In this document: positions 1 to 64,000 of the stretch, one piece after another | Position numbering within the stretch: the first letter of the stretch is position 1 | Layout of the letters: every line of letters begins with the position of its first letter | Source of the DNA: Bacteroidota bacterium | Lineage (GTDB): Bacteria > Bacteroidota > Bacteroidia > Chitinophagales > LD1 | DNA: 64,000 nucleotides | Assembly: GCA_016722375.1 (NCBI GenBank) | Contig: JADKJG010000002.1 | Location: 268,389 to 332,388 of the forward strand | Reading direction: 5' to 3' | Position numbers and translations under genes: made by a program | Notes under the pieces: generated by a model | Databases searched by the model: none | Told to the model about the DNA's origin: nothing | What the model saw: the letters and a program-made list of their open reading frames with translations, nothing else

Positions 1-179
1 CTGATTCAATTGCAAAGTTTTTACACAGACTATCGGAAATAATTTACAAGGCTGAGATTGACAACTCTGCCACTGCTTCTGCGTATCCTATATATAAATA
101 CGCAATTATGAAGTGGATATCTCTACTCGTTTGGATATTGTTTTGGATGGCACTAATTTTCTCGTAACACACGAGATAG

Positions 180-3002
180 TTATAGTTTCATCACCCGTGT
201 GATGGCGCTTTTGTTTCCCACATAGGTTTTGATAAGGTATATGCCTATCGGGGCATCATTCCCTGATGAGTTTTTGCCATCCCAAATCAACTGCTTGCCG
301 CTCGTTTTTGGAATTCTTTTCAATAGCGTTCCATTTAGATCAAATACATCGGCATAAACCTCCCCTCCATCTCCATCATTTCTTTTCATTGAAGTAGCAT
401 GATGGAAAGGATTTGGATAATAATTGATAGACAGAATATTTGTTGGATCTTCCTTTATTGAAGATGGAGTAAATATCTTGTTGGAATAAATACCGTTTCC
501 GTGGGTGGCCACCACGATGGTGTTGTCGAAAGTGCGGGAGGTAATCATGTTGACGTTTACATTGCCGATAGTGTTGGCGCCCTCTTGCGTCCAGATAGTT
601 TGTGTGCCTTTCAATAGGTCGGTGGAGTATAATCCGGTACTGGTTCCTACAAAATAGCGGAGGGTGGTTCCGTCGTTATAAATATGCCCCCAGAATACTG
701 CGGGGCCGTTACCCGTCCCATCCGGATTCTGTTCCAGATTGCCGCTTACGTCCATCCAAGAGGCTCCGCCATCAATCGTATAAAAGACACTTCTTACTCC
801 GTAGTTAGAAAAAGTAACCAGCACTCTGTTGGAATCTAACCGGTCCGCTTCCACGCAGCTAACGTAGGCGCCAGTTGGGAAGTCGGTACCGGTGATGCCT
901 TGTCTGCTTGCCGCCACATTTGTTTTACAGCCAGAGATTTTAAATACCTGCCCGTCAGAAGTCCCAAAGTAGAGCAGATCGGTATTGGCTTCGCTGATGT
1001 CTAAGGAAGAAATTTTGGGAGCAAAAATGCTATTGCCCATGCTGCTGCCCTGAAGTGTTTTCCATCCTTGAGTGATAGGCAGTTTTTCGTTCTCCGTTAT
1101 GGGAATGTAGTTCAAGGAATCGTTTCGACGGATGACGTTCCCTGATACATACATCACGTTATCATCCAGCGGGTCGAGAATAAAGGGATTGATGAATCCG
1201 TATCCGCCGCCGCCTTTCTGGTCAATGCGGGTTCTTCGGAGTTGTTCGCCATTATCTCCTAATGTCAATTTGTAAAGTTTGCCATTCTGCCAGCTCAAGT
1301 AGTAAATCAATTCGCTTTTCTTTTCAGTACCTTTTGGACTTGGATAATATTTGTTATGCGCTATAGCACAGTATGAGCCATCACCATAAAACACCTTTGC
1401 CCAAGGTTGCTTGTAATCCGCTGTATTGGTAAAATAAGTTCCGTTGTCCTGCAAACCTCCAACAATGACTTCGCTAGTAGTATTGCCCGGTTCGATTGCA
1501 CAAGTGTAAAACTGCCCGGTGTTATATCCGTTGTTGAGAGAACTCCAGGCAACGGTGGGTGCAAGAATATTTTCTGATTTAATCACACCGCCATCGCTTC
1601 CCGAAATGGCCACCGACGGGTTGGATGGAAGAAATAGAAGTTTGTGTTCATCCGAATGGTGATTGGGATAACTGTAACCAGAAAAGCTCAAAGCAGTATC
1701 GCAACGATAGCCGCCCACCCAATCATAAATAGGAGAGGAGAAGCCATCATAAGAGCGGTAAAGATTGGTTCCGCCTATAATCACAATGTTTGTGTCGAGC
1801 GGATGAACCACCACGAGCAGATTATAGGAACTTTGCGAATTGAATTTCTGAACATCAAAGTTATCCCAAGTAAAGCAATGGTCATTTGGGATATTGTTGG
1901 TCCGATTAATCCATTGCCCACCGGTTGAACTTCCATCTCCGGAAAGGTAGTGATACTTCCAAAGACTGTGACCAGTTGCGCCCACCCCGGGTGTTTGAGC
2001 AATAAAATATACCTGCGATTCATCACTGGGTGCAATGCCAATTTCAATGCGACTATAAGAGCCTGCAAATCCGATGGGTGTGATGTTGGTCCAATTTACT
2101 CCATCGGTACTTCTGTAGATTCCTCCGGATGATTCACTGATGTTTTCTTTTGATATCGTAGCATACATAACCCCAGTAGAGGTTATTGCTACGTCTGTGT
2201 ACATAGATATTCCCGCGACCGCGGTATCAAGTCCCAGGACGGATGTCCAACTAATTCCACCGTCTGTACTTCGCCAAATGCCGTTGATAACTGCGGCAAG
2301 GACTTCATCTTCATTGCTGTTTGCAGGGTTGGTAGCTATTTCCCATACAAAGTCAAAATCTCTTTTACTCTCTAAGGTAGTGGGGGTATTTGAAATAGTA
2401 GAAGGAAGTTGGGTCCAATTTTTCCCTCCGTTGATTGATTTGAAAATTCCATCGCCTGAGAACCGAGCAGAAAAACTAGAAGCACTGACAATGGCATATT
2501 CTTCACCGGTACCATAATACCAGGTATCTGTTTTGCCAATTCTTTTGTCTTGTGCTACGCAGGTAGTAGAGTGCAATTGAAGGGGAGCCGTAGTTTTGGA
2601 AAAGCTGGCTCCTCCATCAGTACTTCGCCACATACCACCAGAAACCTGCCCGGCCAGAATGATGTCTTCATCGGTTATATCCAAGGACAACGCCCTAGTT
2701 CTTCCCCCCAGATTATAGGGTCCCCGATTTTGCCATTCCGTACTTCTTGATGCCGCATTACGCTGTGGCAAAGATGTAACAAACAAAAGTTCTTGTCGTC
2801 GAATGTTTATTGGAATTTCTCCGGTTTTAGGATCGCGCAAGCGTTCATAATTATATTGGGCTAAACCTTCGCGATCATCCGGCATTTCTGCGGCATTCAA
2901 TGACTGTCTGTTTTCTTTAAACGAAAAGGATGATTGCGCCATCCAAAGAGTATAGAAGAGAGAGAATCCAAGTACCGTGAAAGCTAATAGGTATTTTTTC
3001 AT
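180..3002 (-). CDS. Secreted BNR/Asp-box repeat beta-propeller protein (sialidase/xyloglucanase-like fold) with a T9SS type A C-terminal sorting domain
   Basis: 940-aa ORF with an N-terminal signal peptide (MKKYLLAFTVLGFSLF). Repeated Asp-box motifs S-x-D-x-G-x-(S/T)-W (WRSTDGGASF, WRSTDGGISW, YRSTDGVNW, YTIDGGASW). The last ~80 aa (YYPNPF...GIYLIKTYVGNKS) resemble a Por secretion tail. Confidence 0.75.
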   Translation of the reverse strand: MKKYLLAFTVLGFSLFYTLWMAQSSFSFKENRQSLNAAEMPDDREGLAQYNYERLRDPKTGEIPINIRRQELLFVTSLPQRNAASRSTEWQNRGPYNLGGRTRALSLDITDEDIILAGQVSGGMWRSTDGGASFSKTTAPLQLHSTTCVAQDKRIGKTDTWYYGTGEEYAIVSASSFSARFSGDGIFKSINGGKNWTQLPSTISNTPTTLESKRDFDFVWEIATNPANSNEDEVLAAVINGIWRSTDGGISWTSVLGLDTAVAGISMYTDVAITSTGVMYATISKENISESSGGIYRSTDGVNWTNITPIGFAGSYSRIEIGIAPSDESQVYFIAQTPGVGATGHSLWKYHYLSGDGSSTGGQWINRTNNIPNDHCFTWDNFDVQKFNSQSSYNLLVVVHPLDTNIVIIGGTNLYRSYDGFSSPIYDWVGGYRCDTALSFSGYSYPNHHSDEHKLLFLPSNPSVAISGSDGGVIKSENILAPTVAWSSLNNGYNTGQFYTCAIEPGNTTSEVIVGGLQDNGTYFTNTADYKQPWAKVFYGDGSYCAIAHNKYYPSPKGTEKKSELIYYLSWQNGKLYKLTLGDNGEQLRRTRIDQKGGGGYGFINPFILDPLDDNVMYVSGNVIRRNDSLNYIPITENEKLPITQGWKTLQGSSMGNSIFAPKISSLDISEANTDLLYFGTSDGQVFKISGCKTNVAASRQGITGTDFPTGAYVSCVEADRLDSNRVLVTFSNYGVRSVFYTIDGGASWMDVSGNLEQNPDGTGNGPAVFWGHIYNDGTTLRYFVGTSTGLYSTDLLKGTQTIWTQEGANTIGNVNVNMITSRTFDNTIVVATHGNGIYSNKIFTPSSIKEDPTNILSINYYPNPFHHATSMKRNDGDGGEVYADVFDLNGTLLKRIPKTSGKQLIWDGKNSSGNDAPIGIYLIKTYVGNKSAITRVMKL

Positions 3003-3081
3003 AATTCTGTTGAAGGATAGAACGATCCAAAAATAAATTTTTGAAACTCAGCGAATGTTAGATGCCGGAAATAGAGGAAAA

Positions 3082-3444
3082 TCAATCGGTCGGGTTATCG
3101 CTACCTTCACTAGAAGGATATCCATCTACCGCCGGAAGGTTAAAATCTCCGGCAGGATTGTCTTTAATAACGTCTAAATCAATCTCTTGAAAATTATTAT
3201 TCAATAGTCCGGTAGCTGGATCGAAATAATCTTTGTGCCTCGTAATGATATTGCCATCCTCATCTAACGAATCAGGTAAAGCGGAGGCATCGGCAGAAGG
3301 TGTAATAGCTCCGTCCAGTATAATTGGAGTTTCTTCCAAATAATTGTCGTCATTAAAATCTGTCCGATTATTTAATTTAGAATCTTCCATACAACCTGCC
3401 ATAAAGAGCAAGAGCAACAAAACATAATTTTTGATTAAAAGCAC
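3082..3444 (-). CDS. Hypothetical lipoprotein
   Basis: 120-aa ORF with a GTG start. Lipobox-like N-terminus LLLLFMAGC. Acidic, low-complexity mature part. No recognisable family. Confidence 0.45.
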   Translation of the reverse strand: MLLIKNYVLLLLLFMAGCMEDSKLNNRTDFNDDNYLEETPIILDGAITPSADASALPDSLDEDGNIITRHKDYFDPATGLLNNNFQEIDLDVIKDNPAGDFNLPAVDGYPSSEGSDNPTD

Positions 3445-3582
3445 AGGATAAAAGTAAGGGAAAAAATAAGGCTTAACGTTAAATAATTAAATATTTGGCT
3501 ACTCAGCAACACTTGTTGATTAATAACAAAGGGAATATCCCCGGTCTGATTATTTTCGCCCCTCTTTTTAACGTGAAATAAT

Positions 3583-4524
3583 ATGGATAAACCTGAAAGA
3601 ATACATTGCTTAATTGTCGGATCGGGGCCAGCCGGCTACACTGCTGCGATTTATGCTGCTCGTGCTAACCTCAAGCCTATGATGTACACCGGATTACTTC
3701 AGGGGGGGCAATTAATGAATACAACCGATGTAGAAAACTATCCGGGGTATGCAGATGGCGTTTTAGGGCCTGAGATGATGGAGGATTTTAAAAAGCAGGC
3801 TGAGCGTTTCGGAACAGACATCCGTTTTGGCATGGCAACTAAGGTTGCTTTTTCTGTTAGTCCTAAAAAGGTTTGGATTGACGATGAGAAGATAATTGAA
3901 GCAGATGTAGTGATATTAGCGACCGGTGCAGAAGCTAAATGGTTAGGGCTGCCCGGTGAAAAACGATTGAATGGTTCCGGAGTGAGTGCCTGTGCGGTTT
4001 GCGATGGCTTCTTTTATAAAGGAACAGAAGTGGCCATTGTAGGAGCAGGAGACACCGCCTGTGAAGAGGCAATATACTTGGCCAAACTTTGCACCAAGGT
4101 TCACATGATTATTCGCCGCGATGAAATGAGGGCCAGTAAAATTATGCAGGATCGGGTGCAGAATACAAAGAATATTCAGGTCTATTGGAATAGCGAAACC
4201 GATGAGATTCTGGGAGAAAATGTAGTAGAGTCGGTAAGAATCCACAATAACAAAACAGGAGAGAAGATTACTATTCCTATTTCGGGTTTTTTTGTCGCTA
4301 TTGGTCATCAGCCAAACTCGGAGGTATTCAAAGATTTCATTAAGACGGATAAAGAAGGGTATGTTCTTACGGCACCAGATTCTACCAAGACCAATGTAGA
4401 AGGCGTCTTTGCATGTGGCGACTTACAGGACAAAACATTTCGTCAGGCGGTGACTGCCGCAGGGACGGGTTGTATGGCCGCGTTGGAAGCAGAAAGATGG
4501 TTGAGCGCACACGGCATTCATTAA
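3583..4524 (+). CDS. trxB: Thioredoxin-disulfide reductase
   Basis: 313 aa. FAD-binding motif GSGPAGYTAAIYAARA, redox-active CAVCDG motif, NADPH-binding motif VGAGDTACEEA. Confidence 0.95.
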   Translation: MDKPERIHCLIVGSGPAGYTAAIYAARANLKPMMYTGLLQGGQLMNTTDVENYPGYADGVLGPEMMEDFKKQAERFGTDIRFGMATKVAFSVSPKKVWIDDEKIIEADVVILATGAEAKWLGLPGEKRLNGSGVSACAVCDGFFYKGTEVAIVGAGDTACEEAIYLAKLCTKVHMIIRRDEMRASKIMQDRVQNTKNIQVYWNSETDEILGENVVESVRIHNNKTGEKITIPISGFFVAIGHQPNSEVFKDFIKTDKEGYVLTAPDSTKTNVEGVFACGDLQDKTFRQAVTAAGTGCMAALEAERWLSAHGIH

Positions 4525-4588
4525 TAGGTAGAAGTAGTCGAGTACAATAAAGAATGAAGAATTGCGTTTTTTTAATTACGTTTATATT

Positions 4589-5298
4589 ATGAATCTGGTT
4601 TACCGTTTTCTTGTCCTGTTTCTTGTTTTCGTTTTGACTGGGTCTTTTGTCCTCCAGAAGCAAAATGAGTCATGGATTTATCAGCGCGAAAAGCAAGGAA
4701 TCAAGGTGTTTACCAAGAAAAGCATTTGGGGTAAACTGCGGGATTCGAAGGCAGTGATGCAGGTAGCCGCGACTCCGGAGCAAATGCTTCTTACGCTTAC
4801 AGATTTTGACAATTATAAATCTTGGGTACCTCGTTGCGGAAAGTCCCGCCTGCTAGCTCGTTTGAATGACAACGAATTTATAGCTTACCTATATTTTGAT
4901 GCTCCGTGGCCTGTGAAAAATAGAGATTGTGTAATTCGGGTAAAAATCGAAAAGAATCCTGCAAGTGGAGTCATTACATTGACTCAAACATCCGAGCCCA
5001 AATATATTCGAGAGGAATCTGACGTGGTTCGCATAGAGCAACTTGTTTCTCGTTGGTCACTTATTCCTAAAAAAGAAGGAGGCGCTACCGTTATCAACGA
5101 ATACTCATCCAATCCGGGTGAAGCCTTCCCGATTGGATGACGAATACTCAAAGTGTTGAAAATCCGATGGAAACCTTTGAAAATCTGCAACAGAAGATTG
5201 CTAAAGAAAATAAGCACTACACAACTTTTCCACAACACTCTTTTCCCTCCTCCTGTTTCATTAGTTTCGCGATTAGTTGTCGGTTCTCCGGCTTCTAA
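4589..5298 (+). pseudogene. START/SRPBCC lipid-binding domain protein, C-terminus displaced by a 1-nt frameshift near 5118-5123
   Basis: The ORF 4562..5140 has the START-like pattern (W..QREKQGIKVF..., APWPVKNRDCV). It stops at NPGEAFPIG-TGA. The next frame continues with SLPDWMTNTQSVENPMETFENLQQKIAKE, the expected C-terminal helix. One missing base in codon ga? after aat ccg ggt restores a single ORF. Confidence 0.6.
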
Positions 5299-5321
5299 TT
5301 TCTAACTTTTAATTTCTAGAC

Positions 5322-8300
5322 ATGCCTGAATTTATACATCTCCACTCACATACCCAGTATTCACTTTTGGATGGCGCAGCTTCTATTTCAGGTATGTATG
5401 CCAAAGCAGCTAAAGATGGAATGAAAGGCTTAGCGATTACCGACCACGGCAATATGTTCGGCGTCTTTGATTTTGTCGCCGAAGCCACCAAGCATAAACT
5501 TGCGGACGGAAGTTCTATAAAGCCAATTGTAGGATGTGAATTCTATTTGGTCGCTGATAGACAGAAAAAGACTTTCACCAAAGAAGATAAGGACAAACGT
5601 TTTCATCAGTTATTGATTGCGAAGAATGCAGACGGGTATAAAAATCTGGTGAAGCTTTGTTCTCTGGGATACACGGAGGGTATGTATGGCAAATACCCGC
5701 GCGTGGATAAAGAACTTATTTTAAAGTACCACAAAAACCTGATTGCCACTACTTGTTGCATTGGGGCAGAAGTTCCTCAAGCTATCTTAAAGAAGGGAGA
5801 AGCAGAAGGAAGAAAGGTATTTGAATCGTGGTATGATTTGTTTGGTGAAGACTATTATATCGAATTGCAGCGTCATGGAATGGGCGAACAGGACAAGGTG
5901 AATGAGGTTCTGTTGAAGTTTGCAAAAGAATATAAGGTGAAAGTCATTGCGACTAACGATTCCCACTACGTTGACCAGAAAGACAGCAACGCCCACGATA
6001 TTCTTCTTTGTATTAACACAGGCGAAAAGCAAAGCACTCCAACCTTCAAAGAGTTCTCGGATGATGATACCCAGCAAAAAGGCAAACGCTTCGCCTTCTT
6101 CAATGACCAATTCTATTTCAAAACGCAGGCAGAAATGGCAGCACTATTTAGTGATTTGCCCGAAGCCCTTGATAACACGCATGACATTTTAGGTAAAGTG
6201 GAAACACTCAAATTGAAGCAGGACATCATGCTGCCTAATTTCCCTATCCCAAAAGAATATCAAATACATCAGGACAGTGTACTTAATCAATGGGAATATT
6301 TGAAACATCTGGCCTTTGAAGGTGCCAAGAAGCGGTATAAAGAAATTAGTCCCGAAGTGGAGGACCGGTTGAACTTCGAGTTATTCACCATCAAGACGAT
6401 GGGTTTTGCCGGGTACTTCCTGATAGTTGCAGACTTTATTCAAGCCGGTAGGGATTTAGGTGTGGTCATTGGGCCGGGCAGAGGTTCAGCAGCAGGAAGT
6501 GTAGTTGCTTATTGTATAGGCATCACCAACATTGATCCCATTGCTTATAATTTACTCTTCGAGCGTTTCTTGAATCCAGACCGAAAGTCAATGCCCGATA
6601 TAGACACTGACTTTGATGATGAAGGTCGCGATAAGGTGATTGACTATGTGGTGAAAAAATATGGCAGGAATCAGGTGGCGCAGATTGTTACCTATAGCAC
6701 CATGGCGGCCAAGGTCAGCATCAAGGACGTGGCACGGGTGCTTGACCTTCCTTTGAATGAATCTCTTGCTCTGACAAAATTAGTTCCGGACAAACCCGGG
6801 ATGGAATTAAACCGGCTACTCCATGCCGACATTGAAGGAGATGGAGGGTTGAAGAAGAAAGAATCCCTATCATCCGAAGAAATTGAGGATGTCAAAAAGC
6901 TTCGTGAAGTTTATGCTAAAGATGATCTGGGAAGCAAAGTATTGCACGAGGCAGAAGTTTTAGAAGGCGGTGTGCGCGGTACCGGTGTTCATGCTGCCGG
7001 AATCATCATTGCGCCGACTGATATCACCGATATACTGCCGGTTGCTACTTCTAAAGAAACCGACCTTTATTTGACCCAATATCAGGGAAAAGTGATTGAA
7101 GACGCAGGCGTTATCAAGATGGACTTTTTGGGTTTAAAGACTCTGACTATTATTCGAGATGCTTTAAAACTGATTAAGAAAAACCACGGTGTTGAGATAG
7201 ACATTGATACTATTCCTTTGGATGATGCCAAAACATTTGAATTATACCAACACGGCGAAACTAACGGCACATTCCAATTTGAAAGTGCCGGAATGCAGAA
7301 GTATCTCAAAGAATTAAAGCCTGATAAATTTGATGACCTTATTGCGATGAATGCACTCTATCGTCCGGGTCCTATCGCTTATATTCCAAACTTTATACTT
7401 CGGAAACATGGTAAAGAACAGATCAGCTATGACCTTCCAGAAATGGAGGAGTATTTGAAAGACACCTATGGCATAACCGTATATCAAGAGCAGGTGATGC
7501 TTCTGTCACAAAAGTTGGCAGGATTCAGCAAGGGAGATGCCGATGTGTTGCGCAAAGCGATGGGGAAGAAGGATAGAAAGACGCTCGACAAAATGAAGAG
7601 TAAATTCATGGAGGGGTCTTTGTCGAACGGGCTGGCTGATAAATCTTTGGAAAAAATTTGGACCGACTGGGAAGCCTTCGCTCAATATGCCTTCAATAAA
7701 TCACACTCCACCTGCTATGCTTTCGTGGCGTTCCAAACAGCTTATCTAAAAGCCAATTATCCGGCGGAGTATATGAGCGCTGTGCTTTCCAACAACCAAG
7801 GGAACATAGATAAAATCACCTTCTTTATGGAAGAGTGCAAGCGGATGGGCCTTCCGGTTAAGGGGCCGGATATCAACGAAAGCGACATTCGTTTCTCGGT
7901 TAACAAAAAAGGAGAGATCCGCTATGCACTATCCGCTATCAAAGGAGTAGGCGATGCCGCGGTAGAAGCTATTGTTTCAGAAAGAGAGAAAAATGGTGCT
8001 TTTAAAACGATTTATGAGTTCACCAAGCGGGTAAACCTCCGATCGGTGAATAAGAAATCGGTTGAGGCACTCGCTTATGCAGGTGCCTTCGATTGTTTTG
8101 CTGAATATCATCGGGCACAATATTTCGAACCTGATATTAAAGACAAAATGAGTCTGATTGAAAAGGCTTTGAAATACGGGAGTAGTGTTCAGACCAACAC
8201 AGGGGCACAACAAAATTCTCTTTTTGGTGATGCCGGAGGCGGCTTTGATATTGCCGAACCTATATCTGTGGGCTGCGAGGAGTGGAGTTTACTCGAAAAG

Positions 8301-8921
8301 CTAAAAAAAGAAAAAGAGGTCACCGGCGTTTATATCAGTGGCCATCCGCTGGATGATTACCGCCTAGAGATTCAAACCTTTACCAATTGTAAACTGAATG
8401 ATATTGATAAAAAGAAGGACAAGGAATTAAAAATAGCTGGTATCGTTACCTCTACCGAAACCAAATATTCTAAAAACGGAAATCAGTATTGCCGATTTAC
8501 TATCGAGGATTTTGATGGGACTTACAGCCTCGCTTTGTTTGGGAAGGACTATCTCAATTTCAAAACCTTTATCGAAACACCCGGTGCTTTGTTGCACATC
8601 AACGGCAAGTATCAAACGCGATGGGACGGCAAAGAGTATGAGTTTAAAATCATCCACATTGAACTGCTCTCTGACATCAGAAACAAGTTCACCAAAAGCT
8701 TTACGATTGAATTGATTGCCTCCGACCTCAACGATAAACTCATGGCAGATTTACAAGCTATTATTTCTAAATATCCCGGAAACACCAAAATGCGCATGAA
8801 GTTTATTGACCTAGAAGAGGGGTTGTCTGTCGGGCTGAACTCATCTAACAACTCTATTGAACTGAGCAATGAACTGCTCAAGGAATTAGACCATAAGTAT
8901 GTAACTTACTCACTCAATTAG
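5322..8921 (+). CDS. dnaE: DNA polymerase III subunit alpha
   Basis: 1199 aa. N-terminal PHP domain (HLHSHTQYSLLDGA), polymerase core (GPGRGSAAGSVVAYCIGIT, DIDTDF), C-terminal OB fold. Confidence 0.97.
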   Translation: MPEFIHLHSHTQYSLLDGAASISGMYAKAAKDGMKGLAITDHGNMFGVFDFVAEATKHKLADGSSIKPIVGCEFYLVADRQKKTFTKEDKDKRFHQLLIAKNADGYKNLVKLCSLGYTEGMYGKYPRVDKELILKYHKNLIATTCCIGAEVPQAILKKGEAEGRKVFESWYDLFGEDYYIELQRHGMGEQDKVNEVLLKFAKEYKVKVIATNDSHYVDQKDSNAHDILLCINTGEKQSTPTFKEFSDDDTQQKGKRFAFFNDQFYFKTQAEMAALFSDLPEALDNTHDILGKVETLKLKQDIMLPNFPIPKEYQIHQDSVLNQWEYLKHLAFEGAKKRYKEISPEVEDRLNFELFTIKTMGFAGYFLIVADFIQAGRDLGVVIGPGRGSAAGSVVAYCIGITNIDPIAYNLLFERFLNPDRKSMPDIDTDFDDEGRDKVIDYVVKKYGRNQVAQIVTYSTMAAKVSIKDVARVLDLPLNESLALTKLVPDKPGMELNRLLHADIEGDGGLKKKESLSSEEIEDVKKLREVYAKDDLGSKVLHEAEVLEGGVRGTGVHAAGIIIAPTDITDILPVATSKETDLYLTQYQGKVIEDAGVIKMDFLGLKTLTIIRDALKLIKKNHGVEIDIDTIPLDDAKTFELYQHGETNGTFQFESAGMQKYLKELKPDKFDDLIAMNALYRPGPIAYIPNFILRKHGKEQISYDLPEMEEYLKDTYGITVYQEQVMLLSQKLAGFSKGDADVLRKAMGKKDRKTLDKMKSKFMEGSLSNGLADKSLEKIWTDWEAFAQYAFNKSHSTCYAFVAFQTAYLKANYPAEYMSAVLSNNQGNIDKITFFMEECKRMGLPVKGPDINESDIRFSVNKKGEIRYALSAIKGVGDAAVEAIVSEREKNGAFKTIYEFTKRVNLRSVNKKSVEALAYAGAFDCFAEYHRAQYFEPDIKDKMSLIEKALKYGSSVQTNTGAQQNSLFGDAGGGFDIAEPISVGCEEWSLLEKLKKEKEVTGVYISGHPLDDYRLEIQTFTNCKLNDIDKKKDKELKIAGIVTSTETKYSKNGNQYCRFTIEDFDGTYSLALFGKDYLNFKTFIETPGALLHINGKYQTRWDGKEYEFKIIHIELLSDIRNKFTKSFTIELIASDLNDKLMADLQAIISKYPGNTKMRMKFIDLEEGLSVGLNSSNNSIELSNELLKELDHKYVTYSLN

Positions 8922-8995
8922 GAATGAAGACTTTGAAATAGAAGTCATAAGGACAGACGAAATCTTCGAGCTCCGAAGTTTGATTGATTATTAGA

Positions 8996-11521
8996 TTACT
9001 TAATCAGCGTCACGCTTCCTTTCAAATAACGGGTGGTATTATCATCGAATACTACCTTAACGGAATAGGCATAAACGCCCAAAGGTGCCGGCTTGCCTTT
9101 ATAGGTTCCGTCCCACCCTTCATTAACATCATTAGACTCATATACCTTTTCGCCAACTCTATCAAAAACGCTAACCTCGGCATACCGCGTACCCAAGGCA
9201 TAAACTAGGAATAAATCATTAGCGCCGTCCCCATTTGGAGAGAATACATTTGGCACAAATACTCGTGCATTCTGATAAATGGTGATATAGTTGATTCTGG
9301 TGAAGGTGTCGTCACAACCATATTGATTGGCAGCTACGAGCACTATGGTATAAACTCCGGGAGACGTATAGGTATGTGATGGTGATCGTTGGGTAGATGA
9401 GTTGCCATCTCCAAAATCCCATACCCAGCTATCAGAGTTGGTAGATTGATTATTAAAGTTGATTGGAGAAGATTCATCACTATAGCTCGTCAGAGGAGTA
9501 GCATCAAAACTGGCCTTTGCTCCTGAGTAAACCGTTACGGTCTGAGTCGCAATATGGCTACAAGTTCCTAAATGAGCCGTCAAGATGACTGTATAACTTC
9601 CTCCAGAGTTATAGGTATGTGTTGGATTATCTACGTTTGACGTAGTTCCATCTCCAAAGTCCCATACATAACTATTACCGGTTGCCGGTGTGGAAGTATT
9701 TATAAATGAAGAGGGCATTCCGGTACAAACGGGTGTATACGTGAAAGACGCAACAGGTGTTGGATTAACATTGACTGTAACGGTTGCTGAATCTTTACAG
9801 CCATTATTATCCGTAACGGTAACCACGTAATCCGTCGTTTGTGTTGGTGTTGCTTCCGGATTCGAGATATTTGGATTATTCAAACTACCCGTTGGGCTCC
9901 AGGAATAAGTTGTACCTCCACTGGCATTTAACTGTGCAGGTTCACCACAAATATTCACTGGGGAGGGAGCGGTTATTTGCGGTAGCCCATTTACGGTGAA
10001 CGTTTTGCTGTCGCTGGCTGGACAGCCATTATTTGGGTCCGTGAAGGAATAGCTAAGGATATGCGCACCTACACCGGCAACGGCTGGATCAAAAATGCCA
10101 CTTGGATCACTGATGCCGGTACCACTCCAAGCCCCGCCCGCAGGAGAAAAACCAGTTAAAGAATCTGCCGGATTATTAATGCAAATACCATCATCATTTC
10201 CGGCATTTACAATAGGAGCAGGAGAAACCGCTATAACTATTTCATTACTTGGCAATCCCGAACAACCCTGATTATCCGCCACGCAGGTAATGGCCGCACC
10301 ATCATTCAAACTGGAAGATGTATAGGTATTGGATGCACTACTTTGAAGAACCGTGCCCCCATTAGAGAAAATATAAGTGGTATAACCGGCAGGCAAGGCC
10401 GTAAAGGTAACGGGGCTTCCCTGACAGATGGAATCTGCGCTACTGGTAATCGTGATAGCAGGAATGGGACTGACACTAATAATGATAGGTGGTGTAGGCG
10501 CGCTATTGCATCCGTCCAAGGAACCAGTAATTACTACCGTATCATTATTATTAAAGCCAGTGGAGGTGTAAGTGACACTGGCCGTATTTTGCACAGAGAC
10601 TGAATTGACTTTGAAATCATAGGAAGTAGGGCTGGGAGGCTGAGCGGTGCTTACAGAAATCGTAATAGATTCTCCTTGGCAAATGCCGGTCGTAGAAGCT
10701 GAACTATTAATTTGAGGAGTAGGTTTGACTGTTGTTTTAATAACATTGCTCCATCCGCTGGTGCATCCATTGGCATCTTTTACCAACACAATTACCTGAT
10801 TACCTTGTCCTAATTGGGTCGTAGTCCAAGTATTAGAAACCGAAGATTGTTGTTGCGAACCTCCATTATAAAAAAGATACGTGCCTTGACCTGGTGGCGT
10901 CGCAGAAAACACGACCAAATCTCCACTACATATCGTATCATTCGCAATTGAACTACTTATAGTGGCCGCAGCTGGAAGCGGGTTAGCTTTGATTGTATTG
11001 CTCGCATTACTGAAACAGCCTCCGTTACTGCCAAACACTCGTACACTATCGCCTGCTGCCAGATTGCCCTGATAGGCACTAGAAGAGGACAACTGAATAA
11101 GCGAATCATTCAGGAAAAAAGCATAAGCAGCGAACCCACTGCCAGCCGAAAATGTAGTTGGCGTTCCAGCACAAACAGGGGTAGGGAAAGAGGTAAGAGT
11201 CATGTTGGTAGCCGAGGCGTTGACGTTAAAAGTCAGTGAGTCTCCAACGGGGCCGCCAGCGGTCGTGACCATCACCCGAACAGTATGACTTCCCGGGGTT
11301 AGAAAAAATGCGATTGCCTTGGGGGTGGGGCTGCTAAAATTTCTTGGGTTACTATTTGGACCAAAACTCCACTGATAGAAACTTCCCACGATAGAGGTCG
11401 TAAACGTATCCGTACAACCGACAATCGTAGGGTTGCCGGAATGAGTGATGTTGCTAAATCCGAAGGTGCAGAATCCCAAAACAAACAGGGCAATCAGAAG
11501 TACTCGAAATGTTTTGGTCAT
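8996..11521 (-). CDS. Large cell-surface repeat protein (PKD domains) with a gliding-motility-associated / T9SS type B C-terminal domain
   Basis: 841 aa with a signal peptide. Two PKD repeats (WDFGDGTTSNVDNPTHTY, WDFGDGNSSTQRSPSHTY). C-terminus VFVPNVFSPNGDGANDLF...GWDGTYKGKPAP...VTLIK is typical of the CHU_C/type B sorting domain. Confidence 0.85.
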   Translation of the reverse strand: MTKTFRVLLIALFVLGFCTFGFSNITHSGNPTIVGCTDTFTTSIVGSFYQWSFGPNSNPRNFSSPTPKAIAFFLTPGSHTVRVMVTTAGGPVGDSLTFNVNASATNMTLTSFPTPVCAGTPTTFSAGSGFAAYAFFLNDSLIQLSSSSAYQGNLAAGDSVRVFGSNGGCFSNASNTIKANPLPAAATISSSIANDTICSGDLVVFSATPPGQGTYLFYNGGSQQQSSVSNTWTTTQLGQGNQVIVLVKDANGCTSGWSNVIKTTVKPTPQINSSASTTGICQGESITISVSTAQPPSPTSYDFKVNSVSVQNTASVTYTSTGFNNNDTVVITGSLDGCNSAPTPPIIISVSPIPAITITSSADSICQGSPVTFTALPAGYTTYIFSNGGTVLQSSASNTYTSSSLNDGAAITCVADNQGCSGLPSNEIVIAVSPAPIVNAGNDDGICINNPADSLTGFSPAGGAWSGTGISDPSGIFDPAVAGVGAHILSYSFTDPNNGCPASDSKTFTVNGLPQITAPSPVNICGEPAQLNASGGTTYSWSPTGSLNNPNISNPEATPTQTTDYVVTVTDNNGCKDSATVTVNVNPTPVASFTYTPVCTGMPSSFINTSTPATGNSYVWDFGDGTTSNVDNPTHTYNSGGSYTVILTAHLGTCSHIATQTVTVYSGAKASFDATPLTSYSDESSPINFNNQSTNSDSWVWDFGDGNSSTQRSPSHTYTSPGVYTIVLVAANQYGCDDTFTRINYITIYQNARVFVPNVFSPNGDGANDLFLVYALGTRYAEVSVFDRVGEKVYESNDVNEGWDGTYKGKPAPLGVYAYSVKVVFDDNTTRYLKGSVTLIK

Positions 11522-11640
11522 AGCTTTAGAGGTATAGGAAGACGTGCTTTATCCGCATTTTAAAAGATAAGATGCAAAAAGTGCGCAACAAGTTGGAAGG
11601 CACAGAAGATATTTCTTTGACCGAATTGGGTAGTTCGAGG

Positions 11641-13686
11641 TTATCGCACTAGAGTAACGTTGCCGTTTCGCTTTTCGATTTTAGAGCCTCCCGGTGAATT
11701 AGCATCTGGCACCTCTAACTCTATATAATAAACATAGGTACCCACTGGTTGATCTTTGCTACCAAATTTACCATCCCAGAAGGTGTTGGCATTGTGAACC
11801 AACTGTCCCCAACGGTTATAGATACGGAAGGTGTTGATATTTACAGTTCCATTAGACACAGGGCCGAAGGTTTTGTTTTGGGCCATATTTCCACCCGGAG
11901 CAAAAGCATTAGGCATATCAAACTCACCCGCAATGATAACCACTATACTGTCGTAACCGTCACAATTTCCGCTTTCCCCTTCGCTCACCGTAACATAGTA
12001 AACAGTATTGACCGAAGTGGTAATAATAGGATTAGCGCAATCTGTGCAACTGAGTCCTTCTACAGGCGACCAATTATAGGAAGGAGCCTCTGTTCCGCTT
12101 ACCGTTAATGTCACCTGATGTGTTTCGCCCGGTCCACCAATGATGGAGTCAGGGCTGGCATTCACCGATATTTGGTCTGGCTGAGGAACTGTAGCGCTTT
12201 CAGTATAAGTACAACCAAAAACCAAATTCTTTATGTTAATGGTATAGTCTCCGCCCGAAAGATTTCTAAAAGCTGTATCAAACTGAAAACCACCTCCGTT
12301 TAGTGCAAACTGGAATACTCCACTCTGCGGATCTGCCGGGGTGATGATGATGCCTCCGTCATTTCCATTGCACGATGCCGGCTCTACCCTTACGTTGAAC
12401 TCAGCGTTTGAAACTCCCTGTGGAATAGAGATAATTCCATTACCCATACAACCAACAGAATCTGTGATGGTGAAATTATAATTACCCGGAGGGATATTGC
12501 TAAACTGACCGGTCATATTAGTGGCAAAGCCTTCTAAAGAATAAGTACGTGAACCTGCTCCACCGGTTCCTCCGGTATCAACAATCGAAAGATTTCCATA
12601 AGCCGGCTCGGCACAAAGATGCAAGTCCAAGATAGAAGTGTACCAAATCTGTGTAGAAGGGATGAACGCTCCTGATGCCGTAACCGAACAACTATTCGCG
12701 CCCGATACCGTCACAGAAAAAGCCCCTGCTGAAAAGTTATACACCGTATCATTGCTGCTTCCATTGCTCCACTGATATGTATAAGGAGGAATGCCTTGTG
12801 TTGGATTGACAGAAGCCTGTCCATTTATTTCACCATAACAAATACCTGCCCTGTATGAAAGTCCCATAATCGGGGTAGGCTTTACAAATGTACGAACGAT
12901 ATTGCTCCAAGCACTTTGGCAACCATTGGCATCTTGAACAATTACAATGACCTGATTTCCCTGTCCTAATTGGGTGGTTGACCAAGTGTTCGTTGCGTTC
13001 GCTTGTTGCTGAGCACCGCCGTTATAAAACAAATATTTATTTCCTCCTGCAGGGTTAGCGGTAAAAACAACCAACTCGCCACTACAAATTGTATCATTAG
13101 CAATTGAACTGGTCAATGTAGCTGCCCCGGGCAATGGGTTGGCGCGGATAGCGGCGCTGCCATTGCTAAAGCAACCTCCATTAGAACCAAATACCCGAAC
13201 ACTGTCATTAGAACCTAGGACCGCCTGAAACGCATCGCTGGCCGAAAGCTGCTTCAACGTATCATTTATAAAGAAGGCGTAGCCTGCATATTGAGTCCCG
13301 CCTGCGCTAAAGGTAGTCGTTACCCCTTGACAAACCGGACTTGGGAAAGCGGTCAGCGTGACGCTGCCAGTTCCTGCAAGGACATTGACTATTAAAGTTT
13401 CTACTACCGGGCCACCGCCAGTGGTGATCGTCACCTTTACGGTACGCGAACCGGGAGTTAAAAATACCGTTCCCCCGGCGGGCAATGCGCTGCTCATGGT
13501 GCTTGGATAAGAGTTCGGTCCAAAATCCCATGCATACAAGGACCCGATTAGGGTAGTAGTGGTGAACGTATCAGCACAACCTACCACAGGTGGATTAATG
13601 GATATACGGTTAATGGCTGCCTGGGTGGTGGTGCCAAATCCTATGATCAATAGAGAAAACAAAAGGGCTTTAGAAAGCATTTTCAT
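11641..13686 (-). CDS. Large cell-surface repeat protein (SprB-type repeat) with a T9SS type B C-terminal domain; tandem paralog of 8996..11521
   Basis: 681 aa with a signal peptide. The first ~270 aa align with the neighbouring protein (VGC.DTFTT, FLTPGS.TV.V, VRVFGSNGGCFSN, SSIANDTICSG, YLFYNGG.QQ, TTQLGQGNQVIV). SprB-like motif ICYGEINGQASV...PPYTYQWSNGSS. C-terminus MPNAFAPGG...FWDGKFGSKDQPVGTYVYY...VTLVR. Confidence 0.85.
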   Translation of the reverse strand: MKMLSKALLFSLLIIGFGTTTQAAINRISINPPVVGCADTFTTTTLIGSLYAWDFGPNSYPSTMSSALPAGGTVFLTPGSRTVKVTITTGGGPVVETLIVNVLAGTGSVTLTAFPSPVCQGVTTTFSAGGTQYAGYAFFINDTLKQLSASDAFQAVLGSNDSVRVFGSNGGCFSNGSAAIRANPLPGAATLTSSIANDTICSGELVVFTANPAGGNKYLFYNGGAQQQANATNTWSTTQLGQGNQVIVIVQDANGCQSAWSNIVRTFVKPTPIMGLSYRAGICYGEINGQASVNPTQGIPPYTYQWSNGSSNDTVYNFSAGAFSVTVSGANSCSVTASGAFIPSTQIWYTSILDLHLCAEPAYGNLSIVDTGGTGGAGSRTYSLEGFATNMTGQFSNIPPGNYNFTITDSVGCMGNGIISIPQGVSNAEFNVRVEPASCNGNDGGIIITPADPQSGVFQFALNGGGFQFDTAFRNLSGGDYTINIKNLVFGCTYTESATVPQPDQISVNASPDSIIGGPGETHQVTLTVSGTEAPSYNWSPVEGLSCTDCANPIITTSVNTVYYVTVSEGESGNCDGYDSIVVIIAGEFDMPNAFAPGGNMAQNKTFGPVSNGTVNINTFRIYNRWGQLVHNANTFWDGKFGSKDQPVGTYVYYIELEVPDANSPGGSKIEKRNGNVTLVR

Positions 13687-13872
13687 AATTATTTTTTGCG
13701 TTGAATACGTGTTTGTAAACCAGTCCTTAAAATCGGTTGCGAATATTAGAATCCTTCGCCATTAAACAAAGAATTTGGGCAACAAATTGCTAACCATATA
13801 AACTTTTACACCCAACCGAACTCTTGCGGACTATAGCTGAATGATTATTTTCGGCGCTCTTTTAAATAAATT

Positions 13873-14382
13873 ATGGCTGAAATAAACATTCAAAAATACA
13901 CGCGTCGCGCGTCGCGCAAAAAGAAGGAATTGGGTCGCTTTTTAGTCCGTTTAGGGAAAAAGCCTTTTAAAGGCCTCTTAAAGCAGGTAAACATTGCCGA
14001 AAAAGAAACCTGGAAAGAAATCAACTGCATGGAGTGTGCCAACTGTTGCAAGAAGATGACTCCCACCTATAACCGCAAGGATATATTGCGCATTGCCAAA
14101 CACTTCAAAATGACTTATAAGCAGTTTTTTGATAAATGGCTGATCATTGACAAAAACAAAGATATTATCAACCAAAGCATTCCCTGCCAATTTCTGGGCA
14201 AGGACAACCTGTGCACCATATACGATATCCGCCCTTTAGATTGTGCAGATTTTCCACACTTCAACCGCAGAGATTTCCGCTATCAGGCTGCCGAAAAAAC
14301 CTATACCCAAAATATGGTTTACTGTCCCGCTACCCTCGTGCTGGTTGAAAAACTGAAAGAACAAATCGAAGCAGATTTATAA
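13873..14382 (+). CDS. YkgJ-family cysteine-cluster protein (UPF0153, putative Zn/Fe-binding)
   Basis: 169 aa. CxxCxxCC motif (CMECANCCKKM) and a second Cys cluster (CQFL..NLCTIYDIRPLDCADFP). Confidence 0.65.
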   Translation: MAEINIQKYTRRASRKKKELGRFLVRLGKKPFKGLLKQVNIAEKETWKEINCMECANCCKKMTPTYNRKDILRIAKHFKMTYKQFFDKWLIIDKNKDIINQSIPCQFLGKDNLCTIYDIRPLDCADFPHFNRRDFRYQAAEKTYTQNMVYCPATLVLVEKLKEQIEADL

Positions 14383-14406
14383 ACCTCCAAACAATAAACA
14401 CAGCAG

Positions 14407-15768
14407 ATGAAATACTATAACAACATTATCGAAACCATCGGAAACACTCCTTTGGTTAAATTGAATAAGCTCACTAAAGATATTCCCGGTCTGTTTCTGG
14501 CCAAGGTGGAATATTTCAACCCCGGAAACTCCATTAAAGACCGTATCGGTTTGAAAATGATACTCGATGCCGAGCGCGACGGAAAACTAAAGCCCGGCGG
14601 AACCATCATTGAATGTACCTCCGGCAACACCGGTATGGGGCTGGCGCTCACCTCCGTAGTGAAAGGATATAAGTGCATCTTCACCACCACCGAAAAACAA
14701 TCCAAACAGAAACTCGACATACTTCGCGCCTTGGGTGCCGAAGTCATCGTTTGTCCTACGAATGTAGAACCCGACGATCCGCGCTCTTACTATTCTATCG
14801 CCAAAAGATTGGCCAAAGAAATTCCCAATTCATATCACATGAATCAATACGACAACCTCAGCAACCGCGCCGCGCATTATGAAAGCACCGGTCCTGAAAT
14901 ATGGGAACAAACCGAAGGAAAGGTAACTCACTACATCACGACCATCGGCACCGGAGGAACCGTTATGGGTGTGGCCATGTATTTAAAAGAGAAGAACCCT
15001 AATATTAAAGTTTGGGGCATTGATGCCTATGGTTCTTTGCTCAAGAAATTTCACGACACCGGCGAACTGGATATGAATGAAGTATATCCCTACTTTGCCG
15101 AGGGCATTGGCGAAGACTTCATCCCGGCTAACTACGACATGAAATTTATTGACCACATCGAACAGGTGACGGACAAAGACGGAGCCATCATGGCGCGGAA
15201 ATTAGCCAAGGAAGAAGGTCTCTTCTGTGGCTACAGCGCCGGAACTGTGATGCAGGGGCTGATGCAGATGAAAGATAAATTCAAGAAAGATGATGTAGTC
15301 GTTGTTATCCTTCACGACCACGGCAGCCGCTATGTGGCCAAGATATATAACGACAGTTGGATGAAAGAGCGCGGCTTCCTCACCAACGAAGTGCTGACCG
15401 CCAAGACCATCATAGAGCGCAAACAAATTCGCGACATTATTTGTGCCGAACCAAAAGAAACCGTAGCGGCTGTTTTCCAGAAGATGAAAGAAATGCACAT
15501 CACCCAACTACCGGTGATGGAAGGCAACAAAAACTTAGGCAGCATCACCGAACACCAGATTCTGCGCCTCTTGATAGAAGACGCTGCCCATAAAGAAGAC
15601 GAAGTAGGCAAAGTGATGGGCAAGCCCTTTCCACTGGTTGACCTCAGTTTAACAGCTCCAGAAATCTCTAAACTCATATCAAAAGATAATACCGCCGTGT
15701 TGGTGCTTGCCAACTCCGGTGCCTTGCACATCATTACCGAGTTTGATTTGATAGAAGCAATGGCTTGA
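14407..15768 (+). CDS. PLP-dependent cysteine synthase / cystathionine beta-synthase family protein with a C-terminal CBS domain pair
   Basis: 453 aa. PLP-lysine region NPGNSIKDRIG, SGNTGMGLA loop, GTGGT motif. The last ~120 aa look like tandem CBS domains. Confidence 0.85.
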   Translation: MKYYNNIIETIGNTPLVKLNKLTKDIPGLFLAKVEYFNPGNSIKDRIGLKMILDAERDGKLKPGGTIIECTSGNTGMGLALTSVVKGYKCIFTTTEKQSKQKLDILRALGAEVIVCPTNVEPDDPRSYYSIAKRLAKEIPNSYHMNQYDNLSNRAAHYESTGPEIWEQTEGKVTHYITTIGTGGTVMGVAMYLKEKNPNIKVWGIDAYGSLLKKFHDTGELDMNEVYPYFAEGIGEDFIPANYDMKFIDHIEQVTDKDGAIMARKLAKEEGLFCGYSAGTVMQGLMQMKDKFKKDDVVVVILHDHGSRYVAKIYNDSWMKERGFLTNEVLTAKTIIERKQIRDIICAEPKETVAAVFQKMKEMHITQLPVMEGNKNLGSITEHQILRLLIEDAAHKEDEVGKVMGKPFPLVDLSLTAPEISKLISKDNTAVLVLANSGALHIITEFDLIEAMA

Positions 15769-15863
15769 TGAATGTTGAATTATGAGTGCTGAATGTTGAA
15801 TCTCCTTCCTGCATTTCTACGAAAGGCTTTGTATTAACAAGGGGTCATGACACAAAGTTACAA

Positions 15864-15885
15864 CAAGGGGTCCACTGACCCCTTG
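15864..15885. terminator. Stem-loop (9-bp stem CAAGGGGTC / GACCCCTTG, loop CACT) downstream of the CBS-domain gene
   Basis: Perfect inverted repeat read directly. It lies about 95 nt after the stop at 15768. There is no clear U-tract, so terminator function is inferred only. Confidence 0.35.
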
Positions 15886-15919
15886 CTATAAGGAAGCTTC
15901 TGATGGAGTTTGGTAAAAT

Positions 15920-16085
15920 TTACGACGTCGTTACCGTGATAGGGTCGCAAACAAGACTGGCGCCGAAATCATTCACGGCATACACACTGACAGTGTATTT
16001 GAATTGAGACGTGAAGCCTGAAAGCGTCGTCTTGCGATGGGTATCGGTTTTGAAGGCTACAATTTCCGCCGCTACTGCGGTGGGT
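15920..16085 (-). pseudogene. Orphan C-terminal fragment of a fibronectin type III-like domain
   Basis: The minus-frame translation ...KTDTHRKTTLSGFTSQFKYTVSVYAVNDFGASLVCDPITVTTS-stop matches the last two beta strands of FN3 (L.GL.p.t.Y.v.V.A.N..G.S). No intact N-terminal part exists, because upstream it runs into the 21-bp array. Confidence 0.3.
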
Positions 16086-16161
16086 GTTCGTTTTACCAAG
16101 CACCTTTGGATGGTTAGTGATAACACTGGCCCGGACGCAAAGCGTATTTGCACAGGCGCTG

Positions 16162-16392
16162 TGCAAATGTGCATGACCTCTTTGCAAACTTGCATCACCC
16201 TTTTGCAAACGTGCATGGCTGCTTTGCAAATTTGCATCACCCTTTTTCATATTTGCTTGCCCTCTTTGCAAACTTGCATGAGTCTTTTGCAAACTTGCTT
16301 GCCTTCTTTGCAAACTTGCTTGCCCTCCATGCAAACTTGCATGAGCCTTTTGCAAATTTGCATGGCCTCTGTGCAAATTTGCTTTTGAGGCC
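16162..16392. repeat. Tandem array A1: 11 units of 21 bp, consensus TGCAAAYTTGCWTGNNCCTCTT-like
   Basis: TGCAAA recurs at 16162, 16183, 16204, 16225, (16246 degenerate), 16267, 16288, 16309, 16330, 16351 and 16372. The core is palindromic (TGCAAATTTGCA in three units). Confidence 0.9.
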
Positions 16393-16541
16393 GGAATGGA
16401 TAAAGAAGGCTGATTTGGGTTCATTTTGAGGCTTTTTTGGGCTTTTTACCACTTTTCAAAAACATAAGCAAACCTAAGCCCCGAAGCATTACCCAAAAAT
16501 GGGGAATTGTCATAATAGTGTCATTTTTTTGGGGGGTAGGC

Positions 16542-16572
16542 GCGATTCCATCCCTCAAAGGGATGGAATCGC
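16542..16572. other. Perfect 13-bp stem-loop GCGATTCCATCCC-TCAAA-GGGATGGAATCGC
   Basis: Read directly. It lies between array A1 and the start codon at 16628 (~55 nt upstream) and is preceded by a G-run and GC-rich stretch. Confidence 0.6.
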
Positions 16573-16627
16573 TGAAAGAAGTTATACTTTCAAACCTTAA
16601 AATTCATTTCATATAAAACCAAATCCT

Positions 16628-17742
16628 ATGAAACACATTTACCTGCTGCTCTTCTCCCTTTTAGCTTTTACATCTGCTCAAAGCCTTTCGGTGACTATCA
16701 CTGCGGATAAAACGGTGGCTTGTCCCGGTGGTTCGGTAAATCTTTCGGCAACCGTAACCGAGCTTCGCAACCAGATTCACTTTTGGTTTATGAATGGAGT
16801 TATACGGGCAATGGTTCTTTGTCAAACAGCGATAATGATTCTACCATCTTTACTATGCCCGATTCGGGAGATGTAACTATTCAGGTGAAAGTGGTGGATG
16901 GAAATGATAGCACGACGAATGAGATTATGTTGAAGAGTGCGTGGTTGAAAGTGAATCTCATTTCTCAAGCGGATTCCCTTGATTGCAATAGTAACGCTCT
17001 GCTTATTGCCTATACTTCTGGCTCCACCTGGGGACAGCAGGGTAAATTTTATCACTGGTACGGATATGGCGATAGCGATAGCGCTTCTTTTATCACTATC
17101 AGCCAAGCAGGAATATATTATGTGAAAGTGGAGAATAGTTCTGGTTGTCTCGCATCAGACACAGTGGAAATCAAATATCGAGATGGAGTAAGTAACCACG
17201 TTGATTTTGACATCCCTTATCCGGTCTGCCAGAATTGTACTGTTACTTTCACTAACACTTCAGAAAAACAAGGAGGGGTGTGGAAAACAGAATGGGAGCT
17301 ACCCGGTTGCGCGGTGGAACCTTGGTATTGTCCAGCAAATCCCTTTACCGCCATAAATCCTGGAGGCTATTCTGTCAGACTTACGATGGATAGCGCAGGC
17401 TGTAGGTTTTCTATAACTAAAGTCATTACGGTGTTACCCGAAACCAGCCCATATTGTACTTATCCTAATGGATGCACTGTGGGTATCGAAGAAGACCCAG
17501 CAGATAGACTCATTCAGATTTCTCCCAATCCCAACGCAGGACGAGTCAGCATTCACCTTCAAGATATTCCGCTGCCTGTTCGGGCGGAACTGTATGATTT
17601 GTTGGGAAGAAAGATGAATATCTTTCAGATTACGCAGTCTGTTCAGGAACTGGATTTATCTTTGGTGGAAGACGGGATTTATTTTCTCTTGTTCCATCAA
17701 AACGAAAGGACGGTGTTGAAACGAGTGGTGATTAGTAGGTAA
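16628..17742 (+). pseudogene. Secreted protein with a T9SS type A C-terminal sorting domain, interrupted by a 1-nt frameshift near 16759-16762
   Basis: The signal peptide ORF 16628..16876 (MKHIYLLLFSLLAFTSAQS...LSATVT) and the body ORF 16720..17742 (...ASQPDSLLVYEWSYTGNG...) are in different frames and join cleanly. C-terminus ISPNPNAGRVSIHL...GIYFLLF...VVISR is a Por secretion tail. Confidence 0.65.
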
Positions 17743-17777
17743 AGGGTTGAGTCTATAATCTTTAATGGGAATGATAA

Positions 17778-17806
17778 ACTACAAAAGTTTTAGAAACTTT
17801 TGTAGT
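17778..17806 (+). terminator. Stem-loop, 13-bp perfect stem ACTACAAAAGTTT / AAACTTTTGTAGT with loop TAG
   Basis: Read directly, 36 nt downstream of the stop at 17742. Confidence 0.55.
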
Positions 17807-18000
17807 CTATTCAGCAGCGATGAGTTTGGAATGTTGAATGTTCAATGACAATATCATTGCTTTGATTAATTCCGTTTTCAATCGAGGTATTCATATCTTT
17901 CACTCAAATACACATTATTCACAGCTTCAGGTTTTGAGGAACAGAAAGGCTTACTATTTTTGTGTGCATCAATATTTAACCAAAAACAAGTTTAAAGAAC

Positions 18001-18434
18001 ATGAAAAATTTACTTACCGTCCTGTTTCTATGCATTTATGCCCTTACCAAAGCACAGTCTGGCGACATCACCGTGCCGTATAATACGATGGTAAGCATTA
18101 TCCTTTCTGAAGAATTGAAAGAAGGAAAGAATAAAGTGGGTACCCCGCCAAGTTTGTTGTGGCTGAAGATGTGAAAGTGAACGACGAAGTGGCTATTGCA
18201 AAAAATGCACCTGTTACCGGAACGGTTACTATTTCAAAGAGGGGTGAATTGAGAGTGGAGATGGTTGATGTGACCGCCGTGGACGGAAGCCGCCTGAAAC
18301 TGGCTGATTGTTGGTCTTTTACTACCGCAGCTCAAAATCAAAAATCAAGAGGCGCGATGTTTGTAAAGGGCTTTAGAAAGAATTGCTATACGCCTGAGAA
18401 ATATATAGTAAAGAAATCAGCCGGCAAATTCTAA
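18001..18434 (+). pseudogene. Small secreted hypothetical protein, frameshifted in a C-run at 18143-18146
   Basis: An ATG at 18001 gives the signal peptide MKNLLTVLFLCIYALTKAQS...KNKVGTP, then stops at 18172. The ORF 18159..18434 continues (..AKFVVAEDVKVNDEVAIAK...) in the next frame. One extra C in ACCCCG would fuse them. Confidence 0.5.
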
Positions 18435-18525
18435 AGATGGGTCGAAGATCGTCGCAATAAATCAAAATCGCATTTCTGCGAACCGCCATCACGAAGGCGA
18501 TAACTTATAACCAAAACAAATCAAA

Positions 18526-18861
18526 ATGAAACTAAAAACCATAATACTGTCTGGCCTGATGTCGTTGGCCTGTTTTTCTATGCTTCACGCACAACAGGCA
18601 CAATATGATCTGGCGGTCGTAGGTTATTTTTATGATACGCCGAAGCCGCAAATAGTCATTTCTATGAATGGCGAAAAGTTTGAGCAGGCAGATGTGGAAA
18701 GAGAGGAATTGCAGAATGCGCGTTGGGGTATTAATTTGAATCCACTGATTAAACGAGTGAACAAGCTTCAAAGCGAAGGTTGGGAAGTGGTAGGAGGATT
18801 GAGTACCAGTGGATTGCCGGCTATCTCCATGTTTTATTATAGTCTGCGGAAGAAGAAGTAG
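18526..18861 (+). CDS. Hypothetical secreted protein
   Basis: 111 aa with signal peptide MKLKTIILSGLMSLACFSMLHAQ. No recognisable family. Confidence 0.5.
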   Translation: MKLKTIILSGLMSLACFSMLHAQQAQYDLAVVGYFYDTPKPQIVISMNGEKFEQADVEREELQNARWGINLNPLIKRVNKLQSEGWEVVGGLSTSGLPAISMFYYSLRKKK

Positions 18862-18885
18862 GTATAAATACTTCGATATGGATAT

Positions 18886-18926
18886 AAAACAGAAAAGCCG
18901 CTTCAGAGAAGCGGCTTTTCTGTTTT
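18886..18926. terminator. Bidirectional stem-loop, 19-bp perfect stem AAAACAGAAAAGCCGCTTC / GAAGCGGCTTTTCTGTTTT
   Basis: Read directly. It lies between convergent genes ending at 18861 (+) and 18944 (-), with A/T runs on both sides. Confidence 0.7.
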
Positions 18927-18943
18927 GAATATTGGAATAAGGT

Positions 18944-19519
18944 TTATTTCTTCTTTCCTTTTTTAGCATCACCAGTCGTAGCAAAACAGAACGAAACATT
19001 TGAGCCGCGAACGACTAAAGCCCATTCAGTTCCTTCGGTAAGTGGAGTGCTTGGAACAAATTTGTAAACACCTGGAGAAACCTTAGTGTACTCCACAGCA
19101 ATATCGTCTCTTTGAACAGATTTGCCTTTACCGCCAAAAGCGCCCGCCATAGCAGCAGCAGATTGTGCTAATTCTACTTCGCGGGTATCCTTAGCTACCA
19201 TTACTTTGGTCAAATAAAGAATACCTTCTGGATCTGTTTCAGCATCATTTAGTTTGATGATGAACTGTGCATCACTCGGATCAATCTTGACAGGAGAGTG
19301 TCCGCCTAACAAGTTGAGGAAAGTAACGACACTGGCACCATAACTAAAGCCTTTGGTTTTGGATTTTATTTCCATCGTAGGCTTTTCTAGTTTGCTGAGG
19401 GAACCATCCTTCTTAATCAGCATGGGGCTCATTTTGAAGTCAGGAATCTGAACGTCTTGTGCGAACACAAATGCGGACGATAATATCACCGCAAGGAAAA
19501 TGCTAATTGTCTTTTTCAT
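18944..19519 (-). CDS. Hypothetical secreted protein
   Basis: The ORF 18944..19543 starts at TTG. The internal ATG at 19519 gives the signal peptide MKKTISIFLAVILSSAFVFAQ. No recognisable family. Confidence 0.5.
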   Translation of the reverse strand: MKKTISIFLAVILSSAFVFAQDVQIPDFKMSPMLIKKDGSLSKLEKPTMEIKSKTKGFSYGASVVTFLNLLGGHSPVKIDPSDAQFIIKLNDAETDPEGILYLTKVMVAKDTREVELAQSAAAMAGAFGGKGKSVQRDDIAVEYTKVSPGVYKFVPSTPLTEGTEWALVVRGSNVSFCFATTGDAKKGKKK

Positions 19520-19612
19520 ATTGTTTGTTTTTGGTTTCGGCAAATGTAGAAAAGAAACTAAAATAGAACCAAGGAAACAGGATGATTTTTGAAAGGTAAA
19601 CTTCTCTTGATT

Positions 19613-20468
19613 CTATCCCTGTATTTTCTTAATCAAACCGGTCAGTACATTGCCCGGTCCAATCTCGACAAATTCAGTTGCACCGTCTGCCAGCATTTGG
19701 CGCACTGACTGTGTCCAACGAACAGGCGCGGTGAGTTGAGCAATCAAGTTCAATTTGATTTGAGTCGCATCGGTTTCTGCTTTGGCCGTTGCGTTCTGGT
19801 AGATAGGGCAGGAGGGTTGGTTGAAATTGGATTGATGGATGGCCTCGGCCAGTTCCTGTCGGGCAGGTTCCATCAAGGGCGAATGGAAAGCTCCGCCAAC
19901 TGGCAGTGTAATCACTCTTTTCACTCCGGCGGCTTTCAGTTTTTCCGAAGCCAGTTCAATTCCTTTCACCGTGCCGGAAATAACCAACTGTCCCGGTGAG
20001 TTATAGTTGGCAGGCACTACTATTTCATCAGAAATTTCTTTACAGATATTTTCAACCTGCTCCTCGCTGGCATAACCAATCACCGCAGCCATGGTGGAAG
20101 GCTGCAACTCACAGGCCTTTTGCATGGCTCGCGCCCGAATGGAGACCAACTTCAATCCGTCCTCAAAACCTAAAGTTTTGTTTGCCACCAAAGCAGAGAA
20201 CTCGCCCAAAGAATGACCGGCTACCATATCCGGCTGGAAGTTTTGCATCAATGCAGCTGCTATCACCGAATGGATAAAAACGGCGGGTTGGGTTACTTTG
20301 GTTTGTTTCAATTCTTCATCCGTTCCCTCAAACATGATTTTTGAGATAGGGAATCCGAGTAGCTCATCGGCGGTGGCAAACATTTTTTGCCGTTTCAGAT
20401 TGATCAAATAAATCTTTTCCCATTCCGGTAAACTGGGAGCCTTGTCCGGGGAATATGTATGCTTTCAT
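19613..20468 (-). pseudogene. fabD: ACP S-malonyltransferase, N-terminus displaced by a frameshift in a 6-nt homopolymer (20383-20388)
   Basis: The ORF 19613..20407 has GHSLGEFSALV and the rest of FabD. The conserved N-terminus MKAYIFPGQGSQFTGMGKDLF is encoded from the ATG at 20468 in another frame. The two frames meet in the run GCAAAAAATG (minus strand). Confidence 0.85.
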
Positions 20469-20524
20469 GGTGTTAGGTTAATGGTTGGCAGATGGCGGTT
20501 AGCAGATGGCAAAGCGGTTAACTG

Positions 20525-21124
20525 CTAGCTTAACTTCGTCGAAATCAAATTGATAAACTCGCTTCTTGTGGAATGATTTTCAAACTCTCCGGTGAATGCG
20601 GAAGTAGTAGTAGTGGAGTTTTGTTTCTCCACTCCGCGAATCATCATGCAAAGATGTTTGGCTTCCACAACTACTGCTACCCCTAATGGTTGAAGAGCTT
20701 CCTGCACGCAGTTTCTTATTTGGCAAGTGAGTCTTTCCTGCACTTGTAGGCGACGAGAAAACACGTCAACTACTCTGGCCAGTTTACTTAATCCGACAAT
20801 TTTTCCATTGGGGATATATGCGATGTGAGCGCGGCCATAGAAGGGGAGGAGGTGATGCTCGCAAAGAGAGAATAGTTCAATGTCTTTCACGATAATCATC
20901 TCGCTATGATGCTCGTCAAAGATGGCTGACTTTAATATTTCTATGGCGTCTAACTGATAACCCTGCGTCATAAAGTGCATGGCTTTGGCAATGCGCTCCG
21001 GGGTGCGCGCGAGTCCTTCGCGGTTGGGGTCTTCTCCCAGCGTTTTAATGATTTCACTGTAGTTCTTTTTCAGCAACTCTAGCGATTGCTGATCATAGGT
21101 TTCTGTTTTCTGATATTTTTTCAT
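20525..21124 (-). CDS. folE: GTP cyclohydrolase I
   Basis: 199 aa. Motifs [10 protein letters not shown] and [10 protein letters not shown]. Confidence 0.9.
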
Positions 21125-21223
21125 GATAAAGGTTTTTGGTTTGGCCTTTAGCGCTTCACAGAAATGAAAAAAGCCAAGTCAATCTATTGTATTTACTGCT
21201 AACGGTCATCTGCGAGCCGTTAA

Positions 21224-21634
21224 CTATTTTTCTCCGTAATATTCGACATAGATATTTTCTGTCTCGGTCAATTTGATACAGTGTAGCTTGCATCCTTTCA
21301 GTTGAGGTTCTATCCATCTCCAAATCAGTCGAACTACGTTTTCGATGCTGGGCATTTGGTCTTTCAATTCAGGTACATCCAAGTTGAAATTCTTGTGGTC
21401 TAACTTGTCAATCACTTCCTTTTTCAGAATTTTGCTGAGATCATGTGCATTGATTACAAAGCCGGTGTCGGGATCCGGTTCGCCTTTCACGGTTACAAAT
21501 AAATCGTAGTTATGGCCGTGCCAATTTTTATTGGCACACTTTCCAAAGACTTTCCGGTTTTGTTCCTCATCCCACTTGGGCTGGTAGAGACGGTGCGCGC
21601 CGTTGAAATGCTCTCTTCTTGTGAGGTAAACCAT
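21224..21634 (-). CDS. queD: 6-carboxytetrahydropterin synthase / 6-pyruvoyl-tetrahydropterin synthase family
   Basis: 136 aa. FNGAHRL and HGHNY motifs. Sits next to folE. Confidence 0.75.
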   Translation of the reverse strand: MVYLTRREHFNGAHRLYQPKWDEEQNRKVFGKCANKNWHGHNYDLFVTVKGEPDPDTGFVINAHDLSKILKKEVIDKLDHKNFNLDVPELKDQMPSIENVVRLIWRWIEPQLKGCKLHCIKLTETENIYVEYYGEK

Positions 21635-21659
21635 ATCCGGTTATTTCGAGTAAATTTCT

Positions 21660-23156
21660 TTAGATAGTTCGTTGACGGATCCAGTTGCTTTCTCCAATAG
21701 TTGAAGACTTCTCTTCTTTTCCATTTGCCCGCACGGTCCTTGCTTTATCGTTATAGTAGTGTCCGGCAATGAGTGCTGCAATTTCTGCTTCGTCTGGGGA
21801 TTGTTCTTTCAAAAGTTCTGGGCGGAAATGCTTTTCCACAAAATTGGTGTCAAAAGTTCCGTTGATAAAATCAGGGTGTCGTAAAACAAATTTTCCAAAG
21901 TTCAGCGTATTCTTTACTCCGGCAATTTTAAAGTCATCAATCGCTCTTACTAATCTTGCCATCGCTTCATTCCTGTCTCTTCCATAACTGACTAATTTGG
22001 CAAGCATAGGGTCATAGTATATAGGAATATCCATACCCTGCTCGTAACCATCATCTACGCGAATGCCCGGGCCTTCGGGCTTGCGATACTCCACCAATCT
22101 GCCAATATCCGGTAAGAAATTATTAATCGGATCTTCTGCATAAACCCGTAATTCTACTGCATGTCCACGTATAGAAAGGTCATCTTGTGAATAGGATAGC
22201 TTTTCACCCCGGGCCACCTTGATTTGTTCTTTCACCAAATCCAATCCGGTTATCATTTCCGTTACCGGATGCTCTACCTGAAGGCGGGTATTCATTTCAA
22301 GGAAATAAAAATTCAATTGATCGTCCACTAGAAATTCAACCGTTCCAGCTCCGATATAATCACAGGAACGAGCCACTCCTACTGCCGCTTCGCCAATCGC
22401 TTTTCTTTTTTCCGGCGTTAGGCAGGAACTAGGAGCTTCTTCCACTACCTTTTGGTGACGACGCTGCACGGAACATTCTCTTTCAAAAAGATGAACAATG
22501 TTGCCGTGTGTATCGCCCAGAACCTGTACCTCTATATGTTTTGGCGAGGCGATATATTTTTCGATAAAGACACTTCCGTCGCCAAAGGCGTTTTGCGCTT
22601 CGCTTTTTGCGCGCTGCATTTGTTCTTCTAATTCCTCAGATGATCTGACCACTCTCATCCCCTTTCCGCCACCACCGGCGGAAGCCTTAATCAAAATAGG
22701 GTAACCTATTTTCTCCCCCAGAAGTTGAGCTTGCTGCACGCTCGTAATTGCTCCCTCACTTCCCGGAACCATAGGAATGTTGAATCGTTTTGCGGCTACT
22801 TTTGCGGCCAGTTTACTTCCCATCATCTCCATAGCCTCTGGTGTAGGGCCGATGAACGTAATACCGCTATCATCAACCAGTCGGGCGAAATAGGCATTTT
22901 CACTTAGAAAGCCATAGCCCGGATGGATGCCATCCACGCCTAACTCGCGGGCTACTTCGACAATTTTAATTCCCTTTAGATAAGATTCCTTAGACGGAGC
23001 AGGGCCTATGCAAACGGCTTCATCAGCATACCGCACATGTGGACTACTGCGGTCAGCTTCTGAAAATACGGCGACCGTTTTGATCCCCATTTCTTTGGCG
23101 CTTTTCATGACGCGGAGCGCAATTTCGCCCCGGTTGGCAACCAATATTTTTTTCAT
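21660..23156 (-). CDS. accC: Biotin carboxylase subunit of an acetyl/propionyl-CoA carboxylase
   Basis: MKKILVANRGEIALRV start, ATP-grasp motifs (GYPILIKASAGGGGKGMR, EMNTRLQVEHPVTE). The upstream 28 codons of the six-frame ORF 21660..23240 look like a non-coding extension. Confidence 0.85.
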   Translation of the reverse strand: MKKILVANRGEIALRVMKSAKEMGIKTVAVFSEADRSSPHVRYADEAVCIGPAPSKESYLKGIKIVEVARELGVDGIHPGYGFLSENAYFARLVDDSGITFIGPTPEAMEMMGSKLAAKVAAKRFNIPMVPGSEGAITSVQQAQLLGEKIGYPILIKASAGGGGKGMRVVRSSEELEEQMQRAKSEAQNAFGDGSVFIEKYIASPKHIEVQVLGDTHGNIVHLFERECSVQRRHQKVVEEAPSSCLTPEKRKAIGEAAVGVARSCDYIGAGTVEFLVDDQLNFYFLEMNTRLQVEHPVTEMITGLDLVKEQIKVARGEKLSYSQDDLSIRGHAVELRVYAEDPINNFLPDIGRLVEYRKPEGPGIRVDDGYEQGMDIPIYYDPMLAKLVSYGRDRNEAMARLVRAIDDFKIAGVKNTLNFGKFVLRHPDFINGTFDTNFVEKHFRPELLKEQSPDEAEIAALIAGHYYNDKARTVRANGKEEKSSTIGESNWIRQRTI

Positions 23157-23302
23157 CCTGATTATTTTTTTGGGAGGGCAAACATGCAAAAAATTCTGGA
23201 GGGAAAGTAGCTTCAGTTCTACTGATATACAGAAAAGCAAAACCCATCGTGATTACGATGGGTTTTGCTTTTAAAGGAGATAAACAGGGCAAAAGCCCCG
23301 AT

Positions 23303-23686
23303 TTATTCTGCTGTAGATTTAGCGGCGCTTGGTTCTGCCATTTTCTTTTCCTGAATACGAGAGGCTTTTCCACTTCTCTTACGCTGGTAGAAAAGCTTTG
23401 CCCGACGCACACGTCCTACCTTATTAACTGTTACGGTATCAACAAACGGAGAGCTAAGAGGGAAAATTCTTTCTACTCCTACACCATTAGAGATTTTGCG
23501 AACTGTAAACATTTTTGAAGCTCCTTCACCTCGTATCTGGATAACATCTCCACGAAACTCCTGAATACGCTCTTTCGTTCCTTCAGTGATTTTATATGAT
23601 ACAGTGATATTATCGCCAGGACCGAAATTCGGGTGTTTGTTGGCTGCGAAAAGCGCATTTTCAACGGCTTTCAGTTTTGGATTCAT
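23303..23686 (-). CDS. rplS: 50S ribosomal protein L19
   Basis: 127 aa. FGPGDNITVSYKITEG.KERIQEFRGDVI, and RRAKLFY. Confidence 0.93.
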   Translation of the reverse strand: MNPKLKAVENALFAANKHPNFGPGDNITVSYKITEGTKERIQEFRGDVIQIRGEGASKMFTVRKISNGVGVERIFPLSSPFVDTVTVNKVGRVRRAKLFYQRKRSGKASRIQEKKMAEPSAAKSTAE

Positions 23687-23774
23687 GACCTATTGGTTTA
23701 TATATTTTTTTAAAAAGGCACGCAAAAATATGATTTTATGCGAAAACTAATAGTGGGAAGCAATCTTTATATTA

Positions 23775-24452
23775 TTATTCTTCTCCTAATAAATCTGGCC
23801 GCCGGGCTTCTGTGCGTTCCAAAGCCTGCTCATGCCTCCATTCCATGATGTTTCTCTCATGACCAGAAAGCAATACTTCAGGTACTATTAATCCACGGAA
23901 ATTTTCAGGACGAGTATAAACCGGTGGGGACAAAATATTATCCTGGAAAGAATCTGTTAGTGCGGAAGTTTCGTCGCTTAACACGCCCGGCAACAAACGA
24001 CCAATAGCATCTACAAAGACGGCAGCAGCTAACTCACCACCACTCAAAACATAATCACCTATAGAAATTTCCTTAGTAATGTACAATTCGCGAATGCATC
24101 ATCCACCCTTATAGTGTCCACATAAAATGATGCAACTCTTTTTTAGTGAAAGGGTATTCACCATTTTTTGATTCATCATCTCTCCGTCAGGAGTCATGTA
24201 AATTACTTCGTCATAGCTTCTTTCCTTTTTTAGGTGATCTATGCAATTAGCTATCGGTTCGCACATCATCACCATTCCTGCGCCTCCACCATATTGATAG
24301 TCGTCCACTTGCTTTTGTTTACTCGGTGTAAAGTCGCGAAGATCAATCAGGTTCACTTCTAATAGACCTTTTTGCCTAGCTCTTTTAATGATGGAGTGGT
24401 TAAAAGGACTTTCTAATAAAGAGGTGTGAACCGTAATAATATCTATTCTCAT
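23775..24452 (-). pseudogene. trmD: tRNA (guanine37-N1)-methyltransferase, interrupted by an in-frame TGA at 24099-24101
   Basis: ORFs 24099..24452 (MRIDIITV...YQYGGGAGMVM...CGHYKGG-stop) and 23775..24086 (..[24 protein letters not shown]..) are in the same frame and separated only by TGA-TGC. Gene order is rpsP-rimM-trmD-rplS. Confidence 0.85.
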
Positions 24453-24961
24453 AAGTCAAGTAATCCTTCGGGCAAACGAAAGAGAATTTCTCTTTTAGGC
24501 CTGTTGATTTTTACAATGAATTCGTCCACCAAAGGGATAAGAATATCCTTGTCCTCTATTGATAAGAGGATCTGCCCGGGGCTTTCGATCATCTCATGAA
24601 TTCGTCCGATAAGCCCTTCGGTTTCGTCGGAAGCAAGGAACCCGGTCAAGTCATGTTCCCCGGTATCTTCTTTTTTGAAATAGCTTGTAATGTCTTTTTC
24701 AAGAAGCAAGATTGCAGAGCCATTGTATCGCTTTGCAGTTTCCCGAGAGTTTATTTCTTCAAAGGTTATGATTCCATCTTTTTCTCCTATCCATTCTATT
24801 TTATTAATAAACTGAGGTGCGGAGTGATTCCCTGAAGTCAGAACAAAGTATTTTGGAAATCTGTTTTTACTTTTCAGTTCCAAGGATAATAGAAACCGAA
24901 AAGCCCCACTTATTCCGTGAGGCTTTCCGAGTTTGCCGACAGTTATGTACGATTCGGCCAT
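24449..24961 (-). CDS. rimM: Ribosome maturation factor RimM
   Basis: 170 aa. VGKLGKPHGISGAFRF N-terminus, operon context. Its TGA stop overlaps the trmD ATG (ATGA). Confidence 0.85.
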   Translation of the reverse strand: MAESYITVGKLGKPHGISGAFRFLLSLELKSKNRFPKYFVLTSGNHSAPQFINKIEWIGEKDGIITFEEINSRETAKRYNGSAILLLEKDITSYFKKEDTGEHDLTGFLASDETEGLIGRIHEMIESPGQILLSIEDKDILIPLVDEFIVKINRPKREILFRLPEGLLDL

Positions 24962-24975
24962 TGATTAATAAATTA

Positions 24976-25542
24976 CTATCCTTCTGTAGGAGGTTCTTGG
25001 GTATCAGCACTAGCGCTTGTCTCGGCAGCCGGAGCTTCTTGAGCAGTCGCCTCCGTTTCAGCGGCTTTCTTAGCCTCTTCGGCAACAGTTAATGCAGCCA
25101 TACGTTTTGCATCGCGATCAGTTGCCTTCTTTTGTTCTTGCTCCAACAACTTGGCTTTGATTTCACTCTTATCCTTATGATGTTTTTTCTCGTGGTCCAG
25201 CGCTTTGTTTTTATGCTCGTCCATCCACAACTGATATTTTGATTCAGCCTCTTCGGCGGTCATGGCACCTTTTGCTACTCCGCGTAGAAGATGCTTCTTA
25301 TAAAGGATGCCTTTATACTTAAAAATAGCATTTACGGTATCTGTAATCTCCGCACCCTTCTGAAGCCAGTTCACCGCTTTATCTACATCCAAATGGATGG
25401 TAGCGGGACGGGTCAGTGGATTATAGTCACCAATACGTTCAATGTAATTACCGTCGCGTGGTGCACGGCTGTCTGCCGCAACGATGTGATAAAAAGGGCG
25501 TTTGCCTCTGCCGTGTCTCTGTAATCTGATTTTTACTGCCAT
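24976..25542 (-). CDS. rpsP: 30S ribosomal protein S16, with a lysine/alanine-rich C-terminal extension
   Basis: [31 protein letters not shown]. 188 aa, so it is extended relative to the ~80-aa core. Confidence 0.92.
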
Positions 25543-25900
25543 GTCTTAAAATTAATTTAAGGATTGGTTATGAAATATATTTCTTGAAAAAGGAGCGCAA
25601 ATATGAATGAATAAAATGGAAATAGCAAGGCTTGATGAGATTATGACCAAAATATTTGCGCAGAAATTAAATTGATAGAGGGATATAAACCCTTCAACTA
25701 GAGACGGGACAGACAATGTTTTCGAGTGCCGTATTCCGCTGGACTTCGCGCAGGTCACCAACAAGTTATTTACTTTGACATCTAAAGTAGGAAAGATGAA
25801 AATAAATTCTTTATGACCTATGCTATGAAAACAGGATGAATAAACGCAAACGTAATAAGCAGGTGGTGCATGCCTTGATAATTTATAAAAGAAGCGATTT

Positions 25901-26605
25901 ATGAATGTCTTTTATTGTCCGGATGCCATGTTAAATGAACTATGTGTTCTAGACGAAACAGAATCCAAACATATTGTGAGCGTTTTACGCAAACGAGAGG
26001 GAGAGGAGCTATTTGTCTTTGACGGGAAAGGAAACCTATTTGATGCACGGATTATTTCTGTTGGCAAGAAGGAAGTGACGGTTCGTGTCGCAAAACTGTT
26101 GGAAGCTGATGCGGGGAATAAATCTTCTCTACATATCGCTATTGCTCCACCCAAAAACATAGAGCGCTTCGAGTGGTTTATTGAAAAGGCAACTGAAATT
26201 GGTATTAGCCAAATCACTCCGCTTTTATGTACCCGTTCCGAAAGGAGAGAATTGAGGATTGACCGACTGCAGCGGGTAATGCTAAGCGCCTGCAAGCAAA
26301 GTCTGAAATATCAAATTCCAGTGCTGAATGAAATGATAAAGTATGATGAACTCCTTCGTTCGTTCAATGGTGAGAGTCGTAAATTCATTGCTCACTTGGA
26401 TGAAAAGTCTCTGCATTTTAAACAAGCATATCATGGAGGTTTTGATGTGGTCATGCTTATAGGCCCCGAAGGGGACTTTACGCCGGAGGAAATAGCGCTC
26501 GCTGTCCAACGCGAATTCGAACCCGTTATATTGGGCAAAAGCCGTTTGCGGTTGGAAACTGCCGGAGTTTATGCAGCCGCCGCTTTTAATATGGCGAATG
26601 AATGA
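25901..26605 (+). CDS. rsmE: 16S rRNA (uracil1498-N3)-methyltransferase
   Basis: 234 aa. PUA-like N-terminus (H..VLR...GE) and the GPEGDFT..E motif of the RsmE/SPOUT family. Confidence 0.85.
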   Translation: MNVFYCPDAMLNELCVLDETESKHIVSVLRKREGEELFVFDGKGNLFDARIISVGKKEVTVRVAKLLEADAGNKSSLHIAIAPPKNIERFEWFIEKATEIGISQITPLLCTRSERRELRIDRLQRVMLSACKQSLKYQIPVLNEMIKYDELLRSFNGESRKFIAHLDEKSLHFKQAYHGGFDVVMLIGPEGDFTPEEIALAVQREFEPVILGKSRLRLETAGVYAAAAFNMANE

Positions 26606-27276
26606 TAGTTTTACGCGGCATGAAAAGAGTATTGATTACCGGTTTGATTCTTTGGATCTGTTGCGCATTTGTAGTAGTTGATCAGCCTATAAAGATTGCT
26701 CTCTTGAAATATAACGGCGGAGGAGATTGGTACGCCAACCCTACCTCACTTCCCAATCTGGCTAAGTATTGCAACCAAAACATAGGTACTAATATAGATA
26801 CCGACATTCCAAGTGTGGAAGTGGGAAGTGCCGAAATTTTCAATTACCCTTTTGTTCACATGACTGGCCACGGCAACGTGGTGTTTAACGAACAGGAGCT
26901 GTCCAATCTTCGCGCCTATTTGGTCGGTGGCGGATTTCTTCATGCAGATGATAACTATGGTATGGACAAATTCATCCGGCCACAGTTAGAGAAACTATTC
27001 CCGGGTTCTAAGTTGATTGAGCTTCCCTTTTCTCATGCAATATTTCACCAGAAATATGACTTCCCAAATGGCCTACCTAAGATTCATGAACATGATGGCC
27101 TGCCTCCGCAAGCTTTTGGCATCTTTCATGAAGGAAGATTAGTAGTGCTTTATACCTATCAATGTGATTTAGGCGATGGGTGGGAAGACCCCGAAGTGCA
27201 TAAAGATCCCGAACCGGTCCGCGAAAAGGCACTGAAGATGGGCGCCAATATTATCCGCTACGTTTTCTCCAACTGA
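26602..27276 (+). CDS. DUF4159 domain-containing protein
   Basis: 224 aa. LKYNGGGDWYANPTSLPNL... is typical of the Bacteroidota DUF4159 family. Its start overlaps the rsmE stop (ATGA). Confidence 0.6.
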   Translation: MIVLRGMKRVLITGLILWICCAFVVVDQPIKIALLKYNGGGDWYANPTSLPNLAKYCNQNIGTNIDTDIPSVEVGSAEIFNYPFVHMTGHGNVVFNEQELSNLRAYLVGGGFLHADDNYGMDKFIRPQLEKLFPGSKLIELPFSHAIFHQKYDFPNGLPKIHEHDGLPPQAFGIFHEGRLVVLYTYQCDLGDGWEDPEVHKDPEPVREKALKMGANIIRYVFSN

Positions 27277-28326
27277 TTACTTCTCGACAAGCAGTGCGCG
27301 GTTTATATCATGAATCAGTTTAGGTCCCTGATAGATATAGCCCGTATAAAGCTGTAACAAATCAGCCCCCGCCTCCAGTTTGTCCATAGCATCTTGAACA
27401 TTCATAATTCCGCCCACGCCTACGACCGGAATCTTCACGCCGCCATTCAATTCTTTGGAACGAATAGAAATATGCTTGATTATCTCGGTGGCTTTTTGCG
27501 TCAACGGTTGGCCACTTAGTCCTCCGGCACCGAATCTTTCTATCTCCTCTTTTGAATAATCCAGTCTTTCGCGGCTGATGGTCGTATTCGTCGCTACGAT
27601 TCCGGCAATCTTTGATTTCAGTACTACGTCAATCACCTCATCCAGTTGCTCGGTCGTCAAATCGGGAGCAATTTTAAGCAGAATGGGTTTGGTCTTTTCT
27701 TTCGAGTGGTTGATGTCCTGCAGACCGTTCAATATCCTCGTCAACGAATCTTTGTCCTGCAAGGCCCTCAGTCCGGGAGTGTTGGGCGAACTGACATTCA
27801 CCACAAAGTAATCTCCATACTCAAACAAGGTTTTGAAGCAATATTCATAGTCGCCGATAGCCTCTTCATTGGGTGTCAGTTTGTTCTTTCCAATATTCAC
27901 CCCTACCACTATATCGCTTTTGCGCCGCTTCAATTTCTGCGCCGCTACTTCGGCTCCAACATTATTAAACCCCATCCGGTTAATGAGCGCCTTCTCTTTA
28001 ACCAAGCGGAACAAACGAGGTCGGTCGTTTCCCGGTTGTGCTTTGGGTGTGATGGTTCCGATTTCTATAAATCCAAAACCCATTTGCGCCATTTCATCTA
28101 CTACCTCCCCGTTCTTATCCAGTCCGGCAGCCAGGCCCACTGGGTTCTTAAAGTCAAGCCCAAACAGCTTCCGGTTCAGGCTGGGATGTTCTACCGGTTC
28201 GCCGGCAATCAGCCGAAGCAGAAAAGGGAACTTGCCTGCCAACTGTAGGTTATGAATCGTGAAATCATGCGCCTCTTCCGGGTTCATCCGAAACAGCAGC
28301 GATTTAATCAAAGGGTATAAATCCAT
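27277..28326 (-). CDS. pyrD: Dihydroorotate dehydrogenase (quinone), class 2
   Basis: 349 aa. GLAAGLDKNGE, GFIEIGTITP, NISSPNTPGLR-like (NVSSPNTPGLRALQ) and GVGGI motifs. Confidence 0.93.
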   Translation of the reverse strand: MDLYPLIKSLLFRMNPEEAHDFTIHNLQLAGKFPFLLRLIAGEPVEHPSLNRKLFGLDFKNPVGLAAGLDKNGEVVDEMAQMGFGFIEIGTITPKAQPGNDRPRLFRLVKEKALINRMGFNNVGAEVAAQKLKRRKSDIVVGVNIGKNKLTPNEEAIGDYEYCFKTLFEYGDYFVVNVSSPNTPGLRALQDKDSLTRILNGLQDINHSKEKTKPILLKIAPDLTTEQLDEVIDVVLKSKIAGIVATNTTISRERLDYSKEEIERFGAGGLSGQPLTQKATEIIKHISIRSKELNGGVKIPVVGVGGIMNVQDAMDKLEAGADLLQLYTGYIYQGPKLIHDINRALLVEK

Positions 28327-28486
28327 GGCGACAAAGGTGGTGAGAACTTCCTCTTATCCAAAACATACACCTTGTATTTGACAAGAATATCGCTCTCCAG
28401 CCCGTTTGCGCAGCGGTTCCTGAAACCTTTTGTTCTCCTCGCCGTAAAGTAGAGAAGATAAAATTCTACGAACCGAACCGAGATTT

Positions 28487-29344
28487 ATGAGACCATTAAG
28501 AATTACACACGTTGCAGGAAGAGATACGGACACAGACAAATATCTGAAGCACATCGGCAAGAGCGATTTGCTTTCTGCCGAACAAGAGGGTGAGTTGGCA
28601 AAGCGCATCCGCAACGGCGACCAAGAAGCGCTCGAGATGCTCGTCACTTCCAACCTCCGGTTTGTGGTGAGTGTGGCGAAACAATATAATAACCAAGGCT
28701 TGGCCATTAGCGACCTGATCAACGAAGGGAACCTCGGATTGATTCGCGCTGCCTATAAATTTGATGAGACTCGAGGATTTAAGTTCATCTCCTATGCTGT
28801 TTGGTGGATTCGTCAGGCTATGATGCAAGCCATTGTGGAGCAATCAAGAATCATTCGTCTACCGGTTGCCAAAATCGGTGCCTACACCAAAATCAGCAAG
28901 GCCTTTGCCGCTTTCGAGCAGGAGTATCAACGCGAACCCGATGTAGAAGAACTGATGGAAATGCTCGGTATGACGAAAGAAGAGATTGACGAATACTTTC
29001 AAATCAGCAACCTGAACGTCACCACCGAATCTAGGATGAACTTGGGCGAAGGCAGCCAGATGAGCGATATCATTCACGACGAACATCAAGAAACAGCCGA
29101 AGACAAGGTGATGAAGAAGACCGTCCAAACACAATTGAATGAGGCGCTGTCAAAACTATCGGACCGCGAGGCAGAAATCATTGCCAGCTATTTTGGATTG
29201 AATGGCGAAGTGCCCCTCACGCTCGAAGAAATAGGGCAGCGCTATGACCTCAGCCGCGAACGCGTTCGGCAGATTAAAGAAAAATGTATCCGCCAGTTGA
29301 AAGAAAGCACCAGCCCTTTCTTGCTTCAGGCGTACGTAAAATAA
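28487..29344 (+). CDS. rpoD: Primary RNA polymerase sigma factor (sigma-70 family, Bacteroidota sigma-A type)
   Basis: 285 aa. Region 2 (NLRFVVSVAKQY.NQGL...DLINEGNLGLIRA..KFD..RGFKFISYAVWWIRQ), region 4 (TLEEIG...LSRERVRQIKEKCI). Confidence 0.9.
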   Translation: MRPLRITHVAGRDTDTDKYLKHIGKSDLLSAEQEGELAKRIRNGDQEALEMLVTSNLRFVVSVAKQYNNQGLAISDLINEGNLGLIRAAYKFDETRGFKFISYAVWWIRQAMMQAIVEQSRIIRLPVAKIGAYTKISKAFAAFEQEYQREPDVEELMEMLGMTKEEIDEYFQISNLNVTTESRMNLGEGSQMSDIIHDEHQETAEDKVMKKTVQTQLNEALSKLSDREAEIIASYFGLNGEVPLTLEEIGQRYDLSRERVRQIKEKCIRQLKESTSPFLLQAYVK

Positions 29345-29524
29345 TAACCGCGGTCCGGTCGAGGAACAAACGGGGCGCGATGATAAAGCGCTCTGTTTTT
29401 TCCAAGTCCTTCATCTCGGTTCCATAGAAAACTCCCACCCACTCGGGTTCGGGAGTTTTCGCTTTTTAGAAATTTGGGCGTAACCCCAGAGCCGAAGCCG
29501 CAGAAGGGGCGGAGCGGACAAATT

Positions 29525-29853
29525 GGCAGCTTACAAGCAAGGTATGGCAGCTTACATACGAGGAATGACGTCAGACAGTCGTGGGACAGCGTCAGGCAGT
29601 CAAGGAATAGCGTCAGACAGTCAAGGAATGGCATCTGACAGTCAAGGAATGGCGTCTGACAGGGAAGGAATGGCGTCTGACAGTGAAGGAATGGCATCTG
29701 ACAGTGAAGGAATGACGACAGACAGTCAAGGAATAGCGTCAGACAGTCGTGGGATCGCATCAGACAGTGAAGGAATGGCATGAGACAGTGAAGAAATGGC
29801 ATCTGTCAGTGTTCAGAATGCGTCTGACAATGAAAAGATGGCATTTGACAGGG
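29525..29853. repeat. Tandem array A2: ~16 units of 21 bp, consensus GGCRTCWGACAGTSAAGGAAT
   Basis: Units start at 29525, 29546, 29567 ... 29777 in strict 21-nt register. The last units are degenerate (one of 22 nt, one of 20 nt). Confidence 0.9.
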
Positions 29854-30193
29854 GTTGTAAAAAATCCACCTCCGTCTTTTTCTGCTTCGGCAGAAAAATC
29901 CACCTCCCCCGGCGGAGGATAAACAGCCGACCTCACCCCCAGCCTCCCTCCGAAGAAGTGGGGAGAAACAGCCACCTAACAATGAAAGAGTACTTATAAT
30001 AAGGACGCTCAGCCGAGACCTCTAACCCTTGAAGGGGGAATAGAGACGGCGTGGAAGTTTTGGTTTTGTTGCTCCTTTGGTGATGTTGGGCGAAGCGTGG
30101 AGCAAGGGGGCAAGCGCGAAGGATAGAGGCGGCATCCTTTTTCATCCTTTAATAATAAACGAGTCGAAAAAGCTATAGCCGAAAGCCTGACGC

Positions 30194-30233
30194 CGTCCCG
30201 ATTCTTCCAAAATATTTTAGAGGAATCGGGACG
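30194..30233. other. Long stem-loop CGTCCCGATTC ... GAATCGGGACG, with an internal AAAATATTTT palindrome
   Basis: 11-bp perfect outer stem read directly, ~70 nt upstream of the alaS start, followed by GGGGCGCGCCC. Confidence 0.55.
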
Positions 30234-30293
30234 GGGGCGCGCCCAAAATCTTCTCTATTGTTTTATTTTCGCCGCTCTCTTGAAAATAAATAA

Positions 30294-33055
<2,762 letters not shown>

Positions 33056-33079
33056 GCTATCTTTGAATAAAATTGTGTT

Positions 33080-33308
33080 ATGGATATTCGTAAGGAAATA
33101 GGGAAGCTAAGTAAGTCTGAAAAGATTTTGCTGGTAGAAGAGATTTGGGATGAAATAGCGAAAGACACAAAGACGGGAGTTAACAGCAGCCCAAAAGGAG
33201 GAGGTTGATAGACGGCTGGATCTTGCCAAAGAAGGGAAGGTGAAGTATTACACACTGGAGGAAGCAAAGGCGAGAATTAAATCTCTGAAGAAAGATGTTC
33301 AGGATTAA
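33080..33308 (+). pseudogene. Addiction-module antitoxin component (TIGR02574-like), apparently frameshifted near the G-run 33175-33177
   Basis: The ATG at 33080 gives MDIRKEIGKLSKSEKILLVEEIWDEIAKDTK, then stops at 33206. The next frame reads ELTAAQKEEVDRRLDLAKEGKVKYYTLEEAKARIKSLKKDVQD-stop (33306-33308). Both halves match the usual antitoxin layout. Neither half is in the ORF track because both are under 60 aa. Confidence 0.55.
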
Positions 33309-33588
33309 GGTTTCAGAATTTGCTCTTCTAGACTTTGAAGAAGCATATTACTGGTACGAAGAACAAAGGAAAGGGTTGGGAGATGATTTAGGTCTTTGTT
33401 TTGATGAGGGATTAGAAATAATAAGTCGTCATCCATATTTTGAAGAAAGAGAGAAAGAGATTCGGATATTGAACATACGTAGATTTCCATACCAAATAAT
33501 TTATCGGATAACAGGCGAAATGATAGAAGTCGTTGCTTTTTTTCATGGGCATCGTAATCCGAGAGTCTGGCAAACAAGAATAGAATAA
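33295..33588 (+). CDS. Type II toxin-antitoxin system RelE/ParE-family toxin
   Basis: 97 aa. A..DFEEAYYWYEEQ..GLG..L, RRFPYQIIYR, VVAFFHGHRNP. Its ATG overlaps the end of the upstream antitoxin frame. Confidence 0.75.
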   Translation: MFRIKVSEFALLDFEEAYYWYEEQRKGLGDDLGLCFDEGLEIISRHPYFEEREKEIRILNIRRFPYQIIYRITGEMIEVVAFFHGHRNPRVWQTRIE

Positions 33589-35042
33589 TGAGCGATAGTA
33601 AATACGATAAATACGAAGTAGTGGTGGGGCTGGAAGTCCATGCCCAGCTTTCTACTCAAAGCAAGATGTATAGCGGCGATTCGGCGGAGTTTGGCGGCGC
33701 TCCGAACACGCATGTCAGTGTGATTTCGTTGGGACATCCGGGTACATTGCCGGTGGTGAACGAGACCGCTATTGAGTATGCCGTGAAGTTGGGACTGGCT
33801 ACACATTCCAATATTCGGAATGAGAATCAATTCGCTCGGAAGAACTATTTCTATGCCGATTTGCCGAAGGGCTACCAGATCACACAAGACAAAACGCCTA
33901 TCTGTACCGAAGGATATATAGAGTTTGAATTTGAAGGAGGGAAAAAGAAAGTGAACCTGACGCGCATCCACATGGAGGAAGATGCCGGAAAGAGCATCCA
34001 CGATATTGATCCTTACTTTACTTTGGTGGATTTGAACCGCGCCGGAGTGCCTTTGATAGAAATTGTATCAGAACCGGATATCAGAAGTGGAGATGAGGCG
34101 ATGGCCTATCTGAACGAAGTTCAAAAGTTGGTCCGCTATCTGGGCATTTGCGATGGCAACATGGAAGAAGGCTCGATGCGTTGCGACGCGAATGTCTCCG
34201 TTCGGTTGAAAGGGACGAATGTGCTCAATCCGCGAAGCGAAGTGAAGAACATGAACTCGATGCGCAACGTGAAACGCGCCATTGAATATGAATTCATGCG
34301 CCAGATTGACGGGATGGAAGCAGGAGAGAAGCTGGTTCAGGAAACAAGGGGCTTTGAGGCTGTGAAAGGAATCACTCTTTCGCAGCGCAGCAAAGAACAG
34401 GCGCATGATTACCGCTATTTCCCAGAACCGGATTTGCCGCCGGTATATGTTTCTGAAGAATACATTCAGTCGGTAAAGAAGAACATGCCCAAACTTGCTT
34501 CTGAGTTGAAGGAAGAATACATGACGATTTATGGTTTGCCGGAGTATGATTCGAGAATCATTACAGACGACAAGGCCTTGGCAGAATATTTCAACCTACT
34601 ATTGGCCGAAACAAAAAATTATAAAGCCGCAGCCAACTGGATTTTAGGCCCGGTGAAGAACTACCTGAATGAACACGGCAAAGAGATAAGCGACTTCAAT
34701 CTGGCTCCAGCCATGCTCGCTAAGTTGATTGTACTGATTGACGCTGGCAAAACCAATTTCTCGGTGGCTTCTACCAATATCTTTCCGGTCATGGTTTCCA
34801 GCCCTGACAAGGAGCCGCTAACTATAGCGCAGGAACTCAATTTGCTGCAAAGCAGTGATGAGGGCTTGATAAACGACCTGATAACTGAGGTGCTTGCTAA
34901 ATATCCTGAAAAAGTAGCTGAATATAAGGCCGGGAAGAAAGGATTGTTAGGTTTGTTCGTCGGAGAGGTGATGAAACTATCCAAAGGCAAAGCCGACCCG
35001 AAACTGACAAACAAACTCGTAGCCGAAAAATTAGAATCTTAA
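33588..35042 (+). CDS. gatB: Asp-tRNA(Asn)/Glu-tRNA(Gln) amidotransferase subunit B
   Basis: 484 aa. YEVVVGLEVHAQL, FARKNYFYADLPKGYQI(T)Q, HMEEDAGKS, and a C-terminal YqeY-like tail. Confidence 0.93.
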   Translation: MSDSKYDKYEVVVGLEVHAQLSTQSKMYSGDSAEFGGAPNTHVSVISLGHPGTLPVVNETAIEYAVKLGLATHSNIRNENQFARKNYFYADLPKGYQITQDKTPICTEGYIEFEFEGGKKKVNLTRIHMEEDAGKSIHDIDPYFTLVDLNRAGVPLIEIVSEPDIRSGDEAMAYLNEVQKLVRYLGICDGNMEEGSMRCDANVSVRLKGTNVLNPRSEVKNMNSMRNVKRAIEYEFMRQIDGMEAGEKLVQETRGFEAVKGITLSQRSKEQAHDYRYFPEPDLPPVYVSEEYIQSVKKNMPKLASELKEEYMTIYGLPEYDSRIITDDKALAEYFNLLLAETKNYKAAANWILGPVKNYLNEHGKEISDFNLAPAMLAKLIVLIDAGKTNFSVASTNIFPVMVSSPDKEPLTIAQELNLLQSSDEGLINDLITEVLAKYPEKVAEYKAGKKGLLGLFVGEVMKLSKGKADPKLTNKLVAEKLES

Positions 35043-35072
35043 TTTCGCCCCTCATTTCTTTAAAAACAAATC

Positions 35073-36207
35073 ATGCATAAAATTATTGCTTTAGTCCTTT
35101 TCTTCTCCATTGCTTCTGCTTGTAACCTGAATGGCAACACCGATAAATACACCATAGAGGGAACGGTGAAGAATCACCCCGCTAAATCTGTAGTGCTAGA
35201 AAAGCTAGGGTTGAAGCAGTTGACAATGGTAGATTCTGCAGCAATTGATGATCAAGGACACTTTAAAATGTCGGGTGTTTCTGAAAAAGGTTTCTACCGA
35301 TTGAAATTGGACAACAAAACCAGCTTTTTGATTTTACTGGAGCCGGTTCAGTATCAGGTGGAGATAGACTTGAGCAATCAAGAGAACAATTTCAAGGCGA
35401 GCGGCTCTAAGGGTAATGATGAATTTCAGAAGGCGTTCAAAGAAATGAATGCAGTGCAACAGGAGTTGAATGGATGGAATCAGGCATATCAGGCATACGG
35501 ACAGATGAAGGTTTCGATGGACACGATGATGTTTATTCAGCAACAATTACAGACGGCGGGTGCAAAGTTTGAAAGTTATATCAGGGATAGTTCTCAAGTA
35601 GCTAAGGATCCTTTGGTGGCTATGTTTTTAGTAACCAATGGACCCGTGGATAAATTCCCAAAAGAGAATCTTGCAATTATTCATCGTTTAGAAAAGGAAC
35701 TACCTAATTCATCCTATACGAAGGACTATCGCGAAGTGTATAATAATTATGAAAAGCAAATGAAAGAACAAGGCCGATGCTTTGGCTGTGGGCAAGGAAG
35801 CTCCGGATATTGATTTGAAAGACCCTAACGGAAAGAATATCAAACTTTCATCTTTGAAAGGCAAGGTAGTGTTGTTAGATTTTTGGGCATCGTGGTGCGG
35901 CCCTTGCCGGGTGGAAATGCCAAATGTGGTCTCTGTATATAAAAAATATAAAGACAAGGGCTTTACCGTCTATAGTGTTTCATTGGATAAAGAAGCCAAT
36001 GCTTGGAAAAATTCCATTGCGGCTTTGGGTATGGTTTGGGAGAATCACGTGAGCGATTTGAAATACTGGCAGTCGGAAGCTGCTTTGCGTTATGGTGTAC
36101 AGGGCATACCTGCTGCTTATCTTTTAGATAGAAACGGGATTATTATTGCCAAAGATGGCCTGCGCGGCCCAGCCTTGGAACAGAAGGTTGCTGAAGTGAT
36201 TCAGTAA
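35073..36207 (+). pseudogene. TlpA-family thiol:disulfide oxidoreductase with an N-terminal DUF4369-like domain, frameshifted near 35771-35775
   Basis: The ORF 35073..35813 (lipoprotein-like start, DKYTIEGTVKNHPAKSVVLEKL) and the ORF 35782..36207 (AVGKEAPDIDLKDPNGK...LLDFWASWCGPCR) join. The second frame reads KADALAVGKEAPD directly after ...MKEQ. Confidence 0.75.
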
Positions 36208-36303
36208 TTGACGAGCGAGATTTCTCCTTCGTTTTCAGGAAGCAAATAGAAATCATGGCTTCGGAAACTTCAAGTCAGGTGCTTTTTATAGCGAAAAAGT
36301 CAT

Positions 36304-36513
36304 TTGCTCCAGCAAATTTAGAATCCGCTGCACCGAATTGGGTATTTGCTACACCAGATTTCATTTTTGCTGCACCAAATTTGGTTTTTGCTGCACCAGA
36401 TTTGGTTTTTGCTGCACCAAATTAGGTTTTTGCTGCACCAAATTTGATTTTTGCTGCACCAAATTGGGTTTTTGCTGCACCAAATCAAGAATTTGCTATA
36501 GCGTTTGATACAA
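36304..36513. repeat. Tandem array A3: 10 units of 21 bp, consensus TTTGCTGCACCAAATTTGGTT
   Basis: TTTGCT recurs at 36304, (36325 degenerate), 36346, 36367, 36388, 36409, 36430, 36451, 36472 and 36493. The core ACCAAATTTGGT is a 12-nt palindrome. Confidence 0.9.
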
Positions 36514-36558
36514 ACATCCTTTATTTCTCCAAACTTAGTGTCTACTGTCTATTTACGG

Positions 36559-37191
36559 TTAGATATTGGAGCCGATCAATGTTCCAATCAAATCCGAAAT
36601 AAGAGGGTAGGAGTCCTTCTGGTAGTTTTCAAGGTCCACTTTCTTAACCCACCGCGCTTCCGTGATCCCTTCTTGTGTTTGGGGTTTTAAGTTGTTTTGG
36701 TTGGGATATGAACTCATTTCAAACCAACTAGTTTCTTTCAAACAATTCTTTCCATTCATCTGATACGTGTGATACGTTTTGACAAATTTGTCCGTTGCAC
36801 TTTGAATAATAACCCCGGTCTCTTCTTCTACTTCCCGTTGGGCACCGGCTTGAATATTTTCATCCGGTTCTATTTTGCCTTTCGGCAAATCCCACATACC
36901 TTTTCTATAAATCATCAGAAGTTCGCCGTGTTCATTCCAAACGATACCTCCGCCGGCAATAATGAGTTTTACCTTCTTTTTTAATTCTTGCATCCAATAC
37001 TCCGGCTTTTTGGTAAGTATATGGACATTTCTGGTTAGTGAACCATCAAATAATCCCACAGAATCTGAAAAAAACTTTTCGATAGAGGCCTCTTTGGTCA
37101 GGAGTAAATCTGAAAATTCCTTACTTTGCTTCGAGGAGTTGGATAGTTGCAAAATAGAATGGTTAAAATAAATTTTATAGCCTAAATCCAT
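36559..37191 (-). CDS. NUDIX hydrolase
   Basis: 210 aa. Nudix box GKIEPDENIQAGAQREVEEETGV. Confidence 0.8.
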   Translation of the reverse strand: MDLGYKIYFNHSILQLSNSSKQSKEFSDLLLTKEASIEKFFSDSVGLFDGSLTRNVHILTKKPEYWMQELKKKVKLIIAGGGIVWNEHGELLMIYRKGMWDLPKGKIEPDENIQAGAQREVEEETGVIIQSATDKFVKTYHTYQMNGKNCLKETSWFEMSSYPNQNNLKPQTQEGITEARWVKKVDLENYQKDSYPLISDLIGTLIGSNI

Positions 37192-37265
37192 TGGGTTCTC
37201 TTAATAAGAAGTTCAAACTTATCACAATTTCTGTTTCATTTAATTATGTGTCCTCAATTTAAAAT

Positions 37266-37907
37266 ATGCTGATAAATAAAACCATTGCCCGGGAGGTTGC
37301 AGAATACCTACTCGAAATTAAAGCCGTGGTATTAAATCCTTCTGAGCCGTTCACTTGGGCAAGTGGAATGAAGAGTCCAATATATTGCGACAACCGAAAA
37401 ACACTTTCCTATCCTAAAGTGAGGAACTTCATAAAGACGGCATTTGCTGAAATAATTACCGATGAATTTTGTACTTGTGAATTGATTGCTGGAGTGGCAA
37501 CGGCAGGAATTCCCCATGGAGCGTTAGTCGCAGATGTATTAACCCTCCCCTTTGTGTATGTGCGAGATAAAGCAAAGGCGCATGGGTTGGAAAACTTAAT
37601 AGAAGGGAAATTGGAGTCCGGCCAAAAGGTGATTGTAATAGAAGATTTGATTTCCACGGGCGGCAGCTCGCTCAAAGCTATAGAAGCCTTGAGAAGGGCA
37701 GGAGCTGAGGTGTTGGGATTGGCCGCAATTTTCACTTATGCTTTCCCCGAATCTTCGCGAAATTTTGAAGCGGCAAAGTGCCCATTCTTTACGCTTTCTG
37801 ACTATCCTACTTTAATTGAAGTAGCACACCAGCAAGACTACATAAAAGATTCTGAAAAAATAGTTTTGCTTGATTGGTATCGCAATCCTGTTGGATGGAA
37901 TGCCTAG
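37266..37907 (+). CDS. pyrE: Orotate phosphoribosyltransferase
   Basis: 213 aa. FTWASGMKSPIYCDNR, and the PRPP-binding motif VIVIEDLISTGGS. Confidence 0.9.
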   Translation: MLINKTIAREVAEYLLEIKAVVLNPSEPFTWASGMKSPIYCDNRKTLSYPKVRNFIKTAFAEIITDEFCTCELIAGVATAGIPHGALVADVLTLPFVYVRDKAKAHGLENLIEGKLESGQKVIVIEDLISTGGSSLKAIEALRRAGAEVLGLAAIFTYAFPESSRNFEAAKCPFFTLSDYPTLIEVAHQQDYIKDSEKIVLLDWYRNPVGWNA

Positions 37908-38063
37908 AGCTGGTTTTAGCTAACTCATAGCTAATATTTATAAGTTTTACGTCGCTGATATTTATATATACGCAGAAGCATTGCACTTTTCTGAAACTTC
38001 CGTTTCATCTACACGTATATAGGTATAATACCAATTCTGGTATGTATAATCGGAGTAATCGTA

Positions 38064-41000
38064 ATGAACGGGATATTAAGATTGAAATTTTTCATAGCAG
38101 TGTTTGCGCTGCTTTGTGTCGTCCGGCTTTCGGGTCAGGTGACCGCGGATTTTGCTATTAATGCTCCCACCAATAACTGCAATCCTGCCATTTATAGTTT
38201 TTCCAATAATTCCATCGGTATTCCTCCTTTGACTTATGAGTGGAACTTTGGGGTTTATCCTGGACTTAACTCTGTTTTTGCGAACCCGAGTACAACGTAT
38301 TTAACCTGTGGAAGTTTTGCCGTAAAACTGATTACCACCAATGGATTAGGTCTGAAAGATTCTATAACAAAAATGGTAGTGATTCGTTGTTCTCCTAAGC
38401 CCAGTTTCACCACTTCTACCTTAACCGGATGTCTTCCTATGCCGGTTAAATTTATCAGCACCTCGCAGCCCGGAAGTGGCACAATCACCAATCTGATTTG
38501 GGATTTTGGAGACGGATCTAGCGGTGGAGGGCTAAGCGAAGAGCATGTCTATACATCCTCTGGCTGTAAGAACATAACATTGATAGCAACCAATTCTTTT
38601 GGCTGTGTCAAGGATACTACGATGAATAATGTTCTCTGCGCTTATCCACGACCTACCGCGGCGTTCAGTTCCCCTATAACTACAACTTGTAACCTTCCTT
38701 TACAAGTAACTTATAGTAATTCCTCTTTTGGTGGCACCGGGCCATATAACTATCGCTGGATTTTTGAAGGAGGAGTGCCGCCTACTTCTACCCAGGCTAC
38801 ACCGCAGGTTACCTACAATTCGTATGGTAGTTTTACCTCGTATCTGGTTGTGGTAGATGCCAATGGTTGTTCAGATACTATTGAAAAGCAAAATTATATC
38901 AACACAGTTAGTAGCTATGTGAATTTTACTTTGAGCAGCAACACAGGCTGTGCGCCGGGTTCCATTACAACTAGTGCTGTTACTACCTCAACGCCTCTAT
39001 CGTATAACTGGACAGCATCACCTTCAGCGGTTATAACAAACCCCAATTCAAAGAACGCAACATTTACTTTCAGCGACACAGGAACTTATGATTTATGCCT
39101 GCTTGTTGATTATGGGAATAACTGTATTGGCAGCCGTTGTAGCACTGTGGTGATTAATCCTGCCCCGTTAGCCCTATTTCGAGCAGAAGGTCTGTTTAAT
39201 ACTTGTCAGAAGCCAAATCTGATTTCTTTTGTTGATTCTTCGTCAGGTACTAACTTGGCTTATGACTGGTCTTTTAACGGAGGTATTCCTGCGTCAGCAA
39301 ATACTCCGAAACCGCCCATGGTTGTTTATGATAGCTGTGGAACTTATACAGCACGTTTAACAGTAACGAATGATTTTGGATGTTCCTCTATCCATACATT
39401 GCCTGCGTTTATGACTATTACTTGTCCGAAAAACTCAATTGTGGTAGCTCCCCGATATGGGTGCATTCCGCTATCTGCCGGATTTACTAGTGGCATGGAT
39501 GATGGCTCCCCTGTATCTTGGTTATGGGATTTTGGCGATACAGCCAGCGGAGTAAATAATATCAGTACACTTGAAAACCCAAGCCATACATTTAATGACC
39601 CCGGCTGTTATAAGGTCACATTAACCACTACCACGACAGAAGGTTGTTCTGTCACAACGACAATGGGCGATGCGGTTTGTGGCGGTCATCGTCCTCATCC
39701 AAACTTTAGCGCCAATCCTCCCGTCAATTGTGTTAACCAGCCCGTATATTTTTCCGATTCTTCAACCGGTACCTTTGAGTACACTAAATATGTATGGGAC
39801 TTTTATGGCGGCCCACCTTATGACAATATGAGCAATGATAAAAACCCGGTTTATGCTTATGGAGATACCGGCGTCTTTGATATCACCTTGATTGTGTCAA
39901 ACTATGGTTGCGCGGATACGATTACTAAGGATGATTACGTAAAAATTCTAGCACCTGTGGCGTTACCCAAAGTAATTACCGATTGCAAAAATCCGCTTCA
40001 GGTAGTATTAGACGGGAGTGGCTCTACCGGAGGACAACGTTACAAATGGATCATTCCCGGTGGTTCTCCGGCAGTGGCCTCTTCTGCGGTAGTCATCGTT
40101 ACCTATCCGGCTACAGGAAGTTATACGGCTACCTTAATCGTCTATAATGACTCTACAGGCTGTTCAGACCTTGGAGATATTTCTTTTTCGCCTACTGCTG
40201 GCCATGCCCAATTCACTGCCAGTCCGCTATTTTCCTGTGCGCCTTCAAATATTTGTGTCAACAACACTTCAATAGACGCTATCAGTCATTTATGGCAGCT
40301 AATCAGTTCTGCAAATGGTTCGGTGGTGACCACTTCAACAGCGAGACAACCATGTTTTAATATTAATACAGCCGGAATTTATGGTTTGAGATTAATAGTG
40401 ACCGATGCCGGCGGATGTAAGGATACCCTCTACCGTCCCGATTATATTCAAGTCAATAAACCGGCCGCAAATTTTATCGGTGCGCCGCTTACCGGTTGTG
40501 TTCCGCTTACTTCTTCTTTCTCTGATTCTTCTAGTGTTCCGGCATCTTCAGCACCGATTGTCAGTTGGCACTATACCTTCGGAGATTTGGCCAGTGGAAG
40601 TCAAAACATCTCCACCGTTAAAAACCCTTCCCATATATTTAACTTTCCCGGCTCTTATACCATTGCGCAAACAGTTACGGATTCAACTGGTTGCGCAAAC
40701 ACCAAAACAAGAAATTTTTATGTGGTAGTAGGCGATCCAAAAGCAAGGTTTACTTCACCCGATACCGTAGTTTGTAATGGAAGCACCATTTGTTTTAAAA
40801 ATACTTCCAGCGGTAATGGATTAAAGTATTCATGGGATTTCGGTGATGGAACTACCTCCACGGTAGCTAACCCTTGCCGTCAATACGCTGTAGATTCAGG
40901 CCTTTTTAATATCAGTTTAAGTGTGATGGATGAAGTAGGTTGTAGGGATACAACTACTCGGTCTAGTTATATTAACATTCAAAAATTTACTGCGGCGCTG

Positions 41001-43322
41001 ATGGCTGACGTTACCACTAGCAATTGTCCACCATTAGCGGTTCAATTTTCAAATATTTCCAGAAATACGACTTCGGGCACTATGTACAAATGGAGCTTCG
41101 GCGATGCACAGGTTTCTACGTTGGTTAACCCTTTTCATATTTATAATGCTCCGGGGTCATTTAATGTTAGCCTGATTGCTGTCAGTCCTAAAGGATGTAC
41201 CGATACGCTTGTATTAAACGATTATATCCGCATCGGTGGTCCGGTGGCTACTATCACCCAAGCACCTACATCAGGTTGTGCTCCGCACCGGATTTGCATG
41301 GCGGTGAATTCTCCAAATGCGGTAAGTTATACCTGGAATCTTGGCGATGGAACAGTAAAGCCAGGAAGAGATACAATTTGTTATACTTATGAATCTACCG
41401 GAATTTTTTTCCCGGAAATTATCCTGTCCGATACTGCGGGCTGTGTGTATGCTAAACCCCTGGGAGTTATTCATGTGGGTGGAGCAGTATCCCACTTCAA
41501 TAATGAACCAGCACATATTTGCGGGCCTCAAACCATCTTGTTTTCGGACTCTAGTTACGGGATTTCTGCTATCCAATCCATCTCTTGGAACTTTGGTGAT
41601 TCAACCAGCGGTCCCTCTAATAATTCTTCTCAACTAAATCCTTCACATCATTTTTCTAATCCTGGCTCATATAACGTTACGCATCGAATTATGACCACAG
41701 ATGGTTGCTCCAACACCAGTCAAAAAGTAATTTCTGTTCATCCTACTTTAATACTTAACATTACACTAAGCGATACAGCTTTCTGTGGACCGGATACTGT
41801 TTATTTTACTGACAAAACCGTTCATCTCGCCCCATACAATTATCGCTTCTGGAGTTTTGGTGACCCGATCAGCGGTAATGAAAATTTCTCCGGCCTTCCC
41901 GACCCGTCTCATTATTACTCGACACCTGGCTATCATCCGGTTTCTCTAATAGTGGTAGATGTAAATGGTTGCACGGACACGGCGTTTACTGGTTTTACCT
42001 TGTTTGAACAACCAGTAGCAGCCTTTTCGGCATTCGATACTTGTTTAAATTCCCAACCCATCATATTTCAGAACTCCTCTTTATATGCTGGTCATTACAG
42101 ATGGGATTTTGGTGATGGCTCATCCTCTACAGTCTTTCAACCCAAACATACTTTTGCTGACACTGGTTCCTATCAGGTTCGTTTAGCCGTGAATAATAAA
42201 TACTGTTATGATTCTGCTTCAGCTTTTGTACGTATTCAGGATCTACCCAATCTTTCTTTCCAGTTAAATTCCAATTTTCTTTGTGGCCCGCCCGCTGTTT
42301 TTGCGGCAACCAACACTAGTACCGACGCTCATTCCTTTTTTTGGAATTTTGGAAACGGGATTTATTCTACTGAACTAAACGCTGTAGATTCTTTTATGCA
42401 ACCCGGAGTTTATGTGATTCAACTTTCCGGTCAAAATCAATTCGGATGTCGAGATACGGTGAGTGATTCCATCACCGTTTATCCTTATCCGAAAACTAAC
42501 CACATCTATTTAGATCCTCTGGAAGGTTGCGCTCCTTTTACTTTATCTTTTACTGCAGATGTAACTAATGGGACTTCTTATACATGGGACTTTGGCGATG
42601 GCTCTGTTCCGGTTGTTTCCGAGAACCCCACTGTTTCACACACCTATACCGATACAGGTAGTTTCACTCTTCGGCTGAAAACTATTTCATTCCTTGACTG
42701 TGCAGATAATGTAGTGCTATGGGATACCGTAAAAGTATATGTTGCACCGGTTGCAGCATTTGAATATACTCTGAACTCCATTGGTGACCTAATAGATGGA
42801 ACCGTTGATTTCACCAATCAAAGTTTAAACGCCACCCATTATGAATGGGAATTTGGAGATGGCTCTTTTTCTGTTGAAGAAATCCCTACGCATCTCTATT
42901 CTGACATCAATGAATTCAATGTAATTCTTTACGCAATTACTGATTACGGTTGCCGCGACTCAGCCACGGCTTCTTTTTATGTAGTGAAGAAGTCGCTCTA
43001 TGTTCCTAATGCTTTTGCGCCCGATCATTATGTCGGTGAAAGCTTAGTTCGTATTTGGAAGCCTGTAGGTATCGGTTTGAAGGAGTATCGTGCCTCAGTG
43101 TATAACACTTGGGGTGAGTTGATTTGGGAATCTACCGCACTAACTGAGGATGGTAAACCTGTCGATGGATGGGATGGAACCTATCGAGGCAAAGCCTGCC
43201 AACAGGATGTATATGTTTGGAAAGTGGAAGCTGTTTTCCTCGATAATATAGTGTGGGAAGGCATGTCGTATAAAAAAGGACAACCCAGAAAAACGATGGG
43301 TGATGTTACACTGATCAGGTAA
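38064..43322 (+). CDS. Giant PKD-repeat cell-surface protein with a gliding-motility-associated / T9SS type B C-terminal domain
   Basis: 1752 aa with a signal peptide. At least 15 PKD-type repeats with the recurring W(D/N)FGDG....NP.H.Y motif. C-terminus YVPNAFAPD...GWDGTYRGKACQQDVYVWKVEA...VTLIR. Confidence 0.9.
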   Translation: MNGILRLKFFIAVFALLCVVRLSGQVTADFAINAPTNNCNPAIYSFSNNSIGIPPLTYEWNFGVYPGLNSVFANPSTTYLTCGSFAVKLITTNGLGLKDSITKMVVIRCSPKPSFTTSTLTGCLPMPVKFISTSQPGSGTITNLIWDFGDGSSGGGLSEEHVYTSSGCKNITLIATNSFGCVKDTTMNNVLCAYPRPTAAFSSPITTTCNLPLQVTYSNSSFGGTGPYNYRWIFEGGVPPTSTQATPQVTYNSYGSFTSYLVVVDANGCSDTIEKQNYINTVSSYVNFTLSSNTGCAPGSITTSAVTTSTPLSYNWTASPSAVITNPNSKNATFTFSDTGTYDLCLLVDYGNNCIGSRCSTVVINPAPLALFRAEGLFNTCQKPNLISFVDSSSGTNLAYDWSFNGGIPASANTPKPPMVVYDSCGTYTARLTVTNDFGCSSIHTLPAFMTITCPKNSIVVAPRYGCIPLSAGFTSGMDDGSPVSWLWDFGDTASGVNNISTLENPSHTFNDPGCYKVTLTTTTTEGCSVTTTMGDAVCGGHRPHPNFSANPPVNCVNQPVYFSDSSTGTFEYTKYVWDFYGGPPYDNMSNDKNPVYAYGDTGVFDITLIVSNYGCADTITKDDYVKILAPVALPKVITDCKNPLQVVLDGSGSTGGQRYKWIIPGGSPAVASSAVVIVTYPATGSYTATLIVYNDSTGCSDLGDISFSPTAGHAQFTASPLFSCAPSNICVNNTSIDAISHLWQLISSANGSVVTTSTARQPCFNINTAGIYGLRLIVTDAGGCKDTLYRPDYIQVNKPAANFIGAPLTGCVPLTSSFSDSSSVPASSAPIVSWHYTFGDLASGSQNISTVKNPSHIFNFPGSYTIAQTVTDSTGCANTKTRNFYVVVGDPKARFTSPDTVVCNGSTICFKNTSSGNGLKYSWDFGDGTTSTVANPCRQYAVDSGLFNISLSVMDEVGCRDTTTRSSYINIQKFTAALMADVTTSNCPPLAVQFSNISRNTTSGTMYKWSFGDAQVSTLVNPFHIYNAPGSFNVSLIAVSPKGCTDTLVLNDYIRIGGPVATITQAPTSGCAPHRICMAVNSPNAVSYTWNLGDGTVKPGRDTICYTYESTGIFFPEIILSDTAGCVYAKPLGVIHVGGAVSHFNNEPAHICGPQTILFSDSSYGISAIQSISWNFGDSTSGPSNNSSQLNPSHHFSNPGSYNVTHRIMTTDGCSNTSQKVISVHPTLILNITLSDTAFCGPDTVYFTDKTVHLAPYNYRFWSFGDPISGNENFSGLPDPSHYYSTPGYHPVSLIVVDVNGCTDTAFTGFTLFEQPVAAFSAFDTCLNSQPIIFQNSSLYAGHYRWDFGDGSSSTVFQPKHTFADTGSYQVRLAVNNKYCYDSASAFVRIQDLPNLSFQLNSNFLCGPPAVFAATNTSTDAHSFFWNFGNGIYSTELNAVDSFMQPGVYVIQLSGQNQFGCRDTVSDSITVYPYPKTNHIYLDPLEGCAPFTLSFTADVTNGTSYTWDFGDGSVPVVSENPTVSHTYTDTGSFTLRLKTISFLDCADNVVLWDTVKVYVAPVAAFEYTLNSIGDLIDGTVDFTNQSLNATHYEWEFGDGSFSVEEIPTHLYSDINEFNVILYAITDYGCRDSATASFYVVKKSLYVPNAFAPDHYVGESLVRIWKPVGIGLKEYRASVYNTWGELIWESTALTEDGKPVDGWDGTYRGKACQQDVYVWKVEAVFLDNIVWEGMSYKKGQPRKTMGDVTLIR

Positions 43323-43352
43323 TCTGGTTGAACCCTAGCAATAATAAATTCT

Positions 43353-43871
43353 CTACTCTCCATCCACCACTATCGGAGTAGTTTGTATAAAGTTGCTGAA
43401 ATGGCCGGCTTGATCTCGCATCATGACGTAAAAGATTGCAGTATCTTTCGGGCAGCCGATTTGAGGAGGTGCTAGACACTTCTTCGTATCAACTGCGCGA
43501 ATCACTTCTATTTCACCTTCAATTCCTGGAAATTTTCCGTTGGAAGATACGTTTGCTGAAGCAAAGGATTGCACACAGCCATCGCGGTTATCAATCAGAA
43601 AGATATTGAAGTTGCTGTTACGCAAAACGGTGGAGTCATCGCTGGTGAGCCTACAACATTCGCATAGGGTCGTATCTTTTGATATCTTGATTCCGATATC
43701 ACCATCACCATCGGTGAAGGAAAAAGTGATAGTGTCTTCATATCCACTTTTGAGAAATGAGGAAGAAACCGAAACAAATTCAAGGTGCGGCTCAACTGGA
43801 AATTCAGGAGCCTTGAGACAGGAGAATAGCGTGAAACTGGCCAATAGTGAGATTAAAACAGTCTTAGACAT
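43353..43871 (-). CDS. Hypothetical lipoprotein
   Basis: 172 aa. Lipobox LASFTLFSC. No recognisable family. Confidence 0.5.
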   Translation of the reverse strand: MSKTVLISLLASFTLFSCLKAPEFPVEPHLEFVSVSSSFLKSGYEDTITFSFTDGDGDIGIKISKDTTLCECCRLTSDDSTVLRNSNFNIFLIDNRDGCVQSFASANVSSNGKFPGIEGEIEVIRAVDTKKCLAPPQIGCPKDTAIFYVMMRDQAGHFSNFIQTTPIVVDGE

Positions 43872-43920
43872 AAGTCAAAGAAACTCAAAATGATTTGATT
43901 TATCGCATTTTTACAAAGGA

Positions 43921-44901
43921 ATGTATACGCTAAAGGACCGAATATTTGCTGTAGATGAATTCTCTTTTGAGACTTTGGCTATTGAGCTATTTGCCTATCA
44001 GTATAGACAGGTGTCTATGTATAGGGCTTTCTGCGATTCGTTTAAAAAAAAGCCAGAGAATGTAAGGACTCTGGCTGATATCCCTTTCATCCCGATTGAT
44101 TTTTTCAAACGTCATCGTTTGTTGGCTGGCGAAATGGCAGATCAGAAAATCTTTGAAAGCAGTAGTACCACTGACACGGTTCCATCCTGTCATTATGTCG
44201 CAGATTTGACCGTTTATGAAGAAAGTTTCCTTAAAGGATTTGCGCAATTTTACGGAACACTACAGGATTACATTATTCTGGCATTGCTGCCTTCCTATTT
44301 GGAGCGAGAAACCTCATCTCTGGTGTATATGGTAAAGCAACTGATGGAGATAGGCAGAAATAAAGAGAGTGGTTTTTATCTACATGATTTTGAGAAATTA
44401 AAATCTACGTTGGAACAATTAAAGCAACAAAATAAAAAGGTAATACTCTGGGGGGTTACCTTTGCCTTGTTAGATTTCGTCGAAAAATATGCAACACATT
44501 TTCCAAAACTTATTGTGATGGAAACAGGAGGAATGAAGGGTAGGAGAAAGGAGATAACCCGTTTAGAGGTACACCAAATTTTAAGAAGGGCTTTCGGGGT
44601 GGACAAAATTCATTCGGAATATGGAATGACTGAATTATTGAGTCAGGCCTATTCACTGGGAGATGGCCGGTTCAATACACCACCGTGGATGAAAATTCTT
44701 GTGAGAGATATGGATGATCCACTAGGTATCGGAATAAGAGGCAGTGCAGGAGCATTGAACGTAGTGGATCTGGCGAACATCTATTCCTGTTCGTTTATAG
44801 CAACCGGTGATACAGGTATAGTTTATGACGACGGAAGTTTTGAAGTAACTGGTCGAATGGATTATACAGAAGTAAGGGGATGTAACTTAATGGTCCATTA
44901 A
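43921..44901 (+). CDS. LuxE-like acyl-protein synthetase / acyltransferase family protein
   Basis: 326 aa. N-terminus F...A..LF.YQY..V..YR.FC......P..V..L..IPFIPI.FFK, then SSGTT-like ESSSTT. Resembles the LuxE family that is widespread in Bacteroidota. Confidence 0.6.
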   Translation: MYTLKDRIFAVDEFSFETLAIELFAYQYRQVSMYRAFCDSFKKKPENVRTLADIPFIPIDFFKRHRLLAGEMADQKIFESSSTTDTVPSCHYVADLTVYEESFLKGFAQFYGTLQDYIILALLPSYLERETSSLVYMVKQLMEIGRNKESGFYLHDFEKLKSTLEQLKQQNKKVILWGVTFALLDFVEKYATHFPKLIVMETGGMKGRRKEITRLEVHQILRRAFGVDKIHSEYGMTELLSQAYSLGDGRFNTPPWMKILVRDMDDPLGIGIRGSAGALNVVDLANIYSCSFIATGDTGIVYDDGSFEVTGRMDYTEVRGCNLMVH

Positions 44902-44913
44902 TACTACGCAGCT

Positions 44914-45381
44914 ATGAAATGGATTAGAACTTCTTTTCCTTACCGACTTTATCAGACTGATAAACTTCTTTTTGCTGTTGTTGGCATATATGTTCTAGGC
45001 TTGGCTTACGGATGGCGTTTAGACCGGGAGGAATTTCCTTTTCTTCTTTATGGAATGTATTCGTTGAAAGAAGAGTCCAAGGCAACTTATTCCACCTATT
45101 CCATTGAATTTAATGGAAAGGAGTTGGATCAGAATTCGTTGCTAAATCCTAAGAAAGAATTGTTGATGACTACTACGGCTCATGTTGTTCCGTTGATGGA
45201 TTCTGTTTTGAAGGGAGAGGATAAGGAGTCTTTTGCAAGATGGCTATTGCGGTGTGGTGCTATTGGTAATAAAATGCACCACGATGAAGTGAATATTTAT
45301 AAGATGAAAGCTCTTTATGATGAAAGTGGGAGAATTAATTTAGTTCATCACGAAGCCATATTCTCTTATGCAGACTATTGA
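44914..45381 (+). CDS. Hypothetical protein with one predicted TM segment
   Basis: 155-aa ORF with a hydrophobic stretch LLFAVVGIYVLGLAYGW. Overlaps the next ORF by 14 nt, which suggests co-translation. No family recognised. Confidence 0.4.
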   Translation: MKWIRTSFPYRLYQTDKLLFAVVGIYVLGLAYGWRLDREEFPFLLYGMYSLKEESKATYSTYSIEFNGKELDQNSLLNPKKELLMTTTAHVVPLMDSVLKGEDKESFARWLLRCGAIGNKMHHDEVNIYKMKALYDESGRINLVHHEAIFSYADY

Positions 45382-46231
45382 GTTTCTAAAAGAATATCGT
45401 TGGAAAGCAAACTTCGTGTTTGCAGGAGCGCTCATGATTTTATGTTATCGGTGGATGAGTGACTCGCTCTTGAGTCAAATGGAACAACCTTTGTTTTTGT
45501 TTAAAGAAAGGGAAAGCGCCTATCTCTGGTTGCTTTCCTCCGGAGTGCCGCAGTGGATTAGTTCGAACACCATAGCTGCGGTGACCTTTGACTCAGCTCT
45601 ATTCCTTTTTCCAATGTTGTTTCTTCTTAGTCAAAGAAGAGTTTTTAGTGTCCTTTTTTCAATATTGCTGTTGTTTTACTTTATGACCTTTAATTTGGTA
45701 ACCGGGCATCATTATCATTCTCTTACCGGTTTGATTGTAATAACTATTCCTTTTTGGTTTCGAAAAGAGGAGAAATTTCATGTAGCCTGGGAATTGGCAA
45801 GGTATTATCTACTTTACATTTTTGCTTCGGCTGCTCTATGGAAAATCACCAGAGGCTCCGCATTTTATGAACCACAACTTTCTGAAATTCTGAAATCGCA
45901 GCAATTATATCTGCTAATTCAGCAACCAGATTCTCTTCATGCACGATTGGTTCAATATTTGATAGCCAATGTTCAAATATCCCATGCGTTGTTACTTGCT
46001 AACGTGGTATTGCAACTGAGTTTTGTTGTTGGATTCTTTACGAAAAGATTTGACAGTATTTTATTCTGGCTAGCTATCCTATTCTGTATCGCGAATTATT
46101 TGGTGATGAGCATTTTCTCCTTCGAACTGCTCATATTGAATCTCAGCTTACTGGATTGGAAGAACAGTAAAATGATTATTAAATCAGACCTTAGCGGTCT
46201 TCGCTCTCAACCAGTGATCAGCAATCACTAA
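45368..46231 (+). CDS. Hypothetical polytopic membrane protein
   Basis: 287 aa with about 7-8 hydrophobic segments. No family recognised from sequence alone. Confidence 0.45.
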
Positions 46232-47269
46232 GGCGGCCATTGCTTCAACAATGGGAACAGCCCGGGGCACCACACAGGGGTCGTGTCTGCCTTTTCCTTT
46301 CAATTCTACTTCATTGCCTTCCTTATCCACAGAAGATTGTGATTGCATAATGGTAGCAACCGGTTTGAACGCTACGTTAAAGTAGATGTCCTCACCATTG
46401 CTAATTCCACCTTGTACACCGCCCGAATGATTCGTTTTTGTCTTGATTCTATTTTTGGAATCGGCGATAAAAATATCGTTGTTATCACTGCCGAAATGGG
46501 AGGCTCCTTCAAAGCCACTTCCATATTCAAAACCCTGAACCGCGTTGATGGAAAGCATAGCCTTACCTAAGTCTGCATGAAGTTTATCAAAAACCGGCTC
46601 TCCCAATCCTACCGGACAGTTTTTTATCACTCCGGTTATAATTCCACCTACGGTATCGCCTTTTGCCTTGGTTTCTTTGATGAAATCAATCATTCGGTTA
46701 GCCGTGGTTTCATCGGGGCAGCGAATGATGTTGGTATCTATTTTACTTAAATCAAGCTCTGAGTAGTTTTTGCTAAGCCGTATTTGGCCTACTGCTGAGA
46801 CAAAGGAGTAAATTTCAATCCCTGCTTTCTTCTGCAATAGCTCTTTAGCAATAGCTCCGGCAACTACTCTTGCTGCGGTTTCGCGGGCACTGGATCTGCC
46901 GCCGCCCCGATGATCTCGGATGCCGTATTTCATTTCATAAGTATAGTCTGCATGAGATGGACGAAAAGCATCCTTCAAATGACCGTAGTCATCCGACTTT
47001 TGGTCTTCATTGGGAGTGATAATTGCAATTGGAGAGCCCAAAGTTTTCCCTTCAAAAACACCGGAGAGAATCTGGAAAGTATCGCTTTCCTTTCTTTGAG
47101 TAGTGATGGACGACTGCCCCGGTTTGCGCCTGTCCAGTTCATTTTGAAGAAAGTCTAGATTAATTTCTAGCCCGGCAGGACAGCCATCAATAATCACACC
47201 TATTGCCTTGCCGTGACTTTCACCAAAGGTGGTGATTCTGAAAATTTCCCCAATACTATTTCCTGCCAT
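46184..47269 (-). CDS. aroC: Chorismate synthase
   Basis: [33 protein letters not shown], and [19 protein letters not shown]. The first 27 codons of the six-frame ORF (to 47350) are treated as a non-coding extension. Confidence 0.92.
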
Positions 47270-47386
47270 ATTGGTGGTGAAAATAGAAGATATTAATAGT
47301 ACACCAATCACATTCCGAACCTTCCCTAATAAAGAAAAGGTCGCCCGCAAAGCGGACGACCTTTTTCAATTAAATCTTCAAATCTA

Positions 47387-48319
47387 TTAGAACCAATAAG
47401 AGACCACTCTGGTTTTTACAATACCGTTTTTAGTATAGGTAATTTTGAATCCATAAGCACATCCGCTGCTGATTGGATTGCCATTGTTATCCACTCCAAA
47501 CACCACATTTACATTTTTCGTTCCTACGTTATGATTGACTTCGCCTTGAACAGGTTTGAGCCATCCACAATTGTTATTCGACACCAAAGGAGTAGTGATC
47601 GAATTGATAAAGGATACGCCATTCCGGTTCGTTCCCCATGAATCGGCGTTGACCACGCCGCCCTCTGTATGGTCAGAGGAAAGAGTGATAGTTTTTATTC
47701 CGTTAGCGAATGTATAGGTGCGCAAGCGATTCACGCTCCAAGTCCTTTGAGCGCCGTTGGGCAAGGTCAGGGAGAAATTATTGGCGGTGTGACGAATAGC
47801 TACTGGGCCGGGCTCCAGTCCACTCATCACCTTCCCGGGTCTGCCACCGGTTTCGTTGGTAAGAAAGTGGGTGCCATTCAAGGTTACTGATTTGCCGTTC
47901 AGCTTGCTTACGTTTACAGAATCGAATAAAACTTCTAGAACCGTTCCCTGATCTTTCCAACGGCTACCATTGGCATATCCTTGAACAGTAAGGGTGATAG
48001 AACCAGTACGCTTGATCCCGTTTGGACAAACTGTACCATTGTAATTAATAACGACAATACCCGCCGATTTTTGGCTGGTGTCAATATCAGCACCACAAAT
48101 ACCGATCATCCCATCTGTTTTGCCTGAAAGAGCCTCGACACCGTCGGCAACATTTCCTGCATCATCAACAGAATAATCTAAGGCGGAAGAAACGTCGGAG
48201 TTATCTTCAGCGCTGTAACTGTCGTCAACGAGTAATGAAGACTCTTTTTGGCAACTAGTGAAAAATAGCACGGCTGAGGCAATCAGCATCAGCGGCAAGG
48301 TTTGAATTTTTGTTTTCAT
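47387..48319 (-). CDS. Hypothetical lipoprotein
   Basis: 310 aa. Lipobox AVLFFTSCQKES. No recognisable family. Confidence 0.5.
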   Translation of the reverse strand: MKTKIQTLPLMLIASAVLFFTSCQKESSLLVDDSYSAEDNSDVSSALDYSVDDAGNVADGVEALSGKTDGMIGICGADIDTSQKSAGIVVINYNGTVCPNGIKRTGSITLTVQGYANGSRWKDQGTVLEVLFDSVNVSKLNGKSVTLNGTHFLTNETGGRPGKVMSGLEPGPVAIRHTANNFSLTLPNGAQRTWSVNRLRTYTFANGIKTITLSSDHTEGGVVNADSWGTNRNGVSFINSITTPLVSNNNCGWLKPVQGEVNHNVGTKNVNVVFGVDNNGNPISSGCAYGFKITYTKNGIVKTRVVSYWF

Positions 48320-48836
48320 GATTTCTGGTTTTTTTTTAGTAATTGGCTTATGACCAATACAAAGGAATAAGGTTTAATCACTATGAAATATTTTATTCGA
48401 AATTAATTTCTACAATTATTCCCAATTGTTAATTTTATAGAGACTTCTTGGTATTTATCTAGGCTGATAAGGATTGTTTAGCCGATGAAAGAAAAACCTA
48501 TTTGGCAGGATAGAGTTGCTATTTCTTATCTATCGCTCCACCCTCCTAGGTTAGTTAGGCTGATCATAATCCTTGTCCGAAGACTTACATCGAAAAGGAT
48601 ACAACTATAGTTATGGATCTGGCTTTTCTGTTTTACTGCATTCTGAAAGATTGTCCCCTTCTCGTTATGTATTTAGCCGCCCCATTTCGATTTAGTATCT
48701 ATCTACAACGATTCGTCACTTATTGGTGAGAAGCAAATGCTTATCAGCAGCTATTTTGTGTGTTTTAGCTACGAGCAGGAGTCAAGTAGCTATTCGCAAT
48801 AGGCATAGCATGAGTTGATTTTCATAAAATTTCACC

Positions 48837-49067
48837 AGCCCTGTACTGGAATCTATAGATCCTGAACAGGAATCTTCAAAATCTGTACGGGAATTATAAA
48901 TTCCCGTACAGATTTTGATAAATCCTGAGCAAGAATTGACGAATCCTGTTCAGGAACTAATGAAACCTGTACAAGAATCATAAATTCCTGTACAGAAAAC
49001 GATAAATCCTGTACAGGAATGGTCAATTCCCGGACAGAAACCTGAAATTCCTGTACAGAACTGGTAT
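48837..49067. repeat. Tandem array A4: 11 units of 21 bp, consensus AWTCCTGTACAGGAANNNNNA
   Basis: Units start at 48837, 48858 ... 49047 in strict register. The core TCCTGTACAGGA is a 12-nt palindrome. Units 3 and 4 are mutual reverse complements and form a 20-bp perfect hairpin (48876-48918). Confidence 0.9.
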
Positions 49068-49235
49068 TAAATTAGATTCCTGACTTGCCAATTGAAGCAC
49101 AATAGATGTGAAAGGAGGCCAAAATGGATATGTTTTATTCAAAAAACAGGCAAAACTGTATGTCTCATGCGGTTAATTCCACAAACAAGCCAAAGCCAGA
49201 GGAGTTTCGTCCGAAACATAATCTGAAATTCTTGC

Positions 49236-49571
49236 CTACCCGCCTTTTCTTTTGGTTTTATAACCCAAAGTATTCAGAATAGTTATGACCTGCTCCCGTT
49301 TTTCTCCCTGCACTAAAATAATTCCATCCTTCACGGTGCCGCCAGTGCCACATTTGGTTTTTAGGAGTTTACCCAATTCATTCAATTCAGCATCCTTTCC
49401 TTTAAAATTATCTATGATGGTAGCCACTTTTCCTCCCTTGTTTCTTTCAAGCGAAACATAAAGTGTTTGCTGTGTGGCGGAAATGCTTTCCTCTTCCCTA
49501 CTTTCTTCTGCCTTATTAAGGTCAGGGTTCGTTGAATAAACTACTCTGTTTTTATCGTGTTGGTTTTTCAT
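49236..49571 (-). CDS. Translation initiation factor SUI1/YciH family
   Basis: 111 aa. KGGKVATIIDNF..., LKTKCGTGGTVKDG.I.VQGEKREQV...L...GY. Confidence 0.85.
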   Translation of the reverse strand: MKNQHDKNRVVYSTNPDLNKAEESREEESISATQQTLYVSLERNKGGKVATIIDNFKGKDAELNELGKLLKTKCGTGGTVKDGIILVQGEKREQVITILNTLGYKTKRKGG

Positions 49572-49642
49572 AAGCGTCCTCCGGTAGAATCTAAATAGTT
49601 GGTGGCAGATAATACATACCCTATTTCTGGTGTCGGAATAAT

Positions 49643-50550
49643 CTAATAGGCGTTTAGGTTTTTGGGCACAATGACATCAATGCAATTGGGCATCACTTCA
49701 AAGGTAATATCTCCATGATGGATAACTGAATCTCCATCAAACTGATAGTTCATTTTCTTATTTCCGAAGATAGTGACTTTTCGGGCTCGATAACACTCGG
49801 CTTCTTTAATTAAATCTGCTCGTTTCAGAAAAAGGCAAAACAGTATGTAAGGCAATTTCCAGATAGGAAACTTGCTCAATACAATCACATCCATTATACC
49901 ATCCTTCAAACTGGTGAAAGGGAAAATGCCAAAGTTATAGCCGTATTGGTTGGCGTTAAAAGCCGTAAACAGATAGATCGGCTTTTCAATCAGTACGTCG
50001 TCTATTTCTATTTTGGCATCCACCGGCTTGAAGTAAAATAGTATCTCCGTGATGACGGCACCTGCGTAGGAAAAGAATCCGCGAATCCGGTGGTGCCTAA
50101 ACCGACGGGCTACGGAAGAATCAATACCGAAACCAGCATTGCTGACGAAATATCGGAGATTGGATTTCACTAAATCCATCTTAACCACCTTACCGGTATT
50201 TAATACTTCAATAGACCCTTTGGTATAGCGCGGGGGGATCTTGAGATGAGTGCCAAAGCCATTTCCTGAACCGCAGGGGATAATTCCGAGGATAGTTTTG
50301 TGCCAACCAAAGCCTGTGCTACTTCATTAATAGAGCCATCGCCACCCACAGCCACTACCACCTCGAACCCTTCCTTTACTGCTTGCTCTGACAACAGTTT
50401 TGCATGTCCGGCATATTCGGTGAGGCGGATGGTATAATGGTATTTTTCCTGGTCTATATACTTTGCAATCTTCTCAGGTATATGGTCCTTTTTATAAACA
50501 CCTGACACCGGATTTATAATGAAGAGTATTTTCTTAGAGGCTGAAGACAT
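49643..50550 (-). pseudogene. Diacylglycerol/lipid kinase family protein (YegS-like), frameshifted in a 4-nt homopolymer (50296-50299)
   Basis: The ORF 50200..50550 has KILFIINPVSG and VAVGGDGSINEV. After ALVGTK the alternate frame reads TILGIIPCGSGNGFGTHLKIP... and runs straight into the ORF 49643..50188. Confidence 0.8.
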
Positions 50551-50580
50551 CGGTGACGAAGATATTATTCCAGTTAGAAT

Positions 50581-51441
50581 TTAAAAGGCTTTCAAGCTCA
50601 GGTCTAAGCTGGATGATGAATGGGTCAGTGCTCCAACAGAAATGAAATCTACACCGGTCTCTGCAAATGGTAGTACCGTCTCCATCGTGATTCCGCCCGA
50701 TGCCTCTGTTTCGTATTGATGGTTGACCATTTGGACAGCTTGGTTCATGTCTTCGATTTCGAAATTGTCAAACATTATTCGGTGAATATTTCCGACGGCT
50801 AAAATTTCTTCCACGTTCTTTAAACTTCTGGTTTCTACTTCTACTCGTAGATTCAGTTGGTTCTTCTCCTGATATGCTCGCACCGCAAGAATGGCAGGAC
50901 GAATCCCTCCACAAAAATCTATATGGTTATCCTTGAGCATAATCATATCATATAAACCATAGCGATGGTTCTGCCCTCCTCCGATACGCACCGCCCATTT
51001 TTCAAAGAAACGGAAGTTGGGAGTTGTTTTACGGGTATCAAGAATTGTGGCATGAGTGCCACTTACTTGATTTACATACTTGGAAGTATTAGTGGCAATA
51101 CCGCTCATCCGTTGCATGAAATTAAGTCACACCCTTTCCGCTCTTAGAATTGATTTCACCTCGCCGTATAATTTAAAAGCGATGTCGCCCGGCTGTATTA
51201 CTGCGCCATCTTCCAGATATTTTTCAAATCGCAACTGCTCATCCACTCTCTGACAAACCATCTCTGCCAAAGCCACGCCGGCCAATATTCCATTTGCCTT
51301 ACACAATAAATGCGCTTTCCCCTCTTTCTTATTTGGGATGCAAGCCAGAGATGAGTGGTCGCCGGAAGGAATCATGCCTTCATAATCCACCACATCCTCA
51401 GCAAGTGCTTGATCAATAAACTGATTTATTGGGAAATTCAT
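50581..51441 (-). pseudogene. nadC: Nicotinate-nucleotide pyrophosphorylase (carboxylating), interrupted by an in-frame TGA at 51127-51129
   Basis: The upstream part ends ...KSILRAERV-TGA. The same frame continues LNFMQRMSGIATNT...ILDTRKTTPNFR...GGGQNHRYGLYD. The likely start is the ATG at 51441 (MNFPINQFIDQALAEDV). Confidence 0.85.
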
Positions 51442-51526
51442 ATCCAATTGATTGAGGTGTGAATTAAAAAATAAATGGCGAAGCAAATGCTTCGCCATTT
51501 TCAAATTTCTTATTTCTCCGTCTTTT

Positions 51527-51931
51527 TTATTGATCTATCCTTATTTCCTGAATGGCTAATTTGCCTGCCATAGTCTTGGCATATACATAGGTTCGATATA
51601 TCCCCGTCGAAGCAGACATATTAGCTATAAAATACTTTGCCCCTTCGGGTGAAGTTCCTTGGTGCACTAAGGCAAAAGATTTGGGTGAGTTTGTATTGAA
51701 AAAATCTCGCATCACCATCTCTGCCTGGTTCTTGCTATATGAATTACCGGAACTTTTAATTGTGATTTCGACATACGAATCAAAATTAGATGCCAGAGCC
51801 GAAGCATCACCGCTTTTAAAAGAATTCATTATGCTTTCAAACCCTTGTGCTTTCAGACTTATTGTCCCAGAAAGCAATATAAGAAAGAGGAAAAACGCTC
51901 TCTTTAATCTATTGTTAATCATCTTATTCAT
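51527..51931 (-). CDS. DUF4783 domain-containing secreted protein
   Basis: Signal peptide MNKMINNRLKRAFFLFLILLSGTISLKAQG. The body (SGDASALASNFDSYVEITI...SKNQAEMVMRDFF) resembles DUF4783. Confidence 0.55.
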   Translation of the reverse strand: MNKMINNRLKRAFFLFLILLSGTISLKAQGFESIMNSFKSGDASALASNFDSYVEITIKSSGNSYSKNQAEMVMRDFFNTNSPKSFALVHQGTSPEGAKYFIANMSASTGIYRTYVYAKTMAGKLAIQEIRIDQ

Positions 51932-52017
51932 TGTACAACGAACAAAGCGAGAATTGTGCCAAAAATTTCTGACCGATTTCATCCTGTAAAAATACTAATT
52001 AGGATAACTTTGCCCCA

Positions 52018-53542
52018 ATGAGCAAGAAAGTTATCCTCATCATCATGGATGGTTGGGGTCATGGACCGGATCCGGATAGGAGTGCGATTGCGCAAGCAGA
52101 CACTCCGTTTATTGACCATCTTTATCAAACGTATCCATATACCGAATTGGTGACTCATAGCGAATCTGTGGGGCTGCCCGCCGGGCAGATGGGAAACTCG
52201 GAGGTTGGCCATCTCAATATCGGTGCTGGTCGAATCGTTTATCAAGAATTGATGCGCATAAACAATGCCATTGAGGATGGTTCACTTGCGCAAAATGCAC
52301 CACTTCTTTCCGTTATTAACTATTGTAAACAGAACAAAAAGCCGCTGCATTTCATCGGGCTGGTTTCTGACGGAGGAGTTCATTCTCATATCAATCATCT
52401 GAAAGCATTGTGTGACATTGCAAAGGCAAATGGTTTAGAGAAGAAGGATGTGTTCATCCATGCTTTTACGGACGGGAGAGATTGTGATCCCAAGAGCGGC
52501 CTTCGGTTTCTCAAAGAACTAGATACTTATCTGCAACAATCTGTCGGGCAAATTGCTTCCGTTTGCGGAAGATATTACGCCATGGATCGCGACAATCGGT
52601 GGGAACGGGTTAAACTGGCTTATGATTTGTTGGTCAACGGAATAGGAGAGAAGGCGGTAGATATTTTTAAGGCAATAGAAGAAAGCTACGCAAACGGTGT
52701 GACAGATGAGTTCATCAAACCGATTGTGAGGACGAATGACAAAGGGGAACCTTATGCTACAATTTCGGATGATGATGCGGTGATCTGCTTCAACTTTCGT
52801 ACGGATCGGTGCCGCGAAATTACCAAGGCATTAACCCAATTCGATTACCCGGAACAGAACATGAAAAAGAAACAGCTTCACTATACTACGATGACTGTTT
52901 ATGATCATACGTTTCAACAGGTAGGAAACATATTTGATAATGACGACCTCCAGATGACTCTGGGAGAAGTTCTTTCCATCAACAAAGACACAGGTGCGTG
53001 CCGCTGAAACAGAAAAATATCCTCACGTCACATTCTTTTTTTCCGGTGGAAGAGAATTGGAGTTTGAAGGCGAAACCAGACTAATGGCTTCTTCGCCCAA
53101 AGTGCCGACCTATGATTTGCAACCTGAAATGAGTGCCTTACCACTCACCGAAAAGGTATTGAAAGAAATCGAGACAAATCTTCCTGATTTTGTTTGCCTC
53201 AATTTTGCCAATGCCGATATGGTAGGTCATACCGGTGTTTTCTCTGCGGCCATCAAGGCTGTTGAAACGGTGGACTCCTGCGTGGAAAAAATTGCCAACC
53301 TCGGGATGAAAAATGACTACACTATTCTGATCACAGCAGATCATGGCAATGCAGATTTTATGATTAATGACGATGGTAGTCCAAACACCGCCCATACACT
53401 GAACCCTGTTCCGTTCTTTTTGATAGATAAGAATACGAAGCCCGTTCTGCACACCGGAAAACTAGCTGACATTGCCCCAACAATTTTAAAGTTGATGGGC
53501 ATTCCACAACCGGAGGAAATGACGGCAGTAAGTCTGTATTAG
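52018..53542 (+). pseudogene. gpmI: 2,3-bisphosphoglycerate-independent phosphoglycerate mutase, frameshifted near the A-run 52984-52986
   Basis: The ORF 52018..53007 (ILIIMDGWG, GNSEVGHLNIGAGR, SDGGVHSH) and the ORF 52994..53542 (AETEKYPHVTFFFSGG, ADMVGHTG, TADHGNA) are consecutive parts of one enzyme in different frames. Confidence 0.9.
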
Positions 53543-53558
53543 AGGTTTGATGACCTCT
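53541..53558. terminator. Short stem-loop AGAGGT-TTGATG-ACCTCT between convergent gpmI and pruA
   Basis: 6-bp inverted repeat that overlaps the gpmI stop codon. Weak evidence. Confidence 0.25.
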
Positions 53559-53610
53559 TAAAGGCTATCTGCTGCTTGCAACTACAGAAACCGAATAATC
53601 AGATTTGAAT

Positions 53611-55245
53611 TTATTTGTCCGGCTGTAAAAACGGATACTGGTAGTCATGAGGAGGAACCAGCGTTTCTTTAATCGTTCTAGGCGAAACCCAACGTAGTAG
53701 GTTAATCATGCTTCCGGCCTTGTCGTTTGTTCCCGAACTTCTGCTTCCTCCAAAAGGTTGTTGCCCCACAACAGCACCGGTAGGTTTATCGTTGATATAG
53801 AAATTGCCGGCTGCATTGGTAAGTTTCCGGGTAGCCAGTTCTACGGCATACCTGTCCTGTGCAAAAATGGAACCGGTGAGCGAATAGGGCGAAGTAGAGT
53901 CCAGCAAGTTTAGGGTTTCTTCAAATTTATTTTGGTCATAAACATAAATCGTCAGTATAGGGCCAAACAATTCCTCGCACATAGTCACGTATTTGGGATC
54001 TTTGGTTACCAAGATTGTAGGTTCAATAAAATAGCCCTTTGTCTTGTTATAATTTCCACCTACCAAGACCTCTACATTCTTACTTTTCTTAGCTGATTCC
54101 AGATATGCCGCCAGCTTGTCAAAACTCTTTTCATCTATTACGGCATTAATGAAATTGCCAAAGTCCTCTACACCTCCCATCTTCATACTTTTGATAGTAG
54201 GAATAAGATGTTTTTTCAATTCACTCCAAAGGTTAGAAGGTACATAAGCCCTAGAAGCAGCAGAACATTTCTGTCCTTGATACTCAAAAGCACCGCGTTC
54301 TATGGCTACAGCCAGTGCTTTCACGTCTGCCGATTTGTGAGCGATGATAAAATCCTTACCGCCTGTCTCTCCCACAATGCGTGGGTACGTTTTATAAAGA
54401 TGAATATTATTGCCGATGGTTTTCCAAATATTCTGAAACACCTCCGTTGAACCTGTGAAATGAATCCCGGCAAAACTGGCATGTTTAAAAACCACTTCCG
54501 CCGCATCCGGACCAGATGGATAAATAAGATTGATCACTCCATCCGGCACGCCCGCCTCGCGAAAAATCTTCATCAATACATAGGCCGAATAGATTTGTGC
54601 ATTTGAAGGTTTCCAGACTACCACATTCCCCATCATCGCACAACTGGAAGGGAGATTGCCGGCTATAGCAGTAAAGTTGAAGGGAGTAAGAGCATAAATA
54701 AATCCTTCCAGTGGTCTCCATTCCGACCGATTCCAGATACCCGGTGAGCTATGTGGCTGCATCGAATAAATCTCAGTCATAAACTGAACATTAAAGCGCA
54801 GAAAGTCAATGATTTCGCAGGCTGAATCTATCTCTGCTTGGTAGGCATTTTTAGATTGGCCAAGCATAGTAGCGGCATTCAATTCCGCCCGATAAGGACC
54901 AGCGATTAACTCAGCTGCTTTAAGGAAGATAGAAGCTCGGTGTTCCCAGTTCATCTCGGTCCAAGCATCTCTGGCAGATAGTGCTGCGTTAATTGCCTGC
55001 GTTACATGTGCTTTTTCACTTTTGTAATAATAGCCCAACAGATGTTTTCGGTCGTGAGGCGGATTTAAAGCAGTTTTTTTCTTAGTCCTAACCTCTTGAC
55101 CGCCAATGAACATGGGAATGTCACGCACTTCGGCCCGCATTTTTTCTATCATGCTTTTCAACTCGGTCCTTTCCGCTGAGCCGGGTGCATAAGATTTGAT
55201 GGGTTCATTATATGCAGTTGGAACTTTAAAAAATCCTGTTGCCAT
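53611..55245 (-). CDS. pruA: L-glutamate gamma-semialdehyde (1-pyrroline-5-carboxylate) dehydrogenase
   Basis: 544 aa. Aldehyde dehydrogenase superfamily (ETGGKDF, QGQKCSAASR catalytic Cys region). The N-terminus MATGFFKVPTAYNEP is typical of Bacteroidota PruA. Confidence 0.85.
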   Translation of the reverse strand: MATGFFKVPTAYNEPIKSYAPGSAERTELKSMIEKMRAEVRDIPMFIGGQEVRTKKKTALNPPHDRKHLLGYYYKSEKAHVTQAINAALSARDAWTEMNWEHRASIFLKAAELIAGPYRAELNAATMLGQSKNAYQAEIDSACEIIDFLRFNVQFMTEIYSMQPHSSPGIWNRSEWRPLEGFIYALTPFNFTAIAGNLPSSCAMMGNVVVWKPSNAQIYSAYVLMKIFREAGVPDGVINLIYPSGPDAAEVVFKHASFAGIHFTGSTEVFQNIWKTIGNNIHLYKTYPRIVGETGGKDFIIAHKSADVKALAVAIERGAFEYQGQKCSAASRAYVPSNLWSELKKHLIPTIKSMKMGGVEDFGNFINAVIDEKSFDKLAAYLESAKKSKNVEVLVGGNYNKTKGYFIEPTILVTKDPKYVTMCEELFGPILTIYVYDQNKFEETLNLLDSTSPYSLTGSIFAQDRYAVELATRKLTNAAGNFYINDKPTGAVVGQQPFGGSRSSGTNDKAGSMINLLRWVSPRTIKETLVPPHDYQYPFLQPDK

Positions 55246-55259
55246 AGTCTTGAGTTTAT

Positions 55260-56615
55260 TTAGTTCCCACTGAAAAATATCTTGAAAATATCATTGCCCA
55301 AAGCAAATATCATCAAGCCAAAGATAATTACCATACCCACCACCTGAGCGCGTTCCAGAAATTTTTCATTTGGAGCTTTGCCTGTGACTATTTCATATAA
55401 GGTGAATAAAGCATGGCCACCATCCAAAGCAGGGATAGGAAGCAAATTCACGAATGCAAGTGCCAAAGAAAGGAAGGCTGTCAGATTCCAGAACCTATGC
55501 CAGTCCCAAGTAGGAGAGAACTGCTTACCGATGGTAAAGAAACTACCCAACTCCTTATAACCTTTCAGTTCCGGATCGAAGACAATTCTGAATTGTTTAA
55601 TGTAGCCGACGAGCGTTTTATATGTTTTATGCGCTCCTGCAGGAAAGGACGCTAATAAGCCATAGCTCTTATCTACGCTAGGGAAATATTTGTCACTTAA
55701 CGAAGAAAATCCCAGGATAGCCGTATCTGGTATATGAATATTAAAACGAAGTGTATCTTTTCCTCTCAAAGCAAGAATATCAATTGTCGTATTTCGGTAG
55801 GCCGGTAGATTTCTTCTTACCTCATGGAAATATTGAATTGGAATTGTGTCCAATTGTATAATTCGATCTCCCACCTTTGCTCCCGCCTTTTCAAGTGGCT
55901 TTCCGGGTATTAAAGTTTCTATAGAACAGGGAAAAATAGGCTCCACAAACGGGGTGGCTTTATTGGCCATTATTTCCTTGTAAATACTTTTCGGTACAGC
56001 AATCGTTTTGGGTTCGCCATTTCTTTCAATCTCCAATGTAGTGGCGTTGTTCAGCAACATATCTATACTGATACCAGCATAGTTCATGAATTTTTGTCCC
56101 CCATTGTATGAGATAATCCGATCCCCATCTTCCAAGCCAATCTTGCGCGCAGTGGAGTCAGCCGCATATCCATATTTGGCATTTTCAGCCGGCAGATAAC
56201 TTTCACCCCACCAGTACAGCATTTGGGAATAAATGAAAAAGGCCAACAACACATTAACGATAATCCCTCCCAACATGATAATTAAACGTTGCCAAGCCTT
56301 CTTACTTCTGAATTCATCGGGTTTAGGTTCCGATTTCAGAAATTCTTCATCCATACTTTCGTCAATCATACCGGCAATTTTGACATAGCCGCCTAAGGGA
56401 AACCAACCTAGTCCGTATTCTGTATCGCCTATTTTCTTTTTGAACAAAGCAAAATTGAGCACACTTGGAAAGGGAAAGAGAAAATCAAAAAACAAGTAAA
56501 ATTTCTCCACCCGTGTTTTGAACATACGAGCGGTGATGTAATGACCAAATTCATGGAGTACAACTAAGATAGAAAGGCTAAGCAAGAACTGGGCAACGCG
56601 AATGAATGTCTCCAT
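55260..56615 (-). CDS. rseP: RIP metalloprotease RseP (site-2 protease) with PDZ domains
   Basis: HEFGHY zinc motif 20 aa after the start METFIRVAQ, and the C-terminal NLLPIPALDGGH motif. The first 10 codons of the six-frame ORF are treated as an extension. Confidence 0.9.
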   Translation of the reverse strand: METFIRVAQFLLSLSILVVLHEFGHYITARMFKTRVEKFYLFFDFLFPFPSVLNFALFKKKIGDTEYGLGWFPLGGYVKIAGMIDESMDEEFLKSEPKPDEFRSKKAWQRLIIMLGGIIVNVLLAFFIYSQMLYWWGESYLPAENAKYGYAADSTARKIGLEDGDRIISYNGGQKFMNYAGISIDMLLNNATTLEIERNGEPKTIAVPKSIYKEIMANKATPFVEPIFPCSIETLIPGKPLEKAGAKVGDRIIQLDTIPIQYFHEVRRNLPAYRNTTIDILALRGKDTLRFNIHIPDTAILGFSSLSDKYFPSVDKSYGLLASFPAGAHKTYKTLVGYIKQFRIVFDPELKGYKELGSFFTIGKQFSPTWDWHRFWNLTAFLSLALAFVNLLPIPALDGGHALFTLYEIVTGKAPNEKFLERAQVVGMVIIFGLMIFALGNDIFKIFFSGN

Positions 56616-56735
56616 TAAAATTTTATTGAGCGGCAAATGTATCAAAAAACGGGTCTGCTACAGGGGAACACAACAGAGCATCAGCCGATAGAAAAATTTA
56701 TCTTTCTTTGTCGCTTCACGTCTATTCCATTTATT

Positions 56736-57725
56736 ATGTACGATCTCATTAAAGAATTTCCTTCCCAGTTGTTGCGCGCTGTGGAAATCGGCGAGCAAGC
56801 TAAGTTCAAGAACAAGGCCAAAGCTGAAATAAAAAACATTGTGGTTTGCGGACTAGGCGCTTCGGGCTTTGGCGGTAATTTGCTTTCTGAATTATTCCGT
56901 GGGGAATTAAAAATCCCGGTCATCGTCAATAAAAGCTACTTTCTTCCTGCTTTTGTAGACGAATCTACCCTGCTGATCCTTTCTTCTTATTCCGGGAATA
57001 CAGAAGAGACAATTTCCTGTGCCAACGATGCCGCTAAAAAGGGGATGAGCGCAGTATGTATTACTTCAGGCGGCACCTTGGCGACTATTGCAGATAAGCA
57101 AAACTGGAATTTGATAAAGATCCCCGCTGGTTTCCCTCCACGCTCTGCGCTGGGTTATTCAACCGTACAATTATTTTTTGTTTTAAAGCATTTTGGGCTC
57201 ATCGGAGACGAGTTTAAAAAGTCTATCCTTCGTACCGCATCTTTTCTGGAGATGGAACAGAACAAGATTATGGCTGATGCCGAATTCTTAGCCGGTAAAC
57301 TGTTGAACAAAATTTTAATTCTCTACACGGAGGATAAATATGAAAGTACCGCTCTGCGCCTAAAGCAGCAAATTAATGAGAATTCGAAGATGCACTGCTG
57401 GTATAATGTAGTTCCAGAAATGAATCACAATGAGTTGGTGGGCTGGCGTGAACCAATTAACAATATTGCAGTTATTATTCTTCGCTCCTTAGATGAATAC
57501 CACCGCAATACTGCCCGAATTCTTTTCAAGAAAGATGTGGTGTTGAAAGTTTCTGAAAACGTGTATGAAATTAATGCAAAAGGAAGTGACACCTTTGAAA
57601 AGCACTTCTATCTTGTTCATATTGGCGACTGGCTTTCTTACCATCTAGCCATGCTGCAAGGTTATGACCCCATAGAGATTGATGTGCTCGTGAGCCTCAA
57701 GTCGCACATGAGTTCCATTCAATAA
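56736..57725 (+). CDS. SIS-domain bifunctional phosphoglucose/phosphomannose isomerase family protein
   Basis: The ATG at 56736 gives MYDLIKEFPSQL. VVCGLGASGFGG and SYSGNTEETI are SIS motifs. The upstream 33 codons overlap the rseP start region and are unlikely to be coding. Confidence 0.65.
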   Translation: MYDLIKEFPSQLLRAVEIGEQAKFKNKAKAEIKNIVVCGLGASGFGGNLLSELFRGELKIPVIVNKSYFLPAFVDESTLLILSSYSGNTEETISCANDAAKKGMSAVCITSGGTLATIADKQNWNLIKIPAGFPPRSALGYSTVQLFFVLKHFGLIGDEFKKSILRTASFLEMEQNKIMADAEFLAGKLLNKILILYTEDKYESTALRLKQQINENSKMHCWYNVVPEMNHNELVGWREPINNIAVIILRSLDEYHRNTARILFKKDVVLKVSENVYEINAKGSDTFEKHFYLVHIGDWLSYHLAMLQGYDPIEIDVLVSLKSHMSSIQ

Positions 57726-57766
57726 ATATTCACGATAGTCTTAAGGACTTTCGTAGCCTCCAAAAA

Positions 57767-58834
57767 ATGAAAAAGAAATCCTACAAAACGATGAATTGCT
57801 GACCGGTGCTGCGGACCAAGGTGAAGATCTGGTTGAGCAAATAAAGTTAACAGTGGACAAGGGGCAGACTCCGATAAGAATTGATAAATTCTTACACGCC
57901 TTTCTAGGGCACAACATTAGCCGCACCAAAATTCAAGATGCTGCCGATGTGGGAAACATACTTGTCAATAAAGTCCCGGCCAAGTGCAGCTACAAAATTC
58001 AACCAGGCGATGAAATTCTACTCATCATGCCCAAACATGAAGAGAACTTTGATCTGGTTGCAGAAGACATTCCCATTGATATTGTTTATGAAGACGATGA
58101 TGTATTGGTCATCAATAAAGCCCCCGAAATGGTGGTGCATCCCGGTTTGGGTAATTATCGCGGCACCTTGGTGAATGCTGTTTTGGGATATTTGAAAGCG
58201 TCACAATTTGCTAAAGAAGATTTCCGTCCCGGTTTGGTTCACCGGTTGGATAAAGGCACCAGTGGATTGATTGTAGTAGCCAAAACAGAATTTGCGCTAA
58301 ATCATCTCGCCAAGCAATTTTTCAAACGCACCACTAAGCGCAAGTACTTGGCTTTGGTATGGGGTGATGTGGCCGATGAAGAAGGGAGAATCGAAGTAAA
58401 CATTGGGCGCGACACCCGCGAACGAATGCAGATGGAAGCCTACCCGGAAGGCGACAAAGGCAAACATGCTATTACGCATTATAAAGTGTTAGAGCGGCTG
58501 CATTATGTAACTCTGGTGGAATGTAGACTAGAAACCGGACGAACACACCAGGATCCGCGTACACATGAAATATATCGGACACACGCTTTTTAATGATGCC
58601 CGATATGGCGGCAACAAAATTCTTAAAGGAACAATCTATTCCAAATACAAACAGTTTGTAGAAAATTGTTTCCAACTTATGCCTCGCCAGGCGCTCCATG
58701 CCGCTACACTCGGTTTTGTTCATCCCACTTCCGGCGAAGAGTTATTCTTTGAATCTCCCCTGCCCGAAGAATTTCAGCAAGTGCTGGAAAAATGGAGGAA
58801 GTATTGGACGAATCCCAATGCGGAGGTAGTATAG
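57767..58834 (+). pseudogene. rluD: 23S rRNA pseudouridine synthase RluD family, frameshifted at GG 58551-58552 and possibly also in the A-run 57770-57774
   Basis: The ORF 57796..58593 has an S4 domain (RIDKFL) and HRLDKGTSGL, and ends LETGRTHQ-DPRTHEI. The next frame reads IRVHMKYIGHTLFNDARYGG (ORF 58565..58834). The only ATG (57767) is out of frame by one base within AAAAA. Confidence 0.8.
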
Positions 58835-58906
58835 CGCGTTTAATAGAGATTCAATTGCAATATTTCTTGTCGTATATAAAGTAGTATGGTGCAAGCCTAA
58901 AGCCTT

Positions 58907-61060
58907 CTAGTTCACCCACTCCACTTCTCCCTTTTCGTTTCTTCTGATTTTGGAAGAATCTAAAAGATAATCAATCGCCTCCTTAAATTCTTCTGAACGC
59001 AACTTTGTCTTTTGCTGGAGTAGCGATAATACCTGAGGTATTTGTTTTAACTCTTGCTCAATCTTCAACACATTGGCGGAAAATTCAGGAACCGACAATT
59101 TGCTTTTCTTTTTCGCCACACACACATCGCAAATACCGCAGTCGCTCGTAGTTGTTTCCCCGAAATAGGCCACTAGTTGTCGACTGCGGCACAGTTTCTT
59201 GTTGGTAATATATTGCAGAATGGAGCGTAGCTTTTCATCATAAATAGCTTTTCGTTTTTTAATGAAGTCACGATCCAGCAGTAAGTTTTCTTTTTTCACC
59301 CTCGGTCGAAGCAAAATGATTTGCGGTGTGTTCCGGCGAGTCTGGTATTGGAAAATATTAAACCGGCTTAGTGTCTCCAACTGATGTACTACCTCTTCAA
59401 CGTCTAATTTCATTCTACGGGCAACGGCTTCTTCTGCTATCGTCACAAAATCTTCAAATACTCCTGGCGAACTACGTAATATGAACTTCACCATCGGCTC
59501 CAACTTTTTGTTTTCTGCCTGAAATTTGAACAGAACATCCTTAGTGGCAACAACCTTTATCCGGGATGAATCATAAACACCCTCTGTCATGTAGAGCAGT
59601 TCCTGTTGTTCCAGAATTTTGAGGGAAGTAAGCACTAGGTGAGTTGGTTGATTCAACTGCTTCGTGAAATCTATGATATCAAAACCATAAGTCTCATTCA
59701 AGCCGCTGTTGTATGCAATCCGGAAATAGGAGCAAAGCGATTCATAAATATCTTTGATGAAATCAATCGGTGGGTAGCCTTCTTTGATCTTCCTTTCCAG
59801 TTGAAATAAATCACTTTCATCATACAGTAAAACAGCGTAAGATTTTATTCTATCTCTTCCCGCGCGTCCGGCTTCTTGGAAATAAGCTTCAACCGTATCG
59901 GGAATATCTGCGTGAATCACCAAACGAACATCTGCCTTGTCAATACCCATTCCAAAAGCGTTTGTGCAGCAGATGACGCGGGTTTTATCTTTAGTCCAGT
60001 TATCCTGTTTCAGTGAGCGCTGGTTGGGTTCCAAACCGGCATGATAAAAATCGGCTTTGATTTTATGTTTGTTCAAATAGTCAGAAAGTTCTTTGGTTTT
60101 GCGGCGACTACGCACGTACACAATAGCCGTACCCTTCACCTTCTGCAATACATCCAACAGCGCCAATTCTTTGTTGCTGTCTGTTTTGCGCACTACGTAA
60201 CTCAGATTGGGCCGCACAAAACTTTCGAGAAATACATTCTTTTTTCTGAAATGCAGATGCTCCTGAATATCATCTACAATGCCCGGGGTGGCGGTGGCAG
60301 TCAAAGCAATGACCGGTATATTGTTCAGTTGGTCGCGCACCTCTGCAATCTTCAAATATGGGGGACGAAAATCATAACCCCACTGTGAAATGCAATGTGC
60401 CTCATCCACCACAAGCAGCGAAATCTTCATCTTCTCCATGCGCACCCTGAAATCTTCAGTAGCTAAGCGCTCCGGCGAGATGTATAGAAACTTATAATCT
60501 CCATAAATGCAATTGTCGAGCAGCGTATCAATTTGTCGGTGCGACAACCCGGTATAAATAGCCAAAGCCTTAATGCCTTTCTTGTTGAGTTGATAGACCT
60601 GATCTTTCATCAGGGCAATCAAGGGAGAAATGACCAGACAAATCCCCTCTTTAAGCAAAGCCGGCACCTGAAAGCATACGGATTTTCCGCCACCGGTGGG
60701 TAGTAGCGCCAAAGTATCTCTTCCTTCCAACACCGAACGGATGATTGCTTCCTGCCCCGGACGAAAGGAATCGAAGCCCCAATATTGTTTCAGTATGCGG
60801 TGAATGTCCTGCACGTTATAAAGTAGAATGGAAATGGATGGTAATGATAAATTAATCCAAAATATCCTTGATACCGTCCAAGATTTTAATGAACTGATTA
60901 TACATTCTTCGATCGGTGATCTTAGAACTGTTTTTAGGGTAATGATTGTTTGAGATGGCACTTCATTTTCTTCAATTGTGACTATTTCATCAATAGCCAC
61001 CAAAGTCCTTCTTTTGTCTGGCGAAATGGTTTCGATAAAGCGCGGTTTCAAGTCTGACAT
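58907..61060 (-). CDS. recQ: ATP-dependent DNA helicase, RecQ family
   Basis: LKQYWGFDSFRPGQEAII, LLPTGGGKS, DEAHCISQWGYDFRP, and a zinc-binding C-x-C region (CGICDVC). The first ~82 aa of the ORF show no helicase features, so the true start may be the GTG at 60814. Confidence 0.85.
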   Translation of the reverse strand: MSDLKPRFIETISPDKRRTLVAIDEIVTIEENEVPSQTIITLKTVLRSPIEECIISSLKSWTVSRIFWINLSLPSISILLYNVQDIHRILKQYWGFDSFRPGQEAIIRSVLEGRDTLALLPTGGGKSVCFQVPALLKEGICLVISPLIALMKDQVYQLNKKGIKALAIYTGLSHRQIDTLLDNCIYGDYKFLYISPERLATEDFRVRMEKMKISLLVVDEAHCISQWGYDFRPPYLKIAEVRDQLNNIPVIALTATATPGIVDDIQEHLHFRKKNVFLESFVRPNLSYVVRKTDSNKELALLDVLQKVKGTAIVYVRSRRKTKELSDYLNKHKIKADFYHAGLEPNQRSLKQDNWTKDKTRVICCTNAFGMGIDKADVRLVIHADIPDTVEAYFQEAGRAGRDRIKSYAVLLYDESDLFQLERKIKEGYPPIDFIKDIYESLCSYFRIAYNSGLNETYGFDIIDFTKQLNQPTHLVLTSLKILEQQELLYMTEGVYDSSRIKVVATKDVLFKFQAENKKLEPMVKFILRSSPGVFEDFVTIAEEAVARRMKLDVEEVVHQLETLSRFNIFQYQTRRNTPQIILLRPRVKKENLLLDRDFIKKRKAIYDEKLRSILQYITNKKLCRSRQLVAYFGETTTSDCGICDVCVAKKKSKLSVPEFSANVLKIEQELKQIPQVLSLLQQKTKLRSEEFKEAIDYLLDSSKIRRNEKGEVEWVN

Positions 61061-61170
61061 AATTAAAGCATGAGTTGATTGAATAGTGATTCTCTTGATT
61101 GATATTAAATTTGTGCAGCGAAGTTAAAATCGTACACCAAATAGCTGACAAGTAATTTAAACTCTAAATC

Positions 61171-61578
61171 ATGAACCACTGGCTGATTAAATCTGATCCC
61201 GAAACCTATTCGTTTGAGCGCATGAAAAAGGAAAAGAAAACATTCTGGGATGGCGTGCGAAACTATGCAGCTCGCAATCATTTGAAGGCGATGAAGAAGG
61301 GTGACCTCTGCTTTTTTTATGAGAGCATGAATGGTTTGCCCTCCGTTGTTGGAATAGTGAAGGTGGCGAAAGAATACTATCAGGACCCGACTACAGAGGA
61401 TAGCTGGGTATATGTAGATATGGAGTATGTGGAAGACATGAAACGACCGGTGACTTTGGCAGAAGTGAAGGCCAATAAGAAGCTGAGCCAGATGGCTTTG
61501 GTGCGTATCAGCCGGCTGAGTGTTCAACCGGTGAGCAAAGAGGAGTGGAATGAGATTTTAAAAATGAGCGTGAAATAG
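61171..61578 (+). CDS. EVE (PUA-like, DUF55) domain-containing protein
   Basis: 135 aa. MNHWLIKSDPETYSF......WDGVRNYAARNHLKAMKKGD..FFYES. Confidence 0.75.
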   Translation: MNHWLIKSDPETYSFERMKKEKKTFWDGVRNYAARNHLKAMKKGDLCFFYESMNGLPSVVGIVKVAKEYYQDPTTEDSWVYVDMEYVEDMKRPVTLAEVKANKKLSQMALVRISRLSVQPVSKEEWNEILKMSVK

Positions 61579-61605
61579 CTGCTCGGTGAAGCACGAGGTA
61601 TTTAT

Positions 61606-62301
61606 ATGACGACAAGAAAAAAACCTCTGGAGCGTTTGCGCAACACTATAGCCAACATGATGTCGGCTGAGGATGTGGTGGAGAAGAAGGCGCAAAAGAG
61701 TCCGAAGCAACAGTCGCATGACGAGGAGATACAAAATGCCATCTTGGTTCTGGCTTCGGCGGTGATTCGTTGTGATAGAAATTATACTTCTGAAACAGAA
61801 ACTCAGTTGCAGAAGTTTCTCGGCGAGCAGTTTGGTGAGCAGGGGGTGCAACAAAGAATGAAACAGGTCCATTCTCATCTGCAAGCGGGCACCGAACCAT
61901 TCATCAAGATAGCTTGCAAGCAATTGAAGATGCTGACCACCGATGAATCGCTTTTGTCTATTGTTCAGTTCCTATTCAATGTGGCGGGCGCGGACGATTT
62001 TGTGAATGCAAAAGAAACGCGGTGTTTACAACGGATAGCGACCTATCTGGGTGTGGACGAAAAGGGCTTTGCAGCAATCAAACAGCAGTTTATCCATCAT
62101 CATAATCCTTATAGTATTCTGGGAATTGATGAAACCGCCAATTGGGAAACGGTGCGGCGCGCCTATCGCAAGATGATTTTGCAAACGCACCCCGATAAAA
62201 ATGCCGCCCGCACCACAGATGCTGAGGCTCATGCTAAATTCCGCGAGGTGCAACATGCTTTTGAATTGATTCGGAAGGAAAGGGGGAGGGAGAAGGAATG
62301 A
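61606..62301 (+). CDS. J-domain protein with a TerB-like N-terminal region (DjlA-like co-chaperone)
   Basis: 231 aa. C-terminal J domain NPYSILGIDETANWETVRRAYRKMILQTHPDKN. Confidence 0.75.
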   Translation: MTTRKKPLERLRNTIANMMSAEDVVEKKAQKSPKQQSHDEEIQNAILVLASAVIRCDRNYTSETETQLQKFLGEQFGEQGVQQRMKQVHSHLQAGTEPFIKIACKQLKMLTTDESLLSIVQFLFNVAGADDFVNAKETRCLQRIATYLGVDEKGFAAIKQQFIHHHNPYSILGIDETANWETVRRAYRKMILQTHPDKNAARTTDAEAHAKFREVQHAFELIRKERGREKE

Positions 62302-62368
62302 GGCTCTGGCTGGTAATAAAACGAAAATCTCTAAGCCCGTGCTGAGAAAGTAGCCGAACAGACAAAAT

Positions 62369-62431
62369 GGCAGCTTACAAGCAAGGTATGACATCTTACA
62401 GTCGTGGGATGGCATCTACCAAGGTTGGGAG
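62369..62431. repeat. Three-unit 21-bp mini-array related to array A2
   Basis: The first unit GGCAGCTTACAAGCAAGGTAT is identical (21/21) to the first unit of A2 at 29525, and both are preceded by GACAAAWT. The second unit GACATCTTACAGTCGTGGGAT resembles A2 unit 3. Confidence 0.8.
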
Positions 62432-62699
62432 GGGTGTAGCGAAATTAGGATTGCCATTCATGCAACTGATCACGTCGCGGCTGGTATATAACTGCTGCGC
62501 TACCGATTAGGACCGGTTGCGTACCGAAGATGCCATAGTAAACGAGCCGGTTAGAAAAAGGTCACACGAAATACGAAAAATATTTTCAGAACCGGTACCG
62601 GTCAGCAATATTCCACTGGTTTGTATTATATGTATAATCGGAACAGGTACCGGAGCCGGATGGAGTGAAAAAATATCCTACCCTGTAGTTCATACAAGA

Positions 62700-62971
62700 A
62701 AAAAAGGAGCTACTTTTCTTAGAAAAGGAGCTACATCACAAAGAAAAGTATCTACTATTCGAAAAAAAGGAGCTACTTTTCTAAGAAAAGGACATACTTT
62801 ACAAAGAAAGGAGCTACTTCTGCAAGAAAAGGAGGTACTCTACAAAGAAAAGGAGCCACTTCACGAAGAAAAGTATCTACCATAGAAAGAAAAGGAGCTA
62901 CCCCACGAAGAAAAGTATCTACCATAGAAAGAAAAGGAGCTACTTCAAAATGAAAAGTAGCACATGCATAA
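62700..62971. repeat. Tandem array A5: 13 units of 21 bp (one of 20 nt), consensus AGAAAAGGAGCTACNNNNNNA
   Basis: AGAAAAG recurs at 62721, 62742, (62763), 62784, 62805, 62825, 62846, 62867, 62888, 62909 and 62930. There is an exact 41-nt duplication (62860-62900 = 62902-62942). Degenerate units extend to about 62664 and 62992. Confidence 0.9.
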
Positions 62972-63193
62972 AGAATAGGAGGCTTGTTTTCGATTAGGTT
63001 TTCTTCATAACCTTTGGGATGGGGTAAGGTTGTTGCTGAAGTTCTAATAATTATTCCTCCGTAGGTCGTTGTTTCCTGAATAGGATTCAAGCCGGGTATT
63101 TTTGTTCGGATAGGCTGTAGGCGTTCAATATTTCGAACCCTTATAGAAAAAAGGCTTTCTTTCTAAAATTGCTTCACTTGTTACATTTGCAGT

Positions 63194-63508
63194 ATGACTA
63201 GAGAATTTGTAGTGATGATAGAGAAGTTTCTGACCAAGAGGAAATTTAGAAACTATCGGTTTCCGAGAACCCTTTATTTCGTTCCAAACCCCGAATGGTC
63301 AGCAATGGAGAGTAGCAGCAAAACTAAATTGGAACCAGACACAATAGCTGTGTTTTTAGCCTATAAGGACGGTAAAACCACGATAAATATGGGAGAAGAT
63401 GTCATATTTTTGGTGGATAGCATTTCCGTTCCACTTACGGATGGTGAGTTTGTTTTGAAAGTGTCGGACGGCGTCGGCGAACTCATTAATTTAAAGGAAA
63501 TAGTTTAA
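63194..63508 (+). CDS. Hypothetical protein
   Basis: 104-aa ORF with no recognisable motif. Coding status is uncertain. Confidence 0.3.
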   Translation: MTREFVVMIEKFLTKRKFRNYRFPRTLYFVPNPEWSAMESSSKTKLEPDTIAVFLAYKDGKTTINMGEDVIFLVDSISVPLTDGEFVLKVSDGVGELINLKEIV

Positions 63509-63600
63509 TCTCCCCATCCCCGCCTTATTGATTTCGCCAACTTGTGGGTATTGAATCCAGATTTCTGCGTTAAATGTTGAAAATTTGATGCCGCAATACT

Positions 63601-63631
63601 TTGTAAGGGGGGTGTCGAAAGAGTATATTTG
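63601..63631 (+). promoter_or_regulatory. Candidate Bacteroidota sigma-A promoter for gyrA (TTG, 20-nt spacer, TATATTTG)
   Basis: TATATTTG at 63624-63631 matches the -7 consensus TAnnTTTG. TTG lies at 63601-63603. The box is 38 nt upstream of the gyrA ATG. Confidence 0.35.
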
Positions 63632-63668
63632 GGCGCTTAAAAAAACGGCTAATAGCTAAAACCAAAAA

Positions 63669-64000
63669 ATGAGTGACGATTTAACACCAGACAACCCCAA
63701 TGAGGGGGCAGACCAGAATCTGCGCAATCAACCCCGGATAATACCTATTAATATAGAAGAGGAAATGAAAACCGCCTACATTGATTATTCAATGTCGGTG
63801 ATTGTTTCTCGCGCTATCCCCGATGTGCGTGATGGGCTGAAGCCGGTGCATCGCCGGGTTTTGTTCGCCATGAACGAACTGGGTCTCAGTCCGGGCAAAC
63901 CTTATAAAAAGTCGGCGAGAATAGTGGGAGAGGTGCTAGGTAAGTATCACCCCCACGGCGATAGTTCGGTTTATGATGCGATGGTTCGTATGGCTCAAGA
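63669..64000 (+). CDS. gyrA: DNA gyrase subunit A, 5' part only (runs off the window)
   Basis: The ATG at 63669 gives ...[47 protein letters not shown]...[30 protein letters not shown]. It is absent from the ORF track because it has no stop inside the window. Confidence 0.95.

Follow-up and report, generated by a model that had tools for sequence, protein, structure and literature searches.

A 64-kb stretch of an uncultured Chitinophagales (Bacteroidota) MAG chromosome, hereafter the window, contains five tandem arrays with unrelated unit sequences and one common period, and our results support the conclusion that this 21-nt period is non-random, independent of sequence, and specific to this lineage. 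We searched the window with Tandem Repeats Finder (TRF) and a lag-autocorrelation scan. TRF called period-21 arrays at 16162-16382 (A1), 29561-29810 (A2), 36327-36485 (A3), 48840-49020 (A4), and 62702-62981 (A5), as well as 42-nt versions of A3 (36303-36497) and A4 (48879-49066) and 2.4 further copies at 62367-62417 (A2b). The lag scan of the 64 kb returned exactly five periodic segments, which are the same five arrays, each with a best lag of 21, 42, or 63. Register tables gave 11, about 16, 10, 11, and 13 units for A1 to A5; A2 leaves the register with a 22/20 pair where its end has decayed, and A5 with one unit of 20 nt (62805), which has a shortened A-run. Frameshifts break at least seven conserved genes across the window, so the 1-nt slip in A5 may be a sequencing indel. 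TRF and the lag scan recover the arrays of the first-pass annotation of this DNA at its coordinates, and the register tables bear out its unit counts and the slips it listed.

As a control for the period excess, we ran the same scan on 1.24 Mb from 81 other loci. The 20 periodic segments found there had mixed periods, from 7 to 63, and the control contained just a single non-coding array of 21-mers. Five of five window segments keep to the 21-nt register, against the mixed control periods, an excess (Fisher exact p 1e-3 to 1e-4) that bears out the earlier claim of a non-random period. One further 21-nt array occurs in L085, the closest available relative (6753-6899, with a different and almost fully palindromic unit), and one in L004, a distant Chitinophagales MAG, so that the period is exactly 21 in 7/7 arrays of the lineage.

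These features match a published bacterial class of constant repeat length and variable sequence, and the arrays are not a new kind of element. The first-pass annotation knew of no described class that would fit, which does not hold. In Int J Mol Sci (2021, PMC8161180), Subirana and Messeguer report tandem repeats of bacteria that are non-coding, keep to a constant 20-21 nt, and have unrelated sequences, with several families per genome, few other periods, and 40-41-nt variants, and they leave the function unexplained; according to the summary in that paper, the same authors had described this class in J Bacteriol in 2020. The window arrays resemble the class (20-21 nt, also 52 nt) in their sequence-independent period, several unrelated families per genome, near absence of other periods, 40-42-nt variants, and non-coding nature. 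They are also alike in being short (here 10-16 units), in combining constant and variable unit parts, and in being species-specific with fast turnover.

What is conserved within arrays of such different sequence? Consensus units of different arrays share k-mers at chance level, in keeping with the initial impression of unrelated sequences, and comparing their k-mers revealed no short signature motif common to all window arrays. The central CAAATTTG pointed out earlier in A1 and A3 is present in both, but its sharing is not beyond chance (p about 0.13). Within units, the core is more conserved than the tail, as the first reading had proposed (per-array chi-square p 0.001 to 0.1, Fisher-combined p 4e-6 with units that are not independent). 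The proposed 12-nt palindromes proved significant in A1, A3, and A4 (p 0.01-0.03 in each) but not in A5, and no significant palindrome was found in A2 or L004 either.

A1 (16141..16392; TRF and register) comprises 11 units of 21 nt and one decayed unit at 16141, with consensus TGCAAAYTTGCATGACCTCTT and a 12-nt palindromic core, TGCAAATTTGCA (p 0.02-0.09). Its position-specific conservation has p = 0.0014, and its predicted RNA fold reaches z = -5.1 on the plus strand and -7.1 on the minus strand. Its co-directional gap of 859-951 bp follows a CBS-domain PLP enzyme gene that ends at 15768 and precedes a gene for a T9SS-sorted protein (starts 16628/16720). A3 (36304..36513, likewise from TRF and register) has 10 units with consensus TTGCTGCACCAAATTTGGTTT, built on the 12-nt palindrome ACCAAATTTGGT (p = 0.011); its middle units are 19-20/21 identical and its edges are decayed. 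Its 351-bp gap is convergent: a thioredoxin-like gene ends at 36207 on one side, and a minus-strand NUDIX gene has its stop at 36559 on the other. The 11 units of A4 (48837..49067; both methods) have consensus AATCCTGTACAGGAATnnnnA and the 12-nt palindromic core TCCTGTACAGGA (p = 0.028), and two unit types alternate, giving a 42-nt super-period. A4 is located 168 nt past the SUI1 stop codon (minus strand) and 517 nt ahead of the next minus-strand gene, and has fold z scores of -11.2 and -15.6.

In A2 (29525..29860), TRF and the register show about 16 units with consensus GGCRTCWGACAGTSAAGGAAT and decayed edges. Its sole self-complementary element is GTCWGAC, a 7-nt odd palindrome (p = 0.33, not significant); its units form W = A blocks and W = T blocks that are mutually complementary, and the fold z scores are -2.5 and -0.6. 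A sigma-70 gene has its stop codon 180 nt before the array, and alaS follows 450 nt after it. A2b (62367..62431), identified by TRF, register, and comparison with A2, is a 3-unit copy of this family, with 92.5% identity to the first A2 units across 40 nt, although 33 kb separate the two; it is placed 67 nt past the stop codon of a TerB-DnaJ gene. Nearby, A5 (62700..62972; TRF and register) has 13 units with consensus AGAAAAGGAGCTACTTYACAA and carries 42- and 63-nt higher-order duplications (e.g., unit 9 equals unit 11). Near-palindromic units number just 2-3 in A5 (palindrome p = 0.26), and its fold z scores are -3.7 and -3.8.

The arrays are flanked by housekeeping genes and confined to the longest, apparently slack intergenic gaps. 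The first-pass annotation proposed that arrays follow gene 3' ends and avoid divergent promoters. None of the five is in a divergent gap, but only 9/57 gaps in the window are divergent, and the pattern is indistinguishable from chance (p = 0.42). Moreover, co-directional gaps hold 4/5 arrays, so those arrays are also upstream of the next gene.

On the explanation as a whole we remain a little short of even confidence: the arrays would be non-coding, fast-evolving 21-nt satellites, each born locally from its own founder unit and enlarged when blocks of one, two, or three units were added through in-register slippage or unequal exchange, with no mobile element involved in their spread. The block duplications and decayed edges, the unshared flanks, and the fast turnover between relatives speak for this reading. 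A constraint would preserve a core of 7-16 nt, which in most arrays is self-complementary, and leave the tail of 5-9 nt free to drift; arms would sometimes change complementarily, and cores could pair with neighbouring cores. Self-complementary cores, a few complementary arm changes, and core-core pairing suggest that hairpins are what is constrained, and judging from sequence we think the constraint would act on nucleic-acid structure and not on sequence-specific dimer recognition. Read-through or antisense transcripts could form such hairpins; alternatively, the DNA itself could adopt a hairpin or cruciform whose shape a protein recognises. By analogy, the arrays may function like REP/BIME clusters at gene ends.

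In A4, units 3 and 4 (48879-48920) are exact reverse complements over 16 nt via three complementary changes, and so make up a perfect inverted repeat of 16 bp around a loop of 5 nt. The centres of A4 units 2 and 6 are also complementary (TGAACA/TGTTCA). Predicted folding of A4 and A1 is far below that of shuffled controls, and A2 units with W = A pair with W = T units. The L085 stem shows a complementary AU-to-GC change, with weak covariation (the observed value was reached in 49/500 shuffles, and a 63-nt duplication had copied one of the events). A4 shows no covariation within its units, and neighbouring units have no general excess of complementarity over distant ones. The hairpin model does not account for the period being exactly 21 nt.

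Could the arrays be a neutral or selfish by-product, in which quasi-palindromes provoke slippage and template switching, the machinery favours duplications of ~21 nt, and there is no cellular function? We consider this somewhat unlikely. It would fit the homogeneous centres, decayed edges, and multi-unit block duplications, a typical satellite pattern, as well as the restriction to slack gaps and the failure to find any gene consistently associated with the arrays. Turnover is also fast, as indicated by the orthologous A3 gap in the relative L081, which is 31 bp without an array, and by the lack of arrays in L086, L087, and L089. Template switching yields perfect inverted repeats in quasipalindrome-associated mutation, and A4 units 3 and 4 are the expected product; the complementary changes could stem from such "correction" without any need for selection. 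However, pure drift does not predict the position-specific variation seen in the combined test, and a mechanical ruler should give a spread of lengths rather than one exact value. In addition, most bacteria examined, related Chitinophagales included, are without such arrays.

A scaffold on double-stranded DNA, with one site per two helical turns on the same face and cooperative coating by a dimeric or polymerising protein (e.g., nucleoid-associated), seems to us unlikely. Polymerisation of a protein on constant-size repeats is the main proposal of Subirana and Messeguer, who also note that this length spans two helical turns (PMC8161180). The match of 21 nt to 2 x 10.5 bp, the 12-nt palindromes of A1, A3, and A4, and the retention of the core with a free tail all favour it. 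So does a phage contig whose divergent promoter holds two TTTGCAAATTTGCAAA palindromes 21 bp apart, which shows that such a core can be an operator. Against this, the five cores within 64 kb are unrelated and would call for many specific proteins or a sequence-blind reader, no core was found in the window outside its own array, and A2 and A5 lack significant dyad symmetry. The 10.5-bp harmonic of A/T or G/C dinucleotides is absent from the arrays, which thus give no sign of wrapping or curvature, and fixed homodimer specificity does not predict complementary changes in two arms.

The more specific form of this idea in the first-pass annotation, phased dimer sites of the sopC or iteron type, fares poorly. 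Plasmid iterons and centromeres (sopC, parC of R1 and pSK41, iterons of R6K and P1) do resemble the arrays in having tandem units of ~11-43 bp with dyad symmetry, bound cooperatively on one helix face; pSK41 parC repeats are 20 bp. However, those arrays adjoin rep or par genes on plasmids or phages, with one protein per sequence, whereas the arrays of the window lie among chromosomal housekeeping genes, have five unrelated cores, and are next to no par, rep, or DNA-binding gene. Only 3/5 arrays have a significant palindrome, and simple dimer operators are disfavoured, since a separate binding protein would be required for every array.

A single mobile or dispersed family (REP/REPIN with RAYT transposase, or MITE) or an assembly artefact is very improbable. 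A2 and A2b are two copies of one family, and the arrays resemble proteobacterial REP/BIME/REPIN elements, which are short, imperfectly palindromic, extragenic, species-specific in sequence, clustered between co-directional or convergent genes, and able to form transcript hairpins. REPs stabilise upstream mRNA and bind gyrase and IHF. However, REPs form one sequence family with hundreds of scattered copies, which often alternate in orientation and are mobilised by RAYT, whereas each array here has its own sequence in a strict head-to-tail 21-nt register. Neither dispersed single copies of units nor transposase, Y1 (RAYT), cas, or par/rep genes were found in the window, and the gaps share no flanks or termini, which speaks against one repeat or mobile-element family, an outcome the first-pass annotation had allowed for. 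As for artefact, arrays built of diverged units cannot be produced by read collapse, and similar ones occur in the independently assembled contigs L085 and L004.

CRISPR and ToxI (type III toxin-antitoxin) share regular repeats with a constant and a variable part, and ToxI is a tandem non-coding repeat processed into units. We rejected both identities, since period and gene context do not fit: CRISPR periods are no shorter than about 50-60 nt and come with unrelated spacers and with cas genes, and ToxI-like units measure 34-49 nt and directly precede a toxin gene. Rfam gave no match to the arrays, with only sub-threshold matches of A4 to generic long hairpins (miRNA-precursor). We also reject, with hardly any reservation, the earlier suggestion that the seven codons of 21 nt encode translated heptad-repeat micro-proteins: A2 has an intact 86-aa frame (29523-29783, MASDSQG heptads) with mostly third-codon variation (34 vs 18 and 18; p about 0.03 uncorrected), and at least one frame is open in A1 and likewise in A3, but A4 has stops in all six frames, every A5 frame has stop codons or a break, A1, A3, A4, and A5 show no period-3 signal (A5 third positions are the least variable), variation is contiguous in the tail rather than codon-wise, no Pfam family matched the array ORFs, and a search of 5.8 billion proteins gave no homologue of the A2 ORF.

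The satellites of the window nevertheless differ from the class of Subirana and Messeguer in several respects. Strong core dyad symmetry (3/5 arrays and L085) is not described for the 21-nt class in PMC8161180. That paper names Bacillus, other Firmicutes, Cyanobacteria, and Actinobacteria as hosts, whereas the host here is an uncultured Chitinophagales. The lack of a short signature motif common to all window arrays is another difference. The local density is also higher, with 5 arrays in 64 kb (about 78 per Mb) compared to about 5-7 per Mb in the richest Bacillus genomes (PMC8161180). We regard the window as a new, unusually dense example of a published and enigmatic class of repeats.

The 21-nt tandem arrays are real and non-random. 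Tandem Repeats Finder, run on the full window, called period-21 arrays at 16162-16382 (A1), 29561-29810 (A2), 36327-36485 (A3), 48840-49020 (A4) and 62702-62981 (A5), together with 42-, 63- and 104-nt multiples of them and a 2.4-copy relative of A2 at 62367-62417 (A2b). A second, independent scan by lag autocorrelation (105-nt windows, lags 4-69) found exactly five periodic segments in the 64-kb window, with a best lag of 21, 42 or 63 in each and no other period. Laid out as 21-nt rows, A1 to A5 contain 11, ~16, 10, 11 and 13 units, and the register slips at the sole 20-nt unit of A5 (at 62805, where AGAAAAGG becomes AGAAAGG within an A-run) and at a 22/20 unit pair in the decayed 3' end of A2. 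Both scans bear out the five long arrays of the first-pass annotation, and Tandem Repeats Finder its sixth (A2b); the unit counts, the 21-nt register and the slips it described are seen in the rows.

Period 21 also exceeds other periods, as had been claimed, when the window is set against a control set from other genomes (81 loci, 1.24 Mb in total), in which Chitinophagales MAGs supplied about half of the loci. The control loci were drawn from a genome-collection scan with the sigma-70 protein, in which the best matches were just 72-73% identical. They hold 20 periodic segments, whose repeat lengths are 7, 9, 15, 18, 27, 30, 33, 34, 41, 45 and 63 nt, and the sole non-coding 21-mer array among them lies at 11408-11590 of a distant Chitinophagales MAG locus (L004). 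Arrays of 21 nt account for 5/5 segments in the window versus 1-3/20 in the control (Fisher exact p 1e-4 to 1e-3). The five consensus units are unrelated to one another, as first described: k-mer sharing is at chance level, pairwise as well, and no k-mer (k = 5-8) is common to three or more arrays. The central CAAATTTG said to link A1 and A3 is present in both, but not beyond chance (p ~0.13). A2 and A2b form one family with two members, A2b being 92.5% identical to the first A2 units across 40 nt.

Arrays of this kind have been described before. Subirana and Messeguer (Int J Mol Sci 2021, PMC8161180), summing up their own J Bacteriol 2020 survey, report bacterial constant-length repeats of two sizes alone, 20-21 nt and 52 nt. 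In that summary, the repeats are non-coding, occur in many phyla, form several species-specific families per genome, which related genomes share only in part, with few other periods, and mostly stand in arrays of 4-10 repeats; 40-41-nt variants exist, and in many species, not all, the repeats have a short motif in common. Strains within a species differ, according to a comparison of the 52-nt repeats of B. coagulans, and transcription has been shown for this 52-nt class in B. coagulans alone. Its authors remark that 21 nt equals two helix turns, propose either a protein polymerizing on DNA (nucleoid stabilization) or transcribed small RNAs, and call the function unknown.

The window arrays share with this class a length of 20-21 nt whatever the sequence (A1-A5 and A2b are all 21, with slips of +/-1), several unrelated families in one genome (five units, A2 and A2b being one family), a scarcity of other periods, as judged on the 64-kb window, and an intergenic, non-coding nature, with stops present, no Pfam match or homologue and a period-3 signal that is just weak in A2. 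Their sequence is likewise species-specific: A3 is missing in the closest relative, an array found in that relative has another unit, and a metagenome scan showed no A2-like array. Unlike the repeats of many surveyed species, they have no common short motif (k = 5-8). Because each testable defining feature is present save this species-wide motif, we are confident, if short of certain, that the arrays belong to the constant-length 20-21-nt class. The first-pass annotation held that no described element class matches; one, though obscure, has been published in the terms summarized in PMC8161180, and the window is an unusually dense member of this known, unexplained kind. The "21-nt-rich" Bacillus genomes of that paper carry 22-29 arrays per 4.4-5.5 Mb, and the window is about ten times denser than the richest of these, if it is representative of its genome.

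The array trait is a property of this lineage, and arrays are quickly gained and lost, each with its own sequence and the same 21-nt period. This follows from three comparisons. In Logan contigs of the closest available relative, the A3 array is missing, and its orthologous thioredoxin/NUDIX gap measures 31 bp (L081). The contig that carries the PKD gene of the same relative (L085) has an array of its own at 6753-6899, with seven 21-nt units and a 63-nt super-repeat, in the convergent gap between two T9SS-sorted (Por_Secre_tail) genes. No array was seen in 31 kb of the more distant relatives L086, L087 and L089, whose gaps are compact. The L085 unit, TTCYGTTGACATCAACAGAAC, is a dyad across 20 of its 21 nt and differs from the window units; its variants include a complementary A-T to G-C stem change, a single event then copied by the 63-nt duplication, and the covariation score was reached in 49 of 500 shuffles. 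The L004 array consists of ~7 units of ACGAATGGAYACTnnAGnAGG, without dyad symmetry, in a convergent gap downstream of a 1377-aa gene. Another Chitinophagales MAG (L034) has long perfect (CATCTTT)n heptanucleotide microsatellites at 7308-7521 and 9807-9992, a repeat regime unlike that of the 21-nt arrays.

The gaps that hold the arrays are the longest in the window (961, 916, 892, ~859 and 351 bp). Every array had been placed downstream of a gene and none in a divergent promoter region. None does lie in a divergent gap, but this location rule has no statistical weight, since just 9 of the 57 gaps in the window are divergent (p = 0.42 for all five arrays missing them), and the 4/5 arrays in co-directional gaps are also upstream of a gene. 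The flanking genes encode a CBS-PLP enzyme, sigma-70, alaS, thioredoxin-like, NUDIX, SUI1 and TerB-DnaJ proteins, and no gene type recurs beside arrays. Chromosomal housekeeping genes in the window include rpsP, rimM, trmD, rplS, alaS, gatB, aroC (chorismate synthase), pyrD, a biotin carboxylase gene and recQ. Among the annotated genes of the window there is no transposase, integrase, par/rep, cas or RAYT gene. The Por_Secre_tail and CHU_C domains and the nearest homologues indicate an uncultured member of the Chitinophagales (Bacteroidota). The GatB and PKD proteins are 100% identical to MBL0308710.1 and MBL0308716.1, respectively, and their next relatives are 87% and 66% identical.

Frameshifts break at least seven conserved genes, each now read as two adjacent or overlapping ORFs: alaS (30306-33055, frame change near 30731), the thioredoxin-like gene (35073-36207, near 35770), a T9SS-sorted protein gene (16628-17742), trmD (23775-24452), nadC (quinolinate phosphoribosyltransferase; 50581-51504), a YegS/DAGK kinase gene (49643-50550) and iPGM (52018-53542). 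The number of interrupted essential genes indicates residual assembly indel errors, not pseudogenes, in an assembly that may have been made from long reads. The 1-nt slip in the A-run of A5 may therefore be an assembly indel too, and register slips in the arrays are to be read with caution.

Between alaS and gatB (33056-33588) lies a 97-aa ParE-toxin ORF (33295-33588; Pfam E = 3.5e-6), preceded by a 239-bp gap with room for a small antitoxin gene. The two genes are directly adjacent in L081 and L086, so this ORF looks like an inserted toxin-antitoxin module. AlaRS has a ~55-aa in-frame insertion relative to its L081 homologue (31447-31628), which is lysine/glutamate-rich and contains EADAYLTREALKKSKENPNSPEKFLNITPTDFLLQKKEFVDKKIEENPSY, and GC skew is unusually high (~0.30) across 30-34 kb. 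Directly after A2, at 29858-29945, AAAAATCCACCTCC occurs twice, ~33 nt apart, beside GC-rich terminator-like hairpins (minus strand). Farther into the A2-alaS gap, 30109-30196 (+) gave a sub-threshold match to Flavo-1, an sRNA motif of Bacteroidetes (RF01705; 31 bits versus a gathering threshold of 42, E = 0.013). Downstream of A1, in its long gap, an ORF at 15920-16010 (-) ends in YTVSVYAVNDFGASLVCDPITVTTS; its sequence resembles the end of an Ig/Fn3-like domain, and it may be a gene remnant. The Bacteroidetes-type promoter motif TTTG-N17-23-TAnnTTTG is at chance level in the window (4 matches versus 3.1 expected), and scanning near A2 and A3 for sigma-70 promoters and for terminators stayed at shuffle level. 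One of the four Bacteroidetes-type matches, at 16469-16497 (-) and 77 nt from A1, is directed into A1 on the minus strand, where the predicted folding of A1 is best.

Unit-by-unit identity matrices show how the arrays grow. Array centers are homogeneous (in A3 the middle units agree at 19-20/21 positions), and the edges have decayed. Duplication has copied two- or three-unit blocks (unit 9 of A5 equals unit 11, and in A1 units 2 and 4, like units 6 and 9, are 20/21 identical), which accounts for the 42- and 63-nt best lags. This is classic satellite behavior. The arrays are non-coding, arose locally, have grown in register one to three units at a time and undergo fast turnover. They could be neutral, produced by slippage or template switching with a mechanical ruler, a reading we consider rather unlikely.

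Every array has a conserved core, and most have a dyad. Mismatches to the consensus pile up in a 5-9-nt tail (per-array chi-square p 0.001 to 0.1; combined p 4e-6, with the qualification that units from recent duplication are non-independent), so the division into core and variable tail stands. The palindromic cores hold in part: against unit shuffles with 6-bp arms, dyad symmetry is significant in A1, A3 and A4 (p 0.01-0.03) but not in A5 (p 0.26), where a near-palindrome had been seen, nor in A2 (p 0.33). Predicted single-strand folding of A4 is far more stable than that of dinucleotide shuffles (plus strand, z = -11.2; minus strand, z = -15.6), as is that of A1 (z = -5.1 and -7.1); A3 and A5 exceed their shuffles moderately and A2 marginally. 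In A4, units 3 and 4 (48879-48920) make up an exact 16-bp inverted repeat around a 5-nt loop, owing to three complementary changes relative to the consensus, and the TGAACA center of unit 2 is complementary to the TGTTCA center of unit 6. In A2, the central W of GTCWGAC occurs in alternating blocks of A-type and T-type units, and A-type pairs with T-type. Intra-unit covariation is absent in A4, and neighboring units are not generally better pairing partners than distant ones.

We propose that these locally founded arrays, which grew in register, are under a constraint on nucleic-acid structure that may act through hairpins in transcripts or through hairpin or cruciform DNA bound by a shape-recognizing factor. 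Class membership together with structural constraint is the best overall explanation, to which we would give slightly less than an even chance; the hairpin or cruciform reading itself is tentative, a possibility suggested by the folding and pairing patterns. A protein scaffold on double-stranded DNA is rather unlikely, although 21 nt matches two helix turns; a 10.5-bp harmonic, as expected of curvature or wrapping, is absent. The exact 21-nt ruler is left unexplained by the structural, scaffold and neutral readings alike. The phased dimer-binding sites of the first-pass annotation are not favored over structure, because unrelated cores coexist in one genome, some arm changes are complementary, and the window has neither cognate binding genes nor dispersed sites.

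Among other known systems, REP/BIME clusters are the nearest functional analogue, being palindromic, extragenic and located at gene ends. However, REP, BIME and REPIN elements are one palindromic family dispersed over intergenic sites, whereas here the cores are confined to their own array and the units are unrelated; REP/REPIN elements also have a RAYT (IS200/IS605-like Y1) transposase, which is not among the annotated genes of the window. With no dispersed common sequence in the window, REP/BIME membership fails. Iteron and centromere arrays (sopC, parC) lie beside rep or par genes of plasmid or phage replicons, whereas these arrays have housekeeping flanks with no par/rep found. CRISPR repeats are 23-55 nt long, with unique spacers of similar length and cas genes; here a full repeat takes up 21 nt, the tails have diverged from a single sequence, and the window has no cas genes. 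On gene context and period, iteron/centromere, CRISPR and ToxI-type membership fails.

Heptad-repeat micro-proteins, the other early proposal, are rejected. ORFs of 86-158 aa cross A1, A2, A4 and A5. Stop codons interrupt 6/6 frames of A4, and each frame of A5 has a stop or frame break. An excess of third-codon-position variation appears solely in A2 and is weak (34 versus 18 and 18, p ~0.03 uncorrected), and third positions are the least variable in A5. Pfam assigned no family to array-spanning ORFs, with sub-threshold coiled-coil noise alone, and a search of 5.8 billion proteins gave no homologue of the intact 86-aa A2 ORF. The arrays are not a mobile or dispersed family either: the five gaps share nothing beyond A2/A2b, with no common flanks or mobile-element architecture, and the cores occur nowhere else in the window. 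A metagenome scan with a degenerate A2/A2b pattern gave one match, a GC-rich unrelated contig without an array, taken as chance. Viral scans with two-unit patterns of A1, A3 and A4 returned nothing homologous, just one coincidental coding match and one phage operator pair. In that operator-like pair (viral contig L084, 2815-2865), a divergent intergenic region contains two TTTGCAAATTTGCAAA palindromes at a spacing of exactly 21 bp; they have the same core as A1, which is probably a coincidence. Assembly artefact does not fit the diverged units or the similar arrays on the independently assembled L004 and L085. Nor is a known RNA involved: Rfam was empty at gathering thresholds, E < 1 yielded generic long-hairpin (miRNA-precursor-like) matches to A4 alone, which are spurious, and a tRNA/tmRNA scan found none.

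The 21-nt register holds in 7/7 arrays of this lineage and has been reported independently in other phyla. An uncharacterized machine that ignores sequence could set such a register across unrelated units, though we think this improbable. One candidate would be a protein that polymerizes on hairpin or dyad units and has a footprint of two helical turns, a new nucleoid or topology element at gene ends; another would be a dedicated duplication mechanism with a 21-nt ruler. Constant-length, variable-sequence satellites are among the few widespread features of bacterial genomes without a known function or mechanism. The window extends the class to an uncultured Chitinophagales lineage and adds to its anatomy a unit that is often a near-complete dyad, an array in a convergent gap, and gain and loss between close relatives. 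Should the arrays prove neutral, they would still be useful as fast-evolving strain markers, and still be traps for gene callers, given the ORFs that run through four of them. This array-dense genome would be a good system for finding such a machine, and if the ruler is a protein or a dedicated duplication mechanism, it would add something new to the biology of bacterial chromosomes.
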